Positions 1 through 64,000 of a DNA stretch of 64,000 nucleotides are shown piece after piece. Origin of the DNA: Nitrospirota bacterium (GTDB lineage: Bacteria; Nitrospirota; Thermodesulfovibrionia; Thermodesulfovibrionales; SM23-35); the NCBI GenBank assembly GCA_040756135.1, contig JBFLZS010000006.1, forward strand, positions 16,173 to 80,172. Reading direction: 5' to 3'. The position numbers and the translations under genes are program-made. The stretch's first letter is position 1, and the number at the start of each line of letters is the position of its first letter. The notes under the pieces are model-generated. The model was not told where the DNA came from, searched no databases, and saw nothing but the letters and a program-made list of their open reading frames with translations.

Positions 1-527
1 ACCGGGTTTGGCAGGGCTTTTATATTATCTCCGATTACCTGTAATATCCTTAGAGCGAGGGGCGTTGGTTTTGATGAACCGAGATCAAACATGGGCCTGC
101 CTTCTTTATCTACAAGCTGAATGCGAACCCCGCCCTCAAATATATCAACAAGTAACTGGTCTTTTATATCACCGAGTTTCTCTTCTATTGCCTGCTTTAT
201 GATAGACTTAAATTCTTCAGGTGTTGCGTTAAAGTTCCCTGCTAATTCATCAGGAACCTTTTTAGCAGCTTCACCTGCCTCGTTAAAAACCTCACTTGAT
301 TTTTCCATAAAGGATTGACCGCTCTTTTCGAATATTGTAAAGTGCTTAAAATAGTGGGCAACCCTTGCCCTCTTTTCCGGAGCTATCATGGAAATGAGCC
401 ACAGAAGCAGGAAGAATGCCATCATGGCTGTAACAAAGTCTGCATATGCAACCTTCCATTGCCCACCATGACTGCCCCCCTCATCCCGTTTCTTAACCTT
501 CTTAATAATGATCTTGGGTTCCTTCAT
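1..527 (-). CDS. motB: Flagellar stator protein MotB (N-terminal part, runs off window start)
   Basis: Manual translation MKEPKIIIKKVKKRDEGGSHGGQWKVAYADFVTAMMAFFLLLWL contains the MotB plug/TM motif with the conserved Asp; ATGA overlap with the motA stop; absent from the ORF track because it is truncated. Confidence 0.95.
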   Translation of the reverse strand, partial: MKEPKIIIKKVKKRDEGGSHGGQWKVAYADFVTAMMAFFLLLWLISMIAPEKRARVAHYFKHFTIFEKSGQSFMEKSSEVFNEAGEAAKKVPDELAGNFNATPEEFKSIIKQAIEEKLGDIKDQLLVDIFEGGVRIQLVDKEGRPMFDLGSSKPTPLALRILQVIGDNIKALPNP

Positions 528-1381
528 TTTGCCCTTCCCCTCACAACGTCTTCCAGCTCCTCAAAGGTTGGCCTATCTTTTCCCGGTATTGCCCTTCTGC
601 CGAACTCAACTGCCATCTGAGGTGGTGAACCTCCAACAAATGCCACCAGAGCTATTTTTATGACCTGAAAAAATACACTGTCTTCCTTTGCCCTGTGTTC
701 AAGATTTGTTGCTATTGGTCCTACAAAGCCATAACACATTAATACCCCGATGAAAGTCCCCACAAGGGCTGCCCCTATGCTATGGCCGAGTACCGAAGGA
801 GGCTGGTCAATCTTGCCCATAGTAAGGACAACACCCAGGACTGCTGCAACAATACCGAGTCCCGGAAGTGCATCAGCCACCTTTGCGAGGCTATGTGACG
901 GAACCATTGCCTCATGATGATGTGTTTCGATCTCAAGATCCATTAAGTTATCGAGTTCATGAGGCGGGACATTTGTTGTGATAATCACCTTTAGGTTATC
1001 ACAAATAAAGTTTACAATGTGATGATTTGTCATGACATTGCTATAGTTGTTGAAGATAGCGCTCTTATCAGGATTTTCGATGTCGGATTCTATTGATATA
1101 AGGCCCTCCTTCCGTATCTTTGAGAATAACTGGTAGAGGAGCGTTAGAAGTTCAAGATATTTTTCCTTGTTCTGGTTCTTCGGTTTCATAATGGAAGAAA
1201 GGTCTTTGACAACAGCGGTAATAACCTTTGGAGGGGAGGATATGAGAAAAGCGCCTATAGCAGCGCCAAATATAATAACAAATTCTGCTGGCTGGAAAAG
1301 CACATGAAGGTTGCCTTTTTCCAGCAAGAAACCGAATACTACAGAACATACGACCACTCCTATGCCTATAATAACGAACAT
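524..1381 (-). CDS. motA: Flagellar stator protein MotA
   Basis: QPAEFVIIFGAAIG, ADALPGLGIVAAVLGVV, GAALVGTFIG and AVEFGRRAIP motifs. Confidence 0.97.
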   Translation of the reverse strand: MFVIIGIGVVVCSVVFGFLLEKGNLHVLFQPAEFVIIFGAAIGAFLISSPPKVITAVVKDLSSIMKPKNQNKEKYLELLTLLYQLFSKIRKEGLISIESDIENPDKSAIFNNYSNVMTNHHIVNFICDNLKVIITTNVPPHELDNLMDLEIETHHHEAMVPSHSLAKVADALPGLGIVAAVLGVVLTMGKIDQPPSVLGHSIGAALVGTFIGVLMCYGFVGPIATNLEHRAKEDSVFFQVIKIALVAFVGGSPPQMAVEFGRRAIPGKDRPTFEELEDVVRGRAK

Positions 1382-1382
1382 A

Positions 1383-2144
1383 TTAATAACCCATTTTCTG
1401 GGGAAGTTCTATGAAGAAGGTTGCACCCTTTCCCTCAGAGCTTTCGGCCCCTATGTTGCCTCCATGTTCGGCAATTATGCCATGGGATATGGAAAGGCCA
1501 AGCCCTGTTCCAGTGCCTGCAGGCTTTGTGGTAAAGAATGGATCAAATATCTTTGAGATTATATCTTGAGGGATACCTGGACCATTGTCAGAAATTTTTA
1601 TTATTAACTTTTGATTTTCTTTATCAAAACTTGTTTTAAATGTGATCATGCCGTTATCTGTATTTTGTAAACCAATCGCCTGTTCGGCATTGAGAATGAT
1701 ATTGAGAATAGTTAGTTGTAACTGCTGGGAATCGACTAAAATAGTAGGGATTTCTCCGTATTCCTTAACAATCTCGATATTATTTTTCCTCAGCCAGTAA
1801 ATTCTGAGATCTATAGTCCTGTCAATAAGATCATTTATTGACTCAAGACTCTTTGAGGGCGTCCTCTCTCTGGAAAAGGTAAGCAGGTTTTCAATAATCT
1901 TTTTACATCTTTCAGCACTATTAAGTATCTTTTTCAAATCCCTCTTAATCTCTTCATTCATGACCTTCATCATGAGAAGCTCTGTGTAGGTAATTATCCC
2001 TGTAAGGGGGTTGTTGATCTCATGGACAACTCCGGAAACAAGAAGGCCAAGTGATGCAAGTTTATAAGAATGGTAAAGCTGCTCTTTCATATTTATAAGC
2101 TCATGGTCAGAAGGGTTATCATCAATGAAGAGTATGTTATGCAT
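1383..2144 (-). CDS. Sensor-less histidine kinase (HisKA-HATPase)
   Basis: H-box VHEINNP, N-box [18 protein letters not shown] and GTGLGL; only ~20 aa precede the H-box helix. Confidence 0.92.
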   Translation of the reverse strand: MHNILFIDDNPSDHELINMKEQLYHSYKLASLGLLVSGVVHEINNPLTGIITYTELLMMKVMNEEIKRDLKKILNSAERCKKIIENLLTFSRERTPSKSLESINDLIDRTIDLRIYWLRKNNIEIVKEYGEIPTILVDSQQLQLTILNIILNAEQAIGLQNTDNGMITFKTSFDKENQKLIIKISDNGPGIPQDIISKIFDPFFTTKPAGTGTGLGLSISHGIIAEHGGNIGAESSEGKGATFFIELPQKMGY

Positions 2145-2684
2145 CTACTTCCTCATGATCCCTCTCTGACGCTTGAGGATATGCTGGATTATTTTTTCCC
2201 TCACTTCATCATTCATATCAGAAAAATGTAAAGCGACTTCATATTTACCATCACCAATACTATTTGCCCTTACAACATTTCCATATGTAAGTATCCCCAG
2301 AGAAGGAGATGAAGATAGAAGTATTTTTATCTCAAGGACATCTCCTGTCTCGGCCTTTTCGTTCATTATAAATTTTATACCCGATTCGCTGATATTAACC
2401 TGTTTATTCTCGGCCTTTGTGAATCCCTCGCTCTCCAGTTGAAGCCTTTCCAGTATCATTTCCAGCTTATTGTTAATCTCGACGAGCATTTTCCATAGAC
2501 CTAAATTTATTGTCTCATCAGGCACTTCCGTGTCTGTTATCTCGATATTGTATCCTGAAAATACCCGTGATTTTCTGCAAGATGGATCATACGTTACCTT
2601 CTTTGCTATTAGAGGGAGGACGTCATCCACTCGGAAATATCCACGTTTTCCTGACAATTTATTCTCTCCTGATTTAAGTTCCAT
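2145..2684 (-). CDS. PilZ-domain c-di-GMP receptor (possible flagellar brake)
   Basis: KRGYFR (RxxxR) and NISESG (D/NxSxxG) motifs; ATG at 2684 preferred over the track start 2741. Confidence 0.85.
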   Translation of the reverse strand: MELKSGENKLSGKRGYFRVDDVLPLIAKKVTYDPSCRKSRVFSGYNIEITDTEVPDETINLGLWKMLVEINNKLEMILERLQLESEGFTKAENKQVNISESGIKFIMNEKAETGDVLEIKILLSSSPSLGILTYGNVVRANSIGDGKYEVALHFSDMNDEVREKIIQHILKRQRGIMRK

Positions 2685-4161
2685 ATTTTTTACCCATTCC
2701 TGATGGTGTTTGTAAAAAGGCGCGGACGACCTCTCCGTCAAACTGGGTATTAGAGCATCTTTTCAGTTCTTCTATTGCATAGGCGTAGGTTCTTGATTCC
2801 CTGTACGGTCTTGAAGAGGTCATGGCATCAAAGGCATCAGCGACAGTGAGAATCCGCACTATAAGAGGGATGTCATTGCCTGCAATGCCGTCTGGATACC
2901 CTTTGCCGTCGAACCCTTCATGGTGATGCCGGATAAGTTCCTTTTCCTTCGGGAAAAACTTTATTGGCTTCATTATGTTATCTCCTATAACAGGGTGCTG
3001 CATTATCTCAGTCATTTCCTCATCAGAAAGCCTGTCAGGCTTCAGTAAAACAGTGTCTCTCACGCCTATCTTGCCTATGTCGTGCAGATAACCGCCGAAC
3101 TTTATGACATCTTTATCATATTCGCTGAGGTTCATTACATCTGCAATCTCAAGGGAATACGAAGTGACCCTTTCTGAATGGTGTTTTGTATACATATCCC
3201 GGGCTTCGATACTGATGACCAGTGATTTCAATGTATCTATCAAATTGGAGTAAAGGACCTCATAGAGGGCATTGTTTTCTATCCTCAGGGCCGCCTTCTT
3301 AGCAAAGGTAAGTGCAAGGTATATCTCGTCATCCATAAATGTGGTTCCATCTGCCTTGTTTGAGACGTTCAATATTCCGAAAACCTCATTATTTATAGTA
3401 AGGGGAATTGAAAGGAAAGGAGAGGTAAGGGGGGTTCTATTAAGAGGGTTAATTTCCCCGAATGAGGCCATGTAATATTCTTTGGTTTTTATTACATTCT
3501 CCAGAAAATTGTTAGCAATGGGGATTTTTTTCCTACAGGGTCCAGTGGACCCTTTTATTTTTAGACAATCATTTTCGACAATGCCAAAGGATGTCTCCTT
3601 CACCATAAGGAGCCTTGATGTCATCTCCACAATTCCCTCATATATCTCTCTATTGTCATATAATCCATCGAGTTCAGTGCTTACGGACTGAAGAATACTT
3701 ATCTCCTGTAACTTTTTGTAAAGCTCTGCATTCAGCCTTCCAATGGATGCCTCATAATCGCCTTTTATTGCGATGCTGCTTAAGAGTCTTCTCTCACCAA
3801 TTATTCTGTCAGCTATTGAGATTACTTTATCAATCTTAAATGGTTTTGTTATAAAATCACAGGCGCCTTCCTTCATGGCGGTTATCGCAGTTTCTATAGA
3901 TGAAAAGCCGGTTATCACAACTACAGGGATGAAGGGGTTAAAGTCTTTGGCCTCTTTCAACATGTCCATGCCGTTCATCTTTGGCATTGTAAGGTCTGTA
4001 AAGACGATATCGTATTCGTTGTTCTTGATCTTTTCTATCCCGTCAAGACCATTGAAGGCAATATCTGCCTTATAGCCACCAATATTGGATAGGATGTCCG
4101 AGAGGAAATCCCTGACCGTAGGGTCATCATCTACTATCAATATCCTTCCCTTAAAAACCAT
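2674..4161 (-). CDS. REC-GAF-HD-GYP c-di-GMP phosphodiesterase
   Basis: REC (ILIVDDD, FTDLTMP, ITKPF), GAF (LSIPL, GILNVSNK), HDIGK, HHHE and GYPDG. Confidence 0.93.
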   Translation of the reverse strand: MVFKGRILIVDDDPTVRDFLSDILSNIGGYKADIAFNGLDGIEKIKNNEYDIVFTDLTMPKMNGMDMLKEAKDFNPFIPVVVITGFSSIETAITAMKEGACDFITKPFKIDKVISIADRIIGERRLLSSIAIKGDYEASIGRLNAELYKKLQEISILQSVSTELDGLYDNREIYEGIVEMTSRLLMVKETSFGIVENDCLKIKGSTGPCRKKIPIANNFLENVIKTKEYYMASFGEINPLNRTPLTSPFLSIPLTINNEVFGILNVSNKADGTTFMDDEIYLALTFAKKAALRIENNALYEVLYSNLIDTLKSLVISIEARDMYTKHHSERVTSYSLEIADVMNLSEYDKDVIKFGGYLHDIGKIGVRDTVLLKPDRLSDEEMTEIMQHPVIGDNIMKPIKFFPKEKELIRHHHEGFDGKGYPDGIAGNDIPLIVRILTVADAFDAMTSSRPYRESRTYAYAIEELKRCSNTQFDGEVVRAFLQTPSGMGKKYGT

Positions 4162-4732
4162 TACCTTTAACCAGCCTTTCCTTTAAGATGTCAGCTTCCT
4201 GGTTTGTCAGTATATTTATCTTCTTTAACCTTTCAATCCTTTCTATCCAGGCTGTCGTAATCTCGGGATTATTACTCCCGGCAACTGTCTTTATAAGATT
4301 AATGTCGCGATATGTATCCCTGAGATGTTTCTTTAATTCCCTGTTTTCATATATCAATTCTGACCTTTTAAATGTTTTTTCTGCGAGTATAAGCACCTCC
4401 TGAACCTTGAATGGTTTTGTCAGGTAATCATATGCCCCTTCTGTTATTGCTTCAATCGCGATATCCAGGGTTCCATAGGCCGTAAGAAGGACAACAGCAA
4501 TATCGGAGTTGTTCCTTACGGCATATCTGAGCACTTCAAGGCCGTCAGCACCTGGCATTCTGAGGTCGGTTATAGCAAGGCTTATGTCTTCAACCCTGAG
4601 GATCCTTATGGCATCAAACCCATCTTTTGCTGCCACAACAGAGTACCCTTCCCTTGAAAGAAGGGAACCGATAACATCACGCACTATCTCGTCATCGTCT
4701 GCAATGAGTATCTTAAAGTCTTTTTTATCCAC
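4151..4732 (-). CDS. Response regulator (REC plus short C-terminal helical tail)
   Basis: ILIADDD, ITDLRMP, LTAYG, LTKPF; GTG start. Confidence 0.9.
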   Translation of the reverse strand: MDKKDFKILIADDDEIVRDVIGSLLSREGYSVVAAKDGFDAIRILRVEDISLAITDLRMPGADGLEVLRYAVRNNSDIAVVLLTAYGTLDIAIEAITEGAYDYLTKPFKVQEVLILAEKTFKRSELIYENRELKKHLRDTYRDINLIKTVAGSNNPEITTAWIERIERLKKINILTNQEADILKERLVKGNGF

Positions 4733-4795
4733 AAAGGGTTACTCTGAAATATTATTGTTTTCCGTTTCATTATAATTGCTTATATGTTGGGCTTC

Positions 4796-4993
4796 CTATT
4801 CTGTCTTCCTTATCCTTTCAAGCACCTCACTCCTGGCCTTTTCGAGGATATGTTTCTTCTTTGCCTCTGATGAGATGTTTACGACATCCTGTGGTTCTCC
4901 CCGTTCTTTCTCAAGTATGGTAGAAGGGTTAAGTTTTGAGACCCTGTTGTAAAGGCGGACTACCTCATTCACCTGAAAGGGAAATATGCTCAT
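4796..4993 (-). CDS. Small flagellar-cluster protein, FlgM-N-like DxVxISxEA motif (resembles DVU0524-type proteins)
   Basis: MSIFPFQV...DVVNISSEAKKK; start abuts the fliS stop; family resemblance recalled, not searched. Confidence 0.6.
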   Translation of the reverse strand: MSIFPFQVNEVVRLYNRVSKLNPSTILEKERGEPQDVVNISSEAKKKHILEKARSEVLERIRKTE

Positions 4994-5364
4994 TTTATTT
5001 GCCTCCATGCAGATCTTAATTCTTTTAAGAGACCTTCTATATGAGCAATCCTTACAACATCGTTCTTTGCGTTTGCGATCGTGAGTTCCTTCAGCATGTA
5101 AATATATAGGTTCTGGAGATTTATCGCTATCTCTCCCCCCTCCTCCATATTAAGAGATGCAAGGAGTTCTTCTATAATGGCTATGGTTTTTGATATATAA
5201 TGTATTTTCGGGGATACGTTCCCCTGATTTATATAAAATATAGTCTTGTGGAGATAATCTATAGCGCCGTCATAAAGCAATATTATCAGGTCAAGTGGGG
5301 TGTTTGAAGTGTTGACCAATACGTGCGTATAAGCATTATGTGCATGTTGGATGTTCATCATCAT
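4990..5364 (-). CDS. fliS: Flagellin chaperone FliS
   Basis: TPLDLIILLYDGAI, SLNMEEGGEIAINLQNLY and LRSAW motifs; follows fliD. Confidence 0.95.
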   Translation of the reverse strand: MMMNIQHAHNAYTHVLVNTSNTPLDLIILLYDGAIDYLHKTIFYINQGNVSPKIHYISKTIAIIEELLASLNMEEGGEIAINLQNLYIYMLKELTIANAKNDVVRIAHIEGLLKELRSAWRQIK

Positions 5365-6797
5365 TTATTACCTCCAGATATTTTTGTGAACAGGTCCATT
5401 TGCTGGGTTACATAGGTATTTGTCCCCTGAAGCTGATTCAACAATTTATCAAGGGCGATAAATTTATTTCGAAGGGCTATTTCAGTCAATTGAAGTCTCC
5501 TATCCAGCTTTTCTTCATCTTCCTGGATATTCTCTACAGTCTGCTGATAACCTTCTTCCCTTGCAGGGATGATGGTATTTATATAATTGGACAAGGTTGA
5601 TTCGAATGAGGTTGCCATCTGATTTATTATGCTTGTAACGTTATCTGCATCGCTCGAAATCGCAGTGCTCAGTTTTGAGGAATCAAAACCAAGGACTCCA
5701 TTTTTATCATGGGTAATCCCGAGATATGAAAGTGTATTGTCCGTGTTGCCAGTCCCATATCTTGTAGTCGTTACTGATCTCAAAGCGCCTGCGAGTGTTA
5801 CTAACGTTGAATCACCGGCTAAAACACCCGTTTGTGTGATATTGCCTTTAAGGCCATTTATTACGTTCATTGTGGAATTGTAGGCCGAAACAAATGAGCT
5901 GATCTTTGTTGTCAATGAACTACTATCCTCTGAAATCTGGAGTGTTAAGCTTGTAGCGTAACTGTCGCCCTTCAGGAGGTTTAAAGTAACACCGGTAATG
6001 ACATCCGTAATTGTATTGCTCGACCTCGTAATTTCAAGGTTATTCACCTTTATTTTCGCATCCACTGCCGCCTGAGACTGCGTCATCTGCTGGACCCCTC
6101 CCGAGGGATTACCGCTTCCGTCATAAGATGCAGGATTAAAAGCAAGTCTCGATAAACCTGTTGAGTCTGTCTCTGCGGACTCTTCAAATATCCCATTGTT
6201 GTCCTCATCAACCTTTACTACAATTCTGTTAGATGCGCCTGTTGAATTTACAGCTAATACGAGCCTGTATCCTGTTCCATCGTTTATGATAGAAGCATTA
6301 ACGCCGGCATTCGCATTATTTATGGCATCCCTTATGCCCGAAAGGGTATTGTTAGACGAATTTATTGTTATCTCTGCCGCAGTACCACTGCCTACCTGGA
6401 TCTTAAGTTTCTGGGTTGCATAAGTGGTCAAATCAGCAACCTCACTGCTTTCAGAAGCAAAAATGGTAGAATAGATACTCTGGGCGGTTGCGATATTATT
6501 GATTTTTATATTATAAGTGCCTGCCGATGCGGAGCTTGTAGCACTTGCCGTCATAAATGTCGTGTCCGATACAGTCGCCGACCTGCCGATTAAGCCTGAA
6601 GCAGTCAGGTCGCTTATAGCACTCTTTAAACTGGTTACACTGCTTAATAGAGTAGCATAGGCACTTATCTTCGCCTGATAGGCTGCCTCTTTCTGCTGAA
6701 GCCTCAGCAGGGGCTGTCTCTCCACCTGCATAAGCTGACTTACAATAGAATTAATGTCAAGACCTGAACCGCCTGAACCTACCATATTTATTGCCAT
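5361..6797 (-). CDS. fliD: Flagellar filament cap FliD
   Basis: GSGLDINSIVSQLMQVERQPL N-terminus, SNTITDVITGVTLNL, C-terminal FIALDKLLNQL. Confidence 0.95.
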   Translation of the reverse strand: MAINMVGSGGSGLDINSIVSQLMQVERQPLLRLQQKEAAYQAKISAYATLLSSVTSLKSAISDLTASGLIGRSATVSDTTFMTASATSSASAGTYNIKINNIATAQSIYSTIFASESSEVADLTTYATQKLKIQVGSGTAAEITINSSNNTLSGIRDAINNANAGVNASIINDGTGYRLVLAVNSTGASNRIVVKVDEDNNGIFEESAETDSTGLSRLAFNPASYDGSGNPSGGVQQMTQSQAAVDAKIKVNNLEITRSSNTITDVITGVTLNLLKGDSYATSLTLQISEDSSSLTTKISSFVSAYNSTMNVINGLKGNITQTGVLAGDSTLVTLAGALRSVTTTRYGTGNTDNTLSYLGITHDKNGVLGFDSSKLSTAISSDADNVTSIINQMATSFESTLSNYINTIIPAREEGYQQTVENIQEDEEKLDRRLQLTEIALRNKFIALDKLLNQLQGTNTYVTQQMDLFTKISGGNK

Positions 6798-6836
6798 ATA
6801 AGCACCTCCAGAAACTTCCTTTTTTTCTTAACGATT

Positions 6837-7040
6837 TAGTGTCTGTCCATAAATTATGATTTAAGTAGGCTGTCATTCCCCGACTTGATCGGGGAATCCA
6901 CCCTTCGGCAGGCTCAGGGTGACAATGTCATCCTGAGCTTGTCGAAGGATGTCGAACCATGGATTGTCTGGTCAAGCGTTCGACTGAGCTCACGCCGAAG
7001 GCCGGACAATGACAGAAACCGATTTTATAAACAGTCTCAA
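6837..7040. mobile_element. Nested palindromic MITE-like element (shell plus GTCATT double hairpin plus inner CTTCGAC/GCTCAG hairpins)
   Basis: Outer IR TAGTGTCTGTCCATAAA / TTTATAAACAGTCTCAA; inner TGTCATTCCCCGACTTGATCGGGGAATCC ... GGATTGTC..GACAATGACA; further hairpins at 6900-6960 and 6977-7001. Confidence 0.75.
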
Positions 7041-7041
7041 C

Positions 7042-7365
7042 TTATACCCTTTTGCTATAAAGGTCTTCAGATATTTCTTTCATCTTTTCGACCATATTAA
7101 TAAATTCCTCAGGTGGTATCTGCCTGACTAAATTCCCTTCAGAGTCCACAATCCTGATAACCACATTCTTGTTATCGTCAATTGCAAAAAATGCCTTATA
7201 AGACTCTGCTTCAGGTGCCTTGACAGCCTCGGACTGAACAAAAACTGGTTCGGCCTTTTGTTCAACAGGACTGCCGGCATCTACTGCCCTCTTAACATTT
7301 TCAGGCTTTTTATTAAAGATCTGTGAAGTAAGTGGTAACCCTATGTCTATTCCCTTTATTTCCAT
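7042..7365 (-). CDS. flaG: FlaG family protein
   Basis: FAIDDNKNVVIRIVDSEGNLVRQIPPEE motif; located between fliC and fliD. Confidence 0.88.
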   Translation of the reverse strand: MEIKGIDIGLPLTSQIFNKKPENVKRAVDAGSPVEQKAEPVFVQSEAVKAPEAESYKAFFAIDDNKNVVIRIVDSEGNLVRQIPPEEFINMVEKMKEISEDLYSKRV

Positions 7366-7374
7366 CTTACTTTA

Positions 7375-7404
7375 AAAAGGGGCGGGAAATACCCCACCCC
7401 TTTT
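7375..7404 (-). terminator. Intrinsic terminator/attenuator hairpin after fliC
   Basis: Minus strand AAAAGGGGTGGGG-TATTT-CCCGCCCCTTTTT just after the fliC stop. Confidence 0.6.
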
Positions 7405-7422
7405 CCCCTTTTTGAGCCTTCT

Positions 7423-8913
7423 TTATCCGCCTCCAAGAAGTGCAAGGACATTCTGTGGCAACAGATTAGCCTGTGCAAGCATAGATATACCTGCCTGCTG
7501 TATTATCTGCAACCTTGTGAAGTTAGCAGTTTCAACAGCATAGTCTGCATCCATGATCCTTGACCTTGCAGAGATAACATTCTCACGTACATTTTCAAGG
7601 TTTGCGATGGTTGAAGTCAGCCTGTTCATAACAGCCCCAAACTCTCCCTTTCTTGATGTGAGTGTATCCAGGGCCTTCTTGGCTGCCAGCATGGTAACAT
7701 TGGCATTACCAACATCTGAAACCGTAACAGCATTCACAGAGGTTGCTGTAAGGGAAATGGTTGTGCTTGTTGTCGCATAGCCGAGCGCGCCGGATGTGTC
7801 ATTACTGTTAGTAGTCGCAGTGCTTGTAGTCAGGTCATCATTCAGGATTATCATACCGTTCTGGCCGGCAGAGACAGATACTGAAGAAGCAAAGCCCGCT
7901 GCAAATGATGAGCCACCTGAAGGTATTTGTGCAGCATCTACACTAACACTTACGCCTGCGCCTGTGGTATTTGCAAGCACTATCCTGTTATCCGAATTTA
8001 CGAGCGCTGTAACACCTGTTTCAGAAGTCTTTGCATTAATAGCAGATGCTAAGTTAGCTGCTGCTGTCGCTATGACGGTTGCTGCGGTAAATGAACCGAT
8101 TGCAATGCTGTTAATAGTTATATATCCTGAGTTAACTACTGTGGAAGCTGAAGCGGCTGCAACAGCAGAGCTGCCAACCATTGCATTACCAAAAGCAAAG
8201 GCTGTGACACCTGTTGAACCGGTGTACAAGTTAAGACGGTTTATTATGTTAACGCTGTTGTTCTGATAATCCGAACCTGTTGTAATGGCGCTGCCAAGGC
8301 CTACGCCATTCAGTGTTGCAGCGTCTGCTAACCCACCGCTGTTGAATATCCTTGAGGCCGCAACAGCCACATCAGTAGCTGTAAGGGAAGAGCTGTAGGT
8401 CGTGGAAACACCCATGCTTGTTGGTGCTACATTGGATGAGGATATGCTGATAGTCTCATTCACCTCAACGCCAACCTGGACAGTAACGGTCTTGATCTGG
8501 TTGAGGAACAGCTCACCATTGTATCTTGTCTGTGAAACTATCCTGTTCAGCTCTGCAACAAGCTGTCTGACCTCATCGTTCATAGAGCCTCTGTCAGTTG
8601 ATGTGTTATAGCTTGATGCCTGGTTCGCCAGTTCGTATATCCTCTGAAGGCCGTTAATCATCTCATCCATGGCGCCTTCTGCTGTCTGGGCAAAGGAAAC
8701 ACCATCATTGGCATTCCTCATTGCAACAGATAGACCATTGACCTGTGTGGTCATCCTTGTGGCAATGGCAAGGCCTGCAGCGTCATCCTTTGCTGAGTTG
8801 ATTCTTAAGCCCGAAGACAACCTCTGTATAGCTGTATTAAGAGGGCCTTCGGTTTTTCTCAGACTTCTCTGAGTATTAAGTGAAACTAAATTAGTGTTGA
8901 TTACGAGACCCAT
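7423..8913 (-). CDS. fliC: Flagellin
   Basis: INTN, RLSSGLRINSAKDDAAGLAI, SRIMDADYA and QQAGISMLAQAN motifs; Ser/Thr/Ala-rich variable region. Confidence 0.99.
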   Translation of the reverse strand: MGLVINTNLVSLNTQRSLRKTEGPLNTAIQRLSSGLRINSAKDDAAGLAIATRMTTQVNGLSVAMRNANDGVSFAQTAEGAMDEMINGLQRIYELANQASSYNTSTDRGSMNDEVRQLVAELNRIVSQTRYNGELFLNQIKTVTVQVGVEVNETISISSSNVAPTSMGVSTTYSSSLTATDVAVAASRIFNSGGLADAATLNGVGLGSAITTGSDYQNNSVNIINRLNLYTGSTGVTAFAFGNAMVGSSAVAAASASTVVNSGYITINSIAIGSFTAATVIATAAANLASAINAKTSETGVTALVNSDNRIVLANTTGAGVSVSVDAAQIPSGGSSFAAGFASSVSVSAGQNGMIILNDDLTTSTATTNSNDTSGALGYATTSTTISLTATSVNAVTVSDVGNANVTMLAAKKALDTLTSRKGEFGAVMNRLTSTIANLENVRENVISARSRIMDADYAVETANFTRLQIIQQAGISMLAQANLLPQNVLALLGGG

Positions 8914-8981
8914 TTTCCTTTCCTCCTTGAAATTCAGTGTTAGTGTTTAGTGTCAGTTCACTGTTCACTGCTCACTGTCTT

Positions 8982-8997
8982 TAGGCTTCCATGCCTA
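8982..8997 (-). promoter_or_regulatory. Putative CsrA-binding hairpin in the fliC leader
   Basis: mRNA UAGGC-AUGGAA-GCCUA (ANGGA in loop); further GGA motifs overlap the SD (CAAGGAGGAAAGGAAAAUG); csrA and fliW are present in the window. Confidence 0.65.
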
Positions 8998-9115
8998 TTT
9001 TCATTCTCTGCAGGCTCTACGAATCGTAGACTAATGCCTGCGGTACAAACTGGTTTAGGTCTTTTTGACACTCCCCTCCTTTCTGACCATCACCTCTTTA
9101 AGCTTTCAGATATTC

Positions 9116-9143
9116 TTATCGGAAGTTTTTAAAAAAAACTTTA
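9116..9143 (-). promoter_or_regulatory. Sigma28 (FliA) promoter of fliC
   Basis: TAAAGTTT...TCCGATAA (TAAA-N16-TCCGATAA), ~200 nt upstream of the fliC ATG. Confidence 0.8.
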
Positions 9144-9164
9144 ATTTAATACAAACGCATTAAA

Positions 9165-9300
9165 TAAAATCTGTCCATAAATTCAGTTTGCCTGTCATTC
9201 CTGCGGAAGCAGGAATCCAGAACCTATTGAAAACACTGGATTCCCGCATTCGCGGGAATGACGCATTTGAGTTGAAATCGGCATTTATACACAGACCTTA
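9165..9300. mobile_element. TA-flanked palindromic element (GTCATTCC cargo) between divergent sigma28 promoters
   Basis: Shell TAAAATCTGTCCATAAA / TTTATACACAGACCTTA; cargo TGTCATTCCTGCGGAAGCAGGAATCC...GGATTCCCGCATTCGCGGGAATGAC. Confidence 0.75.
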
Positions 9301-9313
9301 CTTAGGAAAAACC

Positions 9314-9341
9314 TAAAGTTTTTATCATAAATAGCCGACAA
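9314..9341 (+). promoter_or_regulatory. Sigma28-like promoter of the signalling operon
   Basis: TAAAGTTT...GCCGACAA (TAAA-N16-GCCGACAA), ~110 nt upstream of 9451. Confidence 0.7.
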
Positions 9342-9450
9342 ATAAAAAATAGAGGCTCTTGCAAAAATGGCAATAGTCAAGAGGGAAGGTTATTGTTCAA
9401 GCTATAGATGTTCTTGATTTTGAGATTATTAGAGCAAATATGGATTAGAA

Positions 9451-11523
9451 ATGCAGAAGAAATTGCGTGAAGCAGAAGAGCGGGCTGAACACAAGTGCGC
9501 AGAAGAGTCGCTCAAGGCAAGCGAGAACAAGTACAGGACACTGGTTGAAAATCTTCCACAAAAGATATTTCTTAAGGATAAGAATTCAGTTTATGTCTCT
9601 TGTAATGAAAACTATGCTCGGGATTTAAAAATTAAATCTGATGAAATTACTGGTAAGACAGATTACGATTTTTATCCTGAGGAATTGGCTGAAAAGTACA
9701 GGGCAGATGATAAAAAAATTATGGAGTCAGGGAAGACAGAAGAGATTGAGGAAAAATATATCAAAGACGAACAAGAGTTTATTGTGTATACGGTTAGAAC
9801 TCCTGTTCAAGATGAGAAAGGTAATATCATTGGCATATTAGGTATTTTCTGGGATATCACCGAGCGCAAACGGATGGAAGAGGCCCTCAAAGGCTCTTAT
9901 GAATTCATTAAAACTGTCCTCGACAACATAAACGATGCCATCTCAATCATAGATGTCCATGATTTAAGGATTGTCGCAGTTAACAGGGCTTTCCTGAAAG
10001 AGTCTGGACTGGAAGAAAAAGATATTATAGGAAAAAAATGTCATGAAATAACTCATCACAGGCATGATAGATGCACACCGCCTGATGATATCTGTCCTCT
10101 TACGGATGCCGTAAAAGCAGGCGAACCCAAGGTAGTAGAGCATGTACATTATTCTAAAGATGGCGAGAAAATATATGTAGAAGTTTCTGCATTGCCTATA
10201 AAAGATAACAATGGAAATGTAATACAGGTTGTCCATGTATCAAGAGATATTACCGAGCGCAAGCGGACAGAAGATATGCTTTTGCAGGGTCAGGAAGAGA
10301 TGAAAATACTTAATGAATCCATTGAAATAACTAACATGGCACTTGATAAAGAAAGAAATGAGCTCCAAATTGCCATCGATGGAATCTCCCTGTATATACA
10401 ACAAGTAGTGGCTAAAAAAGATCTCAGTGTGAGGTGTAGCAATCCCAACCTGAAAAGGTGCTATGAGATAATGCAGTGTGCCAAAAAAGATTGTCCCTGC
10501 TATGGGAAGGAAGAAATGAGGTGCTGGCAGGTTGCAGGTACCTATTGTGGCGGAAAAGTGCAGGGAGTCTTTGCCGAAAAGTTCGGAAACTGTGTTGAAT
10601 GTCCTGTATTTAAATTTGCCACTTCAGACCCTGTCTACCAGATTGGCGAGCATTTTAACAACATGATGCATATACTTGATTTAAAGAACAGGGAACTTGA
10701 AAATGCATATACTCAACTCAAGGCAGCTCAATCACAGATTCTCCAGCAGGAGAAGATGGCATCAATAGGTCAGCTCGCAGCGGGGGTAGCGCATGAGATA
10801 AACAATCCGATAGGCTTTATATCAAGTAACCTCGGAACCCTCGATAAATATGTCATCAGGCTAAGCGAGTTCATCGATGCACAGTCTGAGTTTATAGAAG
10901 CTCTGAACGTAAAAGAGGCATTAGAGAAACTAAAGGAAAGGCGGAAAAAGCTAAAACTCGACTACATCACACAGGACATAAAAGAACTCATCAATGAATC
11001 CCTCGAAGGTGCCGAAAGGGTTAAAAAGATAGTGCAGGATCTGAAGAGCTTCTCAAGGGTGGATGAAGCAGATTATAAACATGCTGATATAAATGAATGT
11101 CTTGAAAGCACTATAAATATTGTCTGGAATGAGCTTAAATACAAAGTTACCCTGAGAAAGGAATACGGGGATATCCCTATGACAAAATGCAATCCCGGAC
11201 AGCTCAATCAGGTATTCATGAATATCCTGGTTAATGCAGCCCAGGCCATTGAAAAGCAGGGGGAAATTATAGTAAAGACATGGCATGATAACGGTTATAT
11301 AAATGTTTCTATCTCAGACACAGGCTGTGGAATACCTGAAGATAAACTTAGCAAGATATTTGATCCGTTCTTTACAACCAAAGAGGCGGGTAAAGGCACC
11401 GGACTGGGTCTGAGCATAACCTATGATATAGTGAAGAAACATAACGGAGAGATTACAGTCCAGAGCGAGGTGGGAAAGGGGACCACCTTTAATGTATTGA
11501 TACCTGTTGTGGAAGGGAGATAA
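9451..11523 (+). CDS. PAS-PAS-Cys-rich (two-CW-like) sensor histidine kinase
   Basis: Two PAS/PAC units ending DITERKR; Cys cluster [26 protein letters not shown]; AHEINNP, DTGCG, GTGLGL. Confidence 0.93.
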
Positions 11524-11525
11524 TT

Positions 11526-12344
11526 ATGGAAGAAGAGTTCAGAATCCTCTGCGTTGATGATGAAAAAAATGTCCTGAGGGCTATCGAAAGGATATTTCTT
11601 GACGAAAATTATGAAGTCCTTTCCGCCTCTTCAGCAGATGAAGGGCTTGAGATCCTGAACACCGGCAAACCTGTCCAGATTGTCATATCCGACTACAGAA
11701 TGCCCGGGAAAAACGGAGTGGATTTCCTTAAGGAGGTGTGTGAGCGCTGGCCTGATACAGTCAGGATCGTGCTTTCAGGATATGCGGATGCCGCTTCTAT
11801 AGTCTCTGCCATAAACGATGGGCAGATATACAAGTTTATACCTAAGCCGTGGAATGATGATGAACTTAAGGTCACAATATCCAATGCCTTTGAACGTTAT
11901 TTTCTTCAGAAGAAAAATTTAGAACTTACCGAGGAACTCAGGAGAAGGAATGATGAGCTCAATGAGATAAATGATAACCTTGAGAAACTTGTCTCGGTGA
12001 GGAATGCCGAACTCGTGTTTCAAAATAAGGCGCTGATACGCTCTCAGAATATCCTGAATTCGCTCCCAATCGCTGTGCTCGGTATCGACACTGATGGAAT
12101 GATAGTGCAGTGTAATGAGAAGGGGCTGGAATTATTCGGCAGATACTCGAGAAATATCATCGGGATGGACAGGAAGGATTTGCTACCGTCAGTGTTAAAT
12201 GCATTTATTGAAAGGGTCTTTGAGAAAAGGGCTCTCTCGGGACATATCCTGATTGAAGGCACCGATATCAAGGTTAAAGGCATCTCCATGAGACAGCCTG
12301 ATGGTCAGGAGGGTATTATTTTAACCCTTGACAAAGAGGACTGA
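11526..12344 (+). CDS. Response regulator REC-coiled coil-PAS
   Basis: LCVDDE, ISDYRMP, FIPKPW; C-terminal PAS-like ILNSLPIAVLGIDTDG. Confidence 0.88.
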   Translation: MEEEFRILCVDDEKNVLRAIERIFLDENYEVLSASSADEGLEILNTGKPVQIVISDYRMPGKNGVDFLKEVCERWPDTVRIVLSGYADAASIVSAINDGQIYKFIPKPWNDDELKVTISNAFERYFLQKKNLELTEELRRRNDELNEINDNLEKLVSVRNAELVFQNKALIRSQNILNSLPIAVLGIDTDGMIVQCNEKGLELFGRYSRNIIGMDRKDLLPSVLNAFIERVFEKRALSGHILIEGTDIKVKGISMRQPDGQEGIILTLDKED

Positions 12345-12345
12345 G

Positions 12346-13644
12346 ATGGCTGAGAAGGTATTATTTGTTGACGATGAGGAGAATATACTTAGATCCCTCA
12401 GAAGATTATTAATGGATGAAGACTTTGAGGTTATAACAGCTAATTCGGGGGAAGAGGCATTAGAGATTCTTAAGAATAACCATGATATCGGCCTTATCGT
12501 ATCGGATCAGAGGATGCCAGGCCTGACAGGTGTAGATTTCCTCGAAAAGGCGAAGGAAATTGCACCTGATGCACTGAGGATTGTGCTCACAGGGTATGCG
12601 GATGTAAATGCTGCTATTGAAGCTATAAACAGAGGCGGGGCTTACAGGTATATAACAAAGCCGTGGAAGGATGAGGAGCTTATACAAGTCATAAGAGACG
12701 CAGTTCAGAGGTATTCCCTTATAACCGAAAACAAAAGACTTACAGAGATTATAAAAAGGCAGAATGAAGAACTAAAAAACTGGAATACCCAGCTTGAGGT
12801 TAGGGTACAGGAACAGACAATTGACATACAGAACCAGAATAAGACGCTCCAGGAATTAAATGAGCAGCTTAAAAGAAATTTCAGAAACTCTATAGAGGCA
12901 TTTTCAGGCATGATCGAGATGCGTGATAAAACTGTGTCAAGCCACTCAAAGAATGTAGCAGCACTTGCAAGGCAGACCGCTCTTTCAATGTCACTGCCTG
13001 AACATGACATCAGCAATATCTTTGTGGCAGCCCTTCTGCACGATATCGGCAAGATAGGTATCCCGGATTCAATCCTTATGAAGGATACGGATACACTCAA
13101 TGACTACGAGAGAAAGGAATATGAACTGCACCCGATAAGAGGACAGGTGGCAATAGATTCAATCGAAGGGTTTCAGGAAGTTGGCATACTTATCCGGCAT
13201 CATCACGAGCGTGTTGACGGCCTTGGATACCCTGATGGTCTCAAGAAAAAGGCTATCCCTGTTGGCAGCCGTATTATAGCCCTTGCGGATGCCTTTGACA
13301 GGATAGCCAATAGCAGCTTTTCTTCTGCAAGAGGAAATTACGAAAAGATTATAAGTGAGATCGAGTTTTATCTTGACACAAAGTTCGATCGCATAGCATT
13401 TCAGTCTATGCGACCGATTGTTAAAAAACATATATCGTATGCACAGGGGTACCTGGATGAAGTTGAAATCCATCCTGATAAGCTTATGCCTGGAATGGTC
13501 TTATCACGTGATGTCAGAAGCGGAACAGGTTTGCTCCTCCTTGCCCACGGGGTTGTTCTGGATCAGAAAGTTATCAGGGGTCTACAACGTTACTATGAAA
13601 TAGACCCTTTTAAAAATGGGATATTTGTTAGAAGAAATAAATGA
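12346..13644 (+). CDS. REC-HD-GYP phosphodiesterase
   Basis: LFVDDE, VSDQRMP, LHDIGK, HHHERVDGLGYP; ATG 12346 follows AGAGGA. Confidence 0.92.
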   Translation: MAEKVLFVDDEENILRSLRRLLMDEDFEVITANSGEEALEILKNNHDIGLIVSDQRMPGLTGVDFLEKAKEIAPDALRIVLTGYADVNAAIEAINRGGAYRYITKPWKDEELIQVIRDAVQRYSLITENKRLTEIIKRQNEELKNWNTQLEVRVQEQTIDIQNQNKTLQELNEQLKRNFRNSIEAFSGMIEMRDKTVSSHSKNVAALARQTALSMSLPEHDISNIFVAALLHDIGKIGIPDSILMKDTDTLNDYERKEYELHPIRGQVAIDSIEGFQEVGILIRHHHERVDGLGYPDGLKKKAIPVGSRIIALADAFDRIANSSFSSARGNYEKIISEIEFYLDTKFDRIAFQSMRPIVKKHISYAQGYLDEVEIHPDKLMPGMVLSRDVRSGTGLLLLAHGVVLDQKVIRGLQRYYEIDPFKNGIFVRRNK

Positions 13645-13668
13645 GATAATTATTTAATAGGTATTTAT

Positions 13669-14328
13669 ATGATCGAGTACGATGAGTTAGAACAGAAAAT
13701 GGTCATGAAGTTGGTCTACTATGGCCCTGCGCTATCGGGCAAGACCACAAATCTGCTCAGGCTTCATGACCTTTTAGCGCATGAGGGAAGAGGGGACCTC
13801 ATGGTACTTGATACAAAGGATGACAGGACCATCTTCTTCGATCTGCTTCCATTTTTCCTTACTGCACCCAGTGGCCTGAAGATAAAGGTAAAAGTTTATA
13901 CAGTGCCGGGACAGGTAAGGCATGATGCAACAAGAAAGGCAGTGCTTCAGAGGGCAGACGGCGTAGCATTTATTGCAGACTCCCGGTTGTCTGAAAAGAC
14001 GAATAACTTTGAGAGTTTCGAAAACCTTGAGAAGAATCTTGCCATAGTCGGCCTCGAGATTGAGAAGATTCCCCTGGTTATTCAATTTAACAAAAGGGAC
14101 CTGAAGGATATTGTCCCTGAATCTGATATAAAACATATATGGGGACCTACAGGGATTCCTATATTTATGGCATCAGCCCTTGAAGGATGGGGTGTTATTG
14201 AAACCTTCAGCAGGCTTGCCGATCTGACATACGACAGGATTGATAAAAGGTACGGGCTTGGAGAGAATCATGGTCTTGATAAAGAAACCTTTGTGAAGAC
14301 GTTAACCCATAAGGCACAGGAGGTATGA
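13669..14328 (+). CDS. MglA-family small Ras-like GTPase
   Basis: KLVYYGPALSGKTTNL, RTIFFDLLP, YTVPGQV and QFNKRD match the MglA G1/switch/G3/G4 motifs. Confidence 0.9.
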   Translation: MIEYDELEQKMVMKLVYYGPALSGKTTNLLRLHDLLAHEGRGDLMVLDTKDDRTIFFDLLPFFLTAPSGLKIKVKVYTVPGQVRHDATRKAVLQRADGVAFIADSRLSEKTNNFESFENLEKNLAIVGLEIEKIPLVIQFNKRDLKDIVPESDIKHIWGPTGIPIFMASALEGWGVIETFSRLADLTYDRIDKRYGLGENHGLDKETFVKTLTHKAQEV

Positions 14329-14358
14329 TCAGGTCAGGAGGCTGCTAAAGGAAAACAA

Positions 14359-15726
14359 ATGGAAAAAGGACAAAATAATCCCGGTAATATCGAATATGTT
14401 ATAGGTTCTGAAAAAACTCTCAAAGAGATAATCTCAGAAGCTGAGGTTATACCGCTTTTGAAAAGTGCTGTAAGGGCAGGGGCATCAAAGGCCATGGTAA
14501 TCAATCCTGACGGTAAAATTATATGGACATACAGTAATCATATTAAAGACAGGACTGTTAGTGAAACATTAACATTGCCCCTCTATCTTGAAGGGGAGAT
14601 TGTCGGTAACGTGGTTATCAAAGGTGACAGCAAAGAAAGGGACTATCTCAAAGGACTTTCAGGGATGTTACTTGATGCATTGAATATAATAATAAATAAC
14701 AACTTGAAAAGGATGCTCACCACAGAGATACATACAACAGTAGTTAATCGGTCTTATGAGGAGCTTGTCGAGACAAACACCAGATTAAAAATATCAGAGG
14801 CCAGATACCGGGAACTCGCACAGAACCTTGAGAAAAAGGTTCAGGAGCGCACTGAGGAACTTAAACATGTTTATGCCAGGCTCCTGCAGCAGGAAAAAAT
14901 GGCATCTGTTGGTCAACTCGCTGCCGGCGTGGCTCATGAGATAAATAATCCAATGGGTTTCATAACAAGCAATATTAATACCTTTGGTAAATACATCAGT
15001 AAACTCAAAGAGATGATCGAATTCTATAGAACAATAAACCATGACTCGAGTAAGGCAGAAAAACTTTATGAAAGATTAAAAATTGACTTTATCATGAATG
15101 ATATACCTCATTTAATCAGGCAGAGCATAGATGGCGCTGAAAGGGTCAAAAAGATAGTCTCAGACCTGAAAGGGTTTTCTCATATTGATGACGCCTGCGA
15201 AACTATGATTGATATCAACAGAGAGATTGACAGAACCATCAGTGTACTTGCCCATGAGATACCTGAAGACGCCGGGATAATAAGGGACTACCATGAATTG
15301 CCTGAATTTATCTGCAATCCCGCACTCATCTGCCAGGTATTCCTTAACATTATCCTTAATGCGATTCAGACAAAAAGAGAAGGACTGAAACTCACGATAT
15401 CTACAGTCTTCGAAGACGGCAATATCAGGATACGTTTTTCGGACAATGGGCCTGGCATTACAGAGGATCTCAGGAAACGGGTATTTGAGCCATTTTTCAC
15501 AACCAAAGATGTTGGTAAAGGTACAGGGCTGGGCCTTACCGTGGCATATGAAATTATTACTGCATATGGCGGCACTATTGATGTAGAAAGCCTGCCAGGA
15601 GAAGGCGCCACTTTTGTTATACGGCTGCCACTAAAAAGGACACAAAAAATGATTCATGATACAGGATACAGAATTAAGAATAACCAGAATAACAAGCCTT
15701 TCATCGTGCATTATGGAGACATATGA
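14359..15726 (+). CDS. Cytoplasmic histidine kinase with N-terminal PocR/GAF-like domain
   Basis: [40 protein letters not shown]. Confidence 0.92.
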   Translation: MEKGQNNPGNIEYVIGSEKTLKEIISEAEVIPLLKSAVRAGASKAMVINPDGKIIWTYSNHIKDRTVSETLTLPLYLEGEIVGNVVIKGDSKERDYLKGLSGMLLDALNIIINNNLKRMLTTEIHTTVVNRSYEELVETNTRLKISEARYRELAQNLEKKVQERTEELKHVYARLLQQEKMASVGQLAAGVAHEINNPMGFITSNINTFGKYISKLKEMIEFYRTINHDSSKAEKLYERLKIDFIMNDIPHLIRQSIDGAERVKKIVSDLKGFSHIDDACETMIDINREIDRTISVLAHEIPEDAGIIRDYHELPEFICNPALICQVFLNIILNAIQTKREGLKLTISTVFEDGNIRIRFSDNGPGITEDLRKRVFEPFFTTKDVGKGTGLGLTVAYEIITAYGGTIDVESLPGEGATFVIRLPLKRTQKMIHDTGYRIKNNQNNKPFIVHYGDI

Positions 15727-18161
15727 TGTCTAAGTACGCTGAACTATTCAGGAATTTAGCGAACAGCGAGCATCTGATTGCGTCTCAAGAAGACTCTACA
15801 GATGACAGCTATGATAAGAGGAAGGAAGGGTTTACCCTTCTCTTTGTTGATGATGAACTTAACGTACTTAATGCCCTGAGGAGGATATTTATTGAGGAGA
15901 ATTATGAAATCTTCACAGCCACATCTGCTGATGAGGCACTTCATATAATGGAAAAAGAAAAGGTCCATCTGGTCATATCAGACCACAGAATGCCTAAAAT
16001 GACAGGGGCTGAATTCCTTAAAGAGATAAAGCTGAAATGGCCTGAAACTATACGGATAATGCTTACAGGTTATGCTGATGTACAGTCCATCATGGGCGCT
16101 GTTAATGAGGGCGCTGTATACAAATTCATTACAAAACCTTGGAATGATGAAGACCTCAGGTTAACAGTAAGCCTTGCCCTCCAGCAGTACGTACTTATTC
16201 AGGAAAATAAGAAATTGAAAGAGATTACAAGGAAACAGCAGCTTAAGATAAAAAATTATTCCGCCCTCTTTGATGAAGATAGGGGAATTATAGGAAATAT
16301 CCTTCTTAAATCAGGGGTAATAAAGAAGGAAGAGCTTGACAGGGCGACTGAAGAAAGATCGGGGGGTGAGTTGCTGGGCGAGACACTTGTAAGACTCGGC
16401 TTAACGACTGAATCAAGGATAGCCGCGGCACTCCAGAAACATCTGAATATAGAATATATTGACCTAAAAGAGATGCGCCTCAACCCTGAAGTTGTGAGAT
16501 TTTTGCCGAAGGAACTCTGTGAGAAAAACCGGTTTATCCCTGTAAGGTTTGATAGTAAAAAGATTACCATAGCAATGGCTGACCCTTCAGACATCTTCAA
16601 ATGTGACAATATCTCATTTATGACAGGGCTGAAGGTAATACCTCTTATTGCAACAAGCTCGGATATCTTGCTGCAACTTAAGAAGATTTATGGAGACATG
16701 AAGCAGGTACCTGCAGATACAGACACAATCCCTGAGATAGAACCACTCGATGAGATTGATATTATTATTGAGGAAGAGGAAAAGGAATTTAGCGTCCAGG
16801 AAGTTATCAGCTCCTCAGAGGTGCCCCCTATCATAAGAGTAGTAAATGCTATCATCTCAGAGGCTGTTCGCTATAAGGCAAGCGACATTCATATCGAACC
16901 CAAGACAAAATATACACTGATACGTTACAGAATCGATGGGCTGCTTCATAACAAGATAAAGATTCCATCCGACCTCCATCCTGCCACTATATCAAGGATC
17001 AAGATACTGGCCAAAATGGATATTTCTGAGAAGCGAAGGCCTCAGGACGGCAGGATAACAGTAAAATCAGGCACCAAGATAGTGGACATCAGGGTCTCTT
17101 CTATGCCAACAATAAACGGAGAAAAAGTTGTAATGAGAATACTGGACAAAAGTGCTGCTATAAGGATGCTTAATGATCTGGGAGTGCTTCCGGATGACCT
17201 TAAGAAGCTTAATAATGCAATTAAAAAACCCCAGGGCATTATTATCTCAACAGGACCTACCGGCAGCGGAAAGACTACAACGCTCTATTCCATATTGAAT
17301 GAAATGCTCCAGAGCACAAAAAATTTTGAGACAATTGAAGACCCTGTCGAGTATTTCCTTGAGGAAGCCAACCAGATTTATGTCCGGGATAAGATCGGCC
17401 TGTCATTTGCTTCTGTACTACGTTCAACCATGAGGCAAGATCCTGATGTAATATTAGTGGGAGAGATAAGAGATTATGAGACTGCAGATGTGGCTTTCAA
17501 GGCTGCGCTTACCGGTCACATGGTTTTGACAACATTGCATACAAATAACTCTATTGCATCTATAACCCGACTGATAGATCTGGGTGTAAAGCCTTATCTT
17601 ATAGCCTCTGCCCTTGAAGTTATCCTGGCGCAGAGGCTCGTGAGAAAAGTCTGCAAATACTGCAGGGTTGAGGTGCCCACGGATAGAGAGATGTTGGAGT
17701 TGTTAAAAATCCCTGTAGAGTCTATCGGAGAAAAATCCTTTAAGGGTTCAGGATGTGACAGGTGCAACCATTCAGGCTATCTCGGAAGGACAGGAATTTT
17801 TGAGGTCTTTATTATGGCTGATGATTTCAGACAATTCATCAGCAGCAACTATAAAGAGTCAGAATTGATGAACCTGGCACGGTTAAGCGGTATGAGAACC
17901 CTTATCGATGACGGGATAGAAAAAGTGAGGCGTGGAGAGACAACTATTGATGAGATCATCAGAGTTATAGGTCCCCAGACAAAATATGAGTATAGTTGCA
18001 AAAATTGCCAGAGGATGATTGAAGCGAAGTTTCTCTTCTGCCCCTACTGTGGATCATTCAAACAGAACTTCTGCAAAAACTGCAAGATGCCCCTTGAAGA
18101 AGACTGGAGCATCTGTCCGTTCTGCGGAGGTTCAATTATGATAGCAAATAGTATTAAATGA
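15723..18161 (+). CDS. REC-MshEN-PilB/GspE ATPase with C-terminal double zinc ribbon
   Basis: REC (LFVDDE, ISDHRMP, FITKPW); MshEN-like IGNILLKSG...LGETLVRLG; ASDIHIEP, GPTGSGKT, TIEDPVE, RQDPDVILVGEIRD, LHTN; CxxC pairs at the C-terminus. Confidence 0.93.
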   Translation: MMSKYAELFRNLANSEHLIASQEDSTDDSYDKRKEGFTLLFVDDELNVLNALRRIFIEENYEIFTATSADEALHIMEKEKVHLVISDHRMPKMTGAEFLKEIKLKWPETIRIMLTGYADVQSIMGAVNEGAVYKFITKPWNDEDLRLTVSLALQQYVLIQENKKLKEITRKQQLKIKNYSALFDEDRGIIGNILLKSGVIKKEELDRATEERSGGELLGETLVRLGLTTESRIAAALQKHLNIEYIDLKEMRLNPEVVRFLPKELCEKNRFIPVRFDSKKITIAMADPSDIFKCDNISFMTGLKVIPLIATSSDILLQLKKIYGDMKQVPADTDTIPEIEPLDEIDIIIEEEEKEFSVQEVISSSEVPPIIRVVNAIISEAVRYKASDIHIEPKTKYTLIRYRIDGLLHNKIKIPSDLHPATISRIKILAKMDISEKRRPQDGRITVKSGTKIVDIRVSSMPTINGEKVVMRILDKSAAIRMLNDLGVLPDDLKKLNNAIKKPQGIIISTGPTGSGKTTTLYSILNEMLQSTKNFETIEDPVEYFLEEANQIYVRDKIGLSFASVLRSTMRQDPDVILVGEIRDYETADVAFKAALTGHMVLTTLHTNNSIASITRLIDLGVKPYLIASALEVILAQRLVRKVCKYCRVEVPTDREMLELLKIPVESIGEKSFKGSGCDRCNHSGYLGRTGIFEVFIMADDFRQFISSNYKESELMNLARLSGMRTLIDDGIEKVRRGETTIDEIIRVIGPQTKYEYSCKNCQRMIEAKFLFCPYCGSFKQNFCKNCKMPLEEDWSICPFCGGSIMIANSIK

Positions 18162-18499
18162 AACATATTCCTATCGAAGAAACAGTGCAAGGAATGATCC
18201 TTGCGGGGGATATTTTAAGTACAACCGGTCAACTTCTGGTTGCAAAAGGTACAGCGCTCAACGGGTCTGTGATAAAAAGCCTTATCCGTCATGGAATAAA
18301 TAGGATACCAGTTCAATCTGAAGAAGATAAAATGGAGCCATTCTCAGAGGATGAAATATTAAAGGCAGAGGAGATATGCAGGGAAAGGGTGCTCGGGCGG
18401 TTTTATGAAATACCTTCCGACCCCATGATGAAGGTCTTATATGAGACAGCCTTAAGGATTGAAGCGATGGAGTATCTGAGATGCAGGAAAAAAGGATAG
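18158..18499 (+). CDS. Hypothetical protein with GMILAxD..G.LL..G beta motif (as in HD-GYP accessory domains)
   Basis: Overlaps both neighbours; motif shared with the C-terminus of the 12346 protein. Confidence 0.7.
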   Translation: MKHIPIEETVQGMILAGDILSTTGQLLVAKGTALNGSVIKSLIRHGINRIPVQSEEDKMEPFSEDEILKAEEICRERVLGRFYEIPSDPMMKVLYETALRIEAMEYLRCRKKG

Positions 18500-19353
18500 A
18501 AAAAATTATCAAAGGCATTGAAGACATTCCGACATTACCATATGTTGTATTTCGGATTAACAATGCATTGGGAAATGACTCTGTCACAACAAATGCAGTA
18601 AGCGAAATAATCGAGAAAGACCCTTCTCTTACATCAAGGGTGCTGAGGCTTGCAAACTCAAGTTATTACGGCCTTTCTTGCCGTGTGGATACTATTCCAA
18701 GGGCTATAACCGTTCTTGGTTTTAACACGATCAGGAACCTTGCATTCACTACAGAGGTGTTTAAAATATTTAATAAGAATATATCTTTGCCGCTCGATAT
18801 CAAAGGCCTCTGGTATCACAGCCTCGGCTGTGCCATAGCCTCAAAGTCATTAATCCATAAAAATGATCCCATATTGGAGGAAAAGGTATTTATCTGCGGT
18901 ATACTTCATGACATTGGGAAAATAATTATCGCTCAGAATATACCAGACCTTCTTGAGGAGGTTTTAAAAGAGATTAAAGATAATAGAGACCTTACGCTGT
19001 GTGATGCTGAAAAAAACATAATAGGGTATACCCATTCAGAAGTTGGGTCACTTGTTGCAGAAAAATGGCATTTTCCAAAAGAACTGTCAAACATAATAAG
19101 GTTTCACCACAGCCCTTCTCTTGTGAATCCATTTATTGACATATCAGATTACACTCTCCTGCATAATGCGGTATACGCCGGGAATCAGATAGCAAAAGCC
19201 ATAGTACTTGGTAAAAGTACCGATGAAAGAGTAAGCGCCATTCACCCGTCAACACGGAATTCCTTCGGTATTTCTGAGAAGGAATTGCCGGAGACCCTTT
19301 TCAGGATAAAGTTGGACTTTGACAGTGTAGTGAATTCATGGGAACTGGAATGA
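18481..19353 (+). CDS. HDOD-domain protein
   Basis: IPTLP, DPSLTSRVLRLANSSYY, WYHS, LHDIGK, WHFP, HHSP. Confidence 0.93.
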   Translation: MQEKRIEKIIKGIEDIPTLPYVVFRINNALGNDSVTTNAVSEIIEKDPSLTSRVLRLANSSYYGLSCRVDTIPRAITVLGFNTIRNLAFTTEVFKIFNKNISLPLDIKGLWYHSLGCAIASKSLIHKNDPILEEKVFICGILHDIGKIIIAQNIPDLLEEVLKEIKDNRDLTLCDAEKNIIGYTHSEVGSLVAEKWHFPKELSNIIRFHHSPSLVNPFIDISDYTLLHNAVYAGNQIAKAIVLGKSTDERVSAIHPSTRNSFGISEKELPETLFRIKLDFDSVVNSWELE

Positions 19354-19365
19354 AGAGCGCTAAAA

Positions 19366-21489
19366 TCAAACCTTTAATAAATCTCCTGCAAAATTAATAA
19401 AATCTTCATCTTTCGGAAACTTTCCTACCCATTTGGCAAAGAATTTAACCCTGTTTTTCCAGTTTTCATCAGAGACGTCCTCTCCAAAAAATGTCTCTTT
19501 ATAATTAAATGCAAGGCAATCAGGAAGATATCTGACCTTGATATTCAATTCTTTTGCCTTAAGACATATGTCAGGTTCTATCAGATGGTTGGCTATTTCT
19601 TCATCAAACCGTCCGATGGATTCGAATATTTTGCGGCTCATGGCAATAAACCCTCCGCCTACTGCATCCCTGTAGTTTTCATCTGAAAATCCCCCCATCC
19701 CCCCTTTACCAAAGGGGGGTGAGGGGGGATTATTTTCATTTCCCTTTGCGTCTCTTTGAGACATGAATGTTTCATTGTCTGTGTTCTGTGCTCTATACTC
19801 TATGTTCTGTATTTTATACGGCGTAAAATTGAAATCATACCCGATTCCAAGGCAGTAAGGAGTCATATCAGGATTCTTTAGCGGTAGACCAGCCACGCTG
19901 TTTTCAATTCCGTCAAGCAGGCCCTCATCCTTGAAATAGACTATGCCAGGCCTCAAAAAGATAAGGTATTCGCCTGATGCTGCCTCAGCCCCTTTGTTAT
20001 ATAGCAATGAAAGATTGTGTCCCTCTGCATCGACAATCTGCATATCACCTGAGATACCGGAAAGCATCCCCTTTATATTTTCATCATTTACTACAATCAC
20101 TACCTCCCAGTCAGGATATTTGACATTTTGGGATAAGGAAGTAAGAGTTGCAAGAAGCACTTCAGCATCGTCCCCTGATGGGATAATAAAACTTACCCGT
20201 CCTGAGATATGCTCTTTGCTCTTTGCCCTTTGCTCTTTGCCCCTTGTCCCTTGCCCCTTGCCCCTTGCAGGCTGGCGGCTTTCGAATATATATTTCATTA
20301 TATCTATTGCCCTTTCTATAGCCTTGCCATCAAGTCTATAAAATGATTTTCGGAGGTATTCCTTAATATTGTTCCCGATATGAGGCGGCACCCCTTCTTC
20401 AATTGTTCTATAAAGATTTGCCCAATTTCCAAGGGGCGACACAGATTGCGCTACTCCCATATCAACATAGTAGTCTTTAGTACCGTCCCTGCTCGGTAAT
20501 GCAAAAAGAGGCCTTCCAAAGGCAAGTGATTCAAGGGCAAGGGTGGTTTTACCGAGGGTGACACAGTAGTCAGCAATAGCAAGGAGGCTGTATGGATCAT
20601 ATGTATAAAGCATAATGGATTCCGGTGAAAGATCCTTTATTATTCCCTCTGCCTTTTGATATGTCCCTAATAATGCATTGGGATGCCATTTAAATATAAA
20701 TATTATTTCGTTATTTGTACCTTTAAAGAACTCGAACCATACCCTTTTGTCTATAACTGCTGCCCATTCAAGATCTAATAATACTACAACAATCTTTTTC
20801 CCCGCAGGTATTCCAAGCTCTTCCGTTACCCTTTTCTTATTTAATGGATTAGAATATGTTTTAATTGCATTGTCAAGATGGGTATTGCCTATAAATATCA
20901 GCTTGTCAATAGCACTTTTATGGCTGCCGAGCATATCCCTCGAGGCCTCTCCCCAGATAAGGTCGGCAGTTGAGTATTCTGTATGGGCGCTAAAACTCAA
21001 CCTGCTTTCATGATAATCCCCTTCCTGAAAAGTTACATAAGGAATCCCATATTTAGCTGCAAGATGTCCTGTCAGTTTACCCCACCTGTTTCTTTCGTGG
21101 AGGGCAATAAACAGATCAGGCAACTCCTTTTCAATAAACCTTTCCAGACAGAAATATTCCTCAATTGCAGCGTTAAAAAATCTGCTCTGCTCAAAAAGCG
21201 ACCAGTGACGGAATCCATCCCATTTAAAGCATCTCGATTTCCAGATATCAAGCAGCCGGGACAATGTGCTGTCTATTTTTTCCGCCGTAACATTGTCCAT
21301 ATAGTCAGTGAGATATCTAAACTTCTGGCCATTTTTAATCAGATCTCTTTCAAAAGGGTAATCGGCCATTGTAAGAAAGAATATCACTTCGGCCCCCCTT
21401 TTCCTGGCCTCTAATGCAACAGGCATCAGAAATTTTGTATGATGGGGCAGTGCTATTAAACAGGCGATCCTTTTCCTTTTCAGATTCAT
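19366..21489 (-). CDS. Bifunctional glycosyltransferase (N-terminal GT-B-like plus C-terminal GT2) with repeat-derived inserts
   Basis: IGNTHLD, KWHP, TLALESLAFGRP; VSFIIPS, YPDWEVVIV, NKGA, IGRFDEE. Confidence 0.75.
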   Translation of the reverse strand: MNLKRKRIACLIALPHHTKFLMPVALEARKRGAEVIFFLTMADYPFERDLIKNGQKFRYLTDYMDNVTAEKIDSTLSRLLDIWKSRCFKWDGFRHWSLFEQSRFFNAAIEEYFCLERFIEKELPDLFIALHERNRWGKLTGHLAAKYGIPYVTFQEGDYHESRLSFSAHTEYSTADLIWGEASRDMLGSHKSAIDKLIFIGNTHLDNAIKTYSNPLNKKRVTEELGIPAGKKIVVVLLDLEWAAVIDKRVWFEFFKGTNNEIIFIFKWHPNALLGTYQKAEGIIKDLSPESIMLYTYDPYSLLAIADYCVTLGKTTLALESLAFGRPLFALPSRDGTKDYYVDMGVAQSVSPLGNWANLYRTIEEGVPPHIGNNIKEYLRKSFYRLDGKAIERAIDIMKYIFESRQPARGKGQGTRGKEQRAKSKEHISGRVSFIIPSGDDAEVLLATLTSLSQNVKYPDWEVVIVVNDENIKGMLSGISGDMQIVDAEGHNLSLLYNKGAEAASGEYLIFLRPGIVYFKDEGLLDGIENSVAGLPLKNPDMTPYCLGIGYDFNFTPYKIQNIEYRAQNTDNETFMSQRDAKGNENNPPSPPFGKGGMGGFSDENYRDAVGGGFIAMSRKIFESIGRFDEEIANHLIEPDICLKAKELNIKVRYLPDCLAFNYKETFFGEDVSDENWKNRVKFFAKWVGKFPKDEDFINFAGDLLKV
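19677..19775. mobile_element. In-frame CCCCT-type composite element bounded by TTTCAT direct repeats
   Basis: 93-bp spacing between the TTTCAT copies; related copies at 39384-39494 and 57776-57887 share the CCTTTGnGTCTCTTTGAGACATGAATGTTTCATT tail. Confidence 0.75.
20211..20268. repeat. Heptamer tandem array inside the GT linker
   Basis: (GCTCTTT/GCCCCTT)n, encoding ARGKGQGTRGKEQRAKSKE. Confidence 0.75.
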
Positions 21490-22658
21490 ACCCTTACCTT
21501 TTTTAGTATGTCCCCTATAGAAACATCTGTCTTTTTAGCTGAAATACACAAACTGATAACCTCTAAAAGGACGTTCAGATTATTTATGAATGTTACACCA
21601 TTGTGTGATGGCGTTTTCGGGAAGAGCGGGTTAAAAACAACAGCCACTTTATTATATTTAGAGGCAAATTGCAGGGGTATTATGTAAGAAGTGGAAATGA
21701 TTAAGTCTGAAAGCATAAGGAGCGTAACCAGACTCCCATCCTCTGCTATAAAAAACCTGCCTTTTATCCTTTTCAAGTCCTCTCTGATGAGGTCATTTAT
21801 TATCTGATCTTCTGACAGATCCCTCACGTGGTATCCCCTCTTTAAGAAGAATACCGTCTTTGGTGTATTTAATGAACCAAGTAACTTTAATATCTCTTTT
21901 ATTTGAGCCCTGAACCTCGGGTGGTTTATTATTAAAACAACAAGCTCATCTGATGTTAATTCAATCTTTTTAATCTGTTCGTCAAACAAAAGGTTCTTGT
22001 AAACATCCTCAATGGTGTCCAGACAATAGCAATCCTTTATATCATTTAAAATAAAAATCTTTCCTTTCTCAATTCCCCTCTGTTCATAATATTGTCTCTC
22101 AAATTCGCTCTTAACAATAAAGTAATCTGCAATCTTTACGAAGAGTACAGGCGTGTTAAAAACAGGATAAATCTGCAATGCAACAATAGGGATTCCCCGC
22201 TCTTTTGCAAGAAAGATTATCGTCGAATAAAAGGCGTCACTTTTGTCAGGTGGAGGTTCGTCAAAGGATGGGAATGGTAATAACATGAGGTCATAATCGC
22301 CTTTGAGGTCAGGGAATGTGAATGAAGATATATGTCCCCTGAAATCATCAAAGGCTGCAACTTTCCATAGGCTCAAATCCGTATCAGGGATAAGAATGTC
22401 TTTTATTTGAGGGATAAAGATTTTAACGAGATTGTCCCTGAAGTCCGCCGGTATAACAAGCGGATTAGGGTCAGACAAAACCACATTAATGTTATTATTG
22501 TTTTTCCAGAAATTCCCGGTCTTTTCGAATACCTCATTGGAGTACGTTATAATATCAACCGTAACATCGGGACTCGCTATCCTCTCGGGTAAATACATAA
22601 GCCTTCCCTGAGTGGCAAGCATTTCACGTTCGCCAATGGGAAAAAGAATCCTCTTCAC
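21486..22658 (-). CDS. Hypothetical protein of the glycosylation island (possible GT-B-like fold)
   Basis: 390-aa ORF overlapping both neighbours; AKERGIPIVALQ and SDLIIST resemble GT-B segments. Confidence 0.65.
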   Translation of the reverse strand: MKRILFPIGEREMLATQGRLMYLPERIASPDVTVDIITYSNEVFEKTGNFWKNNNNINVVLSDPNPLVIPADFRDNLVKIFIPQIKDILIPDTDLSLWKVAAFDDFRGHISSFTFPDLKGDYDLMLLPFPSFDEPPPDKSDAFYSTIIFLAKERGIPIVALQIYPVFNTPVLFVKIADYFIVKSEFERQYYEQRGIEKGKIFILNDIKDCYCLDTIEDVYKNLLFDEQIKKIELTSDELVVLIINHPRFRAQIKEILKLLGSLNTPKTVFFLKRGYHVRDLSEDQIINDLIREDLKRIKGRFFIAEDGSLVTLLMLSDLIISTSYIIPLQFASKYNKVAVVFNPLFPKTPSHNGVTFINNLNVLLEVISLCISAKKTDVSIGDILKKVRV

Positions 22659-23200
22659 TTACTCTGCCCTCTATCTGCTGATGCCATAATATTCAATACC
22701 CGCTCAATATTTTTATTGCCGGTTTTCTCCAGTATAATTTTAACCTTATCCTTAATAACAACCCCATATATTGAATTCCTGTATGAAAGGGGAATAAGAT
22801 TGTCGAATATCTCTTTTAATGTGGCCTCATTAACAAGTTCATAATTGTATTTCTTAATTTCTTCCGTATCAAATGATAAAAGATAAGTAATCAGAGTAAC
22901 AAGCATTTCATCAAATCTCCGCTCGTCTAATAACAGAAGGCTCTTTAAAAACAACAGATCAATGTGATTTTCTTTGATTCTTAATCCTTCATCAACATAA
23001 TTCCATACCTTCTGAGGGTCTTTTTCCTCTAAATTAAATCTTGCCAGGAGGGATAATATTTTTAGATAAACAGCATTATCATCCCTTTTAGCTTTATCCG
23101 GCACCTGAGAATATGCCCTGTGGAGGGACTCTACTGCAAGGTCGATCTGCCCAAGTTTTAAATATGAAAGGGCTGAATTATAATTGGCCTCGTAACTCAT
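22655..23200 (-). CDS. TPR-like helical protein
   Basis: YNSALSYLKLGQIDLAVESLHRA TPR pattern. Confidence 0.7.
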   Translation of the reverse strand: MSYEANYNSALSYLKLGQIDLAVESLHRAYSQVPDKAKRDDNAVYLKILSLLARFNLEEKDPQKVWNYVDEGLRIKENHIDLLFLKSLLLLDERRFDEMLVTLITYLLSFDTEEIKKYNYELVNEATLKEIFDNLIPLSYRNSIYGVVIKDKVKIILEKTGNKNIERVLNIMASADRGQSK

Positions 23201-24234
23201 TTTCCTCCTTGTATAATATCTTCAAATTTTAATAGTGAATCAGCCTTGATAGTCCTTTTCGCCCTGTGTCCGATAACCTTCAGGATATTCTTCGGACTTA
23301 TACCGGTTCCGGGCCTTTTCAGTGTCAGCATATCCCTAGTTATCAAATCATCTTTTTTAATATCAACTTTTGCCACAATGCTTTTTCTTGCCCAGTCCTT
23401 ACTTTTCATCTCCCTCTCCGAAGGAACCTTATTACCGTTCCCGATAGCCTTTTCTATCTTTCTGATGCTATTGACCATCTCTATCAGGCCTTTATCATCA
23501 CATGATACAAGACAATCCTGTGAACCCGGTGCATTTCTGCTTACTGCAATATGTTTTTCAATAATAGAGGCTCCGATTGCAACAGCAGCAAGAACAATAT
23601 CATTGCCGATGGTGTGATCCGAATATCCTACAGGACATCCAAATTCCTTTTGCAATGTGTTAATAGCTCTTAAATTTATGTCTTCAGGTGCAGGCGGGTA
23701 ACAGGTTATGCAATGAAGGATGATCAGACTATTGCTCCCTTCGCTGAGAAATATATCCACAGCATCTCTGACATCATCCATATCATACATGCCGGTGGAA
23801 AGGATTACAGGTTTCTTGAATTCAGCGACCTTTCGTAAATATCCGGCATTTGATACTTCTCCGGAGCCGATTTTATATGCAGGCGGATTAAGAGAACTAT
23901 AGAAATCAAGGCTTTCTTCATCGTGGGCAGAGGCAAGAAAGATAATACCTTTTTTATCACAGAATTCCTTAAGATATTTAAAGGCATTATAGGGCAGTTC
24001 TTTTGGTTTAAGCCTCTCTATCCAGTCAGGTGCAACAGACGAAACAAGGTTTTCGGTCTTGAATATCTGAAACTTCACAGCATCAGCCCTTGCTATAACA
24101 GCCATATCAATCAGATGTTTTGCGATCTCAATATTGCCGAAGTGGTTAACACCGGCCTCTGCAATAATAAAAACGGGATTACCTGAACCAATCTTCCTAT
24201 CGACGATTTCTACAACCTTCTTTAATCCTGGCAT
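23197..24234 (-). CDS. neuB: Nonulosonic acid synthase (NeuB family)
   Basis: IIAEAGVNH, ADAVKFQ, KIGSGE, LSTGM, LHC..YP, GYSDHT, IEKH; C-terminal SAF domain RPGTGI. Confidence 0.95.
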   Translation of the reverse strand: MPGLKKVVEIVDRKIGSGNPVFIIAEAGVNHFGNIEIAKHLIDMAVIARADAVKFQIFKTENLVSSVAPDWIERLKPKELPYNAFKYLKEFCDKKGIIFLASAHDEESLDFYSSLNPPAYKIGSGEVSNAGYLRKVAEFKKPVILSTGMYDMDDVRDAVDIFLSEGSNSLIILHCITCYPPAPEDINLRAINTLQKEFGCPVGYSDHTIGNDIVLAAVAIGASIIEKHIAVSRNAPGSQDCLVSCDDKGLIEMVNSIRKIEKAIGNGNKVPSEREMKSKDWARKSIVAKVDIKKDDLITRDMLTLKRPGTGISPKNILKVIGHRAKRTIKADSLLKFEDIIQGGK

Positions 24235-24939
24235 TTAATCTTCTTTTCTTCTCTTTTTAAGCAACCATTCAGCCATTTCCATGTCAAACATGTCATCAAT
24301 ATCAAATCCCTCAATATTATCAATCTCTATAGGAAATGATCTGTCACCGTAGAGAGAATCCTTTTCAAAGATTGTGGCCCTTTTAGATGCATAAAGATTT
24401 CCAAAAAAATAGACAGGAGGCGCTGACTGACTGTTAGGGCACTTCTTCTTCTCTTCAGGGAACATAAATGAGATTGTACCGTCCTCGTTTATCTTCCTTG
24501 CATTATAAGGATGATGCTTAAACGGCGCCCTTGTAACGGTCGTCACCGAATCAAAAGCTCCATTTTCTGAAAAAACCTTTATAGTTTTTTCGATATTATC
24601 CACTGTAATGAACGGGTATGTAGGCTGAATAGTAAGAATTATATCAGCATGAAAGCCTGTCTTATCAAGCTCACTAATCACATGCTTTATTACAGGCAGG
24701 GTCGGGGTATTGTCCTGGGCCAACTCAAAAGGTCTCTTAATAACCTCAACACCTTCTTTTGCAGCAACCTCTGCTATGGCATCATCCTCTGTTGATACAA
24801 CAAGCCTGTCGATTAAAGAACTCTTTTTAGCCGTTCTCAGGCAATAGCTTATTAGAGGGATTCCGCCCAGCAGATAAAGATTTTTCTGTGGGATTCTTTT
24901 TGACCCCCCCCTTGCTGTAACTATTCCCAGTATATCCAT
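24235..24939 (-). CDS. neuA: CMP-nonulosonate synthetase (NeuA family)
   Basis: ARGGSKRIPQKN, VSTED, RP.ELA.D, QPT.P, DIDD. Confidence 0.93.
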   Translation of the reverse strand: MDILGIVTARGGSKRIPQKNLYLLGGIPLISYCLRTAKKSSLIDRLVVSTEDDAIAEVAAKEGVEVIKRPFELAQDNTPTLPVIKHVISELDKTGFHADIILTIQPTYPFITVDNIEKTIKVFSENGAFDSVTTVTRAPFKHHPYNARKINEDGTISFMFPEEKKKCPNSQSAPPVYFFGNLYASKRATIFEKDSLYGDRSFPIEIDNIEGFDIDDMFDMEMAEWLLKKRRKED

Positions 24940-24960
24940 TCAGGATTCCTTCTACTTAGT

Positions 24961-25123
24961 TATAGTATGTTCATAAACTAACTTTTGCTCTTTGTCATTC
25001 CGGCAGTCTCCCTGCTTACAATCTGCAGGGACTGGCTTAAGCCGGAATCCAGTGTTTTCAAAAGGTTCTGGATTCCTGCCTCCGCAGGAATGACAAGAAA
25101 CCTGACTTTATGGACAGACACTG
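24961..25123. mobile_element. Palindromic element (GTCATTCC cargo) whose right arm supplies the stop codon of the adjacent gene
   Basis: TATAGTATGTTCATAAA / TTTATGGACAGACACT; the right arm is the exact reverse complement of 6838-6853. Confidence 0.78.
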
Positions 25124-26097
25124 CTTAATTTCTGATCAGCCTTGAAATACTCAATAGTCCTTTCTATTACATAACGCTGGGTCAGATGCCACGCATCCCT
25201 TGTTGAGCCTCCTATATGCGGTGTAATAATGAGATTAGGATGTGTCTGCGCATACTGCACCAAAGGATGGGATAATACCCTGCTGGAAAAATCTGGCTCA
25301 AATTCGCCATCGAGCACATCCAGCGCAGCGCCTTTGATAATCCCATCTTCCAATGCCTCTATCAGTGCTTCGGAGTCCACTACCTCGCCCCTTGCAGTGT
25401 TTATGAGATAGGAACCTCTCTTAAATTTAGAGAATACTGCTTTGTTGAGAAAATATCTGTTTTCTTCATTCATCGGTATATGGACAGAAACTATATCAAC
25501 GTCCGAAACCAGTTGTTCAATACTTTCAATCCGTTTATATGACCAATCATCATTATGTATAATAAAAGGGTCATAATAAGAGACCTTCATGCCAAATGCA
25601 GTTGCATATCTTGCCACTATATTGCCAAGCCTTCCAAGACCAACAATGCCAAGTGACATCCTCGAAAGCATCGCCTGCCCTCCGAATTCCCATCTGCTCC
25701 ACTTGCCGTCAAGAACGGATTTAATAGCAGGAATTACATTCCTCGTGATATTGATTATCAACCCCATTGTCAATTCTGCGGTAGGAGTGATTATATCGAG
25801 AAATTCCTTTTCATCCTTTAATGAGATAACTTTAATACCCCTTGATGATGCAAGCTCAACATCAATATGAGGCACACCTGTTGTATTGGTTGCAATAACC
25901 TTCAGGTTAGGAGAAATTGAGAAAATATCTTCTCCAAAGTAGTAACCCAAGGGGGCAAATATAACAGATACGTCCCTCAAAATGTCGGCAGTAATAATTG
26001 ACGGATTATCAAGGCTTATAACATCAAAATTATCGGATAAGAGTTTTAGGTTTTCTTTTTGATAGTTTAATATCTCAAAATAGAGGACTTTTCTCAT
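25108..26097 (-). CDS. D-isomer-specific 2-hydroxyacid dehydrogenase
   Basis: GIVGLGRLG, INTARG, ALDV, TPHIGG. Confidence 0.92.
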   Translation of the reverse strand: MRKVLYFEILNYQKENLKLLSDNFDVISLDNPSIITADILRDVSVIFAPLGYYFGEDIFSISPNLKVIATNTTGVPHIDVELASSRGIKVISLKDEKEFLDIITPTAELTMGLIINITRNVIPAIKSVLDGKWSRWEFGGQAMLSRMSLGIVGLGRLGNIVARYATAFGMKVSYYDPFIIHNDDWSYKRIESIEQLVSDVDIVSVHIPMNEENRYFLNKAVFSKFKRGSYLINTARGEVVDSEALIEALEDGIIKGAALDVLDGEFEPDFSSRVLSHPLVQYAQTHPNLIITPHIGGSTRDAWHLTQRYVIERTIEYFKADQKLSSVCP

Positions 26098-27184
26098 ATA
26101 GCGATATCCCTCTTAGTTCTAATAAATTCAAGATGTTATTCACTATTGCTTCCACGTCAAAACTCATTGTGCTATAAACCGACTTTGCAAGCTTTTCCTT
26201 CCGCTTTCCTAAAATATCTATGGCAACATCCACCATCATATCTGCGTTATCTACCCACGCCATCAGTCCTTTATCTATAAGATATTTATCATAGTGGGAA
26301 ATAAATGACCTTGTTGAAATCGTCGGAGTGCCAAAATATGTGGCCTCAATATTTATCGTGCCTCCGCCGCCTATGAATAAATCTGCATGAGCAAGGAGAT
26401 GCTGTATAACCGATGCATTCTCAAGGACAATGGCAAAAGGGAACAATTCTTTTAACGGTTTGCTCTCATACCTCGGGATAATAACATAATCGGCGGCTAT
26501 TTCTTTGACCAATCTCATCAGGCCATCATAAAGTAAAGAATATCTTTCATTAACATAAGATGCCTTGAATTCTTCTTCCCTTACAACAATCAATGGTTTA
26601 TCCAACTTTATATTTAGACCTTTTTCTATGTAGTCTTTATCAGGCTTAAAATTTCTGAGCCAAACATATGGATCAATGCAGTTATAACTGAATATTTGGT
26701 CTTCTTCCAATGCAAGTCTTAAAAATATCTCTTTTGGCACAATAAAAGGATGAAAAATGAATGTGGAAAGGGGAATTGTCAGTCTTGCCTGTGGTAAGGT
26801 TTTTTTAAAATTTGTGGTATGGTCGGAAAGCGGTATGTCATAAAAATTCACTATTGGAATGCCAAGCCCGAAAGCCACTCTGTTTGCGTCTACAGAACAT
26901 CCTGAAATAAGGGCTTTTACTTCAAAATTCCGAAGTAATTCGCATAAAGCTACCTGTCTTTCAATGCTCGTGGATAATTTGTTTCTGAGCTTTTCTCCAC
27001 CAAAACTTCCGATCTCAAAATATTTTAGACCATAAAGTGCTAAAAGTTCTGTAACTTCTGTATATCCTTCACTCATTCGAGCTGTAATGAGTATTTCATA
27101 ATCGAAATCCCTAAATTTTTTGATTATGTCCTTTAAGAACAAAACAAATTTGGGAGTTACGATATCAAACCAGATTGCATCCAT
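26075..27184 (-). CDS. DUF354 family putative glycosyltransferase
   Basis: IWFDIVTPK, ITAR, RVAFGLGIP, DLFIGGGGT..EA..FGTPTIS. Confidence 0.8.
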   Translation of the reverse strand: MDAIWFDIVTPKFVLFLKDIIKKFRDFDYEILITARMSEGYTEVTELLALYGLKYFEIGSFGGEKLRNKLSTSIERQVALCELLRNFEVKALISGCSVDANRVAFGLGIPIVNFYDIPLSDHTTNFKKTLPQARLTIPLSTFIFHPFIVPKEIFLRLALEEDQIFSYNCIDPYVWLRNFKPDKDYIEKGLNIKLDKPLIVVREEEFKASYVNERYSLLYDGLMRLVKEIAADYVIIPRYESKPLKELFPFAIVLENASVIQHLLAHADLFIGGGGTINIEATYFGTPTISTRSFISHYDKYLIDKGLMAWVDNADMMVDVAIDILGKRKEKLAKSVYSTMSFDVEAIVNNILNLLELRGISLYEKSPLF

Positions 27185-27202
27185 ATTATCATTCTCAATT
27201 TG

Positions 27203-29065
27203 CTAATTGAAGTTTAACTTATACCATCTCGACAATATCAGCAAACTCCAGATATGCTGTTTGAGTCCTTTCTCACTCCCTTCATTTAAGAGAAATTCAA
27301 TAAATTTATCATTAAAAAATCCGGTTTCTCTGTTAAGGTCTTTTATATCCTTTAAAAGTTCATTACGGAAATGTTCGTTTAACCATTCTATAAAAGGATA
27401 GCTGAACCCCTTTTTCCTTCTATAAACTATGTCTTCCGGCAAATATTTGCAGGCAATACTCTTTAGTAAATTTTTGTTTTCTTTGCCCACTCTTATCTCA
27501 GGGTCAACTCTGAACAATAGCTCAACAAGCTCGTGATCTAAACATGGCGCTCTTAATTCAACAGAGTTTGCCATGCTCATCTTATCCAATTTCATCATAA
27601 TCACTTCGGGCATCCATATTTTAAGGTCGATGTAGGAAAACCAATATGATGGATGTTTTAATTCTGAATCTTCAAAAGCTGTCTTGTATCCATCAATGTA
27701 ATTGAGGGATGAATCCACCGTTACATCTTTGAAAACATCACGGTTCAATAGAAGTTTCTTTTGACTATCGGTAAAGTTCTCGCCTATTGTTCTAAAGACG
27801 GGCTCGTCGGTTACAGTCCTATTGAAATATTCCCACTCTTTCGAAATACTGAAATTCAAAAGCAGATAGTTAAGTATAAATGTTTTTTGTGAAGCATTGA
27901 GGGATTGCTGAAGGTCGTAGTATTTTAAAAAATCATGATACTTATCATACCCAAAGAAAATCTCGTCGCTTCCCTCACCCGATAGACAGACCTTTATTCC
28001 ATGCTCATTGACCAATCTTGAAAGAATATAGGTCGGAACACATGCAGGGTCATTTATCGGCTCTTCCAGATAATGGACTACTGAGTCTATGCTGTTGATA
28101 AAATCATCTCTCGACATTATAGTTTCATGATAATTTGCATGTATATGATCTGCGACTCTCTTTGCAAAATAGAGTTCGTCGTATTGCTTATGTTCGGTAT
28201 AACCAACAGAAAAAGTATTAATAGGTTTCGTTGTTAAATTGCTGTAAAGTGCACTTACCATAGAGGAATCAATTCCCCCCGAAAGATAACTCCCAACCTC
28301 GACATCGCTTACAAGTCTATAGTGTACGGACCGTTTAAGATGTTCTTCAATACTCTCAAGAACTTCATCCTTATCATTTAAAAGAGGGGGAAGGTTCTTT
28401 ATCGGGTCATAATATTCCGATATTGTTATGTTCCCGCCTTTAAAGATAAGCATATGTCCTGATTGAAGTTTGTGAATATTTTCAAACATGGTATTGGGAG
28501 GAAGGGAAGCCAAAAAACTCAAATATTGCAAAAGTGCATCTTTGTTGATACCGAGCGCTTTATCTATAAAAAACCTGATGGCTTTTATTTCCGATGCAAA
28601 AACAAAACTGTTTTTATAGAAGCTATAATACAGCGGTTTTTTCCCAAAGCGGTCCCTGCACAAAATAAGTTTCTTATTTGCCCTATCCCATATTCCAATC
28701 GCAAACATTCCCCTCAATTTATGTACAAAATCAATTCCATAATATTTGTAAAGATAAATTATGACCTCGGTATCGGTATTGCTTTTGAAGTTATATCCCA
28801 ACTTCCCCAGATATTCTCTCAACTCCAGATAGTTGTATATCTCGCCATTGAAGGTTATCCAGATATTTCCTTCAGAATCTGACATGGGCTGCCTTCCATG
28901 TTTCGAAAGATCGATGATTGAGAGCCTATTATGCCCAAGGGTGATAAAATTATCTGAATATACTCCGCTGTCATCTGGGCCTCTGTGCTGCATTGATTTG
29001 AGGGCGCGATGGAATTTTTCCATGTCCGCCTTTTTTTCAGATAATATGCCTATTATCCCGCACAA
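27203..29065 (-). CDS. asnB: Asparagine synthase-like amidotransferase (glycan amidation)
   Basis: MCGI (GTG start), HRGPD, RLSIID, NGEIYN, LSGGIDS, SGEGSDE. Confidence 0.93.
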   Translation of the reverse strand: MCGIIGILSEKKADMEKFHRALKSMQHRGPDDSGVYSDNFITLGHNRLSIIDLSKHGRQPMSDSEGNIWITFNGEIYNYLELREYLGKLGYNFKSNTDTEVIIYLYKYYGIDFVHKLRGMFAIGIWDRANKKLILCRDRFGKKPLYYSFYKNSFVFASEIKAIRFFIDKALGINKDALLQYLSFLASLPPNTMFENIHKLQSGHMLIFKGGNITISEYYDPIKNLPPLLNDKDEVLESIEEHLKRSVHYRLVSDVEVGSYLSGGIDSSMVSALYSNLTTKPINTFSVGYTEHKQYDELYFAKRVADHIHANYHETIMSRDDFINSIDSVVHYLEEPINDPACVPTYILSRLVNEHGIKVCLSGEGSDEIFFGYDKYHDFLKYYDLQQSLNASQKTFILNYLLLNFSISKEWEYFNRTVTDEPVFRTIGENFTDSQKKLLLNRDVFKDVTVDSSLNYIDGYKTAFEDSELKHPSYWFSYIDLKIWMPEVIMMKLDKMSMANSVELRAPCLDHELVELLFRVDPEIRVGKENKNLLKSIACKYLPEDIVYRRKKGFSYPFIEWLNEHFRNELLKDIKDLNRETGFFNDKFIEFLLNEGSEKGLKQHIWSLLILSRWYKLNFN

Positions 29066-29075
29066 AACACGTCTC

Positions 29076-29774
29076 CTATTCTATGTAGCAAATTCCCATT
29101 TTTTGCAAATCTTCAAATCTGGTAATTCTTCCATCTTTAACGATCTTATACCATGCCTCTCTCATCCCTTTCGACCATGAAATATCATCAAATACAACAA
29201 TTGCACCCTTTGATAAAAACGGCTTTATGTGGCTAAAGTAATTTATTGTTGCCCCTCTGTCATGATGCCCGTCTATAAATGCAAAATCCACACTACGCAT
29301 TTCCTGCAGAGTCTTTAATAACACATCCTGGAATCTGCCGACTACCTGAACTATATTTGAACATCCGGCTTTTATATAGTTCTTTCGTGCGATATCGGCG
29401 ACAGGAGCTGCACCTTCAATGGTATAAATTATTGCATCAGGATTCCCCTTTGACATATAGATGGCCGAAAAACCACAACAGGTGCCAAGTTCTAAAATAT
29501 TATTAGGTTTATTGTTTTTTACAAGAAAATATAACAGAACAGCCCAATCCCCCTTTAATCCTTGTTTGCACACATCTTTTGTTGAACGCGTTACGGGCCG
29601 GCCGCGATACATCTCCTCTTGTGATAAATTCATATTCGGTGAAACAGCGCCAAAGTCCATAAAACTCAGCTCAATATCAGCCGATATAATTTCGTCTCTT
29701 ATCTTTTCGATCTCTGCAAAAATGACCTCATCCCTTTCTGTAATATTTATATCAACCATCGATAATGTCTTCAC
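29076..29774 (-). CDS. Class I SAM methyltransferase (Methyltransf_24-like)
   Basis: LELGTCCGFS, FIDGHH, VFDDI.W. Confidence 0.88.
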   Translation of the reverse strand: MKTLSMVDINITERDEVIFAEIEKIRDEIISADIELSFMDFGAVSPNMNLSQEEMYRGRPVTRSTKDVCKQGLKGDWAVLLYFLVKNNKPNNILELGTCCGFSAIYMSKGNPDAIIYTIEGAAPVADIARKNYIKAGCSNIVQVVGRFQDVLLKTLQEMRSVDFAFIDGHHDRGATINYFSHIKPFLSKGAIVVFDDISWSKGMREAWYKIVKDGRITRFEDLQKMGICYIE

Positions 29775-29778
29775 CCTC

Positions 29779-30792
29779 CTAAGATTTCACTGCAATAACG
29801 CCGATTCCACCTTCTGTGGCTGCATATTTCATAATGTCCAATTGTAAAACACTAACCCATTGACGGACTTCATCTTTTGTGTATTTTTTTGCTATTTTCG
29901 GGTAATACCAATCAAAATTCACCAGGTGGTTGTCTTCAAAATCACATCCGTCATTCCAGAAAAGTTTCAGCAAATAATAATATATAAATCTTTGAATATC
30001 ATATTCTCCTGCCTTGATTCCGAGAAAGGGGATATCACGGCGCACTGTAATTTTTACATTTAACTTCGCCAAATCCATACCGAGTTCGGTCAATGGCTTC
30101 AGGAGTTGCCATGCCTTTCCTTCGGGCATATCTGAAACTATTTGTCTGATATATTCATCGGCCATATCCCTGATCGGTGCAGGCTTTCTGTAAACATCAA
30201 AAAAGATAATACCTCCTGACTTGAGTTTTGCAATTAGGTTTTGAAGGGCAGTAAAAGCATCTCCAGTATGCTGCAAAGTAGCATGACAGATAATCACGTC
30301 AAAACTTTCATCCTTAAACGGAAGATTAAATATATTCGCCTTAAACAATCGCAAAGTATATTTATTGCCCAGATTGGTTTTAGCAGCATAAATCGCATCG
30401 GAGAGGTCAGTAGCATAAATCATTTCAGGATATTGTCCAAAGATGTGCTCAACCCTTCCGCTTCCAATGGCAGGGTCTAAAACAGTCTTTCCTGATAACA
30501 TGGTGCCCAATTCATCTTCTGAAATTTTGTATCGTGAAAAAAACAGCTCTTTTGAATATGATAACGATCCTTCCTTATGCCCGAACGGCGATTTGTTCCA
30601 TTGGTAGCCGAAACCGCCAACTGTCTGCTTTATATCCATAGATGAATTTCCGGTTGCCAAAACAGTAAAATCAGGGATCCCCCGCTGGATGAGATAGTCA
30701 ATACCGCATCCAGGACACATAAGATAGCCTCTTTCGGGATATTCCTCCGACAGGGTATGTTTGCATGATGGACATATTAAAATGTTTTTCAT
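29779..30792 (-). CDS. Trm112-like Zn finger plus SAM methyltransferase
   Basis: CPSC..CPGC..GIP; FGYQW; VLDPAIGSGR; LPFKDESFD; FDWY. Confidence 0.87.
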   Translation of the reverse strand: MKNILICPSCKHTLSEEYPERGYLMCPGCGIDYLIQRGIPDFTVLATGNSSMDIKQTVGGFGYQWNKSPFGHKEGSLSYSKELFFSRYKISEDELGTMLSGKTVLDPAIGSGRVEHIFGQYPEMIYATDLSDAIYAAKTNLGNKYTLRLFKANIFNLPFKDESFDVIICHATLQHTGDAFTALQNLIAKLKSGGIIFFDVYRKPAPIRDMADEYIRQIVSDMPEGKAWQLLKPLTELGMDLAKLNVKITVRRDIPFLGIKAGEYDIQRFIYYYLLKLFWNDGCDFEDNHLVNFDWYYPKIAKKYTKDEVRQWVSVLQLDIMKYAATEGGIGVIAVKS

Positions 30793-30794
30793 TT

Positions 30795-31784
30795 TTACAT
30801 TCCGGTATGTGGTCCCCAGGGAAACACTATCTTATGGGCACACATCATGGTACAAAGCTGGCAAGATTTATTCACGACCAGTTCTATGGCCTGTAGTGCC
30901 TTATCCGTTGAAAGAAGACCATCGAGGTCACCATCGCAATCTTTAAGGCTACCCATGAATAATTCCGCTTTCAGGTCGCTGCATGGATAAACATTGCCAT
31001 ATGGATCAATAACTATTGCCCTGCGCCCCATATAGCAGTCAAAAAATGGAACTTCATTTTTATAAACACTCTTTGCCCACAACCACAGGCTTTTTCTCTT
31101 ACCATCAAGATAGCCTATCTTCTGCAATGTTTCTTCAATGTATTTCAGTTCATCTTCTGTAAAATTCTTTGAGTTGACTATTTTCCCTACATTATCAAAA
31201 TAATTTGTCTCCCTCGGAAACCCTATGTAATATCCGACTCCCATCTTTCCGGCAAAGTTTACAATCCATTCAATATCCCTGAAATTCTGCTTATAAGCAA
31301 CAAAGACAAATCTGACTATTATGCCTAAATCTTTCAACAGCGTGGCTGTCTTAACTGCCTTTTGCCAGCCATCTTTTTTCAATCTAACCTTTGAATAATT
31401 TTCAGGTTGTCCATCAAGGGATATATCTACTCTGAAGTTTTGAGGTTTTACATATCTCAGGCATCCCTTGACCACCTCCAGATGCTTCTCTGGATACCAG
31501 CCGCTTATATTTGTATGGATAAAGGCTTCGGGTTTGTACTCACATATTAAACGAACCACATCCACATAATTAGGAGACAATTGAGATTCACCAGCCGTAA
31601 GTTCAAAATGTCTTGCGCCTTTCAGCGCCTCACACTGTAGTATCCTTTCAAACAGGCCGATGTCTATCTCCGATGTTTTATCAATAGTTTTTCTCCAAAC
31701 ATTGCAATTAATACACTCACCGGGACAAAAGAGAGAAACCATATAATGAACATCTTCAATATGATAGATTTGATCATTATTCAT
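30795..31784 (-). CDS. Radical SAM/SPASM(twitch) protein
   Basis: CPGECINC (CxxxCxxC), ISLDG, C.MG....IDPYGNVYPC, C-terminal CQLC..MC. Confidence 0.9.
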   Translation of the reverse strand: MNNDQIYHIEDVHYMVSLFCPGECINCNVWRKTIDKTSEIDIGLFERILQCEALKGARHFELTAGESQLSPNYVDVVRLICEYKPEAFIHTNISGWYPEKHLEVVKGCLRYVKPQNFRVDISLDGQPENYSKVRLKKDGWQKAVKTATLLKDLGIIVRFVFVAYKQNFRDIEWIVNFAGKMGVGYYIGFPRETNYFDNVGKIVNSKNFTEDELKYIEETLQKIGYLDGKRKSLWLWAKSVYKNEVPFFDCYMGRRAIVIDPYGNVYPCSDLKAELFMGSLKDCDGDLDGLLSTDKALQAIELVVNKSCQLCTMMCAHKIVFPWGPHTGM

Positions 31785-32376
31785 TTTTAATTGTCTCCAT
31801 CCTATCATTCAGTACCCTGGCAGGATTACCAGCAACTATAGAAAATGGTTCAACATCTCTGGTAACAACAGAACCTGCCCCAACGACCGCCCCTTTTCCT
31901 ATTTGAATTCCGGGCAATATCACAGATAAGGCCCCAATCCATACATCGTCCTCAATCACTATCCTCTCAAAGTAACACTCCTGAAACCTCATAGGGATAG
32001 AGATATCATCAAATCTATGCCCTCCGGAGGTTATGACAACATTTGGTCCGATCATTACATATTTTCCAATAAAAACACCTCCGCTAAATAATATGCTTGA
32101 ATTATGATTTATAGAAGAATACTCACCAATAATACAGCATGGCGCAGGTTCGGAACCTCCCTGCAATCTGACACCGTCCCTTATTAGTACATTTTCGCCT
32201 ATCACTACATTACCGCCGCGCGTTTTAATACTTACATCTTTTGATATGAACGAACCTTTCCCGATGGATATAAAAGATCTTCCTCTGAAAAGCACATTAT
32301 TTTCTATATAAATGGGAAACCCTGCTTTTTTTAAAAAAAGTCCCTTAAGCATACCCCTTATTAATTTTATGTTCAT
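31777..32376 (-). CDS. Hexapeptide-repeat acyltransferase
   Basis: IEDDVWIG, IGKGAVVGAGSVVT, GNPAR. Confidence 0.92.
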   Translation of the reverse strand: MNIKLIRGMLKGLFLKKAGFPIYIENNVLFRGRSFISIGKGSFISKDVSIKTRGGNVVIGENVLIRDGVRLQGGSEPAPCCIIGEYSSINHNSSILFSGGVFIGKYVMIGPNVVITSGGHRFDDISIPMRFQECYFERIVIEDDVWIGALSVILPGIQIGKGAVVGAGSVVTRDVEPFSIVAGNPARVLNDRMETIKNE

Positions 32377-32378
32377 GC

Positions 32379-33596
32379 TTATTTTATTTTTATAATCTTT
32401 TCCCACGGTCTCATTATTCTTAAGTCCGAAATTGAGATGTTATTCATTTTTTTAACTTTTAATTCCATTTTGCCTGCAAATTCTCTGTTAAATGAGCATA
32501 GAATTATCAAGACTTTCGGGTGTATAACATCTCCAATATATTCGGAGTTATAAATTTTGATATTGTTGTATATTTCTTTTCCATATTTTGCGGATGAATC
32601 ATCAATGCAGAATAAAGTGTGGTTCAAAATATTATGGTTTATTAATCCAAAATCGGCCTTCAGTTTGCTGAAGACCCACATAAAGGCATTGCCTGTCCCA
32701 TAAAAAATTATTTTAAAATCATCCCGGATGACAAGTTTAATAAGAACCTCTACTATATTCTCGAGATTTCTACGATACATCCTTAATTTATCCACCAATA
32801 AATCACGAGAGGAGAGCACTTTCCCCCCTGATTCGACAAAAGCTGAATTTTCCAGAATCACCATCAAATGACCTTCAAGGCCATTTTTCAGAACATTAAT
32901 ATTCATGTCCGCTCTCCTGCCGGCTTCCTTTATTGCATCGGAGCTAAAATAATTAACATGATCCGGAGTAAAACATTCGATATTATCTGATAAGTCACGA
33001 ATAAGATTGGGGACTTCAATAAAGAGCAAGCCTCTGCTGGACAAGATCTTTTTAATGTCAAATAAAAACTGTAAGGGATATTTAACATGCTCAAGAACAT
33101 GTCTCATTATGATTAAACCGAATTTATTGCTGAAAAGAGCGGCATTAAAAGGACTTTTAACCGTCACAACACTCGCATAATCCAAGTCCGATGGTTCTAT
33201 CCCGATCACATTGAGATGTTTATGTCTTTGCCTTAATAAATAAAGCAGATCACCCCTATTACTTCCTATCTCCAGTACATTATTAATGTTCGAAAAATCC
33301 ATATTCTGTGAGAGAAAATCAATGGTTTCACCAAAACCGCTTTCATAAGGGAAAGGAGTTATATTTTTATCCATAATTTGATATCTTTTATATATCTTAT
33401 TAAATTTCTTGTCATAATCAGGCGAATTATAAGCCGAATCCTGAAATACAAATAAACAGTCACGGCAAAAACTGATTTTCAAATCCACTTTTATTGAATG
33501 CAATCCGGAAGACAAAAAAAAGCCAAAGGGCATGGCATTCCTTTCATAGACTTTTATCGTATCATTGCCGTTACATAAAGGACAGGTTGTGTTCAT
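32379..33596 (-). CDS. Zn-binding SAM methyltransferase (sugar C/O-methyltransferase-like)
   Basis: CPLC..CRDC, LEIGSNRG, GIEPS, RHVLEH, IEVP, YGTG. Confidence 0.87.
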   Translation of the reverse strand: MNTTCPLCNGNDTIKVYERNAMPFGFFLSSGLHSIKVDLKISFCRDCLFVFQDSAYNSPDYDKKFNKIYKRYQIMDKNITPFPYESGFGETIDFLSQNMDFSNINNVLEIGSNRGDLLYLLRQRHKHLNVIGIEPSDLDYASVVTVKSPFNAALFSNKFGLIIMRHVLEHVKYPLQFLFDIKKILSSRGLLFIEVPNLIRDLSDNIECFTPDHVNYFSSDAIKEAGRRADMNINVLKNGLEGHLMVILENSAFVESGGKVLSSRDLLVDKLRMYRRNLENIVEVLIKLVIRDDFKIIFYGTGNAFMWVFSKLKADFGLINHNILNHTLFCIDDSSAKYGKEIYNNIKIYNSEYIGDVIHPKVLIILCSFNREFAGKMELKVKKMNNISISDLRIMRPWEKIIKIK

Positions 33597-35578
33597 TTCA
33601 ATTCATCCGGCTTTTCGATCAAATTTTTATATAATTTTTCAAGTTCCTGAGCCGCCCTTTGACAATCAAGTTCTTTTTCAACAAGATCTCGATATTTTCT
33701 TCCAATTTCATCTCTGTAATCTTTATTTCTTATTAAACTGTCCGCTATCTCTATATATTCTTCGATAGAATTAGCATGAACCTCTTTAAGTCTAAATTTA
33801 TTCGCCTCCTCATGATCCGTTTCCATAGAAACCATTGGCTTGCCTTTCGCAAAAAATTCCATAGAGGCTGCTCCCATAGGGTTAGGAAATGAATCAAGGA
33901 CTATATCAATAACATGGCCATAAATATGCGAGTTTATCTGCCCTTCAAAATAAACCCTGTTAATACATCCAGCTTGCTCAAAATACCTCGCAATCGGCTC
34001 TTTATCTCCGTAGCCGCATATTAAAAAAACAGTCTCCGGATTCCTTCTCAATATTTCGGATACGGCAAAAAGATAATCCTCTCTATTTACTTTATGAAGC
34101 TGCCCTATAAAACCGAGCAATATCTTATCCCCTGGGAATTTGCCTCTAAGATCACCGATTTTTTTAGGTGAAACCGGTGGATTTAATATCTCCGGTGCCA
34201 TCAGATTGGGGAATTTAAAGTATTCAATTCCTGCGTATGGCTCTTCTGTCAAAACTTTTTTAGACGAGTGAACCATCCTGTAATCGAGATTATTCACACT
34301 CCAGTAAGGATCGATATGCGACCAATAGATCTGAACAGGAGCAACCCTTGAGGAGACCAAAAAATTGCCAATCTGTGTCCCTGTGGTGATGAATATATCT
34401 ATTTCATCCTTGATGATCCGTTTTCTTAATGCCATTGCCTTTTCAAAATGTGAATAATATACGTTATTGAAAACTCCAAGTTGTCTGGAACTCACACATT
34501 TAATTCCCATAGATTCAATAGCATTTATTGTTTTCTCATTGTCACCCATCTTTTCTATGTAATCATAGCTGTAAACGTAAAATTCAAAATCGGAATTTTT
34601 TCTGAGCATATGACCTTTTAATAATGACAACAAAACAAATACCGGAGACGACGGATATAACTGCTGGTAAGCATACCCGACCTTTATTTTCTGATCCTTT
34701 TCAGGTTTTTTAATGCAAGGTTGTATTTCATGCGTCCTGCAATATCGAACAAAAAAATCGCTCATGGGCTTTTCTATATCATTATCAAGCCGCTTCCACG
34801 CCTCCAGATCTGAGCGGAGGTTGCCATAATAAAAACGAATAAAAAAACCGATATATAGAACAAGCTCTATGTTGTTCATTTTTATTGCTTCATAAAAGAG
34901 AGTCTTTAAGGGATCATAGAATTCTGCATAACATATTGGAGCATTAAATTTGCTCCAGAGTCTGAGTAATACAATTAAATTTCTCTTCTGAACCGTAATG
35001 GGTTTGTTCATGAAACTATCAGAAGAGAGAATCCCAGATCTAATAAAAATATTCATTACATCGTCAGGCGTGATATCCAAAATATCTATCACCTCTAAAA
35101 ATTCTTTTGCGGCATTGCCAATATCCGCAAATCGTATTAAAAAATCTTCGAATCCTTTATTCTTGTTCTGATTAAAAATATCTATCAGAAAAATCAGGAA
35201 TAAAATTTTTGCTTTACTGAAATCGTCTGCCTTGCTATATCTGAATAATAATCTATTTTTAATCTCGATCATATCTCTATGAGGAGGCATCTCTACTTTT
35301 TGTGAATCAAAAAGCGTATATAACCTAAAAAATTTCATGTCAAAGTTCAGCCTGTTTATAAAAATAAAAAAAATCTTATCCCTTAATAAGGTCAATGTTT
35401 TTACAAATTCTTTTTTAAAGGAAGGATCTTGAAGATGGACGTTAATACTGTCAGTCGCAACAATAAACTCATTTACCAACTTAAGTAAAGACGCCTCATT
35501 ATTTATCTCGCAGAAAGATAATCGAATTTTTTTTAAAAAAATCCCTGGATTATTTTCAGAGATTGTTGCAGTGTTCAT
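33593..35578 (-). CDS. OGT/GT41-like protein glycosyltransferase (FlmG-like candidate flagellin transferase)
   Basis: RVAPVQIYW and DIVLDSFP..MG....E..AKGKPMVS resemble the GT41 catalytic lobes; helical N-terminus. Confidence 0.65.
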   Translation of the reverse strand: MNTATISENNPGIFLKKIRLSFCEINNEASLLKLVNEFIVATDSINVHLQDPSFKKEFVKTLTLLRDKIFFIFINRLNFDMKFFRLYTLFDSQKVEMPPHRDMIEIKNRLLFRYSKADDFSKAKILFLIFLIDIFNQNKNKGFEDFLIRFADIGNAAKEFLEVIDILDITPDDVMNIFIRSGILSSDSFMNKPITVQKRNLIVLLRLWSKFNAPICYAEFYDPLKTLFYEAIKMNNIELVLYIGFFIRFYYGNLRSDLEAWKRLDNDIEKPMSDFFVRYCRTHEIQPCIKKPEKDQKIKVGYAYQQLYPSSPVFVLLSLLKGHMLRKNSDFEFYVYSYDYIEKMGDNEKTINAIESMGIKCVSSRQLGVFNNVYYSHFEKAMALRKRIIKDEIDIFITTGTQIGNFLVSSRVAPVQIYWSHIDPYWSVNNLDYRMVHSSKKVLTEEPYAGIEYFKFPNLMAPEILNPPVSPKKIGDLRGKFPGDKILLGFIGQLHKVNREDYLFAVSEILRRNPETVFLICGYGDKEPIARYFEQAGCINRVYFEGQINSHIYGHVIDIVLDSFPNPMGAASMEFFAKGKPMVSMETDHEEANKFRLKEVHANSIEEYIEIADSLIRNKDYRDEIGRKYRDLVEKELDCQRAAQELEKLYKNLIEKPDELK

Positions 35579-35583
35579 TTTGA

Positions 35584-36735
35584 TCAGTACAGTAACCTCT
35601 TCTGAATTCCTATCTCAAAATCACTTAAAACCTCGGCAATCTTTTTTCCGGCCTGTCCATTACCATATAAATGATTAGATAAGTATTTTCCGTGTGCGAC
35701 CTGTTTTTTTATTGCATCTTTTATTTCTTCTCTTCTGTAGTCAACATCAATAACATTCTCTGCACGCTCCCTGTAGTTCTGCCTTGTTCCTATATTTACA
35801 ACAGGGACGCCAAGAAAGGCCGATTCCCTTATGCCGCTGCTGGAATTGCCGACTAAGACGGCACAGTTATTGAGGAGCTTTGCGTAATCCTCAAAAGCAA
35901 AATTTTTGAAAAAGTGTATATGCGGAGGATTATTTTTTTCTCTGAATACCCTTATCCCCCTGGATACCTCATCGGTCCCGGCATCCATATTTGGCCAGAG
36001 CCATATAGTATGCATATTTAAATCATTAACTGCGTGCAATGTTTCACGGACCTGAGAGCTTGCGTATTTATATTCGGTAGTAACGGGATGCTGGATTACA
36101 ATGATATAGTTATTTTTATTTACTTTAAACAAAGAACCAACGCCGGCATATTTTTCGAAGACATCAAAATCAAGGTCAAGATTTATATTTTTTATAAGGT
36201 CAATGGTAGGCGAACCTGTTATAAAGACAGTATCCGGAGACTCACCCATTTTGACAACTCGTTCCGCACTTTTTTCAGTGGCAACAAAATGCAGGTGTGA
36301 AAGCTTTGTAATCGCATGTCTGATAGATTCATCTATAGAACCGGAGAGTTCGCCGCCCTCAAGATGGGCAACAGGGATATTCATATAACTTGAGGCGATT
36401 GCAACAGCAAGCGCCTCAAATCTATCTGCTATGGCTATTACGATGTCTGGTCGCAGATTTTCGAAAACCGTTGACAGCTCAACAACTGCCAGTCCGGTAG
36501 ACTTAGCCATTGTTATAGGCTTTCCCCCTTCAACCAGAAAATGCACCATTTCATCTACCTTAAAACCATCCGATTCAATAATATTTATAGGGTTGCCAAA
36601 TTTGTGGAGTATCACGCCTCCGCCTACCACAAGTTGAAGATCAAGGTCAGGGCGTCTTTTTATCTCTGTCATAACAGATTTCATTTTTGCGTAATTTCCT
36701 CTTACTGTGAGCACTATGCATATCTTCTTTTTCAT
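35584..36735 (-). CDS. neuC: UDP-GlcNAc 2-epimerase, hydrolysing (NeuC family)
   Basis: ADRFE, HLEGGE, DESIRHAITKLSH, HPVT, GNSSSGIRE, NIGTRQ, YGNG. Confidence 0.93.
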   Translation of the reverse strand: MKKKICIVLTVRGNYAKMKSVMTEIKRRPDLDLQLVVGGGVILHKFGNPINIIESDGFKVDEMVHFLVEGGKPITMAKSTGLAVVELSTVFENLRPDIVIAIADRFEALAVAIASSYMNIPVAHLEGGELSGSIDESIRHAITKLSHLHFVATEKSAERVVKMGESPDTVFITGSPTIDLIKNINLDLDFDVFEKYAGVGSLFKVNKNNYIIVIQHPVTTEYKYASSQVRETLHAVNDLNMHTIWLWPNMDAGTDEVSRGIRVFREKNNPPHIHFFKNFAFEDYAKLLNNCAVLVGNSSSGIRESAFLGVPVVNIGTRQNYRERAENVIDVDYRREEIKDAIKKQVAHGKYLSNHLYGNGQAGKKIAEVLSDFEIGIQKRLLY

Positions 36736-36754
36736 ATCCGTCTCCAATAACAAT

Positions 36755-37918
36755 TTAAATCCATTTTGCCCTGCCCGTGATTATAATGTCATGATTTATA
36801 TCCCTTTTATTTCTCATAACAATCTCCAGCATTCCAGCAATAACATCCTCTGTAAGATATTTCGGCTGCAATCCAAGACTTAACAAATTCGTATTCTTTG
36901 CATTGTAATAATGATCCTCTGCCTCTTTTCTGGGATTAGGATAATTCTGTACGGTCACATCCAATCCAAGGTTTTCAGCAGCTATCTTAATTTTTTCAGC
37001 CAATTCAAAAACGCTAAAAATCTCTGTAAACTGATTCATTACCCGAAATTCATTTTTATCAGGTAGATTCTGTATTGCAAGTCTTATGCATTTGAGTGTA
37101 TCAATAATATTTATAAATCCCCTCTTCTGACCGCCTCTTCCGTAAATTGTAAGGGGAATTCCTATCACTGCCTGCGTAATGAACCGGTTTATCACCGTTC
37201 CCCAGAATTCATCATAGTAAAAATGGGGCATAAGACGCCCTTCGTTATCGAATTTACTCTCATCTGTTTCAATCCCGTAGACCGGGCCCTGATTTAATTC
37301 GGTAATCCTCAGGCCCCATAACCTTACTCCCAGATAAAGCATGTCACTATCCTGTACTTTGCTTAGATGATAAAACGACCCTGGCAGCTTTGGAAACGGG
37401 AGTCTATCCCTTCTATTATTCTTTTCTATATCTATAAAGCCTTCTTCAATGTCTATATTTGGAGTCCCGTATTCTCCCATGGTCCCAAGCTTTATAAGAT
37501 GTATCTCCGGATTTGTTCTTCTTATAATATCCATAATTGTCAATGTAGCCTTAAGGTTATTCTGTATCGTTTCCCATGATGCACGATAGTTAAACATTGA
37601 ATAAGGTGCAGATGCTATCTCTCCATAATGGATAATCGTATCAGGCTCAAATTTCCTTATTGTCCTGTAGAGAAAATCATGATCTCCTATGTCTCCAATA
37701 TAAGCCTGAATATCATGCTCAGTAAAAATCCTCCAGATTCTTGTCCTTTCTTCAAGATCAGGACAGCTTCTCAATGGCCTGATGCCCAATTTATTGGATA
37801 TACATCTTTTAAGGTAATTATCTACCACTGTTACCTGATACCCTGTATTAGAAAGATGCATAGCAGTGGGCCAGCCAAGGTAACCATCACCACCGAGTAT
37901 TAATATTTTCCCTTTCAT
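36755..37918 (-). CDS. sqdB: UDP-sulfoquinovose synthase (SqdB/SQD1 family)
   Basis: GGDGYLGWPTA, SAPYSM, HLIKLGTMGEYGTPNIDIEEG, PGSFYHLSK, LNQGPVYG, NQFTE, NPRKEAEDHYYN. Confidence 0.9.
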   Translation of the reverse strand: MKGKILILGGDGYLGWPTAMHLSNTGYQVTVVDNYLKRCISNKLGIRPLRSCPDLEERTRIWRIFTEHDIQAYIGDIGDHDFLYRTIRKFEPDTIIHYGEIASAPYSMFNYRASWETIQNNLKATLTIMDIIRRTNPEIHLIKLGTMGEYGTPNIDIEEGFIDIEKNNRRDRLPFPKLPGSFYHLSKVQDSDMLYLGVRLWGLRITELNQGPVYGIETDESKFDNEGRLMPHFYYDEFWGTVINRFITQAVIGIPLTIYGRGGQKRGFINIIDTLKCIRLAIQNLPDKNEFRVMNQFTEIFSVFELAEKIKIAAENLGLDVTVQNYPNPRKEAEDHYYNAKNTNLLSLGLQPKYLTEDVIAGMLEIVMRNKRDINHDIIITGRAKWI

Positions 37919-37921
37919 GAG

Positions 37922-38989
37922 TTAATGGATATCCTCAAGTAATCCATTTTTTGAAATATACGTTCTCAAATTTTCCTTACTCATAAAAACTTCTTCTGAA
38001 GAGATATATGGCTTATTGACGTCTTGAGAGATAATTCCATCATATATATATTCAATCTTGTATAAATCCCGGAAAGCGGGGAATATTACAAACATGTTTT
38101 CGAGTTCAGCAGCCCTGTTCATTTCTTCTGCAGACATAAGTTCCTCATAAAGTTTTTCTCCGGGTTTTTTACCTATCTCGACCACTTCTATATCATCAGG
38201 ACTATACCCATATACCGGCGCTAAAATCTCGATCATTATATCTGCAAGGTCAGAAATCCCGATTACAGGCATCTTTGCAACAAAAACCTCACCGCCCTTT
38301 GCTATCATAGACGACTCAATTACAAGCCCTGCAGCTTCATCAACAGTCATTACAAATCTTGTCATCCTGTTGTCTGTGACCGTAACAGGACCTCCGTTTT
38401 TAATCTGCTTTTTGAATACAGGAACCACCGATCCCCTTGACCCCAATACATTTCCGAATCTCGTGCTGGCAAATATTGTGTTTTTGTCATAGCGTATTGT
38501 GTTTGCTGCAGTGATTAATTTTTCAGCCATTAATTTAGACGCACCCATAACATTCGTAGGATTCACAGCCTTGTCACTGCTGGTAAATATTACCTTTCCT
38601 ATGTTGTTGACCAGTGCTGCCTCTATTACGTTCTGTGTTCCGTTTATATTTGTCTGGATAACATCAAATGGATTAAGTTCAGACAGAATTACATGCTTAA
38701 ATGCTGCTGTATGAAAGACAATATCTACACCCCTTGTAATTTTAAGCAACTTGTCCCTGTCCCTTACATCGCCGAGAAAAACTGCTATTCTGGAGTCTCC
38801 CCTATGCTCATCGGCAATATAAAAAAGTTCTGCTTCATTGTTGTCAAATAATCGTATCTCCTCTGCCTCAGTCAGCAGCAAATGTTTGAGTAATGTCTTC
38901 CCAATGGTTCCTGTACCGCCTGTAACAAGTATTTTTTTTGCCCGAAAATTCGATTTATTTTGCATTTTCACTAAGTCTCTCTCGATCAC
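37922..38989 (-). CDS. UDP-HexNAc 4,6-dehydratase/epimerase (Polysacc_synt_2, PseB/CapD-like)
   Basis: TGGTGTIG, GDVRD, HTAAFKHV, SSDKAVNP.NVMGASK, RFGNVLGSRGSV, GEKLYEEL; alternative ATG at 38965. Confidence 0.9.
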   Translation of the reverse strand: MIERDLVKMQNKSNFRAKKILVTGGTGTIGKTLLKHLLLTEAEEIRLFDNNEAELFYIADEHRGDSRIAVFLGDVRDRDKLLKITRGVDIVFHTAAFKHVILSELNPFDVIQTNINGTQNVIEAALVNNIGKVIFTSSDKAVNPTNVMGASKLMAEKLITAANTIRYDKNTIFASTRFGNVLGSRGSVVPVFKKQIKNGGPVTVTDNRMTRFVMTVDEAAGLVIESSMIAKGGEVFVAKMPVIGISDLADIMIEILAPVYGYSPDDIEVVEIGKKPGEKLYEELMSAEEMNRAAELENMFVIFPAFRDLYKIEYIYDGIISQDVNKPYISSEEVFMSKENLRTYISKNGLLEDIH

Positions 38990-39000
38990 TAAATTAAAGA

Positions 39001-39016
39001 AGCAATTACCATACCA
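39001..39016 (-). promoter_or_regulatory. Sigma54-like promoter of the glycosylation island
   Basis: TGGTATGGTAATTGCT (GG-N10-GC). Confidence 0.5.
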
Positions 39017-39178
39017 CCATCTATTGCATATAACCTATTGCAATATATAAGGTATTCTATTTACTTAACTCATTAGTTGCATAATTTTTTAATGTGGAAC
39101 GCCTGAATGCCTGACAATAGTGCATTTGAATTCTATATATTATTGTGCAGCTAAAGTTCACCAAAAGTTAACATTGCC

Positions 39179-39271
39179 GTCATTCTCCGGCTTGACCGGA
39201 GAATCCAGTTTCTTCCTCTGGATTGCCCGATCAAGCCTGCCCTCGACTGCGATCGGGGGTCGGGCAATGAC
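39179..39271. repeat. GTCATT-type double hairpin with a 24-bp insert
   Basis: Nearly identical to 44244-44312 except for the insert at 39236-39259 after TCAAG. Confidence 0.8.
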
Positions 39272-39383
39272 GATTGTCGGATAACAATATTTATGCAACG
39301 TTTAGGTTAATATTTGGCTTCCAAACAAATTGACGATTTGTAAAATTAACTGTCATAAAATTGACTTCTATATTCTCATTCAC

Positions 39384-39494
39384 TTTCACCTGAAAATACC
39401 TCAAATCCCCCCTAACCCCCCTTTTCTAAAGGGGGGAGGGGGGATTACAAATTTTTATCATCCTTTGAGTCTCTTTGAGACATGAATGTTTCAT
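39384..39494. mobile_element. CCCCT-type composite element
   Basis: AATCCCCCCTAACCCCCCTTTTCTAAAGGGGGG..GGGATT plus the GTCTCTTTGAGACATGAATGTTTCAT tail. Confidence 0.78.
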
Positions 39495-39533
39495 TTGAAA
39501 TGTCGCTGCAAGGGGTGAGACTGCATCGCCTGA

Positions 39534-39920
39534 TTAAACCCTATCTATAACAACCTGTACGCCCCTCATGAGGCTGGCATTAAGAAGCAGGGGTCCTTGA
39601 AAGTTGGCTATCACTTTTCCATCCTCCACCCTTATGATAACGAGTGCGGCAAGGTCTTCCTCTTTTTTTAGTTGAAGATATTCCCTTATAGCAACATCGA
39701 GTTTTATTGAATAGTCAGGTAAAAAGATTGAAGGCTCTGCTACTATAAATGCGACATCGGGGTTGTCCACTGCCTGAAGCCATTTAAGTGGAGTGTCTTT
39801 GTAGTCCATCAATATATAACGCTTAATTTCAGGGAATCCAGGAATACCATCAGGAAAGTTAATAATTTTATCTTCGTCAATCTCTAATATCCCGAATCTT
39901 GACGTCTCAAACCTTACCAT
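39534..39920 (-). CDS. fliW: Flagellar assembly factor FliW
   Basis: TSRFG, FPDGIPGFP, WLQ, AF...P, ANFQGPL; next to csrA. Confidence 0.93.
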   Translation of the reverse strand: MVRFETSRFGILEIDEDKIINFPDGIPGFPEIKRYILMDYKDTPLKWLQAVDNPDVAFIVAEPSIFLPDYSIKLDVAIREYLQLKKEEDLAALVIIRVEDGKVIANFQGPLLLNASLMRGVQVVIDRV

Positions 39921-39921
39921 C

Positions 39922-40146
39922 CTATTTTAATGCCTCTTTTATCTTTTTAAACTCATCAATTGATAACAATGATGACATAATGTTTTCTGACTTTATTTTT
40001 TCGTATAGCTCTTTCCTATATATTCTGATATTGGTGGGTGCATCTATGCCCAATCTAACCTGGTTGCCCTTTATCTCTATAACTGTGATGGTTATGTCAT
40101 CTCCAAGCTTTATGGCCTCATCTGACTTCCTTGTCAAAACCAGCAT
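39922..40146 (-). CDS. csrA: Translational regulator CsrA
   Basis: MLVLTRK, QVRLGIDAP, IYRKELY. Confidence 0.97.
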   Translation of the reverse strand: MLVLTRKSDEAIKLGDDITITVIEIKGNQVRLGIDAPTNIRIYRKELYEKIKSENIMSSLLSIDEFKKIKEALK

Positions 40147-40163
40147 CCTGCCTCCTGATAATC

Positions 40164-40226
40164 AGGTTAAGGTTGAGGTTAAGGTCAAGGCTAAGAAAAC
40201 CTCAACCTTAATCTGAACCTTAACCT
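40164..40226. repeat. Inverted hexamer tandem arrays between flgL and csrA
   Basis: (AGGTTA/AGGTTG)n followed by (AACCTC/AACCTT)n. Confidence 0.75.
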
Positions 40227-41766
40227 ATTTAAGAAAATCAAGCAATGACTGTGATAGCACCTCTGCTACTGATCGTCTTAATGCCTCTAATGCAACCTCT
40301 GTTTTGGATATCTCGCTGAAGACTTCTGTTAGGTCTGCATCTTCTGTATTTGAAAGGACTGTCTTCAGGTTCAGTGTGCTGTCGTCAAGCCTGTTTGTCT
40401 GGTCATCCAGGCGGTTTAGCCTTGCCCCGATACCTGCCTGGACATTTGTAACCTGGTCGAGGGCATTATTGAGCGGTTCGAGCAATGCCCGTATTCTGGA
40501 GATATTATTACTTTCCAGTGCCGAACTCAAAATATCGGTCATCTGGATAAAGTTGGAAAAACTGAAACTGTCGAGAAAAGTTGTATCATATGCGTCCCGG
40601 ATATCAGCATTTATTGTTGTACCTGTCCCGGGGTAATAATGAGCATATTTGCCATCTTCATCAAGCTGAATCAACTCTGTTGAGCTGACAAAGAATTTAT
40701 CGCTGGAGGTAACAGTTCCTGTGATAATGACGTCAAGGCCATCGAAGGTTATGGTACCTCCGGATACATATACACCTGTTGCAACTACTGCGCCTGTATT
40801 AACATTCTGTACAGAATAATTACCAGCTCCATCGAAACTGACTTCATAGACGTCCTTTGTCAGGTCAAAGTGATTTGATATATTTGCAGTAATATCTGCA
40901 TCTGAGGAGTAATTAAGTGTAGAGGGTTTTAGGGGGTTAACACTGATCCGGAATATGTCACCTGCCTGTGGTGCAGAGAAGACGTCGCTGATAACAATAT
41001 CTAAACCATCGAAGAGGATATGGCTGCCTGATGTATAAGTGGCACCTGATATAATAGTTGCGCCAGTATCAACATCGACGACATCATAGGTCGTTGGAGC
41101 TGTGAAGTTTATCTCATATTTATGAAAAGTAAGTGCTGTCCTGTCTGAAATAGATTTTGCCGTAACATCTGCTCCGCCGGTGTTGCCAGGGTCTGCAGAA
41201 GAATGGACGACTGAACTGAAGAAATAACTGAATGCTTCATCGCCCGGAATATTAATGGGCATTGATGCCCCTTTGTCTACTATTGTATTGATTATCCCTG
41301 AGCTCCCCTGATAGTCAAAAGTGGCGGCATTGAATGACTGAATGTTGGTCTTAAATCCAGAAAATATGTACCTGTCTCTGAACTTACTGTTTGCCATGTT
41401 CAGGAGATGGTCTCTGATCTGTGTTACTTCTTCTGCGGCAGCGGCCCTTGATTCAGCACTTTCTGTCCCTGTGACTCCCTGAAGTGCAAGCTCCTTTGCC
41501 CTGATTAAGGCATCTGAAACAGATGACATAATCTTTTCTGTGAAGTCTTGATGGGCTTCAGCTTCACCTATATTCCTTTTGTATTGTGCGTTATCGTTAA
41601 TGCTCAGTTTGTAATCCATTGCCCTCATCAGGCCGATTACATTATCTGAAGGCTTATTTATTTTCTTTCCAGAAGAGACCTGATTATATAGCCCTGACAT
41701 CTCCTCAAGATTCCTCTGAAGGGATCTTGTAAGCTGATTGAATATCATGAAGGATGTGATTCTCAT
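40225..41766 (-). CDS. flgL: Hook-associated protein FlgL
   Basis: MRIT, SSGKKINKPSD, RYIFSG, EDAD, SLLDFLK. Confidence 0.95.
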   Translation of the reverse strand: MRITSFMIFNQLTRSLQRNLEEMSGLYNQVSSGKKINKPSDNVIGLMRAMDYKLSINDNAQYKRNIGEAEAHQDFTEKIMSSVSDALIRAKELALQGVTGTESAESRAAAAEEVTQIRDHLLNMANSKFRDRYIFSGFKTNIQSFNAATFDYQGSSGIINTIVDKGASMPINIPGDEAFSYFFSSVVHSSADPGNTGGADVTAKSISDRTALTFHKYEINFTAPTTYDVVDVDTGATIISGATYTSGSHILFDGLDIVISDVFSAPQAGDIFRISVNPLKPSTLNYSSDADITANISNHFDLTKDVYEVSFDGAGNYSVQNVNTGAVVATGVYVSGGTITFDGLDVIITGTVTSSDKFFVSSTELIQLDEDGKYAHYYPGTGTTINADIRDAYDTTFLDSFSFSNFIQMTDILSSALESNNISRIRALLEPLNNALDQVTNVQAGIGARLNRLDDQTNRLDDSTLNLKTVLSNTEDADLTEVFSEISKTEVALEALRRSVAEVLSQSLLDFLK

Positions 41767-43385
41767 AGGTTGAGTATGGTCTGCAGTAGTTCGTCTGTAA
41801 CCTTAATCATCCTTGCCCCGGCTTCGAAGGAACGCTGAAACCTTATGAGATTTGCAGCCTCTTCGTCCAGAGAGACGCCGGATATGGACTCCCGCCGATT
41901 TTCAATTTCAGAAAGAAGGTTATCATCAAATTTCAGACTGTTTGAAGCTGCATTGCTCATGGAGCCTATACCGGAGACAATACCTCTATAATAATCCATA
42001 AATGTTAAGCTGCCGAGATCAGTTATGGCATTATCAGGCAATTGAGCAATGTTAAGGGCATTGCTGTTGTCACCGGGTAGATCGGCATCCGACGAAGCAG
42101 CAGCAACCTTCTGGGGATCAGTAATGGCCACCCCGAAATTGTCAATGGCATCCGTTAAAGGACTTATAGAAAATCTATCCGTTGAGGTGATTGCGCCTGT
42201 GATAACGACCTGTATACCATCAAAGGTAATGGGATTTCCTGAAACATATGCGCCTGATGTAACAAGTGCACCGGTTTGTTTGTTGTATACATAATAGTTG
42301 CTGGCTGCATCAAACGTTATATTATATTCATCAAGTGTTAATTGAGAAATGTCCGCTATTGTAGCCGTTATGTCCGCACCCGGAGAGAAATCTCGAGTAG
42401 AAAGCTGTAGGGGGTTAAAGAAATTATTTCCCGTAGTCCCATCAAGGCCATAGCCTGCACTGTGAAGGATGTTTATTTCTTTGGTCAGGGATGCGATGAG
42501 TCTTCGCAGACGACCCAATGTATTAGTTTCAATGTCGTCTCTGACTGCAATGATCCCTCCTAATTGGCCCTTCGTGATATTCCCGGTAATATTTATACCG
42601 TCAAGATAGAGGTCATTTTTCCCATCTTCATTTACCTTGATAGAAAGGGTGTTTGTTTTTTCTCCATAGACAAGGTTTCTCATGCCAACCATAACAGTCA
42701 AGGAACCATTATTTTTGTCTTCATATGAGGTAAATTCCACGAGGTTTGATAGCTCATTGAGGAGGTTGTCCCTCTGATCTCTGAGGTCATTTGCCTTTTC
42801 AGATTTGAGTCCTGCCTCTATCTGGGTTATCTTGCCATTTAATGCAGCAATATCCGATGCGATGGAATTAACGCGATCAACGATATCATCCATGTTTTCG
42901 TTTGTTTGGCTCAGGTTTTCGAGGATTCCTTGTTCCATCCTTTTTGCTGTGAAGACAAGGGTGTTTGCCTTCTCGATCAATACTATTCTCTGAGGCTGAC
43001 CTTCCGGATTTGTAGCAACATCATGCCATGCATTGAAATAGTCCGTCAAAGAAGCTGAAAGCCCTGTATCGCCTGCCTCATTAAATATCTGCTCGACCTG
43101 GCTCAATGCCTGGTTAAGTGCATATGACCTGCCATAGTTCTGATACTGTCCGAGGAGCTGAGACTGAATAAACCTGTCGTAATATCTCTTAATACCAGCG
43201 ATTGTCACACCTCTTCCTAAATAGCCGCCCTTGACAGCAACAGGACTTGTTATTTCCAGTATTGCCTCTTGTCTATTGAATCCCGGTGTGTTCGCATTAG
43301 CAATGTTATGGCTTGTCACACTGAGTGCTGTCTGGCTGGCAAATAGTGCTGATTTACCAATATCGAACAAGCCGAATAGGGACAA
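41763..43385 (-). CDS. flgK: Hook-associated protein FlgK
   Basis: HNIANANTPG..RQ, NDLRDQRD, SGVSLDEE. Confidence 0.96.
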   Translation of the reverse strand: MSLFGLFDIGKSALFASQTALSVTSHNIANANTPGFNRQEAILEITSPVAVKGGYLGRGVTIAGIKRYYDRFIQSQLLGQYQNYGRSYALNQALSQVEQIFNEAGDTGLSASLTDYFNAWHDVATNPEGQPQRIVLIEKANTLVFTAKRMEQGILENLSQTNENMDDIVDRVNSIASDIAALNGKITQIEAGLKSEKANDLRDQRDNLLNELSNLVEFTSYEDKNNGSLTVMVGMRNLVYGEKTNTLSIKVNEDGKNDLYLDGINITGNITKGQLGGIIAVRDDIETNTLGRLRRLIASLTKEINILHSAGYGLDGTTGNNFFNPLQLSTRDFSPGADITATIADISQLTLDEYNITFDAASNYYVYNKQTGALVTSGAYVSGNPITFDGIQVVITGAITSTDRFSISPLTDAIDNFGVAITDPQKVAAASSDADLPGDNSNALNIAQLPDNAITDLGSLTFMDYYRGIVSGIGSMSNAASNSLKFDDNLLSEIENRRESISGVSLDEEAANLIRFQRSFEAGARMIKVTDELLQTILNL

Positions 43386-43841
43386 TTATGCCTCCTTTGA
43401 AAGGACTTTTCCGATACCTTTTGAATTTAAATTCATTCCAAATAAATCCAGAAAATTAGTAGCGTTCTTTATAAAGTTCATGGAACGCTCAATCAGTATC
43501 CGGTTGAACTCATTAAGCTCTGCAATGCCCTGTAATAAGGAAATTAGCTGCAACCTCAGTGTTTGAAAGGAAACGTCGCCGGTTAATTCATATAATCTTT
43601 GCAGATTTATGCCGCCTTTAATCCCATTTTCATCCGCGAATTTTGTTACAAGCCTTATTCTTTCTTCTTCAAGGAGCCTGAGTCTCAGGACTATGGTATC
43701 TTTTTCCTTTGAAATGGCTTCGCCTGCGACAGAATTAAAACTTATTAAACACTCCCTTTCCCTCTGAAGCACATCAAGGAGCATCTGGTAGTTGCTGACC
43801 TGTTCGATGAGAATACTTTTTATATTATCGCCTGTCTTCAT
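43386..43841 (-). CDS. flgN: Flagellar export chaperone FlgN
   Basis: Coiled-coil, LNEFNRILIERS; lies between flgM and flgK. Confidence 0.85.
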   Translation of the reverse strand: MKTGDNIKSILIEQVSNYQMLLDVLQRERECLISFNSVAGEAISKEKDTIVLRLRLLEEERIRLVTKFADENGIKGGINLQRLYELTGDVSFQTLRLQLISLLQGIAELNEFNRILIERSMNFIKNATNFLDLFGMNLNSKGIGKVLSKEA

Positions 43842-44116
43842 AGTTCCTTCAGTATTCTCTCGGCAAGCTTCACAGGATCAACATTGTAATTGCCTGCTTC
43901 AATGGCCTCATTTACTGCTCTTACTTTATCTTCTCTAATCTCAGGCAGTTGGTTGATGGAAGCCAATAGCTCTTTTGCCTTTTGAGAGATATCGACCTTA
44001 TCTGTTAAAACTGTCTTCCCCCGCTCCGGAACCCTATTCTTTCCCTCAGGCCCTGAAACCTTCTGGGTACCGGCGTTTATATCCTGACTACCTGAAAATT
44101 TGTCATGGATCTTCAT
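43838..44116 (-). CDS. flgM: Anti-sigma28 factor FlgM
   Basis: DKVDISQKA, PEIREDKV..I.AGNYNVD..KLAE. Confidence 0.92.
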   Translation of the reverse strand: MKIHDKFSGSQDINAGTQKVSGPEGKNRVPERGKTVLTDKVDISQKAKELLASINQLPEIREDKVRAVNEAIEAGNYNVDPVKLAERILKEL

Positions 44117-44146
44117 CCCGACCTCCTGACAGAGATATTTCTTTTT

Positions 44147-44173
44147 TTATCGGAACTTTCCATAAATTCTTTA
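44147..44173 (-). promoter_or_regulatory. Sigma28 promoter of flgM
   Basis: TAAA-N15-TCCGATAA, 30 nt upstream of the flgM ATG. Confidence 0.8.
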
Positions 44174-44203
44174 ATCCTTATCGGGATTTGATTCCTGACT
44201 TAC

Positions 44204-44341
44204 TAAGGAGTTCATAAGTAAAACCACATGCGATGCAAATTTTGTCATTCTCCGGCTTGACCGGAGAATCCAGTTTCTTTCTCTGGATTGCCCGATCAAG
44301 TCGGGCAATGACGATTATGTGGCCTTCTTATGGTCTTATTA
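44204..44341. mobile_element. Shell element with GTCATT cargo, providing the flgJ stop
   Basis: Left arm TAAGGAGTTCATAAGTAA (exact reverse complement at 62115-62132); right arm TTCTTATGGTCTTATTA contains the flgJ TAA. Confidence 0.75.
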
Positions 44342-44639
44342 GTATGCCTTCTGTTTTTTCAACAAGTCTACTTATACCTTTAAGTAAGGTATCTTGCAGT
44401 CCAAACCCCCTTTCGGCAAACAGTCTTGCAAGTTCCATGTCGAACAAACTCATGTATGTGTCTCTTCCCAGTCCGTCTTCTGATTCCGTGTTCGTTGTCT
44501 TCCTCATTGCTTTGATAAGTTCATATGCGAAGAGGGCCTCCATCTCCTTTGTAACAGCCTTTATGGCCTCGGGGTCATTCCTTCCCCTGTATTCTTCAAT
44601 ATTACGATGATAGTTGTAAATGCTATGTTGAATTTTCAA
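44328..44639 (-). CDS. flgJ: FlgJ rod-binding domain protein (no muramidase)
   Basis: EMEALF..LIKAMRKT, Y.SLFD.ELA, GFGL; follows flgI; TTG start. Confidence 0.85.
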   Translation of the reverse strand: MKIQHSIYNYHRNIEEYRGRNDPEAIKAVTKEMEALFAYELIKAMRKTTNTESEDGLGRDTYMSLFDMELARLFAERGFGLQDTLLKGISRLVEKTEGILIRP

Positions 44640-44661
44640 TTAAAATACCTCAAATTGTTTA

Positions 44662-44755
44662 TAGTAATCTCCCCTAACCCCTCTTTAAAAAAGAGGGGAA
44701 TATTTGAGTTCTTAAAAGTCCCCCTTTAATAAAGGGGGATAGAGGGGGATTACTA
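44662..44755. repeat. CCCCT-type double palindrome between flgI and flgJ
   Basis: TAGTAATCTCCCCTAACCCCTCTTT..AAAGAGGGG..CCCCCTTT..AAAGGGGGATAGAGGGGGATTACTA. Confidence 0.75.
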
Positions 44756-44762
44756 AATTTCA

Positions 44763-45950
44763 TTATATAATCTCCAGTTCAGCTTTCAGTGCTCCTGATG
44801 CCTTTAATGCCTGAAGGATAGAAATTATGTCTCTGGGAGTTACACCCAGAACATTTAAGCCCTTCACTATCTCTCCGAGTGTGACGCCTGAGACCTGGAT
44901 AAGTGATGCTTTTTGTTCCTTTACAGTAACCTCTTTTTTCGGAACTACTACGGTTTCAGCCTTTTCAGGTGCAAAAGGCGGCGGTTGAGAAACCTCATAC
45001 TCTGTCTTAATCTCGATTGTGAGGTTCCCATGAGCAATAGCAACAGGAGAAATCCTGACCTTATCTCCGATAACAACTGTCCCGGTCCTTTCGTTTATCA
45101 CAACAATTGCTGGCACATCAACAGATACATCAATCCCCTCTACAAGTGTTATAAATTCAACAATCCTGTTCGAATATTCTGGAGGTATCCGCAACTTAAC
45201 GGCAGAGGGGTCTATGGTTGAGGCATAATTGGAGTTTAATTCTTCATTTATTTTCTTTACAATACCTGCAGCAGTAGTAAAATCAGGCCTTTTTAAGAAT
45301 ATCTTTATTTCATTCCCGCTGCCGAGGACAAAAGGGACATCCTTTTCTATAATGACACCCTCCGGGATTTTCCCTGTCGTCGGGTGGTTCTTTTGAATGG
45401 TTGTGCCCCCTCCACCTCCCACGAAACCACCGATAGAGACAGGACCCTGAGCAAGGGCATATACCTTGCCATCAGGGCCCTTTAAGGGGGTGAGAAGGAG
45501 GGTGCCACCTTGGAGACTCTTAGCATCTCCAAGAGTTGATACCAGGGCATCGATCCTGGTACCAGGCTTGGGGAAAGGAGGCAGTTTTGATGTAATCATC
45601 ACTGAAGCAGTATTTTTAGCCTTTATATCATTTGGTTCAACTGTTAAACCCATTCTCTGGAGCATATTTGCGATACTCTGCATGGTAGCAAGACCTTTAT
45701 CTCCTGAACCATCAAGGCCTACGACAAGACCGTATCCGATAAGCTGATTCTCTCTCACCCCTTCGAAAGTAGCAATATCCTTTATCCTCTCAGCACGAAC
45801 AACAGTAGACAGTAAACAGTGAATAGTGAATAGTAGAAAGACAGTAATAACTAATGAGTAACAAATCCCCCCACGCCCCCCTTTGCTAAAGGGGGGTAAG
45901 GGGGGATTTGACTTTTGACTTTTGACTTTTGACTTATTTAGAATGGCCAT
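44763..45950 (-). CDS. flgI: Flagellar P-ring protein FlgI (signal peptide built from repeats)
   Basis: RIKD, NQLIGYGLVVGLDG, GDAKSLQGG.LL.TPL, NERTGTVV, LQALK.SGAL.AEL. Confidence 0.97.
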   Translation of the reverse strand: MAILNKSKVKSQKSNPPLPPFSKGGRGGICYSLVITVFLLFTIHCLLSTVVRAERIKDIATFEGVRENQLIGYGLVVGLDGSGDKGLATMQSIANMLQRMGLTVEPNDIKAKNTASVMITSKLPPFPKPGTRIDALVSTLGDAKSLQGGTLLLTPLKGPDGKVYALAQGPVSIGGFVGGGGGTTIQKNHPTTGKIPEGVIIEKDVPFVLGSGNEIKIFLKRPDFTTAAGIVKKINEELNSNYASTIDPSAVKLRIPPEYSNRIVEFITLVEGIDVSVDVPAIVVINERTGTVVIGDKVRISPVAIAHGNLTIEIKTEYEVSQPPPFAPEKAETVVVPKKEVTVKEQKASLIQVSGVTLGEIVKGLNVLGVTPRDIISILQALKASGALKAELEII

Positions 45951-46675
45951 ATGTTATCCAGTATCTTTACAAGCCAGCCTTGACCCTGTTTGTCCTGAAT
46001 GATTCCGTCTCCTACAAAAAAGACCTGTGCATCTGCTATCCTGGTGCTCAATACTGTATTATCCACCTCAATATCATCGGGTCTAATCATGCCTTTCAAT
46101 ATGAGTATCTGTTTTTCATTGTTAATAGTTATTTCTTTCCTTGCCTCAAGGACAAGATTATTGTTAGGCATCACTTCAACAACCTTTGCCGTAATAGTTC
46201 CTACGAGTTTTCCTTCCCGTGTTGTTTCACCGCTGCCTTTGAAATCACTCTGGGCAGAACCTGCTACTTCAGGTGAAAACGTATAACCTTTACCATAAAA
46301 ATTATCCAGATTGAGGTTGAGAGGCGCACCCAAAAATTTATCTACTCCGACATCGAGTGAGGATTGCTTGCTTGTGTTGGTATCTGCCTTGCCTGATCCC
46401 GTTATATTTTCTACAACCTTGATAGTCACGAGGTCATTGAGTCTTCTTGCTTTTACATCCTCATAGAGGCTTGCTGTATCACGCCAAAGAGAGTTCGTTG
46501 AAAACTTTTCTTCTCTCTCCACCTGGTGCACATATTTTGGAGGAGGTGCAGGAAGATCTTTTGTTGTAGCGCACGCAGAAAAGAGAAATAGGGCATGGAG
46601 CATAGAGCATAGAGCACATGCTTTCTTTACTTTTTCGCACTTAGCTCCTTGCTCCTTGCTCTTTGCTCTTTGCAT
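45938..46675 (-). CDS. flgH: Flagellar L-ring lipoprotein FlgH
   Basis: Lipobox FSAC, D.KA...D.VTI, V..V.PN.NL, IRPDDI, QGWL..WPF; ATG 46675. Confidence 0.95.
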   Translation of the reverse strand: MQRAKSKEQGAKCEKVKKACALCSMLHALFLFSACATTKDLPAPPPKYVHQVEREEKFSTNSLWRDTASLYEDVKARRLNDLVTIKVVENITGSGKADTNTSKQSSLDVGVDKFLGAPLNLNLDNFYGKGYTFSPEVAGSAQSDFKGSGETTREGKLVGTITAKVVEVMPNNNLVLEARKEITINNEKQILILKGMIRPDDIEVDNTVLSTRIADAQVFFVGDGIIQDKQGQGWLVKILDNIWPF

Positions 46676-46676
46676 C

Positions 46677-47528
46677 TTATAGCCCCACCTTGATAGTATT
46701 CTCATTTATGAGAAGTCCTTTGACTATTTTTTTGGAGGCAAGATTTATCGCTTTTACAAGCTTACCAACAGTGCTGTCTTCTTTCATTTCACCGATTGCG
46801 GCGATCTTTAAACCTTCGGACTCAACTAAAAGAGTTACTCTTTGTCCTTTTTTCACCACGGATGTTTCACTTACCATGCCTGAACTCAGTGGCATATTCG
46901 CAATGATTGAACGCAGCAAAGGTTTTCCTATAACCTTCTCAATATCTTTGTCTTTTAAGGCGCCATTCGGTATCTTTCGAACATCCATAAGCACCGTATA
47001 CACATCATCTTCCTGAAGATAATAGCCCTTTTTGAATGCCCTTCTGCTTACGAGGATATGATCGTATGCCTTGATATTGGCAGTTGCTGTTATTTTCTTG
47101 CCATCTTCAAACTCCAGAACAAAGATTGTCTTTCCAGGAGGAGACTTTTTTATCATAATCTTCTCAATTTGTTTTCCGGGCATTTCGTTATTCACAGTAA
47201 GGTTATTTATATCGATCTCAGACCATGGATAATTGTTTCTGAGATATTCTTTCAGCACATCTTCAATACCCTGAGAAGAGGAAAATGCAATAGGAACAGA
47301 AAAAAACGATGCTGAAACCAATATGACAAGAACTGAGGATATTATTACCCAAATTGAGCGATTTTTTCGTGTCATTCCAAGCCCTTCGCTCTTTGTCATT
47401 CCGAGCGAAGCGAGGAATCTTACTGCTTTCTGATAAAGATTCCTCACACCCTTCGGGTGTTCGGAATGACAAATAAAACAAGACTTTTTGATAGAATCGC
47501 TCAATCTAGGTATTAAGATTTTGTTCAT
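46677..47528 (-). CDS. flgA: P-ring assembly chaperone FlgA (55-codon element in the signal peptide)
   Basis: SAF-like region, VKKGQRV, I.A.GE, VKAINLASKKIV; located between flgG and flgH. Confidence 0.88.
   Translation of the reverse strand: MNKILIPRLSDSIKKSCFICHSEHPKGVRNLYQKAVRFLASLGMTKSEGLGMTRKNRSIWVIISSVLVILVSASFFSVPIAFSSSQGIEDVLKEYLRNNYPWSEIDINNLTVNNEMPGKQIEKIMIKKSPPGKTIFVLEFEDGKKITATANIKAYDHILVSRRAFKKGYYLQEDDVYTVLMDVRKIPNGALKDKDIEKVIGKPLLRSIIANMPLSSGMVSETSVVKKGQRVTLLVESEGLKIAAIGEMKEDSTVGKLVKAINLASKKIVKGLLINENTIKVGL
47346..47512. mobile_element. TA-flanked composite palindromic element in frame in flgA
   Basis: IR TACCCAAATTGAGCGATT / AATCGCTCAATCTAGGTA; GTCATTCCGAGCGAAGCGAGGAATCT...AGATTCC..GGAATGACA cargo; TA-to-TA distance 165 bp. 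Confidence 0.85.
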
Positions 47529-47538
47529 GACAGTCCCT

Positions 47539-48327
47539 TTATTGTTTCAGGCTATTCGCAATCTGAAGCATTTCATCAGATGCCTGTACAGCCTTTGAAT
47601 TAATCTCATATGCCCTTTGACTGATAATCATATTCACCATCTCTTCAACGATATTCACATTACTCATTTCTATGTAACCCTGTGCAATGGTGCCGAGACC
47701 TTCTGTATCAGGGTTACCTGTTGTTGCCTCGCCTGAGGCAGCAGTAGGGGAAAACAGGTTTTTGCCAAGCGCCTTGAGACCGCCTGGATTAATGAATCGT
47801 GCAAGTTCTATCTGTCCAATTTCGGTTGGCGTAGTAGTGCCTTCCTGAGTCACTGAGACTTTCCCGTCTGAACTGACTGTTATGCTCAGTGTATCTGCTG
47901 GTATGGTAATGCCGGGTTCCAAAGGATAACCGTCTGAATTAACAACACGGCCTTCGCTGTCAAGTTTGAATGCACCTGACCTTGTATAAGCGATTTCTCC
48001 ATTAGGCATTGTTACCTGGAAGAATCCATCGCCTTCAATGACAAGGTCAAGATTGTTGCCTGTTTGCGTAAAATCTCCCTGTAAGAATAATTTCTGGACC
48101 GCAACAGGCTTTACTCCGAGACCCATCTGAATTCCTGATGGTATCTGAGCACCTTCAGCAGATACAGCACCAGGCGTTCTCAAATCCTGATAAAGTAATT
48201 CCTGGAAATCTGCCCTGCTCTTTTTAAACCCGACCGTGTTCACATTAGCAAGGTTGTTGGAAATGACATCCATATTGAGCCTCTGGGCCTCCATGCCTGT
48301 TGCTGCTATGAATAAAGACCTTAACAT
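47539..48327 (-). CDS. flgG: Distal rod protein FlgG
   Basis: [38 protein letters not shown]. Confidence 0.97.
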
Positions 48328-49035
48328 TTATAACCTCCCTATCTCATTATTGATCTTCTCAGATGCTTCATCAAAGATCCGGATAGCCTTCTGAAAAGAT
48401 TCAAACTCTCTTAATGTCTCTATCATTCTGACCATCTCTTTTATTACGTCAACGTTTGATGCCTCCAGATATGTCTGTTTCACACTGGCATTCGACTTTG
48501 TACCGCCCTCCTGCTTGAAAAAGATACCGTCACCAACCTTCGAGAGACCGTCAGTGTTCGGAAATTCCACAAGCTTGAGGGAATCAATAACTATCCCGTT
48601 TACAGCAATATCTCCGGTAATACTTATCTCTACTTTTCCATCAGGCAATCTGACAGGTCCGCTACTGCCGAGCACTTTGATGCCGTTATAAGATGTCAGA
48701 TAACCTTCACTGTTTCTCTTCATATCTCCTCTTCGTGTATACAGATTTCCTTCCAATGAGATAAATCCGTTGCCATCTATAGCGATATCAAGTGAATTTC
48801 CTGTCTTCACTAATTCTCCTGCTGAAAAATCTGTCTTGAGTGACGAGATATTACTCATTACCCTCCCGTCGGGCTGAAAGACGAAGGTATCTTTGGGTAT
48901 CAGATAATCCTTGAATGAGATATTATCCTTTTTATACCCTGCAGTAGCTGCATTAGCGAGGTTCTGTGAGATAACCTCCATCTGAGAATGTTTGAGGACA
49001 GCTCCGGAAAGTGCTATGTAGATTCCTTTATTCAT
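48328..49035 (-). CDS. flgF: Proximal rod protein FlgF
   Basis: NLANAATAGYK, TG..LD.AI.G.GF, LEASNV. Confidence 0.9.
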   Translation of the reverse strand: MNKGIYIALSGAVLKHSQMEVISQNLANAATAGYKKDNISFKDYLIPKDTFVFQPDGRVMSNISSLKTDFSAGELVKTGNSLDIAIDGNGFISLEGNLYTRRGDMKRNSEGYLTSYNGIKVLGSSGPVRLPDGKVEISITGDIAVNGIVIDSLKLVEFPNTDGLSKVGDGIFFKQEGGTKSNASVKQTYLEASNVDVIKEMVRMIETLREFESFQKAIRIFDEASEKINNEIGRL

Positions 49036-49049
49036 TGACAAAATACCTC

Positions 49050-49065
49050 TGCAAGCTTAATGCCA
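49050..49065 (-). promoter_or_regulatory. Sigma54 promoter upstream of flgF
   Basis: TGGCATTAAGCTTGCA (TGGCA-N6-TTGCA). Confidence 0.65.
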
Positions 49066-49119
49066 GTTTTTTTAAAATAATTGAAGTCAAATAATTCCCA
49101 TGAAATAGACATTAACCTG

Positions 49120-49228
49120 AAAATCTCCCCTAACCCCTCTTTGCCAAAGAGGGGTTTACACACCCCTACACCCCTCTCAAGAGGGGATTATTCCTCCCTT
49201 TAGCAAAGGGAGGTTAGGAGGGATTTTA
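49120..49228. repeat. Triple-hairpin CCCCT composite
   Basis: Near reverse complement of 61992-62100. Confidence 0.8.
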
Positions 49229-49285
49229 TAAATATATGTAGTCATTATTATAAGACTGTTAATAAAAAGAGAAGTAATAGGAGAA

Positions 49286-49457
49286 AATGCCTATTGACTC
49301 TATTCACCTGATTATCTTTAAACTTATATTTCATCTCGTTCGGCAATTAGTCGCATTTCTTTCTTCTGTCATTGCGGCTTGTCCGCAATCCTTCTTTAAA
49401 GAAAGATTCCCGACAAGCGGGAATGACAAACAGTAGTGAGCAGAGTCAACAAGCATT
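49286..49457. mobile_element. Shell element with GTCATT cargo
   Basis: IR AATGCCTATTGACTCTATTCAC / GTGAGCAGAGTCAACAAGCATT enclosing TGTCATTGCGG..GGGAATGACA. Confidence 0.7.
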
Positions 49458-49520
49458 AGGAAAATTATAAAATGATGGGGCAAATATTACCGATTGGGAA
49501 ATTTTTTCCAATCAGATGAC

Positions 49521-49886
49521 TCAATTAGCATGCCTTGATCTTGATATCGTCCTGAGATTCTGTATAAGTTCAACCTCACCAACAGGAATATCAAGTATAT
49601 CTGCTATCTCATGACTTTTCATTCCCTTTTTACTGAGTGATACTATCTCATCATGTCTGCTAATACTCTGTGAGGTGATATTGAGTGCCCCTGCTCTCTC
49701 AATAAGGGTTTCGAGTGTCTTTATCTTCTCATCAACTGAAGCCTCTATGGATTCTAAGACCTCAATCTTCCTGTTCAAACGTTTGAATATGATATCCGCA
49801 ATCTCTTTGACTTCAGCAAGTTCGAGTGCAAGGAGATATTTGTCTTTGCACTTATTTTTTTTGAAGATGTTATACTTTAATGTCAA
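49521..49886 (-). CDS. Flagellar-cluster coiled-coil/HTH protein (DUF2802/DUF6115-like)
   Basis: C-terminal G...EIA..L.IP.GEVELI motif; start uncertain. Confidence 0.7.
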   Translation of the reverse strand: MTLKYNIFKKNKCKDKYLLALELAEVKEIADIIFKRLNRKIEVLESIEASVDEKIKTLETLIERAGALNITSQSISRHDEIVSLSKKGMKSHEIADILDIPVGEVELIQNLRTISRSRHAN

Positions 49887-50013
49887 TCTTTCTTTCTCCT
49901 TTTTCAGATTCTTTTTTCTGTTTTTTCTGCTTTTTCTTTGAAGGCAAGCCAGTATTTTCCCCTCTTCTTATAAGCGGTGTTTCGTATATCCTGTTAGTAG
50001 GTTCTACAGGCAT
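49870..50013 (-). CDS. 47-aa small protein ending IDIKV
   Basis: SD AGAGGGGG then ATG; MPVEPTNRIYETPLIRRGENTGLPSKKKQKKQKKESEKGERKIDIKV; below the ORF-track cutoff. Confidence 0.65.
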   Translation of the reverse strand: MPVEPTNRIYETPLIRRGENTGLPSKKKQKKQKKESEKGERKIDIKV

Positions 50014-50048
50014 ATCCCCCTCTTACAAATAATTGTATCATCAAAACT

Positions 50049-50134
50049 AACCACAGAGAACATAAAGAATTTCACCACAGAGCACACAGAGAAAAAGATT
50101 TTTAAATTTAAAAAACTCTGTGTTCTCTGTGGTT
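50049..50134. repeat. ACCACAGAG-type inverted repeat
   Basis: AACCACAGAGAAC..ACCACAGAGCACACAGAG ... CTCTGTGTTCTCTGTGGTT. Confidence 0.7.
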
Positions 50135-50591
50135 GGTTTTGATAAGTGGTGAAATTCTTTCATAGGTATTTTTAAACAGAGTAATAATTTTGACACTTTT
50201 CAGACTCATTATCGCTATAGCCTGTGTAATAGTGTCAATATTTTGACGAACTCTATATAATGCTGAACTTACAGCCTTTAATACAAACATATTAAGTAAA
50301 GTGTCATGCTGAACCCTGAAAGTGTCATTCTGCGTTTGTATTAGTATTCCCGTTATACAGATGCTTTGAATAAGTTTCTTCATTCCAGAACCACCAATAA
50401 TCAAAAAAGCAAGGATTATGCCTATGGTTTATATTTTATATTAAACTTCACTGCTGTCCAAAATAACCTATAAAGTTCATCCATTAGATATTAACATCTC
50501 GATTTTAATAATTTTTGTACAGATCCATCACAATTTTTTGAATTCAGGTTGCCTCTTTTTACCAATGTTGTCAAGAATGACTACTTCTTTC

Positions 50592-50675
50592 GTCATTCCA
50601 GCGAAAGCTGGAATCCATGCGCATAACAATTAGAAAATGCAGAAAATACTGGATTCCTGCCTCCGCAGGAATGAC
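50592..50675. repeat. GTCATTCC double hairpin, within a looser TGCTGTCCAAAA shell (50453-50755)
   Basis: GTCATTCCAGCGAAAGCTGGAATCC ... GGATTCCTGCCTCCGCAGGAATGACA; the right arm is identical to that near 25070-25095. Confidence 0.75.
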
Positions 50676-50766
50676 ACCTTAAAAGTCAAATTTTATTTTT
50701 TATTCCTTTTCTATTTTCTATATGCTGTCCAAGAAATCTTATTTTTGGACAAGCATGATTACAATT

Positions 50767-50782
50767 TGGCATTTAATTTGCT
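50767..50782 (+). promoter_or_regulatory. Sigma54-like promoter of the PAS-GGDEF gene
   Basis: TGGCATTTAATTTGCT. Confidence 0.6.
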
Positions 50783-50862
50783 TGTTTTTGTCACATGAAT
50801 ACATAGGATTAAGGATTAAGAATTAAGACAACAGAACGATTTTCTGAGGAGGGAAAAAGGTA

Positions 50863-51846
50863 TTGCATACTAAGGCAATAGCAGTTAAAAGGAAAGAAAT
50901 CGAATGCAAACCAGCAAAGAAATCTTTCAAAGATATTGAAGAAAGGTTTAGAGCACTTCATAATTGTATCTCTTACTGTATCTATGTTCATAATTTTGAA
51001 GGGAAGTTACTTGATGTTAACAATGCCACGTTAAATCTGCTTGGATATTCAGAGAAGGAAATCTTTTTTCTTTCTGTCAACTCTCTTTTTGCTGAAGAAC
51101 AGTTACCTGTTGTCAATGAACTCATTGAACAGATTAAACAGAATGATTTTCAAAAATATCCTGTCGAGTATGCATTAAGAAAGAAGAATGGTGATAATGT
51201 ATGGGTAGAAGCAGAGGCTTCCCTCATTTCCCATGAAAGCAAGCCGTATGCGATTCAGTGGATAGCGAGGGATATCACCTCCGGGAAAAAAAAGATGGAA
51301 GAACTCCATGCCCTTTCGCTTATTGATGATCTTTCAGGTTTGTATAACAGGCGAGGATTCCTGACATTGGCAGAGCAGCAATTGAAACTCTCTTATCGGA
51401 CAAGAAAAGAATTATTGCTGTTTTTTGTAGATGTGGATAATTTGAAGTGGATAAATGATACATTTGGTCATCATGAAGGTGATAAGGCGTTAATTGATAC
51501 TGCAAATATTCTTAAACAGACCTTCCGCGATTCAGATATAATCGCACGCATCGGTGGAGATGAATTTGTGGTTTTAACAATAGATAGCTCCAGGGCCAAT
51601 TCCGGGGTTCTCATAACACGTCTACAGAAAAATCTAAAGGGGTGTTCAGCAAAAAATAGTCGCAGCTATCAGCTTTCAGTGAGTATTGGTATAGCATTCT
51701 ATAACCCGGAATCCATCTGTTCAGTCTCTGATTTACTGGCTTCTGCAGATAAAATGATGTACAAACAGAAGCGGGATCGTTATCACGTTTTTGAATCCCG
51801 GGATCAAACAGATCCTAACCTTTTGCCAAAAGCTGTTGCTGTATAG
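50863..51846 (+). CDS. PAS-GGDEF diguanylate cyclase
   Basis: PAS ending RDIT; D.LSGLYNRR, IND.FGH..GD, RDSD I-site, RIGGDEF. Confidence 0.93.
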   Translation: MHTKAIAVKRKEIECKPAKKSFKDIEERFRALHNCISYCIYVHNFEGKLLDVNNATLNLLGYSEKEIFFLSVNSLFAEEQLPVVNELIEQIKQNDFQKYPVEYALRKKNGDNVWVEAEASLISHESKPYAIQWIARDITSGKKKMEELHALSLIDDLSGLYNRRGFLTLAEQQLKLSYRTRKELLLFFVDVDNLKWINDTFGHHEGDKALIDTANILKQTFRDSDIIARIGGDEFVVLTIDSSRANSGVLITRLQKNLKGCSAKNSRSYQLSVSIGIAFYNPESICSVSDLLASADKMMYKQKRDRYHVFESRDQTDPNLLPKAVAV

Positions 51847-51919
51847 ACCTCCAGAGAAATAGTTTAGAAAAATATATCAGTAATTGATAAAATATTGCTA
51901 AACCTGGGTAGGGAGAGGA

Positions 51920-53881
51920 ATGAGCAGGAGTATTTCAAGAGAAATACTTGAACGAAAACAGATAGAAAGAGCACTCCGGGAATCCGAGGAAAAATACCGG
52001 AACCTTATCAACAATATCCCCTTGGGGGTTTTTAAGGCTACTGCTGATGGCGATATTTTATATATAAATGAAGCCTTAGCAAGATTACTTGAATACGAAT
52101 CACCTGAAGAATTACTGACGGAAGATATCACTTCACGATACAAAAACCCGCAGGACAGAGAGGCTTTCATTAAACATCTGAGGGAAAATAATCATGTCAA
52201 AGATATGGAATTTGAATTCCTTTCAAAGACAGGGAAAACCAAAAATGTGCTTCTCGGTGCAACAATCCACAATACTATCATAACCGCGACGGTAATGGAC
52301 ATCAGCGAACGCAAGAGGTCTGAGGAAGCGCTGCGAAAGAGCGAGGAGCGGTACAGGAGTATGGTGAATGCAGTAACATCCTATACCTATTCAGTAGATG
52401 TTAGAGAGGGGCGTGCAATCTCTACATACCATAGTATCGGCTGTTTTCCGATCACAGGTTACTATCCTGATGACTATGAAGCCGAGCCGTATCTCTGGCA
52501 TTCTATGATTTACCCTGATGATAGAATAAAGGTCGAAGAATCAATCAAAAAGGTTCTGTCAGGTCATAAAGTTGATCCTCTTGAGCATCGTATAATCCAT
52601 CGTGATGGCAGAGTGGTATGGGTTCGTAACACCATAGTGCCTCACTGCAATGAAGAAGGGCAGCTAGTACAATATGATGGTCTCATCGAGGATATTACCG
52701 AGCGGAAAAAACTGGAGACGCAGCTCATACAAGCACAGAAGATGGAGGCTGTCGGAACCCTCGCAGGGGGCATCGCCCATGACTTCAACAATATCCTCAC
52801 CGCAATCATAAGTTATCTCAACATCCTGCTTATGAAGATGGGGGAAGATGATCCTCTGAGGACTTATGTGAATAAGACAATTGATTCTTCTGAAAAGGCC
52901 ACAGCTCTTATTCACAGCCTCCTTGCTTTCAGCAGAAAGCAGGTCATAAACCCAAAACCCATGAATGTAAACAATATTATCCAGAAGGTAAAAAACCTCC
53001 TTATGCGGCTCATTGGCGAGGATATCGAACTGAAGACTTACCTTGCCGATAGGGATTTAGTGGTCATGGCAGATGCAGATCAATTAGAGCAGGTATTGAT
53101 GAACCTTGCCACCAACGCAAGGGATGCGATGCCTGACGGAGGCACTATGACCATAGGAACAGACATTAAAGAGATAGGAGATGAATTCATAAAGGTTCAC
53201 GGGTACGGAGAGGCAGGCGAATATGCCGCGATGACAGTTTCAGACACAGGTATAGGCATGGACGAAGAGACGAGAAAGAGGATCTTTGATCCGTTCTTTA
53301 CAACTAAAGACGTGGGAAAGGGTACCGGCCTCGGGCTTGCAATGGTATACGGAATCATCAAGCAGCATAATGGCTATATCACCTGTTATAGCGAGCCCCG
53401 GAAAGGCTCGACTTTCAATATATATCTGCCTTTGATCAGGGCAAAGGTTGAAAAGACAAGGTCAAAAGCCGTTTCTGCCCTCGGAACAGGCACAGAGACA
53501 ATCCTTCTGGTGGAGGATGATGCCGAGGTGAGGATGGCCGCAAAGGAGATTCTTACAGAGTCGGGTTATAAGGTAATAGAAGCAGTGGATGGAGAGGAAG
53601 CGATACAGAAATTCAATAAGAAAGGTAACAGAGAGGAGATTCAACTTCTTATACTTGATGTAGTCATGCCCAAGAAGAACGGGAAAGAGGTCTACGAAGC
53701 GATAAAAAAGATTAGATCCGATGTTAAGGTTGTTTTCATCAGTGGCTATCCTGCGGAAATTATCCATAAAAAAGGGGTCATGGAAAACGGGTTAGATTTT
53801 GTCATGAAACCCTTTTCGCCTCATGATCTCCTTAAAAAGGTGAGGGGGGTGCTGGATAAAAAGGATATGAATTTTTCATGA
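51920..53881 (+). CDS. PAS-PAS hybrid histidine kinase-REC (CckA-like)
   Basis: AHDFNN, NARDAM, DTGIGM, GTGLGL; REC ILLVEDD..LDVVMP. Confidence 0.94.
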
Positions 53882-54700
53882 AAAGAAACTTTCTATTTCA
53901 TGTTGTGCTGCGCACAACCTTTCGCCAAAGAATAATATATCATCATCCGTAAGTGAAAATTCAATAAGAAGTATATCATGCTCCTCCGTCCATATCCCAT
54001 CATTTTCTGCTCCTGGGGAAAACCTGCTGGACAAGGCCTCTGCAAGAGACACAATCGAAACAGAATCTTTATATTCAATTGCCAGTGAAGGCTTGTGGTG
54101 GAATTTTATTACCGAGATGATTTCAGATGGAAGATTACTTTCTAACGCAAACCATGCGCCTGCATCTGCATGAGTACAGCCGAAGATCTCTTTTTCCCTT
54201 TCAAGCATTTCATCTCTATTTTTAATCTCAAGAAATCTTTTGCGATCCATCCTGTAAAAGATAATCCTTCCGATATCGTGGAGCAAACCTGATAGAAAGC
54301 ACTCCCTCGGACATGTCATGCATATTCTTTCTGAAATGACTTCAGAAAGAAGTGCAACCTCATACCCATGGCTCCAGAGCCTCTTAATATTAAATGAACC
54401 ATAACCAGGGAATATGTATATAATGGTCAACCCGATGGCTATGGATTTTATTCTCTCATAGCCGAGAAATATTATGGCCTGTCTTATGTCTTTTATATCT
54501 CCTGAATGTCCAAAAAGGGTGGAGTTCGCAACCCTTACAACCCTTTCTGCCAGTGCCTGGTCATGGGAGATCAATCTGTAAAGTTCCCGAGTTGATGTAT
54601 CCTCATCCTTGAGGACGGAAAATATCTTTCCCATCAAGGCTGGAATAGTTGGCAGCGAATAAAGACCTTTTATAAATTCTTTTACATCAACGGAGCCCAT
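53876..54700 (-). CDS. HDOD-domain protein
   Basis: LPTIP, DQALAERVVRVANS, LHDIG, HHKP. Confidence 0.92.
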   Translation of the reverse strand: MGSVDVKEFIKGLYSLPTIPALMGKIFSVLKDEDTSTRELYRLISHDQALAERVVRVANSTLFGHSGDIKDIRQAIIFLGYERIKSIAIGLTIIYIFPGYGSFNIKRLWSHGYEVALLSEVISERICMTCPRECFLSGLLHDIGRIIFYRMDRKRFLEIKNRDEMLEREKEIFGCTHADAGAWFALESNLPSEIISVIKFHHKPSLAIEYKDSVSIVSLAEALSSRFSPGAENDGIWTEEHDILLIEFSLTDDDILFFGERLCAAQHEIESFFS

Positions 54701-54701
54701 C

Positions 54702-54878
54702 TCATCCTTGAATGGTCCCGCTGTTTTTGGGAGCTAAGTCATGGCAATAACATTGAGAAGAGAGTGCCTCATACCCAAAAAATTCATCATCATAGATTGA
54801 GGGCTCTTCCTTCTTTTTATGACTTAATCCCCACAGAAGATCTACCACATAGACAGCTATATGCAGTACCCACCTCAT
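54702..54878 (-). CDS. Putative 58-aa small protein upstream of HDOD
   Basis: MRWVLHIAVYVVDLLWGLSHKKKEEPSIYDDEFFGYEALSSQCYCHDLAPKNSGTIQG; stop 1 nt before the HDOD ATG; starts at the predicted sigma28 TSS. Confidence 0.5.
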   Translation of the reverse strand: MRWVLHIAVYVVDLLWGLSHKKKEEPSIYDDEFFGYEALSSQCYCHDLAPKNSGTIQG

Positions 54879-54884
54879 ATTTTT

Positions 54885-54912
54885 TTATCGGAATATATTT
54901 CGAGAAACTTTA
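54885..54912 (-). promoter_or_regulatory. Sigma28 promoter
   Basis: TAAAGTTT...TCCGATAA (TAAA-N16-TCCGATAA). Confidence 0.75.
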
Positions 54913-54932
54913 AGAAAAAAAGCAATTCAAAA

Positions 54933-57032
54933 TTAACTCTGCCCGTTAATTTCGCTCCAGAGGATGCTGCGATTTCTTCCTGTTCTCTTTGCGTGATACA
55001 ATGCCTTATCAGCCCTTTCAATAAGTTCCTCTTTTCTTTTACCATCATCAGGGCATGTAGATATCCCGATGCTGACAGTAACCCTAAAGGTTTTATTTTC
55101 AGCAGAAAACGTTTTATCCATCACGGCCTTTCTTAACCTCTCCGCCATATTCAACGCACCGCGTGCTCCTGTGTTCAAAAGGATTACCGCAAACTCTTCA
55201 CCACCATACCTGGCAGAGATATCAATATTTCTTATGGTTTTTTTGATCACATCTGCAACAGCCTTAAGCACCGAGTCCCCTACCGGATGACCATAGGTGT
55301 CATTTATATCTTTAAAGTTGTCTATATCTAAAATAAGTATTGACAGGGGCTCAGAGAACCTCTCAAGGCGACTGAATTCCTGTGATAGTCTTTCCTGGAA
55401 GTGTCTGTGGTTGAAGATGCCTGTAAGCCCGTCTGTTATGGCCAGCCTTTCTATCTCCGCATGAAATCTTGCATTTGCAATGGATGTTGACGCCTGATTA
55501 CCTAAGACCTCGAGAAGCTCGATCTGGTAAGGGTTTAATGCATTCGTTTTCTCTGAAAGGAATGTAAGTATGCCTAAGAGATCCTTCTCATAAAGCAGTG
55601 GCAGTGCAAAGACAGAGCCTATATTATCTGTTTTGAAAGGCATGATTGGAGCACGATAATCTCTAACATCGGAAAGATAGAAAGGCTCCTTATTTTTCAC
55701 TACTATATCGAGTAAAGTGCCCTTAAGATTAAAAACCTTCTTCTCACGAGGTGGCAGTCCTATCTGATGTAATATCTCGAATTCCTTCCCTTTTGCCATA
55801 AAGAAGATAATCTCTGAGGCTACAATCCTATATGCACCTTCTATCAAGCTTTGTACTATAACATCCACATCGAGTGATGTGAGCAGTTTTGAACTCTCTT
55901 CATTCAAAACCTTCAAAGTGGTATAAGAACGATATATCTGTGGATAGACACGTTCTCTACGGAGTATCCTCATAATCTGTTTTGAGAACATCTGAAGTGT
56001 ATCGCTATCAGCAGTGGTGAATGCATGAAACCTCGCACTGTCAGCAACCACAACGCCGAGCGGGAAGTTACCATCCATCACAGGCACTGCAACTAAAGAA
56101 GAAAACTTGTCTTTCTTTAGATAGCCAACGTCAATTTTTTTTCTACCTATATCGGATAAAATAAGAGGTTTTTTATCTTTAATGCAGAAATATATAAGAC
56201 CCTCATCCGAAGGTATGATGCCGTCTGATTCCTCTGTGGAACATCTCAATCTCAGGCTACCACCTGAACTCACGAAGAGATTTACAGAATCAGCGAATAT
56301 AATATTTTTTGCAACCATGAGGAGTTCTTTAATCTCCTCATCTGGTCTAAACATAGATCCAAGATAATGAGATATACCCTTTTCATCACTAAAAGACTTT
56401 ATCTCATCTAATCCCGCCGTCCCTTCTTTAAAATCCCCCTTTAGTCCTCCTTTAATAAATAATCCCACCTCACCCCCCTTTAGTAAAGGGGGGATGGGGG
56501 GATTATCTCTTTGCAAAAAAGGGGTAGGGGATTTGTTTGTTTTTTTCATCTTGTCTTTAAGGAACAAAGATAGGATTGCAGTTGAGGCAAGAAATACAAT
56601 AAATGTTATTTCTTCAATGAGTTTTTCTCCATTCATAAAATTACTCAGCTCAAGAAAAGGGATTAATAGCAATAGAGAGACTATGGTTTTTAGTCCATAG
56701 AATGCTGTTAGATATAAAATAAACGGGAAATAGACCATTCTGAGCCAGGGTATGGCAAATGCCTGTGCTGAACCTGCAATGAGCATCAGGAGAGAGAAGA
56801 GGAATTCAATAGAATAGTTCTTATCTTTTCTTAATATATAGAGGATGACATAGAGAAAAATTGTAGAAGAACTGAAGAGGAACCAGAGGCCCCTTCTCTT
56901 TAAAGGAAATTCCAAGAGCAGTCCAAGATAGGTGAGAAAGAGAAGTAAAAAAGGGATGCCCCTTTTTAACCAGAGGCCCTGCCTCTTTTTACCTCCTCTT
57001 CCTTGAAGAATTTCCTGTACAGGATTTCCCAC
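54933..57032 (-). CDS. Membrane-bound GAF-GAF-GGDEF diguanylate cyclase
   Basis: N-terminal TM helices, two GAF domains, TDGLTG..N, RYGGEEF; start uncertain. Confidence 0.9.
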   Translation of the reverse strand: MGNPVQEILQGRGGKKRQGLWLKRGIPFLLLFLTYLGLLLEFPLKRRGLWFLFSSSTIFLYVILYILRKDKNYSIEFLFSLLMLIAGSAQAFAIPWLRMVYFPFILYLTAFYGLKTIVSLLLLIPFLELSNFMNGEKLIEEITFIVFLASTAILSLFLKDKMKKTNKSPTPFLQRDNPPIPPLLKGGEVGLFIKGGLKGDFKEGTAGLDEIKSFSDEKGISHYLGSMFRPDEEIKELLMVAKNIIFADSVNLFVSSGGSLRLRCSTEESDGIIPSDEGLIYFCIKDKKPLILSDIGRKKIDVGYLKKDKFSSLVAVPVMDGNFPLGVVVADSARFHAFTTADSDTLQMFSKQIMRILRRERVYPQIYRSYTTLKVLNEESSKLLTSLDVDVIVQSLIEGAYRIVASEIIFFMAKGKEFEILHQIGLPPREKKVFNLKGTLLDIVVKNKEPFYLSDVRDYRAPIMPFKTDNIGSVFALPLLYEKDLLGILTFLSEKTNALNPYQIELLEVLGNQASTSIANARFHAEIERLAITDGLTGIFNHRHFQERLSQEFSRLERFSEPLSILILDIDNFKDINDTYGHPVGDSVLKAVADVIKKTIRNIDISARYGGEEFAVILLNTGARGALNMAERLRKAVMDKTFSAENKTFRVTVSIGISTCPDDGKRKEELIERADKALYHAKRTGRNRSILWSEINGQS
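56430..56535. repeat. Nested CCCCT palindromes in frame in the DGC linker
   Basis: Encodes KSPTPFLQRDNPPIPPLLKGGEVGLFIKGGLKGDF. Confidence 0.75.
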
Positions 57033-57250
57033 TCAGTACTTCCCTCGGCTATCTTTCTTGAAAATGACTGAAGTTTCCTCCTGACAACTGAATCGATCAC
57101 TTCACCTACCTTCAGTTCCGATATAATGGTTCTTTTAATCTCAGCCCTTACCTTGCCTTCTTCCTCGATTAATTCAACAAGTCTCTTCTCTATGAGCCCT
57201 TTGAGGAGCATATGGCTCAGGTGTACGATCTTCTCATCAGAGAGCATCAT
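56966..57250 (-). CDS. DUF507 family protein
   Basis: LS.EKI.HLSH, ID..VR.K..S..RKI.EGS.EW.ILY. Confidence 0.85.
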   Translation of the reverse strand: MMLSDEKIVHLSHMLLKGLIEKRLVELIEEEGKVRAEIKRTIISELKVGEVIDSVVRRKLQSFSRKIAEGSTEWEILYRKFFKEEEVKRGRASG

Positions 57251-57528
57251 AAAACGAGGTTTCTTTCCTTTACCAATTTATGCTTTGTGAGTTCAAAAAG
57301 CTTCCTGTAGTCTAAGTGGCCTTGCTCTATTTCAGAGGAATGTCTTTTTAACAATTCTCTGACCTCTTCATTCAGCCTGTCCTCTAAGGTAAGTTCATAC
57401 AGGATGAGATCTTCTATCTCTAACAGGAGCTTTTTGATAGGTATGGTCGGCTTAACGAGTTCTTTTGATATGATATTGTCTGCTATCTTTTTTGCTAAGA
57501 GAGGAACCCATGACTTCGGGATCCTCAT
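57247..57528 (-). CDS. DUF507 family protein
   Basis: EDRLNEEVRELL, DYRKLF..K.KLVKER. Confidence 0.85.
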   Translation of the reverse strand: MRIPKSWVPLLAKKIADNIISKELVKPTIPIKKLLLEIEDLILYELTLEDRLNEEVRELLKRHSSEIEQGHLDYRKLFELTKHKLVKERNLVL

Positions 57529-57529
57529 C

Positions 57530-57754
57530 CTATTTTTCCGCAAAGGCAAGCAATGCTATATTCCTTGCCCGCTTTATAGACTCGGTCAGTTCTCTCTGAT
57601 GTCTTGCACAGGTACCTGTCATCCTTCCGGGAAGTATCTTTCCCCGCTCAGTAAGATAGCTCTTGAGGACCTTGATATTTTTATAATCTATGTACTCTAT
57701 CTTTTCAGAACAGAACCTGCAAAACTTTCTTCTCTGAAATCTCTTCTGTTGCAA
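57530..57754 (-). CDS. rpsR: 30S ribosomal protein S18 (Zn-binding form)
   Basis: [31 protein letters not shown]. Confidence 0.98.
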
Positions 57755-57775
57755 GTTAACTCCCTTCTCTCAAAT

Positions 57776-57887
57776 TTTTACCTAAAAATACTCAAATCCC
57801 CCCTAACCCCCCTTTTCTAAAGGGGGGTTAGGGGGGATTACAAATTTTCATCGTCCTTTGTGTCTCTTTGAGACATGAATGTTTCAT
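57776..57887. mobile_element. CCCCT-type composite element between ssb and rpsR
   Basis: Near-identical to 39384-39494. Confidence 0.8.
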
Positions 57888-57890
57888 TTT

Positions 57891-58298
57891 TCAAAACGGC
57901 TCTAAATCTGTAGTTTCCTCAGGTGGAACAATATCGCCTTCCCCCATTGAGGTGTCCACATCAGCGGATTGGCTAACTCCCCTCCTTGAAAGGAACCTTA
58001 CAGATTGCGCAATGACCTCAAACTTACTCCTTTGCTGTCCATTAGATTCCCATCTTCTTTCCTGGAGTCTGCCCTCAACAAGCACTGAACTTCCTTTGTT
58101 AAGATATTTACTGCATGATTCTGCCTGTTTCCCGAAAACCACATTATCTATAAACATTGTCTCCTGCTTCATCTCATCAGACTGTTTATACCTGTAGTTT
58201 ACCGCAAGCCTGAAAGAGGCCACAGGCGTACCTTGTGGGGTATACCTCAGTTCGGGATCTTTTGTAAGGTTGCCTATGAGTATTATTTTGTTGTACAT
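57891..58298 (-). CDS. ssb: Single-stranded DNA-binding protein
   Basis: NK..LIGNLTKDPELRYT, KGS.V.VEGRL, acidic tail ending PF. Confidence 0.97.
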   Translation of the reverse strand: MYNKIILIGNLTKDPELRYTPQGTPVASFRLAVNYRYKQSDEMKQETMFIDNVVFGKQAESCSKYLNKGSSVLVEGRLQERRWESNGQQRSKFEVIAQSVRFLSRRGVSQSADVDTSMGEGDIVPPEETTDLEPF

Positions 58299-58652
58299 CT
58301 AAACTTCGCTCTTCTGCTCCGCAGGCTCTGAAACAGCCTCAAACTTTTCAAGATCATGTACCTGTTTAGTGCTGAGCTTTAGGATTATATATTTTAGTAC
58401 AGCGTCAAAGACTTTGTAGAATCCCTCTATCTTTTTGATACTCGCAGGTGGTATCTTATAATATAAAAGCACATATAAACCCTTTTTCTGTTTATTAATC
58501 TCGTAAGCAAGCTTTTTCCTTCCCCAGATGTTTACCTTAAGTACCTCTCCCCCTTGACCTGCAATAAGTTCTTTAATCTTTGTAATGGCTGCTTCAGCTT
58601 CTTCATCACTAAGTGTCGCATTTAGAATAACGATATTTTCATATACATTCAT
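58299..58652 (-). CDS. rpsF: 30S ribosomal protein S6
   Basis: YE..VI, WGRKKLAYEINK..G.Y. Confidence 0.97.
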   Translation of the reverse strand: MNVYENIVILNATLSDEEAEAAITKIKELIAGQGGEVLKVNIWGRKKLAYEINKQKKGLYVLLYYKIPPASIKKIEGFYKVFDAVLKYIILKLSTKQVHDLEKFEAVSEPAEQKSEV

Positions 58653-58852
58653 TCAACATATCTCCTCGGAACGTTGATTAATAAATCTACGTTCCTTGTT
58701 GTTATTTTCAGCCCTTTCTAAGGAAAAGAAACTTTGTTTTTATAACATACCATACAAAATAAAATCAACTCATTTGCAAAGTAATATTCAACATTTTTTG
58801 CTTTTTTATCAACATCTTTGCATTTCCAAAAAAACTCTTGAACCTATGGTAT

Positions 58853-60094
58853 CTAACTTTTCAAATCCGAAACTTCATTGCGCAGCCACCACAAAAGCCA
58901 CAATCCTGGCAGGGCAGTGAGAAAGGTTATAAAAAAGAAACCAGGCCAGCCTATTGATTCAACCAGATAGCCAGATGTGGGAGCTATAAAAATCCGGCCG
59001 AGAGCAGCAAGGGATGATAGCAGTGCATATTGTGTTGCGGTGTAGCGATGATTGCACATTGCCATAAGGAGTGATACGAAGGCTGCGGTGCCCATGCCAC
59101 CGGCCATGTTTTCAAAGGCGACTGCAAAAACCAACATCCCATAACTTTTACCCATCCATGCTAAAAACATAAATGACAGATTGGACACCGCCTGTAATAC
59201 GCCAAAACCCAGCAAGGAACGAAAAAGTCCAAGCCGTACCATCAAGGTGCCACCAAAAATCGCACCTACAATCAGTGAGGCAAAACCGAGCCCCTTATTT
59301 ATAGTACCTACCTCGCTTACAGAAAAACCTATCCCTCTGATAAGAAACGCAGTGGTCAGGGTACCTGCATAGGCATCTCCTAATTTATAGAGCACTATTA
59401 AAAATAACAATGTTATGGCAGAGTTTCGTTTAAAGTAATTCTCTAAAGGTCCCAATACAGCCTCTTGAAGGCTATGCGGAGGAACTATTCCCCCTTCTGG
59501 TTCAGATCCCAGAAGTATTGATATTATTCCTACTGCCATTACACTGGCCATTAATAAATATGTATTTTGCCAACCGATATGATCAGATAAAATAAGTGCC
59601 AGTGCACCCGAAACAAGCATTGCGATGCGATAGCCCATGACAAACACTGCAGCCCCTACTCCTCGTTCCCGTTCATGTAAAACATCAGTGCGGTATGCGT
59701 CAATCACTATATCCTGAGAGGCAGAGGTGAAGGCAACTATCAGGGCAAGAACAGCTACTATCAGGGGAAGTTGCTGTGGGGAACTGAAGGCCATCGCAGA
59801 GATACCAAGAATAAGACAGAGTTGGGTAATGATTATCCAGCCACGGCGTCTTCCGAGCCAGGGAGGCACAAAACGATCCATAAGCGGTGACCATAAGAAC
59901 TTAAGCGTATATGGTAATCCTACAAGTGCGAATATTCCGATTGTACGAATATCAACGCCAGCTACAGTCATCCATGCCTGTAAAGTTCCACCGGTCAACG
60001 CTAAAGGGATACCCGAGGAAAAGCCAAGAAATGTTATAACAGCAATACTCCTGCTTCGGAATACCTGAAGATAATGGGAAATATCAAGTTTCAT
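58853..60094 (-). CDS. ampG: Muropeptide MFS permease AmpG
   Basis: LGFSSGIP, KFLWSP..D, GRRRGW, SASQDIVIDAYR, ATQYALLSS. Confidence 0.95.
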   Translation of the reverse strand: MKLDISHYLQVFRSRSIAVITFLGFSSGIPLALTGGTLQAWMTVAGVDIRTIGIFALVGLPYTLKFLWSPLMDRFVPPWLGRRRGWIIITQLCLILGISAMAFSSPQQLPLIVAVLALIVAFTSASQDIVIDAYRTDVLHERERGVGAAVFVMGYRIAMLVSGALALILSDHIGWQNTYLLMASVMAVGIISILLGSEPEGGIVPPHSLQEAVLGPLENYFKRNSAITLLFLIVLYKLGDAYAGTLTTAFLIRGIGFSVSEVGTINKGLGFASLIVGAIFGGTLMVRLGLFRSLLGFGVLQAVSNLSFMFLAWMGKSYGMLVFAVAFENMAGGMGTAAFVSLLMAMCNHRYTATQYALLSSLAALGRIFIAPTSGYLVESIGWPGFFFITFLTALPGLWLLWWLRNEVSDLKS

Positions 60095-60150
60095 ATTATT
60101 TATTAGTATCCTGGGGAAAATATAAATTGTCGATAGTCGATATTGACACT

Positions 60151-60255
60151 AAAATACCCCTCTTTGGCAAAGAGGGGTGAGGGGAGATTTTATGAATTAT
60201 AAATGTAACCATTTATTCTTAAAATCCCCCTTCATCCCCCTTTTCCAAAGGGGGA
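60151..60255. repeat. CCCCT-type palindromes between nagZ and ampG
   Basis: CCCCTCTTTGGCAAAGAGGGG..GGGGAGATTTT and AAAATCCCCC..CCCCCTTTTCCAAAGGGGG. Confidence 0.72.
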
Positions 60256-60323
60256 GTGCATGACCTTTTTATAATCCTTTGTACTGACATGTAGGTTTTA
60301 TAACAAACCTTGCATAATTCGGG

Positions 60324-61910
60324 TTAAAGGTTCAGTCTAACAGGAAGCCGGCCTTTAAAATCTTCTTCTCCCATTAAACACTTTATGACAGCCTTTTGTG
60401 CCTGCTCTGTCGCATCGTATGCAGCAACAAGAATATCAGCCGCATTAAAATCGCGTAAAACGTAGGGGCTTCCAAAGGAGATGACAATGGAATTTTTCGC
60501 ATCTTTGATAAGTTCATTAATCCGATCCTTTTCATTCCCCGAACTCCCCTTCCACGCAGCTATGCTTGTAAATATGGCAAATGTAACTGTGCCATCTAAC
60601 GATCGCAACCTATCCTCCTTTAAAATCCCCTCTTGCCCCCCTTTTCCAAAGGGGGGTGAGGGGGGATTTGAGTCATTAATTATAGAGACGTCCTTGAAAT
60701 AACTCCTGAAAGGGGATGAATCAAAAAATTTATCGTCACCTGCAAGTACGACATGAATCTTGCTTTCATCTAAAATTGGCAGTAGACCAGGTGTACTTTT
60801 TACAAGTGTTACAGACATAGCAGTAACTTGTGATGAAAGCATTTTGTGCCTTTGATAATCAATCTTACCTCCCTTTAATTCCCCCCTTTCTAAGGTGGTA
60901 GTTGTATTTAGAAGGTTTACCTTTGTCTTTAAAATTCGCTTTACTGCTGCATCTATCTGTTCCCGGGCAATATCTTTTGATTCAACTGCGTATAGTATTT
61001 CCTTAACGGTCAGATCAACATTCAAAGGGTGCAACAATATATCAGCCCCTGCCTTTATGCATTTTACGGGGACATCTTCGATGTTTTTCAGGGCATTCAT
61101 ATTCAGGGCATCAGTTAGTATTAGACCATCAAATCTTAGCTTTTCCCTCAATATGCCGGTAATTATCTTCCCTGACAAGCTTGCAGGTTTATAATCAATG
61201 GCCGGGATACTCAGATGTCCAATCATGATACTGCTGACCCCGGTATTAATAGCCTCTTTAAATGGCAATATATCTACACTCATTAAATCATCATAAGATT
61301 TATCTATAACGGGAAGTGAGATATGGGAATCTATGGCTGTGTCTCCATGTCCTGGAAAATGCTTGGCACAGCTTATGAGTCCTGAATTCTCTAAAATTCC
61401 TATATATTGTGAGCCAAACCATGCCACATCTTCGGGATCGTCAGAGAATGCCCTCGTACAGATAATCGGGTTATCAGGATTTAGATTTACATCCAGAACG
61501 GGGATGAGGGGCATATTTATTCCTATATCCTTCACTTCATCTGCTATAGCCTTTATTGCATACTGGAGGATTGAAACATCTTCAGGTCTATCTTTATCAA
61601 TTGCTGCTGCCAGAGCCATCTGGCATGGGAATATGGTGCTATCCTTTATTTGCTGTCCCACCCCATGTTCGATGTCCGATGCAATAAAAAGGGGTATCTT
61701 TGATATTGACTGGATTTTATTAATAAAATACTTTATTTCGTCTTTTTTACCACCAAAGACTATAAATCCACCGATACCCTTTTTTACGAGTTCGAAAATC
61801 TTTTCCTGATAAGACCCCGAATGGATACCCTCTCCATCAAGCCTGCCTATAATCAATTGATATATTTTTTTTTCTAAAGTATTTGGGGCAGGTATATAAT
61901 TAGTTGGCAT
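60324..61910 (-). CDS. nagZ: Beta-N-acetylglucosaminidase GH3 (NagZ) with C-terminal domain
   Basis: D.E.G, PVLDVN..P.NP.I..R.F, KHFPGHGDTAIDSH, TDAL, G.LPV; start uncertain (track start 61964 lies in a repeat arm). Confidence 0.9.
   Translation of the reverse strand: MPTNYIPAPNTLEKKIYQLIIGRLDGEGIHSGSYQEKIFELVKKGIGGFIVFGGKKDEIKYFINKIQSISKIPLFIASDIEHGVGQQIKDSTIFPCQMALAAAIDKDRPEDVSILQYAIKAIADEVKDIGINMPLIPVLDVNLNPDNPIICTRAFSDDPEDVAWFGSQYIGILENSGLISCAKHFPGHGDTAIDSHISLPVIDKSYDDLMSVDILPFKEAINTGVSSIMIGHLSIPAIDYKPASLSGKIITGILREKLRFDGLILTDALNMNALKNIEDVPVKCIKAGADILLHPLNVDLTVKEILYAVESKDIAREQIDAAVKRILKTKVNLLNTTTTLERGELKGGKIDYQRHKMLSSQVTAMSVTLVKSTPGLLPILDESKIHVVLAGDDKFFDSSPFRSYFKDVSIINDSNPPSPPFGKGGQEGILKEDRLRSLDGTVTFAIFTSIAAWKGSSGNEKDRINELIKDAKNSIVISFGSPYVLRDFNAADILVAAYDATEQAQKAVIKCLMGEEDFKGRLPVRLNL
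60622..60669. repeat. In-frame CCCCT palindrome in nagZ
   Basis: Encodes SNPPSPPFGKGGQEGI; a second remnant near 60866-60900 encodes LERGELKGG. Confidence 0.75.
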
Positions 61911-61952
61911 GGGAAAGTTTATCAAATCACTGTCTATAGAAACAACAGCTAT

Positions 61953-62132
61953 TAATAAAGTCATAAGTATAAATATAAAGACATTGATTACAAAATCCCT
62001 CCTAACCTCCCTTTGCCAAAGGGAGGGAAAGTCCCCTCTTGAGAGGGGTGCAGGGGTGTGTAATTCCCCTCTTTGACAAAGAGGGGCGAGGGGAGATTTT
62101 TCAATAATAAGGCATTACTTATGAACTCCTTA
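61953..62132. mobile_element. Shell element with triple CCCCT hairpin cargo
   Basis: Arms TAATAAAGTCATAAGTA / TTACTTATGAACTCCTTA; cargo is a near reverse complement of 49120-49228. Confidence 0.78.
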
Positions 62133-62175
62133 ATATATTGATTATATTTTTATAAGCCTGTGCGATAATAAACCT

Positions 62176-64000
62176 ATGCTACTAAGAGATTTAAAAGACT
62201 ACGGCGGCTCTCCGCATTTAATAGAGGCCCTGTCTTCTACAGGAATAAAAGAGCTTTATCCGCCCCAGATACTTGCTTTGGAGGCAGGTCTATTAAAAAA
62301 GCAGGATTCGTTTGTAGTGGCTGCCCCAACCGCTTCAGGCAAAACCCTGATTGCAGAGATGGCTGCATTGAAGGTATTTTTTGAGACTGGCGGGAAGGTT
62401 ATATATCTTGTGCCTTTGCGGGCTCTTGCGAGGGAGAAATACGAAGACTTCAGAAATAAGTATAGAAAAATAAACATGAGGGTTATGCAGAGTACAGGAG
62501 ATTATGACAGCACCGAGCCATGGCTTCATGAAGGAGACCTTATCATAGCTACAAATGAGAAGATGGACTCTCTCATAAGACACCGTGCTTCATGGCTGAG
62601 GGACATAAACCTTATTGTAGCCGACGAGATACACCTTCTTGGAGATTCCCATAGAGGGCCAACCCTTGAGATTGTCCTTACCCGCTTGAGGTATGTGAAC
62701 CCGGACATCAGGCTTATAGCACTTAGCGCAACAATCCCTAATGCATGTGAGATTTCAGACTGGCTTGGGGCTGGGCTCGTACAATCAGAGTGGAGGCCGG
62801 TGCCCCTGAAAGAGGGTGTATATTTCAATGGTGCTGCAATCTTTAATGATGGCACTTCAAGGTGGATACCTAAAGAGAGTAAATTAGATGTAGTTGACCT
62901 TGCCATCGAGACCATGAGGGAAGGCGGGCAGGCATTGATATTTGTAAATACAAGGAAGGCAGCAGAGGCAGTTGCCCGAACTTCAGGAAAACATATATCA
63001 ACCCTCCTCTCGTCGGATGAAAAGGAATACCTCGAGAAATTATCCACTCAGGTCTTGGCAGTGTCACCTGAGCCAACACGTATCTGTAAAAAACTTGCCG
63101 AATGTGTAAACGAAGGGACAGCATTCCACCACGCAGGCATCAACTATTCACAGAGAAAATTCATAGAGGATGCCTTCAGGGCTAACAGGATAAAGCTGAT
63201 AGGAGCAACTACGACACTGGCAATGGGTCTGAATCTTCCATCAAGGAGGGTTATTATCAGGGACTGGTGGAGATATGAATCAGGACGTGGAATTAAGCCC
63301 ATACCGACCATCGAGATAAAACAGATGGCAGGAAGGGCTGGAAGACCCGGTTTTGACAACTACGGAGAAGCAGTCCTCATAGCTCGAAATAACAAAGACG
63401 AAAGATATCTCTTTGAAAATTACATCAAGGGAGAGCCTGAAAAAATAGACTCCCAGCTTGCTAACGAATCTGCCCTGAGAACCCATATCCTTGCATCAAT
63501 AGCAGGTGTTTTTACAAGAAACAGGGCGGAGTTAATGGATTTTCTTGAAAATACATTCTTTGCACATCAGAAAGGGACTGCATACCTCACCCCCATAACT
63601 GATAAGATAATCGAATTTCTTGAGGAAGAAGGAATGATAGTCTTTAAAAAAGGCAATCTTCTTGCCACAAGTTTTGGCCGCCGCATCTCCGAGCTGTATA
63701 TAGATCCATTGACAGGGGTAATACTTAGAGATGCCCTGCGTGATCCGAAGGAAAAAGAGACATTCGCTCTACTGCATATGGTAGCCCGCACACCCGATAT
63801 GATGGTCCTCACATTGAGGAAAAAAGACAGAAATGAAATGCTCGATATTTTTTATGCACATTCCGACAGCCTCTTAATCCCTGATGAAGAAAAATATCCT
63901 TCTGATGAGATACTCTCTGAGTTAAAGACCGCCTCTACTTTGATGCAGTGGATACTTGAAAACCCGGAGGATAATATAGTTGGACACTTTGGCATAGGAC
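62176..64000 (+). CDS. hel308: Ski2-like SF2 DNA helicase, Hel308/Hjm type (runs off window end)
   Basis: Manual translation: GIKELYPPQ, APTASGKTLIAE, VPLRALA.EK, STGDYD, T.EK.DSL.RH, DEIH, RGPTLE, LSATIPNA, WRPVPL, AFHHAG, TTTLAMGLNLP, QMAGRAGRPG.D..GEA, FG..ISELYIDP. Confidence 0.88.
   Translation, partial: MLLRDLKDYGGSPHLIEALSSTGIKELYPPQILALEAGLLKKQDSFVVAAPTASGKTLIAEMAALKVFFETGGKVIYLVPLRALAREKYEDFRNKYRKINMRVMQSTGDYDSTEPWLHEGDLIIATNEKMDSLIRHRASWLRDINLIVADEIHLLGDSHRGPTLEIVLTRLRYVNPDIRLIALSATIPNACEISDWLGAGLVQSEWRPVPLKEGVYFNGAAIFNDGTSRWIPKESKLDVVDLAIETMREGGQALIFVNTRKAAEAVARTSGKHISTLLSSDEKEYLEKLSTQVLAVSPEPTRICKKLAECVNEGTAFHHAGINYSQRKFIEDAFRANRIKLIGATTTLAMGLNLPSRRVIIRDWWRYESGRGIKPIPTIEIKQMAGRAGRPGFDNYGEAVLIARNNKDERYLFENYIKGEPEKIDSQLANESALRTHILASIAGVFTRNRAELMDFLENTFFAHQKGTAYLTPITDKIIEFLEEEGMIVFKKGNLLATSFGRRISELYIDPLTGVILRDALRDPKEKETFALLHMVARTPDMMVLTLRKKDRNEMLDIFYAHSDSLLIPDEEKYPSDEILSELKTASTLMQWILENPEDNIVGHFGIG

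Follow-up and report, generated by a model that had tools for sequence, protein, structure and literature searches.

Probable layers of known selfish DNA in a Nitrospirota genome: hairpin and palindrome cargo within MITE shells

The inverted-arm palindromic elements in a stretch of 64,000 nt from a Nitrospirota bacterium (GCA_040756135.1, JBFLZS010000006.1:16173-80172; hereafter the window) are layers of known selfish DNA, not one new system. Our preferred reading, to which we assign a probability of roughly 0.7, is that they are nested composites of separate, individually known selfish-DNA systems, in which MITE shells enclose hairpin-doublet cargo and the loaded elements spread as units. The elements lie within positions 6,837-62,132 and are intergenic. 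Some arms provide stop or start codons for neighbouring ORFs, and a minus-strand ORF ending at 25108 takes its stop codon from the right arm of the element at 24961..25123. Such repeats make up about 3.9% of G000, the assembly that carries the window on its contig C6 (172 contigs, 98.6% complete), and a comparison with Rfam families gave no match in the window. The features referred to below are as follows.

6837..7040, no strand: arm B composite with left arm 6837-6853 and degenerate right arm 7024-7040 (2 mismatches); the cargo is an NTS/SRM-type hairpin (6872-6899), a type-2 hairpin doublet (about 6899-6955) and an inverted hairpin (6963-7013) with a 25-nt insert in its loop
9165..9300, no strand: arm B shell, arms 9165-9181 and 9284-9300; the hairpin doublet inside is formed by GTCATTCCTGCGGAAGCAGGAATCC (9194-9218) and an inverted partner (9238-9262), with a short centre
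24961..25123, no strand: arm B shell, left arm 24963-24977 shortened, right arm 25107-25123 intact; two hairpins, 24994-25050 (insert in loop) and 25070-25094
39179..39303, no strand: hairpin doublet (39179-39271, insert in the second hairpin's loop) with arm D, an IS1380-type end, at 39289-39303 on the right side only
39383..39496, no strand: G6/C6 palindrome, then the repeated module GAAACATTCATGTCTCAAAGAGAC (arm F), which has sister copies at 57791-57889 and 19677-19776
44201..44344, no strand: arm A shell, a 140-bp element (44203-44342) between TA and TA; left arm 44201-44221, diverged right arm about 44322-44344, GTCATT hairpin doublet 44244-44312
47352..47508, no strand: two GTCATTCC hairpins inside a single-copy 11-nt inverted repeat, ATTGAGCGATT
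49118..49265, no strand: CCCCT-type G/C palindrome array; the arm A element at 61950-62135 has the same modules
49368..49427, no strand: CTTGT-loop class hairpin doublet with single-copy outer 'arms'
50592..50678, no strand: hairpin doublet (GTC hairpin, 33-nt spacer, inverted hairpin) whose flanks show no arm
61950..62135, no strand: arm A shell, a 182-bp element (61952-62133) between TA and TA; three G/C-rich CCCCT-type palindromes at 62009-62027, about 62033-62047 and 62066-62086
44642-44757 and 60151-60257: further G/C palindromes

An earlier note on this DNA had described short inverted arms that enclose exchangeable cargo, and all the strings it quoted are present at their positions. The elements it listed are real, and the window holds hairpin doublets and G/C palindromes beyond that list. 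Paired arms are recognisable in five elements, though some left or right arms are degenerate. GTCATT hairpins adjoin the sequence TAAGGAGTTCATAAGTAA at 44204-44221, CCCCT palindromes adjoin its exact reverse complement at 62115-62132, and the same arm does accompany different cargo classes; likewise, AGTGTCTGTCCATAAA at 6838-6853 recurs inverted at 25107-25122. The proposed layering is also borne out, with a shell, a hairpin doublet, a second hairpin type at the centre and inserts within hairpin loops. The outer arms of two stretches once taken for further arm types (47346-47512 and 49286-49457) occur only once each in the genome (BLAST coverage 1); they are inverted repeats private to the hairpin doublets they surround and do not form arm families.

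Terminal arms and their insertion sequences

An ISNCY-family insertion sequence of 1.63 kb, which duplicates the 6-bp target TANNTA, has arm B as its terminal inverted repeat. With at most one mismatch allowed, the arm B sequence TAGWGTCTGTSYATAAA has 99+98 matches in the genome, versus 0+0 for the reversed pattern; arm A (CTAAGGAGTTCATAAGTAA, at most two mismatches) has 21+27 versus 0+0, placing both sets of matches (197 and 48) far above chance. Inverted arm B pairs (n=84) are spaced 97-318 bp, and 45 of the 84 have identical 6-mers on either side, compared with a mean of 10.5 and a maximum of 21 under shuffled pairing. TANNTA fits the left flank in 60/84 pairs and the right flank in 64/84, and the variable NN repeats directly in 46 cases, compared with 3 inverted ones. 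In the relatives G001 and G023, arm B pairs 1627-1628 bp apart enclose a 457-aa ORF that scores 369 bits on NF033593, the ISNCY family (cut-off 325), and full copies are present in two related genera. The sole terminal inverted repeat of the full element is arm B plus TAATTA. TAATTA stands on both flanks of one full copy (L007), and TAAATA and TATTTA, which form no direct repeat, flank another (L008). Elements of the ISDol1 group (ISfinder, ISNCY) generate 6-7-bp duplications. The L007 transposase has no match in the 172 contigs of the host assembly (98.6% complete), from which it may be truly absent or unassembled. In agreement with the earlier statement that the window contains no transposase, matches to the three profiles PF01797, PF01609 and NF033545 all lie off contig C6.

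Arm A has TA before 45 of its 48 copies and on both sides in 31 of 35 paired elements, where the TA may belong to the end itself. The TA flanks expected from the earlier note are thus found for arm A but not for arm B, which duplicates TANNTA. Arm A may thus be the end of a TA-duplicating MITE resembling those of IS630 or Tc1-mariner. No partner transposase was found for it: no long arm A pair in the relatives encloses one, and the IS630-like fragments in the host genome have ends that differ from arm A.

Arm D, likewise a MITE end, terminates an IS1380-family element resident in the same genome. It has 14 matches versus 0 in the control, at least six of which abut the GTCATTGCCCGA hairpin, and it matches the ends of the element at C40:8160-9695, where an NF033539 transposase (233 bits, cut-off 180) lies between ends of the form ACCnAnnnGTTGCATAAA.

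Hairpin and palindrome cargo

The GTCATT cargo is assigned to the NTS/SRM hairpins (GTC, stem-loop, CC) of Ssn GIY-YIG single-strand nucleases. The NTS hairpin is a longer form of Neisseria dRS3 (for NTS and SsnA, see Chenal et al. 2025, PMC11893778). The host genome contains GTC-headed hairpins in large number (n=520), with compensatory stems: among units chosen regardless of pairing, three variable positions are paired in 96/87/96% of cases versus 38/49/62% with shuffled partners. The published SRM pattern finds 155 sites versus 7 in the reversed genome and fits 146/520 hairpins exactly, leaving 374/520 outside it, and at least 23 units fit the ATTCCC-N8-GGGAAT consensus of Neisseria dRS3.

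In five relatives (G018, G003, G022, G038 and G039), GTCATTCC hairpins bracket genes for small single-domain GIY-YIG proteins, and the GTCATT hairpins around these genes keep the same outward-facing orientation. A hairpin lies on both sides of the gene in G018 (L253, L257, L260, L262), G022 (L259), G038 (L258) and G039 (L246, L250), and on one side, within the 150 nt shown, in G003 (L244), G022 (L256) and G038 (L245, L261, L264, L269, L271). In a PDB sequence search, only UPF0213 proteins came up. The host genome yielded no hairpin-flanked ssn gene in its 172 contigs, where one may have remained unassembled; its four PF01541 matches all stand without GTCATT hairpins, and the small one among them, at C60, comes with an inverted repeat of its own, CCCGTTAGACCTC. 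A hairpin of type 2 (GTCA-NNNN-GAGCYTGTCGA-NNNN-TG), a class that sits centrally in first-type hairpins or in their loops, flanks another GIY-YIG gene (L249).

CCCCT palindromes are a DUF559-linked alternative filling. In the host genome, the DUF559 genes at C75:2931-3257 and C29:4-282 are followed by AATCTCCCCTGACCCCTCTTTGCCAAAGAGGGG; most CCCCT-bearing arm A elements have this module after their arm. Different enzyme families go with the shells and with the cargos, as had been surmised: DDE transposases for arms B and D, GIY-YIG enzymes of Ssn type for GTCATT hairpins, and DUF559 proteins for CCCCT palindromes. The accompanying idea, that these enzymes mobilise shells and cargos in trans, is upheld as to the separate families, but mobilisation of the hairpins by their nuclease has the standing of a proposal. 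The known activity of Ssn is the cutting of single-stranded DNA, and it is not known to move repeats; PMC11893778, in which the nuclease was identified, only notes that NTS-ssnA-NTS resembles an insertion sequence and puts movement of the repeats forward as a suggestion.

Origin of the composites

In the nested-composite reading, the outer layer would consist of MITEs with short terminal inverted repeats, moved in trans by DDE transposases, and the inner layer of gene-less NTS/SRM-type doublets, with type-2 hairpins in their centres or loops and CCCCT palindromes as the alternative. Hairpin units would have entered MITEs and one another at palindrome centres and loops, loaded composites would then have spread whole via the shell's transposase, and recombination among the many hairpins may have added variety. 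Whole composites carry the target duplication. A composite family of ~135 bp has 20 copies, with at least 95% identity in 13/190 pairs, and a copy in another genus is identical at 129/137 positions. Since neither an ISNCY transposase nor a cognate ssn gene was found in the host genome, most copies there are probably orphans. A recognised hairpin class is carried by 82/84 arm B pairs, and no bare arm B shell exists in this genome (0 pairs at most 60 nt apart), so that the entry of cargo into an empty shell stays putative. The comparison of empty and filled sites suggested in the earlier note yielded no polymorphic pair for any shell or cargo, and hence no insertion event was observed directly.

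The combinatorial system envisaged there stands in its layering and in an arm common to cargo classes, but arm, linker and hairpin mostly co-segregate as fixed lineages, which limits combination, and composites recur with little change in genera beyond this one; the one-family co-segregation of arms and cargo that was to count against it is therefore partly present. Co-segregation of linker and hairpin also fits descent from few loaded ancestors, without repeated loading.

It is possible, though we hold this only tentatively, that the NTS/SRM doublets are gene-less derivatives of SRM-ssn-SRM units with a mobility of their own: an Ssn-type nuclease would insert them without target duplication into loops and centres of palindromes already present, and they would also multiply inside MITEs of several unrelated transposase families. 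We consider it unlikely that only the shells are mobile, the hairpins being passive filling of few ancestral MITEs or native to insertion-sequence ends, with variety arising by recombination, gene conversion and replication slippage as proposed for NIME arrays. Beyond the co-segregation of linker and hairpin and the lack of bare shells, such an account draws on the element at C50:13028-13201, which joins an arm A end to an arm B end and is best explained by recombination, on a central doublet found in both orientations between identical halves, on tandem expansions of type-2 units, and on PMC1797815, where recombination is favoured for NIME diversity. Some hairpins, moreover, may be part of the insertion sequence itself, since a GTC-headed hairpin lies in the full ISNCY element, about 50 nt inward of the left end. 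Against it, 120/520 hairpins have a unique outward flank and 20/179 doublets are naked on both sides, the same hairpin superfamily occurs within shells of at least three unrelated end types, and GTC hairpins occur in many phyla. Hairpins and arms also part company between genomes, with hairpin/arm B/arm A counts of 135/0/0 in G038, 478/0/0 in G039, 19/72/4 in G023 and 4/17/2 in G001.

A mainly host-serving role for the hairpins, as Ssn targets limiting recombination of incoming DNA or as transcription-related structures with an incidental MITE location, is improbable. In N. meningitidis, transformation is lowered when SsnA cuts at NTS (PMC11893778), linkers in the ~135-bp family are less conserved than hairpins and arms, and the elements are intergenic; yet the host genome provided no cognate ssn gene and the window no Rfam match, and the nesting of hairpins in the loops of other hairpins is unexpected for a functional site. 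A REP/REPIN identity of the hairpins, with a RAYT (Y1 HUH) transposase as their mover, is highly improbable and was rejected: although the doublet layout is similar to that of REPINs and the genome has six PF01797 matches, these genes have their own, different inverted repeats (classic GTAG-headed REPs in one case), GTCATT hairpins bracket none of them, and a MITE lies upstream of only one.

Should the NTS/SRM doublets be mobile and multiply inside MITEs in this way, hitch-hiking would explain hundreds of hairpin copies in genomes without an ssn gene, and may bear on the unexplained NTS/dRS3 expansion in Neisseria. Within one bacterial order, the host genome and its relatives supply gene-bearing units, naked gene-less doublets, nested doublets and MITE-packed doublets with clear target duplications, as well as genomes with hairpins but without shells and the reverse, making both autonomous hairpin movement and proliferation by riding transposase-driven MITEs testable here.

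Comparison with known systems

Three features are shared with REP/REPIN-RAYT systems and BIMEs, which PMC11893778 summarises in its discussion: inverted hairpin doublets with a conserved 5' head, mosaic combination with other motifs, and a gene for a single-strand-specific enzyme that lies between copies of its repeat. The present hairpins have GTC in place of a GTAG head and are linked to a GIY-YIG enzyme rather than a Y1 HUH transposase, and the RAYT-like genes of this genome carry other flanks. Like ISNCY MITEs, arm B elements are non-coding, intergenic and numerous, with TANNTA flanks and a terminal inverted repeat shared with an autonomous element; their interior differs, consisting of hairpin units of another repeat system and not of a deleted insertion-sequence remnant. 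Correia elements of Neisseria duplicate TA. Arm A elements resemble them as about 140-bp inverted-repeat units flanked by TA, but the end sequences have no visible similarity and the cargo differs. Correia elements are mentioned in PMC1797815.

The closest parallels of the cargo are with NTS/Ssn as described in PMC11893778: a conserved GTC upstream and a C after the palindrome, which give orientation, a variable but compensated stem, some copies identical to the Neisseria form GTCATTCCCGCGCAGGCGGGAATCCAG, and hairpins that bracket small GIY-YIG genes in relatives, like NTS-ssnA-NTS. The main text of that paper contains neither the word Nitrospirota, the phylum of the present host, nor any occurrence of MITEs. 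The units described here differ in lying mostly as gene-less inverted doublets packed in MITEs and in each other, in a genome where no cognate ssn gene was found, and in falling largely outside the published pattern (374/520). With the NIMEs (dRS3 + RS) of PMC1797815 they share mosaic intergenic repeats built on ATTCCC-N8-GGGAAT hairpins. As described there, NIMEs are arrays in which dRS3 and RS spacers alternate, and they lack transposon ends and target duplications, whereas the present elements are discrete 120-320-bp units delimited by insertion-sequence ends together with TANNTA or TA repeats.

Repeat census and the arm B shell

The source assembly, G000 (3.51 Mb, 172 contigs, G+C 40%), contains 1228 repeat regions totaling 135,493 bases, built from 14-mers occurring at least five times; an 11-mer inventory was too loose and was discarded. 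The earlier note had read modular palindromic elements from the window, and every string it quoted stands at the position given. Its list of elements is real but incomplete, as 21 repeat regions, more than listed, fall inside the window. A BLAST search of the genome with the seven elements of that list revealed outer arms ~14–30 matches deep and inner hairpin modules 100–235 matches deep. The outer arms at 47346–47512 and 49286–49457, proposed as other arm types, are single-copy in the genome by BLAST. The five main elements are located between long ORFs, and Rfam gave no matches within the window.

Features of the window
6963–7013, 24994–25050 and 39222–39271: examples of hairpin loops with 22–25-nt inserts
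19677–19776, 45860–45935, 56374–56506 and 60617–60672: palindromes of the G6/C6 type inside long ORFs of a mechanical ORF list
25107–25123: arm B, containing the stop codon of a minus-strand ORF that ends at 25108
39289–39303: arm D adjoining a GTCATTGCCCGA hairpin
50041–50160: separate 120-bp repeat, CACAGAG-rich, a long imperfect palindrome unrelated to the studied arms and hairpins
50592–50678: hairpin doublet whose flanks show no arm
60324–61964: ORF whose ATG lies within a diverged arm A at 61952–61964 (CATAAG read backwards)
62066–62100: AATCTCCCCTGACCCCTCTTTGCCAAAGAGGGG module, following arm A

The shells are MITEs, with a recognisable parent insertion sequence for arms B and D and a target duplication around arm B. 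As the earlier note's reading requires, arm matches exceed chance: arm B, TAGWGTCTGTSYATAAA (up to one mismatch), has 197 matches in the genome and arm A, CTAAGGAGTTCATAAGTAA (up to two mismatches), has 48, with zero for either reversed pattern. Searching two variants of arm B with up to two mismatches (229 matches in G000) yielded 84 inverted pairs spaced 97–318 bp and 61 unpaired copies. The flanks follow the pattern ...TAnnT/AGWGTCTG ... CAGACWCT/AnnTA..., placing a 6-bp TANNTA on either side. Identical 6-mers stand at both ends of 45 of the 84 pairs, against a mean of 10.5 and a maximum of 21 in 1000 trials of shuffled pairing, and wherever NN is not self-complementary its two copies are direct in 46 cases versus inverted in 3. 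Seven pairs of arm B elements abut, their arm ends separated by at most 6 nt, and in the examples inspected one copy of the 6-mer is common to both.

We compared 40 related genomes from 39 genera and found arm B in 21 of the 24 belonging to the same family. In G001 and G023, arm B pairs are spaced exactly 1627–1628 bp, and one of these, locus L007, encloses an ORF of 457 aa, with a score of 368.8 bits against NCBIfam NF033593, the ISNCY family transposase (cut-off 325), and a match to Pfam DDE_Tnp_1. Arm B with TAATTA outside is the sole terminal inverted repeat of the L007 element, and the homology of MITE halves to both ISNCY ends extends ~10 bases past arm B. The L007 transposase has no match in G000, and no transposase was found at the solo arm B copies on contigs C20 and C70 and at the end of C22. 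The full ISNCY element of L007 (locus G001:C1:680740–682566) has its own GTC-headed hairpin, GTCCCGGCAGTGCCGGCAC, ~50 nt inside its left end, which recalls the cargo type GTCATTCCGGCAG...

Arm A, arm D and further shells

A third arm, D (AACCYAAATGTTGCATAAAA; 14 matches, control 0), matches both ends of an intact element of the IS1380 family (C40:8160–9695; 233 bits on NF033539) and adjoins GTCATTGCCCGA hairpins at at least six places, including the one in the window. At locus L009 of G023, an IS1380 element sits within an arm B MITE. Repeated flanks C, A', E, F and G are also present.

Arm A elements most commonly measure 144 bp (15 copies). TA precedes 45 of 48 arms and lies on both sides of 31 of 35 paired elements, where it may be either duplicated target or the outermost bases of the arm itself. 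No autonomous partner of arm A was found in G000 or the related genomes. Three candidates were rejected: the widely spaced arm A pairs of G007 and G006 contain ordinary genes, the copies at G022 contig starts are MITEs cut by assembly, and IS630-like fragments of G000 (C11:5–794 and C35:10–225) have ends unlike arm A. The latter, transposase fragments at contig starts that end in ...CCGTTACTATA, are probably one multi-copy element broken by assembly.

Hairpin cargo and linked nuclease genes

The GTCATT cargo hairpins are of the NTS/SRM kind (SRM, Ssn-related motif), and relatives of G000 have them linked to genes for GIY-YIG nucleases. NTS is a 28-nt hairpin, CGTCATTCCCGCGMAVGCGGGAATCYRG, a longer form of the Neisseria dRS3 (PMC11893778); PMC1797815 gives an account of dRS3 and NIMEs. 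SsnA, a 94-aa GIY-YIG protein, binds NTS and cuts upstream of it, in single-stranded DNA only, and 'Ssn-related motifs' flank ssn homologues across many phyla (PMC11893778).

In the repeat regions of G000, hairpins are preceded by GTC 544 times and followed by CCA (counted as TGG) 409 times. The 544 GTC-headed units comprise 144 distinct hairpin sequences, and 520 oriented units have the form GTC, A-stem, loop, stem-T, C(C). When 198 units were chosen by flanks and loop only, the three variable stem positions were paired in 96, 87 and 96% of 23 distinct sequences; shuffled partners gave 38, 49 and 62%. Each position has several Watson–Crick pair types. Sites that fit the published SRM pattern number 155 in G000 versus 7 in the reversed genome, and the pattern takes in 146 of the 520 oriented units. 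A hairpin scan of one genome per species gave at least 119 matching stretches. Among the matches listed, 93 of 103 (80 loci) have at least three additional complementary pairs and the sources span many phyla, including Neisseria lactamica with an identical hairpin; the genes near those 80 loci share no common family.

Small GIY-YIG genes (94–119 aa) of five related genomes lie between outward-facing GTCATTCC hairpins.

Hairpin-flanked GIY-YIG genes in related genomes
G018, four loci: hairpin on both sides; three encode the same 97-aa protein
G022 L259; G038 L258; G039 L246 and L250: hairpin on both sides
G003 L244; G022 L256; five further G038 loci, several broken: one flanking hairpin in the 150 nt displayed
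G038 L249: a different GIY-YIG gene, flanked by the type-2 hairpin GTCATGGTGAGCCTGTCGAACCATG

Three of the hairpin-flanked ssn units of G018 (L253, L257 and L260) have an identical 150-nt upstream stretch. The motif AAAAATTGGGGGAACTT stands both ahead of the left hairpin and past the right one; a repeated unit that exceeds hairpin-gene-hairpin is therefore possible. Two small GIY-YIG genes, L247 (G018:C20) and L248 (G022:C209), are embedded in or adjacent to tRNA-like sequence (GGGTAGCTCAG... upstream, GGTTCGAATCCC... downstream).

None of the four PF01541 matches in G000 has such hairpin flanks. At C60:2639–2797, a small GIY-YIG gene with no ordinary in-frame start codon lies between the two halves of its own inverted repeat, CCCGTTAGACCTC/GAGGTCTAACGGG, and may represent another nuclease-repeat pair. 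G000 also holds seven DUF559 matches; AATCTCCCCTGACCCCTCTTTGCCAAAGAGGGG, the module following arm A in the window and, elsewhere, in most arm A copies loaded with G/C-rich (CCCCT) palindromes, also follows the DUF559 genes at C75:2931–3257 and C29:4–282. RAYT, the Y1 transposase of REP repeats, was rejected as the partner of GTCATT hairpins because the six Y1-transposase loci of G000 have other flanks. The IS200-like Y1 genes, several of ~310 aa, each have their own inverted repeat of the GGGGTCAGRC... type, and a 173-aa RAYT-like gene is flanked by classic GTAG-headed REPs (GTAGCCGCAGGC...).

Y1 or RAYT-like loci of G000
C62:4536–4862
C41:25682–26008
C35:30009–30338
C75:801–1124
C38:21562–21780

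Combination of cargo and shell

The 84 parsed arm B elements read arm, linker, left hairpin, centre, right hairpin, linker, arm. The centre is a 17-nt sequence in the ~135-bp class and an inverted doublet of type-2 hairpins (GTCA-NNNN-GAGCYTGTCGA-NNNN-TG) in the ~168-bp class, with tandem expansion in longer copies. Twenty copies of the ~135-bp family have a median identity of 86%, reaching at least 95% in 13 of 190 pairs, and a copy in G021, from another genus, shares 129 of 137 positions. In the element at C50:13028–13201, arm A forms one end and arm B the other.

Cargo of the 84 arm B elements (type 1, GTC-headed GTCATT hairpin)
Type 1 only: 37
Type 1 and type 2: 32
Type 2 only: 5
CTGAA-stem class: 5
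G/C palindromes only: 2
Type 1 and G/C palindromes: 1
Unclassified: 2

The distributions of cargo and shell are independent. The 520 hairpin units neighbor arm B in 177 cases, arm A in 25 and neither in 318; for 120 of them, the outward 50-nt flank of the GTC head occurs once in the genome. Twenty of 179 doublets, among them 50592–50678 in the window, are naked on both sides; in these, T-rich sequence precedes GTC and A-rich sequence comes after GAC, and the flanks show no duplication. Across relatives, hairpin and arm counts are uncoupled.

Hairpins, arm B and arm A per genome
G038: 135, 0, 0
G039: 478, 0, 0
G018: 110, 3, 13
G023: 19, 72, 4
G001: 4, 17, 2

The likely course is that hairpin units entered shells and one another, that loaded composites spread as units via the shell's transposase, and that recombination adds variety. 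The earlier note's combinatorial system holds in that one arm borders different cargo classes, within limits: of 14 linker classes with at least three copies, 8 are tied to a single hairpin type and the majority of the others pair with close hairpin variants, and only three hairpin types are found next to arm A as well as arm B. No arm B pair in G000 is spaced 60 nt or less, hence there are no bare shells. The main rival, in which shells alone are mobile and recombination accounts for the rest, is kept alive by this lack and by the co-segregation of linker and hairpin. Comparison of filled and empty sites bears on neither reading. In a metagenome scan with the protein encoded at 7423–8913, no match was closer than 64% identity over a partial stretch, or 55% over the full length, and orthologous intergenic regions are therefore lacking; the one public run containing a small share of the sequence words is uninformative either way, since its contigs end at elements and none spans one.

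We found no paper on NTS/SRM hairpins packed into MITEs, the supplementary tables of PMC11893778, which may list Nitrospirota, aside, and among the papers listed the term 'Ssn-related motif' was found only in that one. Every layer of the composites is of a known kind, and NTS-ssnA-NTS has itself been likened to an insertion sequence (PMC11893778).

What the first reader, a model, noticed from the sequence alone, without database searches (positions are those of the whole stretch)
45801..47528. Signal peptides of three consecutive flagellar genes (flgA, flgH, flgI) are invaded or built by repetitive DNA
Seen: flgA carries a TA-flanked 165-bp (55-codon) composite element. Removing one TA plus the element restores a textbook signal peptide, MNKILIIISSVLVILVSASFFSVPIAFS. 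The FlgH signal peptide (MQRAKSKEQGAK..ACALCSMLHALFLFSAC) is encoded by an inverted pair of heptamer arrays (46590-46673). The FlgI N-terminus is (AAAGTCA)n plus a CCCCT palindrome (NPPLPPFSKGGRGGI) plus an (ACTATTC/ACTGTCT)n array that encodes the hydrophobic h-region. Known: Rickettsia palindromic elements insert in frame into proteins. Inference: cleaved signal peptides act as a safe harbour, and heptamer arrays can write de novo export signals (the purine-rich strand gives a K/R/Q-rich n-region, the complementary array a hydrophobic h-region).
Basis: partly seen in the sequence, partly recalled or inferred. Interest (0 to 1): 0.82.

Follow-up and report, generated by a model that had tools for sequence, protein, structure and literature searches.

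The report
Repeat DNA builds flagellar signal peptides
In this sediment-type Nitrospirota bacterium the export leaders of three neighbouring flagellar proteins really are made of, or interrupted by, repetitive DNA, and this is one case of a genome-wide habit in which seven-base repeats and a small palindrome pile up in the disposable leader part of exported proteins.

Summary
The genes are flgA, flgH and flgI (Pfam) of a Thermodesulfovibrionales MAG.

- **flgA:** it carries a 163-bp MITE. The target duplication is 5 bp (TAATA), not TA. The 168 added bases stay in frame. Strains about 92-94% identical, in contigs of three public runs, have the empty site.
- **FlgH:** its leader holds two heptamer arrays. 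Contigs of two runs replace this stretch with 23 other bases.
- **FlgI:** its leader is array, then palindrome, then array. No other in-frame start exists before the mature domain.

Genome-wide, 296 heptamer arrays occur against 10 in a simulated genome. They are about 11-fold denser in predicted signal-peptide codons than in other coding DNA (38 against 4.4 expected, p=2e-24). The palindrome has 182 copies, 134 of them inside genes. It is 4.6-fold enriched in leaders, but most copies lie elsewhere in proteins.

Pyrimidine-rich arrays read as hydrophobic cores and purine-rich arrays as basic or polar stretches (rho=-0.84). In 21 of 44 related FlgI genes an array lies at the same place.

My reading is that cleaved leaders are permissive sinks for selfish or slippage-born repeats. 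Phase variation, start-site artefacts and RNA hairpins are weaker rivals. This is a new variant of known kinds (Rickettsia RPEs, Neisseria opa leader repeats).

The parts
46677..47528 (-). flgA (P-ring chaperone) with the longest start
   Evidence: ORF. Pfam ChapFlgA 79.8 bits (cut-off 23.8) and SAF.
47348..47510 (-). 163-bp MITE inside the flgA leader codons, between codons 6 and 63. Termini are CCTAGATTGAGCGATT... / ...AATCGCTCAATTTGGG.
   Evidence: One search gives the coordinates. One search shows 30-nt arms, 80% complementary. One search shows a family of 11 paired copies. Only this copy lies in a real gene, and only the flgA frame of its six frames is open. One search shows it absent from related strains.
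47511..47515 (-). Upstream copy of the 5-bp target-site duplication (TAATA on the gene strand)
   Evidence: TSD 5 for C6:63520-63682.
47343..47347 (-). Downstream copy of the 5-bp target-site duplication
47373..47375 (-). ATG inside the MITE (flgA codon 52). It would give the leader MTRKNRSIWV plus the intact hydrophobic core. AAGGG lies 6 nt upstream, and AAGGG also lies upstream of the native ATG, 6 nt away.
   Evidence: One search lists the in-frame starts. Its use is inferred, not shown.
47280..47342 (-). Original flgA hydrophobic core and cleavage region (ISSVLVILVSASFFSVPIAFS)
   Evidence: Translation. The heuristic puts the signal-peptide end at residue 83. The same residues follow the empty site in relatives.
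45938..46705 (-). flgH (L-ring lipoprotein). Possible starts are at 46705 or 46675. The lipobox Cys codon is at 46571-46573.
   Evidence: Pfam FlgH 185 bits. Starts.
46644..46673 (-). Purine-rich heptamer array (GCAAAGA/GCAAGGA on the gene strand), encoding QRAKSKEQGA of the FlgH n-region
   Evidence: TRF (4.3 copies, 95%). Translation.
46588..46616 (-). Pyrimidine-rich heptamer array (TGCTCTA on the gene strand), encoding ALCSMLHAL of the FlgH hydrophobic core. It is the reverse complement of the other array apart from one base per unit.
   Evidence: TRF (4.1 copies, 86%). Hairpin. Contigs of two runs replace 46589-46671 with 23 nt.
44763..45950 (-). flgI (P-ring protein). The leader is codons 1-53 (45792-45950).
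   Evidence: Pfam FlgI 453 bits from residue 55. Codon 1 is the only in-frame start before codon 65.
45907..45935 (-). Perfect (AAAGTCA)x4 array encoding KSKVKSQKS of the FlgI n-region
   Evidence: TRF (4.1 copies, 100%).
45862..45910 (-). G6/C6 palindrome (AAT-C6..C6-TTT..AAA-G6..G6-ATT) read as NPPLPPFSKGGRGG
   Evidence: 23-nt arms, 87%. It is one of 182 copies genome-wide. It is absent from all 43 other FlgI orthologues read. It is present in relatives about 91% identical.
45801..45835 (-). Pyrimidine-rich heptamer array (ACTATTC/ACTGTTT/ACTGTCT) encoding LLFTIHCLLSTV of the FlgI hydrophobic core
   Evidence: TRF (5.0 copies, 82%). Homologous cores (LLFTVYCLLST, LLFTVHCSLFT) occur in relatives.

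Best explanation
Three classes of repetitive DNA that are abundant in this Thermodesulfovibrionales genome have settled in the leader-peptide codons of flgA, flgH and flgI. At least in flgH and flgI they are translated as part of leaders that are later cut off.

**(a) flgA.** A non-autonomous transposable element (MITE, 163 bp, 5-bp target duplication) inserted recently after codon 6.
- It survives because the 168 added bases keep the frame, and the one open frame of the element is the flgA frame.
- It also supplies an internal ATG plus basic residues directly before the untouched hydrophobic core.
- A usable leader can therefore be made by read-through or by internal initiation.

**(b) flgH and flgI.** Heptanucleotide tandem arrays encode the leader itself.
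- Three units make 21 nt, so an array gives a peptide with a 7-residue period.
- Pyrimidine-rich arrays read as L/F/C/T/S/V-rich hydrophobic cores.
- Purine-rich arrays read as K/S/Q/E/R-rich n-regions.

**(c) flgI.** A 44-45-nt G/C palindrome, read as NPPxPPFxKGGxGG, sits in the n-region.

**Mechanism (inferred).** Arrays arise and turn over by slippage. The palindrome and the MITE spread as selfish elements. Selection removes copies whose translation harms a protein. Leaders need only charge followed by hydrophobicity and are then removed. They therefore tolerate, and can be rebuilt from, such DNA, and they accumulate it.
For: **Identity of the genes**
- Pfam.

**flgA element is a MITE**
- Terminal inverted repeats.
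- 11 paired copies plus 31 solo termini.
- A 5-bp duplication in 6 of 11 copies, and 6 bp in one A-run copy.

**Recent insertion**
- One contig in each of three runs, 92-94% identical in flgA, bridges 47342 to 47538 with 31 other letters. These read as a short normal N-terminus.
- None of the roughly 50 orthologues carries an insert.

**Frame filter**
- Of the 11 copies, only the flgA copy has a length plus duplication divisible by 3.
- Only its flgA frame is open.

**Arrays are translated**
- flgI has no alternative in-frame start before codon 65.
- The FlgH and FlgI hydrophobic cores are array-encoded.

**Genome-wide pattern**
- 296 arrays against 10 simulated.
- 38 of 177 coding arrays lie in predicted leader codons against 4.4 expected (p=2e-24).
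- Density is 50 per 100 kb in leaders, 4.7 in other coding DNA and 24.8 in intergenic DNA.
- Repeats of period 8, 10 or 11 give 2 against 2.2 expected.

**Not circular**
- 19 of the 31 genes concerned have, above the curated cut-off, Pfam families typical of periplasmic, outer-membrane or pilin proteins. Examples are TonB receptors, BamA, PBP5, SurA, multihaem cytochromes, HlyD, M23, SpoIID and prepilins.

**Code rule**
- Purine fraction against hydropathy gives rho=-0.84.
- 25 of the 38 leader arrays are hydrophobic.
- Of 13 hydrophobic arrays outside called leaders, 10 start within the first 70 residues.

**Palindrome**
- 182 copies, 134 in genes, 106 of them read as PPxPP[FL]x[KR][GE].
- 14 lie in leaders against 3.3 expected (p=7e-6).

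**Lineage-wide**
- A period-7 array lies in the 160 nt before the mature start in 21 of 44 FlgI, 8 of 37 FlgH and 4 of 37 FlgA genes of Nitrospirota-like relatives.
- The counts are 0 of 33, 0 of 20 and 0 of 10 in other phyla.
Against: - Gene calls and signal-peptide calls come from my own simple programs, not from Prodigal or SignalP. Arrays can themselves create the hydrophobic stretch that my rule scores. The Pfam check covers only 19 of 31 genes firmly. Two more are membrane-anchored or commonly periplasmic, 3 are ambiguous repeat proteins, 6 have no family above cut-off and 1 was not scanned.
- Array density in leader codons is higher than in intergenic DNA. For the best arrays it is 29 against 3.7 per 100 kb. 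A pure tolerance model does not predict this. It hints at positive selection, a mutational bias, or copying of leader cassettes.
- Replication failed for lack of power. In 400 kb of a same-family genome there were 7 arrays, 1 in a leader (p=0.18). In 400 kb of the closest named relative there were 14 arrays, 1 in a leader (p=0.16), no palindrome and no MITE terminus.
- No expression or protein data exist. Nothing shows which flgA start is used, or that the long leaders are exported and cleaved.
- No parent transposase with the MITE termini was found.
- No Y1 transposase gene lies next to a full palindrome, 0 of 6.
Confidence: 0.72

Rival explanations
1. The heptamer arrays are phase-variation switches (contingency loci). 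The unit is not a multiple of three, so gain or loss of one unit by slipped-strand mispairing would shift the frame in the leader. This would turn envelope proteins, including the flagellar rings, on and off, as CTCTT repeats do in Neisseria opa leaders.
For: - The unit length is 7.
- The arrays lie at the 5' end of genes for surface or exported proteins.
- The FlgI n-region array is perfect over 4.1 copies.
- The opa precedent was read as a passage in PMC3960869.
Against: - Arrays are short (143 of 296 have 4 copies and only 22 have 6 or more) and mostly imperfect.
- They occur in genes that are essential in model diderm bacteria (BamA, LptE), and in TolB and SurA.
- Contigs of relatives about 91% identical cover the FlgI arrays with no indel. 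Contigs cannot show rare variants.
- Among the 49 arrays within 100 nt upstream of a called start, I saw no exported gene left out of frame. This was by eye only.
- The array differences seen between strains keep the frame (83 nt against 23 nt).
Confidence: 0.08
2. The repeats are not coding. The true starts lie downstream, the repeats are 5' untranslated or intergenic DNA, and they look coding only because the reading frames happen to stay open.
For: - For flgA, an ATG at codon 52 inside the MITE is preceded by AAGGG. It would give a normal 32-residue leader.
- My gene caller always takes the longest start. Some 5' arrays are clearly upstream of real starts, for example rows 18, 41, 45 and 58.
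Against: - flgI has no in-frame start between codon 1 and codon 65, which lies inside the Pfam domain.
- In flgH the only start after the arrays (codon 35) leaves MLHALFLFSAC, with no charged n-region.
- In both genes the hydrophobic core is array-encoded, and both proteins must cross the inner membrane. That is established knowledge of the P and L rings.
- The same holds for TonB receptors, BamA, PBP5 and cytochromes c.
- Only one of the six frames of the flgA MITE is open, and it is the flgA frame.
Confidence: 0.1
3. The repeats are kept for a function at the RNA or DNA level. Inverted arrays and the palindrome would form hairpins just after the start codon that tune translation initiation, coupling within the flgA-flgH-flgI operon, or mRNA stability. 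The peptide they encode would be a by-product.
For: - The FlgH 5' region folds with the two arrays paired (z=-2.9; 1 of 200 shuffles folds as well).
- The FlgI 5' region folds with z=-4.6 and no shuffle as good. This is driven by the palindrome.
- Repeat density in leaders exceeds the intergenic density.
Against: - The flanks of the 179 palindromes tested are no more complementary than mismatched pairs (mean 13.3 against 13.4 of 35).
- In the 8 genes with a purine-rich array followed by a pyrimidine-rich one, unit complementarity is not significantly above shuffled pairings (4.88 against 4.39 of 7, p=0.10; with G-U pairs p=0.09).
- Hydrophobic arrays are confined to N-terminal cores. That is a protein-level constraint.
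Confidence: 0.1

Closest known systems
Rickettsia palindromic elements (RPEs), selfish DNA inserted in frame into protein-coding genes
   Same: - A palindromic repeat family is found many times inside unrelated, mostly housekeeping genes.
- It is always read in frame as a conserved peptide.
- Here there are 134 genic copies of 182, and 106 read PPxPP[FL]x[KR][GE].
- RPE facts come from passages of the review PMC10969869: about 150 bp, 44 insertions in R. conorii.
   Different: - The element here is much shorter, at 44-45 nt against about 150 bp.
- It is G6/C6-rich.
- The host is a free-living anaerobe of another phylum.
- Copies inside genes are about three times more numerous than the 44 quoted for R. 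conorii.
- Sequence relatedness to RPEs was not tested and is not expected.
- A 4.6-fold excess in leader peptides does not appear in the passages I read.
Neisseria opa CTCTT coding repeats in the leader peptide
   Same: Tandem repeats whose unit is not a multiple of three lie in the 5' gene region that encodes the leader peptide (passage in PMC3960869). That they form its hydrophobic part is recalled, not in the passage read.
   Different: - opa repeats are long perfect pentamer tracts that vary at about 1e-3 per generation and switch the gene on and off.
- The arrays here are 3-7 copies, mostly imperfect, and lie in essential genes.
- They have the same length in relatives about 91% identical.
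- They look like stable building material, not switches.
Bacterial MITEs with intragenic, in-frame insertions (ERIC, BOX, Anabaena MITEs)
   Same: The flgA element has inverted termini, a target duplication, several copies, no coding capacity of its own and an empty-site polymorphism. The review states that in-frame fusions by intragenic MITEs are not unusual (PMC10969869).
   Different: - The insertion lies inside a signal peptide, between the n-region and the hydrophobic core.
- The element supplies a possible new start and a basic n-region.
- 'Signal peptide' does not occur in that review (0 occurrences).
- No parent IS was found here.
Cyanobacterial STRR (short tandemly repeated repetitive) heptamers
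   Same: Dispersed short tandem arrays of many different heptanucleotides. That STRRs are heptamers is recalled. The term was found only in search listings, and I read no STRR paper.
   Different: - As I recall them, STRRs belong to heterocystous cyanobacteria and are mainly intergenic.
- Here 177 of 290 arrays are inside genes and are translated.
- The host is a flagellated Nitrospirota bacterium.
REP elements mobilised by RAYT (Y1) transposases
   Same: A small G+C-rich palindrome in high copy number. The genome has 6 Y1_Tnp matches.
   Different: - 74% of copies are inside genes, so they are not extragenic.
- No GTAG or CGTC tag stands at the ends. The ends are AAT...ATT in 94-96% of copies.
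- None of the 6 Y1 genes has a full palindrome within 1.5 kb.

Membership tests
MITE (miniature inverted-repeat transposable element), for the flgA insert | Short, with no transposase gene of its own | tested here: met
   163 bp. Other copies are 123-201 bp.
MITE (miniature inverted-repeat transposable element), for the flgA insert | Terminal inverted repeats | tested here: met
   30-nt arms, 80% complementary. The shared terminus CCTAAATTGAGCGATT is present on both ends of 11 copies.
MITE (miniature inverted-repeat transposable element), for the flgA insert | Target-site duplication of fixed length | tested here: met
   5 bp in 6 of 11 paired copies, including flgA. One copy in an A-run has 6 bp, one has 2 bp and three have none.
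MITE (miniature inverted-repeat transposable element), for the flgA insert | Presence/absence polymorphism (empty site) | tested here: met
   One contig in each of runs X1, X2 and X3 joins 47342 to 47538 across 31 other letters that encode a short normal N-terminus.
MITE (miniature inverted-repeat transposable element), for the flgA insert | An autonomous IS with the same termini in the genome | tested here: not met
   No pair of termini 0.5-4 kb apart encloses a transposase-like ORF set. The one pair found, on C7, is a chance pairing in my reading. The draft assembly has 172 contigs, so absence is weak.
RPE-like in-frame palindromic element, for the FlgI palindrome | A palindromic repeat inserted in frame in many unrelated genes and read as a conserved peptide | tested here: met
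   134 of 182 copies lie in called genes, and 106 of 134 share one reading. Coding copies favour one length class (75 of 134 against 9 of 48, p=8e-6).
RPE-like in-frame palindromic element, for the FlgI palindrome | Sequence homology to a Rickettsia RPE family | not tested
   No RPE sequence was available from a tool. The sizes differ (44-45 nt against about 150 bp), so I claim analogy only.
Phase-variable simple-sequence contingency locus | Copy-number variants that shift the frame among close strains or reads | tested here: not met
   Contigs of relatives about 91% identical span the FlgI arrays without indels. The FlgH difference keeps the frame. Contigs drop rare variants, so this is weak.
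Phase-variable simple-sequence contingency locus | A long, perfect repeat tract | tested here: not met
   The four arrays have 4.1-5.0 copies at 82-100% matches. Genome-wide, only 22 of 296 arrays have 6 or more copies.
Sec-type signal peptide (FlgI, FlgA) and lipoprotein signal peptide (FlgH) | A charged n-region, a hydrophobic core, and a small-residue cleavage site or a lipobox Cys | tested here: inconclusive
   All three pass my heuristic rule: FlgI ...VRA|E, FlgH ...FSA|C, FlgA ...AFS|S. SignalP, LipoP and any experiment were unavailable.
REP/RAYT system | Palindromes clustered around a Y1 (RAYT) transposase gene, and extragenic | tested here: not met
   None of the 6 Y1_Tnp genes has a full palindrome within 1.5 kb. 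74% of copies are genic.

The most novel reading that the evidence does not exclude
Leader peptides in this lineage behave as exchangeable, repeat-built cassettes.
- The whole flgI leader region runs from a heptamer array through the palindrome, a non-repetitive spacer and a second array to the V-x-A cleavage site.
- It is homologous at the DNA level to the leader region of an unrelated M16 peptidase gene. Similarity stops within a few bases of the codon of the cleavage site.
- Leader density of good arrays is about 8 times the intergenic density.

This fits a process that copies or regenerates export signals from heptamer arrays. Such a process would be a lineage-specific generator of signal peptides. 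It could convert proteins between cytoplasmic and exported states and rebuild leaders quickly after damage such as the flgA MITE hit.
Probability: 0.2. Interest if true: 0.85.

Novelty: new variant of a known kind. Interest (0 to 1): 0.64.

Why it matters
Signal peptides are usually treated as degenerate but ordinary coding sequence. Here about 5% of predicted leaders (31 of 660 genes) are made from tandem seven-base repeats. The same genome tolerates a 15-residue palindrome-encoded peptide in more than 130 proteins, many of them core enzymes.

If confirmed, this would matter in several ways.
- It gives a natural experiment on how little information a leader needs.
- It suggests a route by which selfish or slippage-born DNA becomes functional coding sequence.
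- It extends the Rickettsia 'selfish DNA in genes' phenomenon to a free-living Nitrospirota lineage.

There is also a practical point. Such repeats distort start-codon calls, signal-peptide prediction and protein clustering in metagenome-assembled genomes of this group.

Tried and rejected
- **One long hairpin element.** I tested whether array, palindrome and array form a single long hairpin. The 35-nt flanks of 179 palindromes are no more complementary than mismatched pairs (13.3 against 13.4). Only 21 of 179 have a heptameric flank. Rejected as a general structure.
- **Inverted pairing as a rule.** I tested whether n-region and core arrays are generally inverted complements. In 8 genes the result is not significant (p=0.10; with G-U pairs 0.09). 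It holds for flgH only.
- **Parent IS for the MITE.** None found.
- **RAYT link for the palindrome.** None of 6 Y1 genes is adjacent to one.
- **Target duplication for the palindrome.** Only the AT/AT that is part of its own AAT...ATT ends.
- **Replication in other genomes.** I took 400 kb each from G001 and G013. They hold too few arrays (7 and 14) to test enrichment (p=0.18 and 0.16). G013 has no palindrome and no MITE terminus in that stretch.
- **Bias of intergenic arrays.** 49 lie on the 5' side and 47 on the 3' side of genes, within 100 nt. There is no bias.
- **Sequencing runs.** No run held half or more of the words of the stretch, and the best share was 0.12. I therefore name no source sample or habitat. 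Parts of the stretch without cover are not used as evidence.
- **Literature.** Eight full-text searches returned no paper describing heptamer arrays or in-frame palindromes in Nitrospirota or Thermodesulfovibrionia, or heptamer-built signal peptides. I read only passages of PMC10969869 and PMC3960869. All other papers were seen as listings only. Supplementary files were not consulted, and subscription journals are not in the library.

Full report
**What is there**

The window is G000:C6:16173-80172, from a 3.51-Mb draft genome of 172 contigs with 40% G+C. Four consecutive minus-strand ORFs are flgG (47539-48327), flgA (46677-47528), flgH (45938-46705) and flgI (44763-45950). All four match the corresponding Pfam families above the curated cut-offs. 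The FlgI domain starts at residue 55. The nearest FlgI relatives are metagenome-assembled genomes labelled Thermodesulfovibrionales or Nitrospirota. The best is 84% identical.

**The repeats at the stated coordinates**

- TRF reports period-7 arrays at 45801-45835, 45907-45935, 46588-46616 and 46644-46673.
- The repeat finder reports a palindrome with 23-nt arms at 45862-45910, and 30-nt inverted termini at 47339-47368 / 47490-47519.
- On the gene strand the FlgI leader reads MAILN-KSKVKSQKS-NPPLPPFSKGGRGG-ICYSLVITVF-LLFTIHCLLSTV-VRA|ERIKD. That is a perfect array, then the palindrome, a spacer, a second array and the cleavage site.
- The FlgH leader reads (MRILSRWGYK)M-QRAKSKEQGA-KCEKVKKAC-ALCSMLHAL-FLFSA|C.

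**flgA: a MITE, and a recent one**

- The insert is 163 bp (47348-47510).
- Its termini, CCTAAATTGAGCGATT and the complement, define a family of 11 paired copies of 123-201 bp, plus 31 solo termini.
- Six of the 11 copies have a 5-bp target duplication, including flgA (TAATA on the gene strand).
- The interior holds a nested inverted repeat. It also holds a roughly 50-nt motif found about 28 more times in the genome.
- All other paired copies are intergenic, or overlap only short ORFs that lie within the element. None of them has a length plus duplication divisible by three.
- In the flgA copy only one of the six frames is open, and it is the flgA frame.

Contigs of public metagenome runs were laid on the region. 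One contig each in X1, X2 and X3, about 92-94% identical in flgA, joins 47342 to 47538 across 31 other letters. Read on the gene strand these give M-K-N-K-I/F-L-A, followed by ISSVLV.... This is an empty site. About 50 orthologues also have short ordinary leaders with no insert.

The present gene can make a leader in two ways.
- Read-through from the native ATG gives an n-region of about 61 residues with net charge about +9, by my count from the translation.
- Initiation at the ATG of codon 52 inside the MITE gives MTRKNRSIWV plus the old core. AAGGG lies 6 nt upstream of this ATG. AAGGG also lies upstream of the native ATG, 6 nt away.

Which route is used is not shown.

**flgH and flgI: the arrays are translated**

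- flgI has no in-frame ATG, GTG or TTG between codon 1 and codon 65. Its hydrophobic core is array-encoded.
- flgH has starts at codons 1, 11 and 35. The last would leave only MLHALFLFSAC.
- Contigs of two runs replace 46589-46671, which holds both arrays, with 23 letters. These read on the gene strand as LCIFFLLI... before FLFSAC, a net loss of 60 nt that keeps the frame. This suggests that the upstream ATG at 46705 is the functional start. It also shows that array content turns over between close strains.
- The FlgI composite, in contrast, is covered without indels by contigs of relatives about 91% identical (X2 record 10, X3 record 14). The palindrome peptide is nevertheless absent from the 43 other FlgI orthologues read.

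**Genome-wide context**

I called 3598 genes with my own hexamer-based caller, giving 87% coding. I classed N-termini with a hydropathy and motif rule: 562 Sec-like, 86 lipoprotein and 12 prepilin.

The genome has 296 period-7 arrays of at least three copies, from 134 distinct units. A second-order Markov simulation has 10.

After merging overlaps, 290 arrays remain:

| Region | Arrays | Density per 100 kb |
|---|---|---|
| Predicted leader codons (75.8 kb, 2.2% of the genome) | 38 | 50 |
| First 50 codons of non-exported genes | 21 | 4.8 |
| Other coding DNA | 118 | 4.7 |
| Intergenic DNA | 113 | 24.8 |

- Among the 177 coding arrays, 4.4 were expected in leaders (binomial p=2e-24).
- With stricter arrays (at least 4 copies, at least 80% matches) the counts are 22 against 2.6 expected.
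- Tandem repeats of period 8, 10 or 11 give 2 against 2.2. Repeats of period 6, 9 or 12 give 8 against 3.4.

My rule could be fooled by array-made hydrophobic stretches. I therefore scanned 30 of the 31 genes concerned against Pfam.
- 19 carry families that by themselves indicate envelope location. These are:
  - three prepilins;
  - two TonB-dependent receptors;
  - BamA, FlgH and FlgI;
  - PBP5 and SurA/PpiC;
  - three multihaem cytochromes;
  - an outer-membrane channel;
  - SpoIID, FecR, HlyD and M23;
  - a BamD/YfiO-like lipoprotein.
- Two are membrane-anchored or commonly periplasmic (ATP synthase b, M16 peptidase).
- Three are TPR or NHL repeat proteins.
- Six have nothing above cut-off.
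- One was not scanned.

TolB and LptE, missed by my rule, also carry leader arrays.

**The code rule**

Across 171 coding arrays, purine fraction on the coding strand and mean hydropathy of the encoded peptide correlate at rho=-0.84.
- In leaders, 25 arrays are hydrophobic (purine fraction 0.23) and 10 are hydrophilic (0.76).
- Outside called leaders, 81 are hydrophilic and 13 hydrophobic. Ten of those 13 begin within the first 70 residues of proteins my rule had classed otherwise.

Hydrophobic readings are therefore almost confined to N-terminal cores or membrane segments. Hydrophilic readings occur in n-regions and in loops of cytoplasmic enzymes.

**The palindrome**

- A pattern for the C-run/G-run palindrome finds 182 copies: 97 internal to genes, 31 in the first 60 codons, 6 near 3' ends and 48 intergenic.
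- 106 of the 134 genic copies are read as PPxPP[FL]x[KR][GE].
- Hosts appear to include core enzymes. I judged this from the flanking peptides and did not check it against Pfam.
- Per base, the palindrome is 4.6-fold denser in leader regions than in other coding DNA (14 against 3.3 expected, p=7e-6). Leaders of pilin-like proteins are prominent among these. Still, 120 copies lie elsewhere in proteins.
- Its ends are AAT...ATT in 94-96% of copies, and no longer duplication is seen.
- Coding copies favour a 38-nt core (75 of 134 against 9 of 48 intergenic, p=8e-6). This is consistent with a frame filter.
- The behaviour resembles Rickettsia palindromic elements (passages of PMC10969869).

**Spread among relatives**

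I looked in the 160 nt before the mature start of each gene.

| Gene | Nitrospirota-like relatives with a period-7 array | Other loci |
|---|---|---|
| FlgI | 21 of 44 | 0 of 33 |
| FlgH | 8 of 37 | 0 of 20 |
| FlgA | 4 of 37 | 0 of 10 |

- The window is included in the counts for the relatives.
- I grouped the relatives by record label and similarity rank, not by a formal taxonomy.
- Units differ between genomes, while the encoded cores stay similar (LLFTVHCSLFT, LLFTVYCLLST). Array-built FlgI cores are therefore old and are kept homogenised.
- The heavy load is not universal. 400 kb of a same-family genome has 7 arrays and 2 palindromes.
- 400 kb around the flg genes of the closest named relative has 14 arrays, no palindrome and no MITE terminus.
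- Enrichment could not be retested there (p=0.18 and 0.16).

**Mechanism and rivals**

- **Best reading (0.72).** Leaders are permissive sinks, and sometimes products, of slippage-born arrays and selfish elements. These are filtered by frame and by the hydropathy of their translation.
- **Phase variation (0.08).** This is suggested by the unit length and by the opa precedent (PMC3960869). Against it are short imperfect arrays, essential host genes, equal lengths in close relatives and frame-preserving differences.
- **Start-site artefact (0.10).** It fails for flgH and flgI but remains open for flgA.
- **RNA-structure function (0.10).** It has local support (z=-2.9 and -4.6) but no general support.

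One fact is not explained by simple tolerance. Leader codons are denser in good arrays than intergenic DNA is (29 against 3.7 per 100 kb).

A second fact points the same way. The whole flgI leader region aligns with that of an unrelated M16 peptidase gene, through a non-repetitive spacer (about 72% identity over 146 nt). Similarity ends within a few bases of the cleavage-site codon. This keeps open the bolder idea that leader cassettes are copied between genes.

**Verdict**

The finding is real. It is a local window onto a genome-wide and partly lineage-wide phenomenon that I did not find described in eight literature searches. It is best filed as a new variant of known kinds: in-frame selfish repeats and coding repeats in leader peptides. 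All functional statements rest on sequence analysis. No expression, export or proteomic evidence was available.

Noticed in passing
Window 19687-19731, 56461-56504 and 60623-60671 (inside genes); 39407-39443 and 57798-57836 (intergenic): Further copies of the same G6/C6 palindrome lie in this window. Three are read in frame inside long genes and two are intergenic. They are among 182 copies genome-wide, of which 134 are genic. Coordinates were converted from C6 by subtracting 16172.
   Followed up: partly
Window 44660-44751, between the flgI stop and the next gene: Two more palindromes of related type (C5..C5-TTTATTAAA-G5 and CCCCTCTTTTTTAAAGAGGGG) lie directly downstream of flgI. Contigs from many organisms pile up here (summed depth 136-241), so the motif is widespread in those metagenomes.
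   Followed up: no
G000:C5:20407-21810 (locus L082), 5' end: The leader-coding region of an M16 peptidase gene is homologous to that of flgI over about 150 nt. The match covers array, palindrome, non-repetitive spacer, array and the V-x-A site, and diverges within a few bases of the cleavage-site codon. This suggests copying of a whole leader cassette between unrelated genes.
   Followed up: partly
Genome-wide, e.g. G000:C107:1423-2163, C11:20304-21338, C15:21411-23660, C25:42766-43971: Purine-rich heptamer arrays are read in frame as K/S/Q/E/R-rich inserts inside proteins whose N-termini look cytoplasmic. 81 hydrophilic arrays lie outside leaders.
   Followed up: partly
Window 47392-47473 (interior of the flgA MITE) and about 28 other places in G000: A roughly 50-nt motif, read in flgA as ...RFLASLGMTKSEGLGMT and itself holding nested inverted repeats, recurs about 28 times in the genome. 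It occurs inside several other MITE copies. Its nature was not studied.
   Followed up: no
Genome-wide palindrome copies: Coding copies favour a 38-nt C-to-G core (75 of 134). Intergenic copies favour 39 and 37 nt (22 and 10 of 48). For the 38-nt class, Fisher p=8e-6. This looks like a frame filter on insertions, but the exact insertion boundaries are unknown.
   Followed up: partly
G000:C62:4536-4862, C41:25682-26008, C34:2656-2991, C35:30009-30338, C75:801-1124, C38:21562-21780: There are six matches to the Y1 transposase family PF01797 (five clear, one at the cut-off). None has a full palindrome within 1.5 kb.
   Followed up: partly
G000:C28:525-23512 and C36:5090-12469: Leader arrays cluster. 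Eight genes in a 23-kb stretch of C28 carry them (cytochromes c, a SurA-like protein, an NHL protein and lipoproteins). Three consecutive genes on C36 also do (a SurA_N-like protein, BamA and a 1325-residue protein).
   Followed up: no
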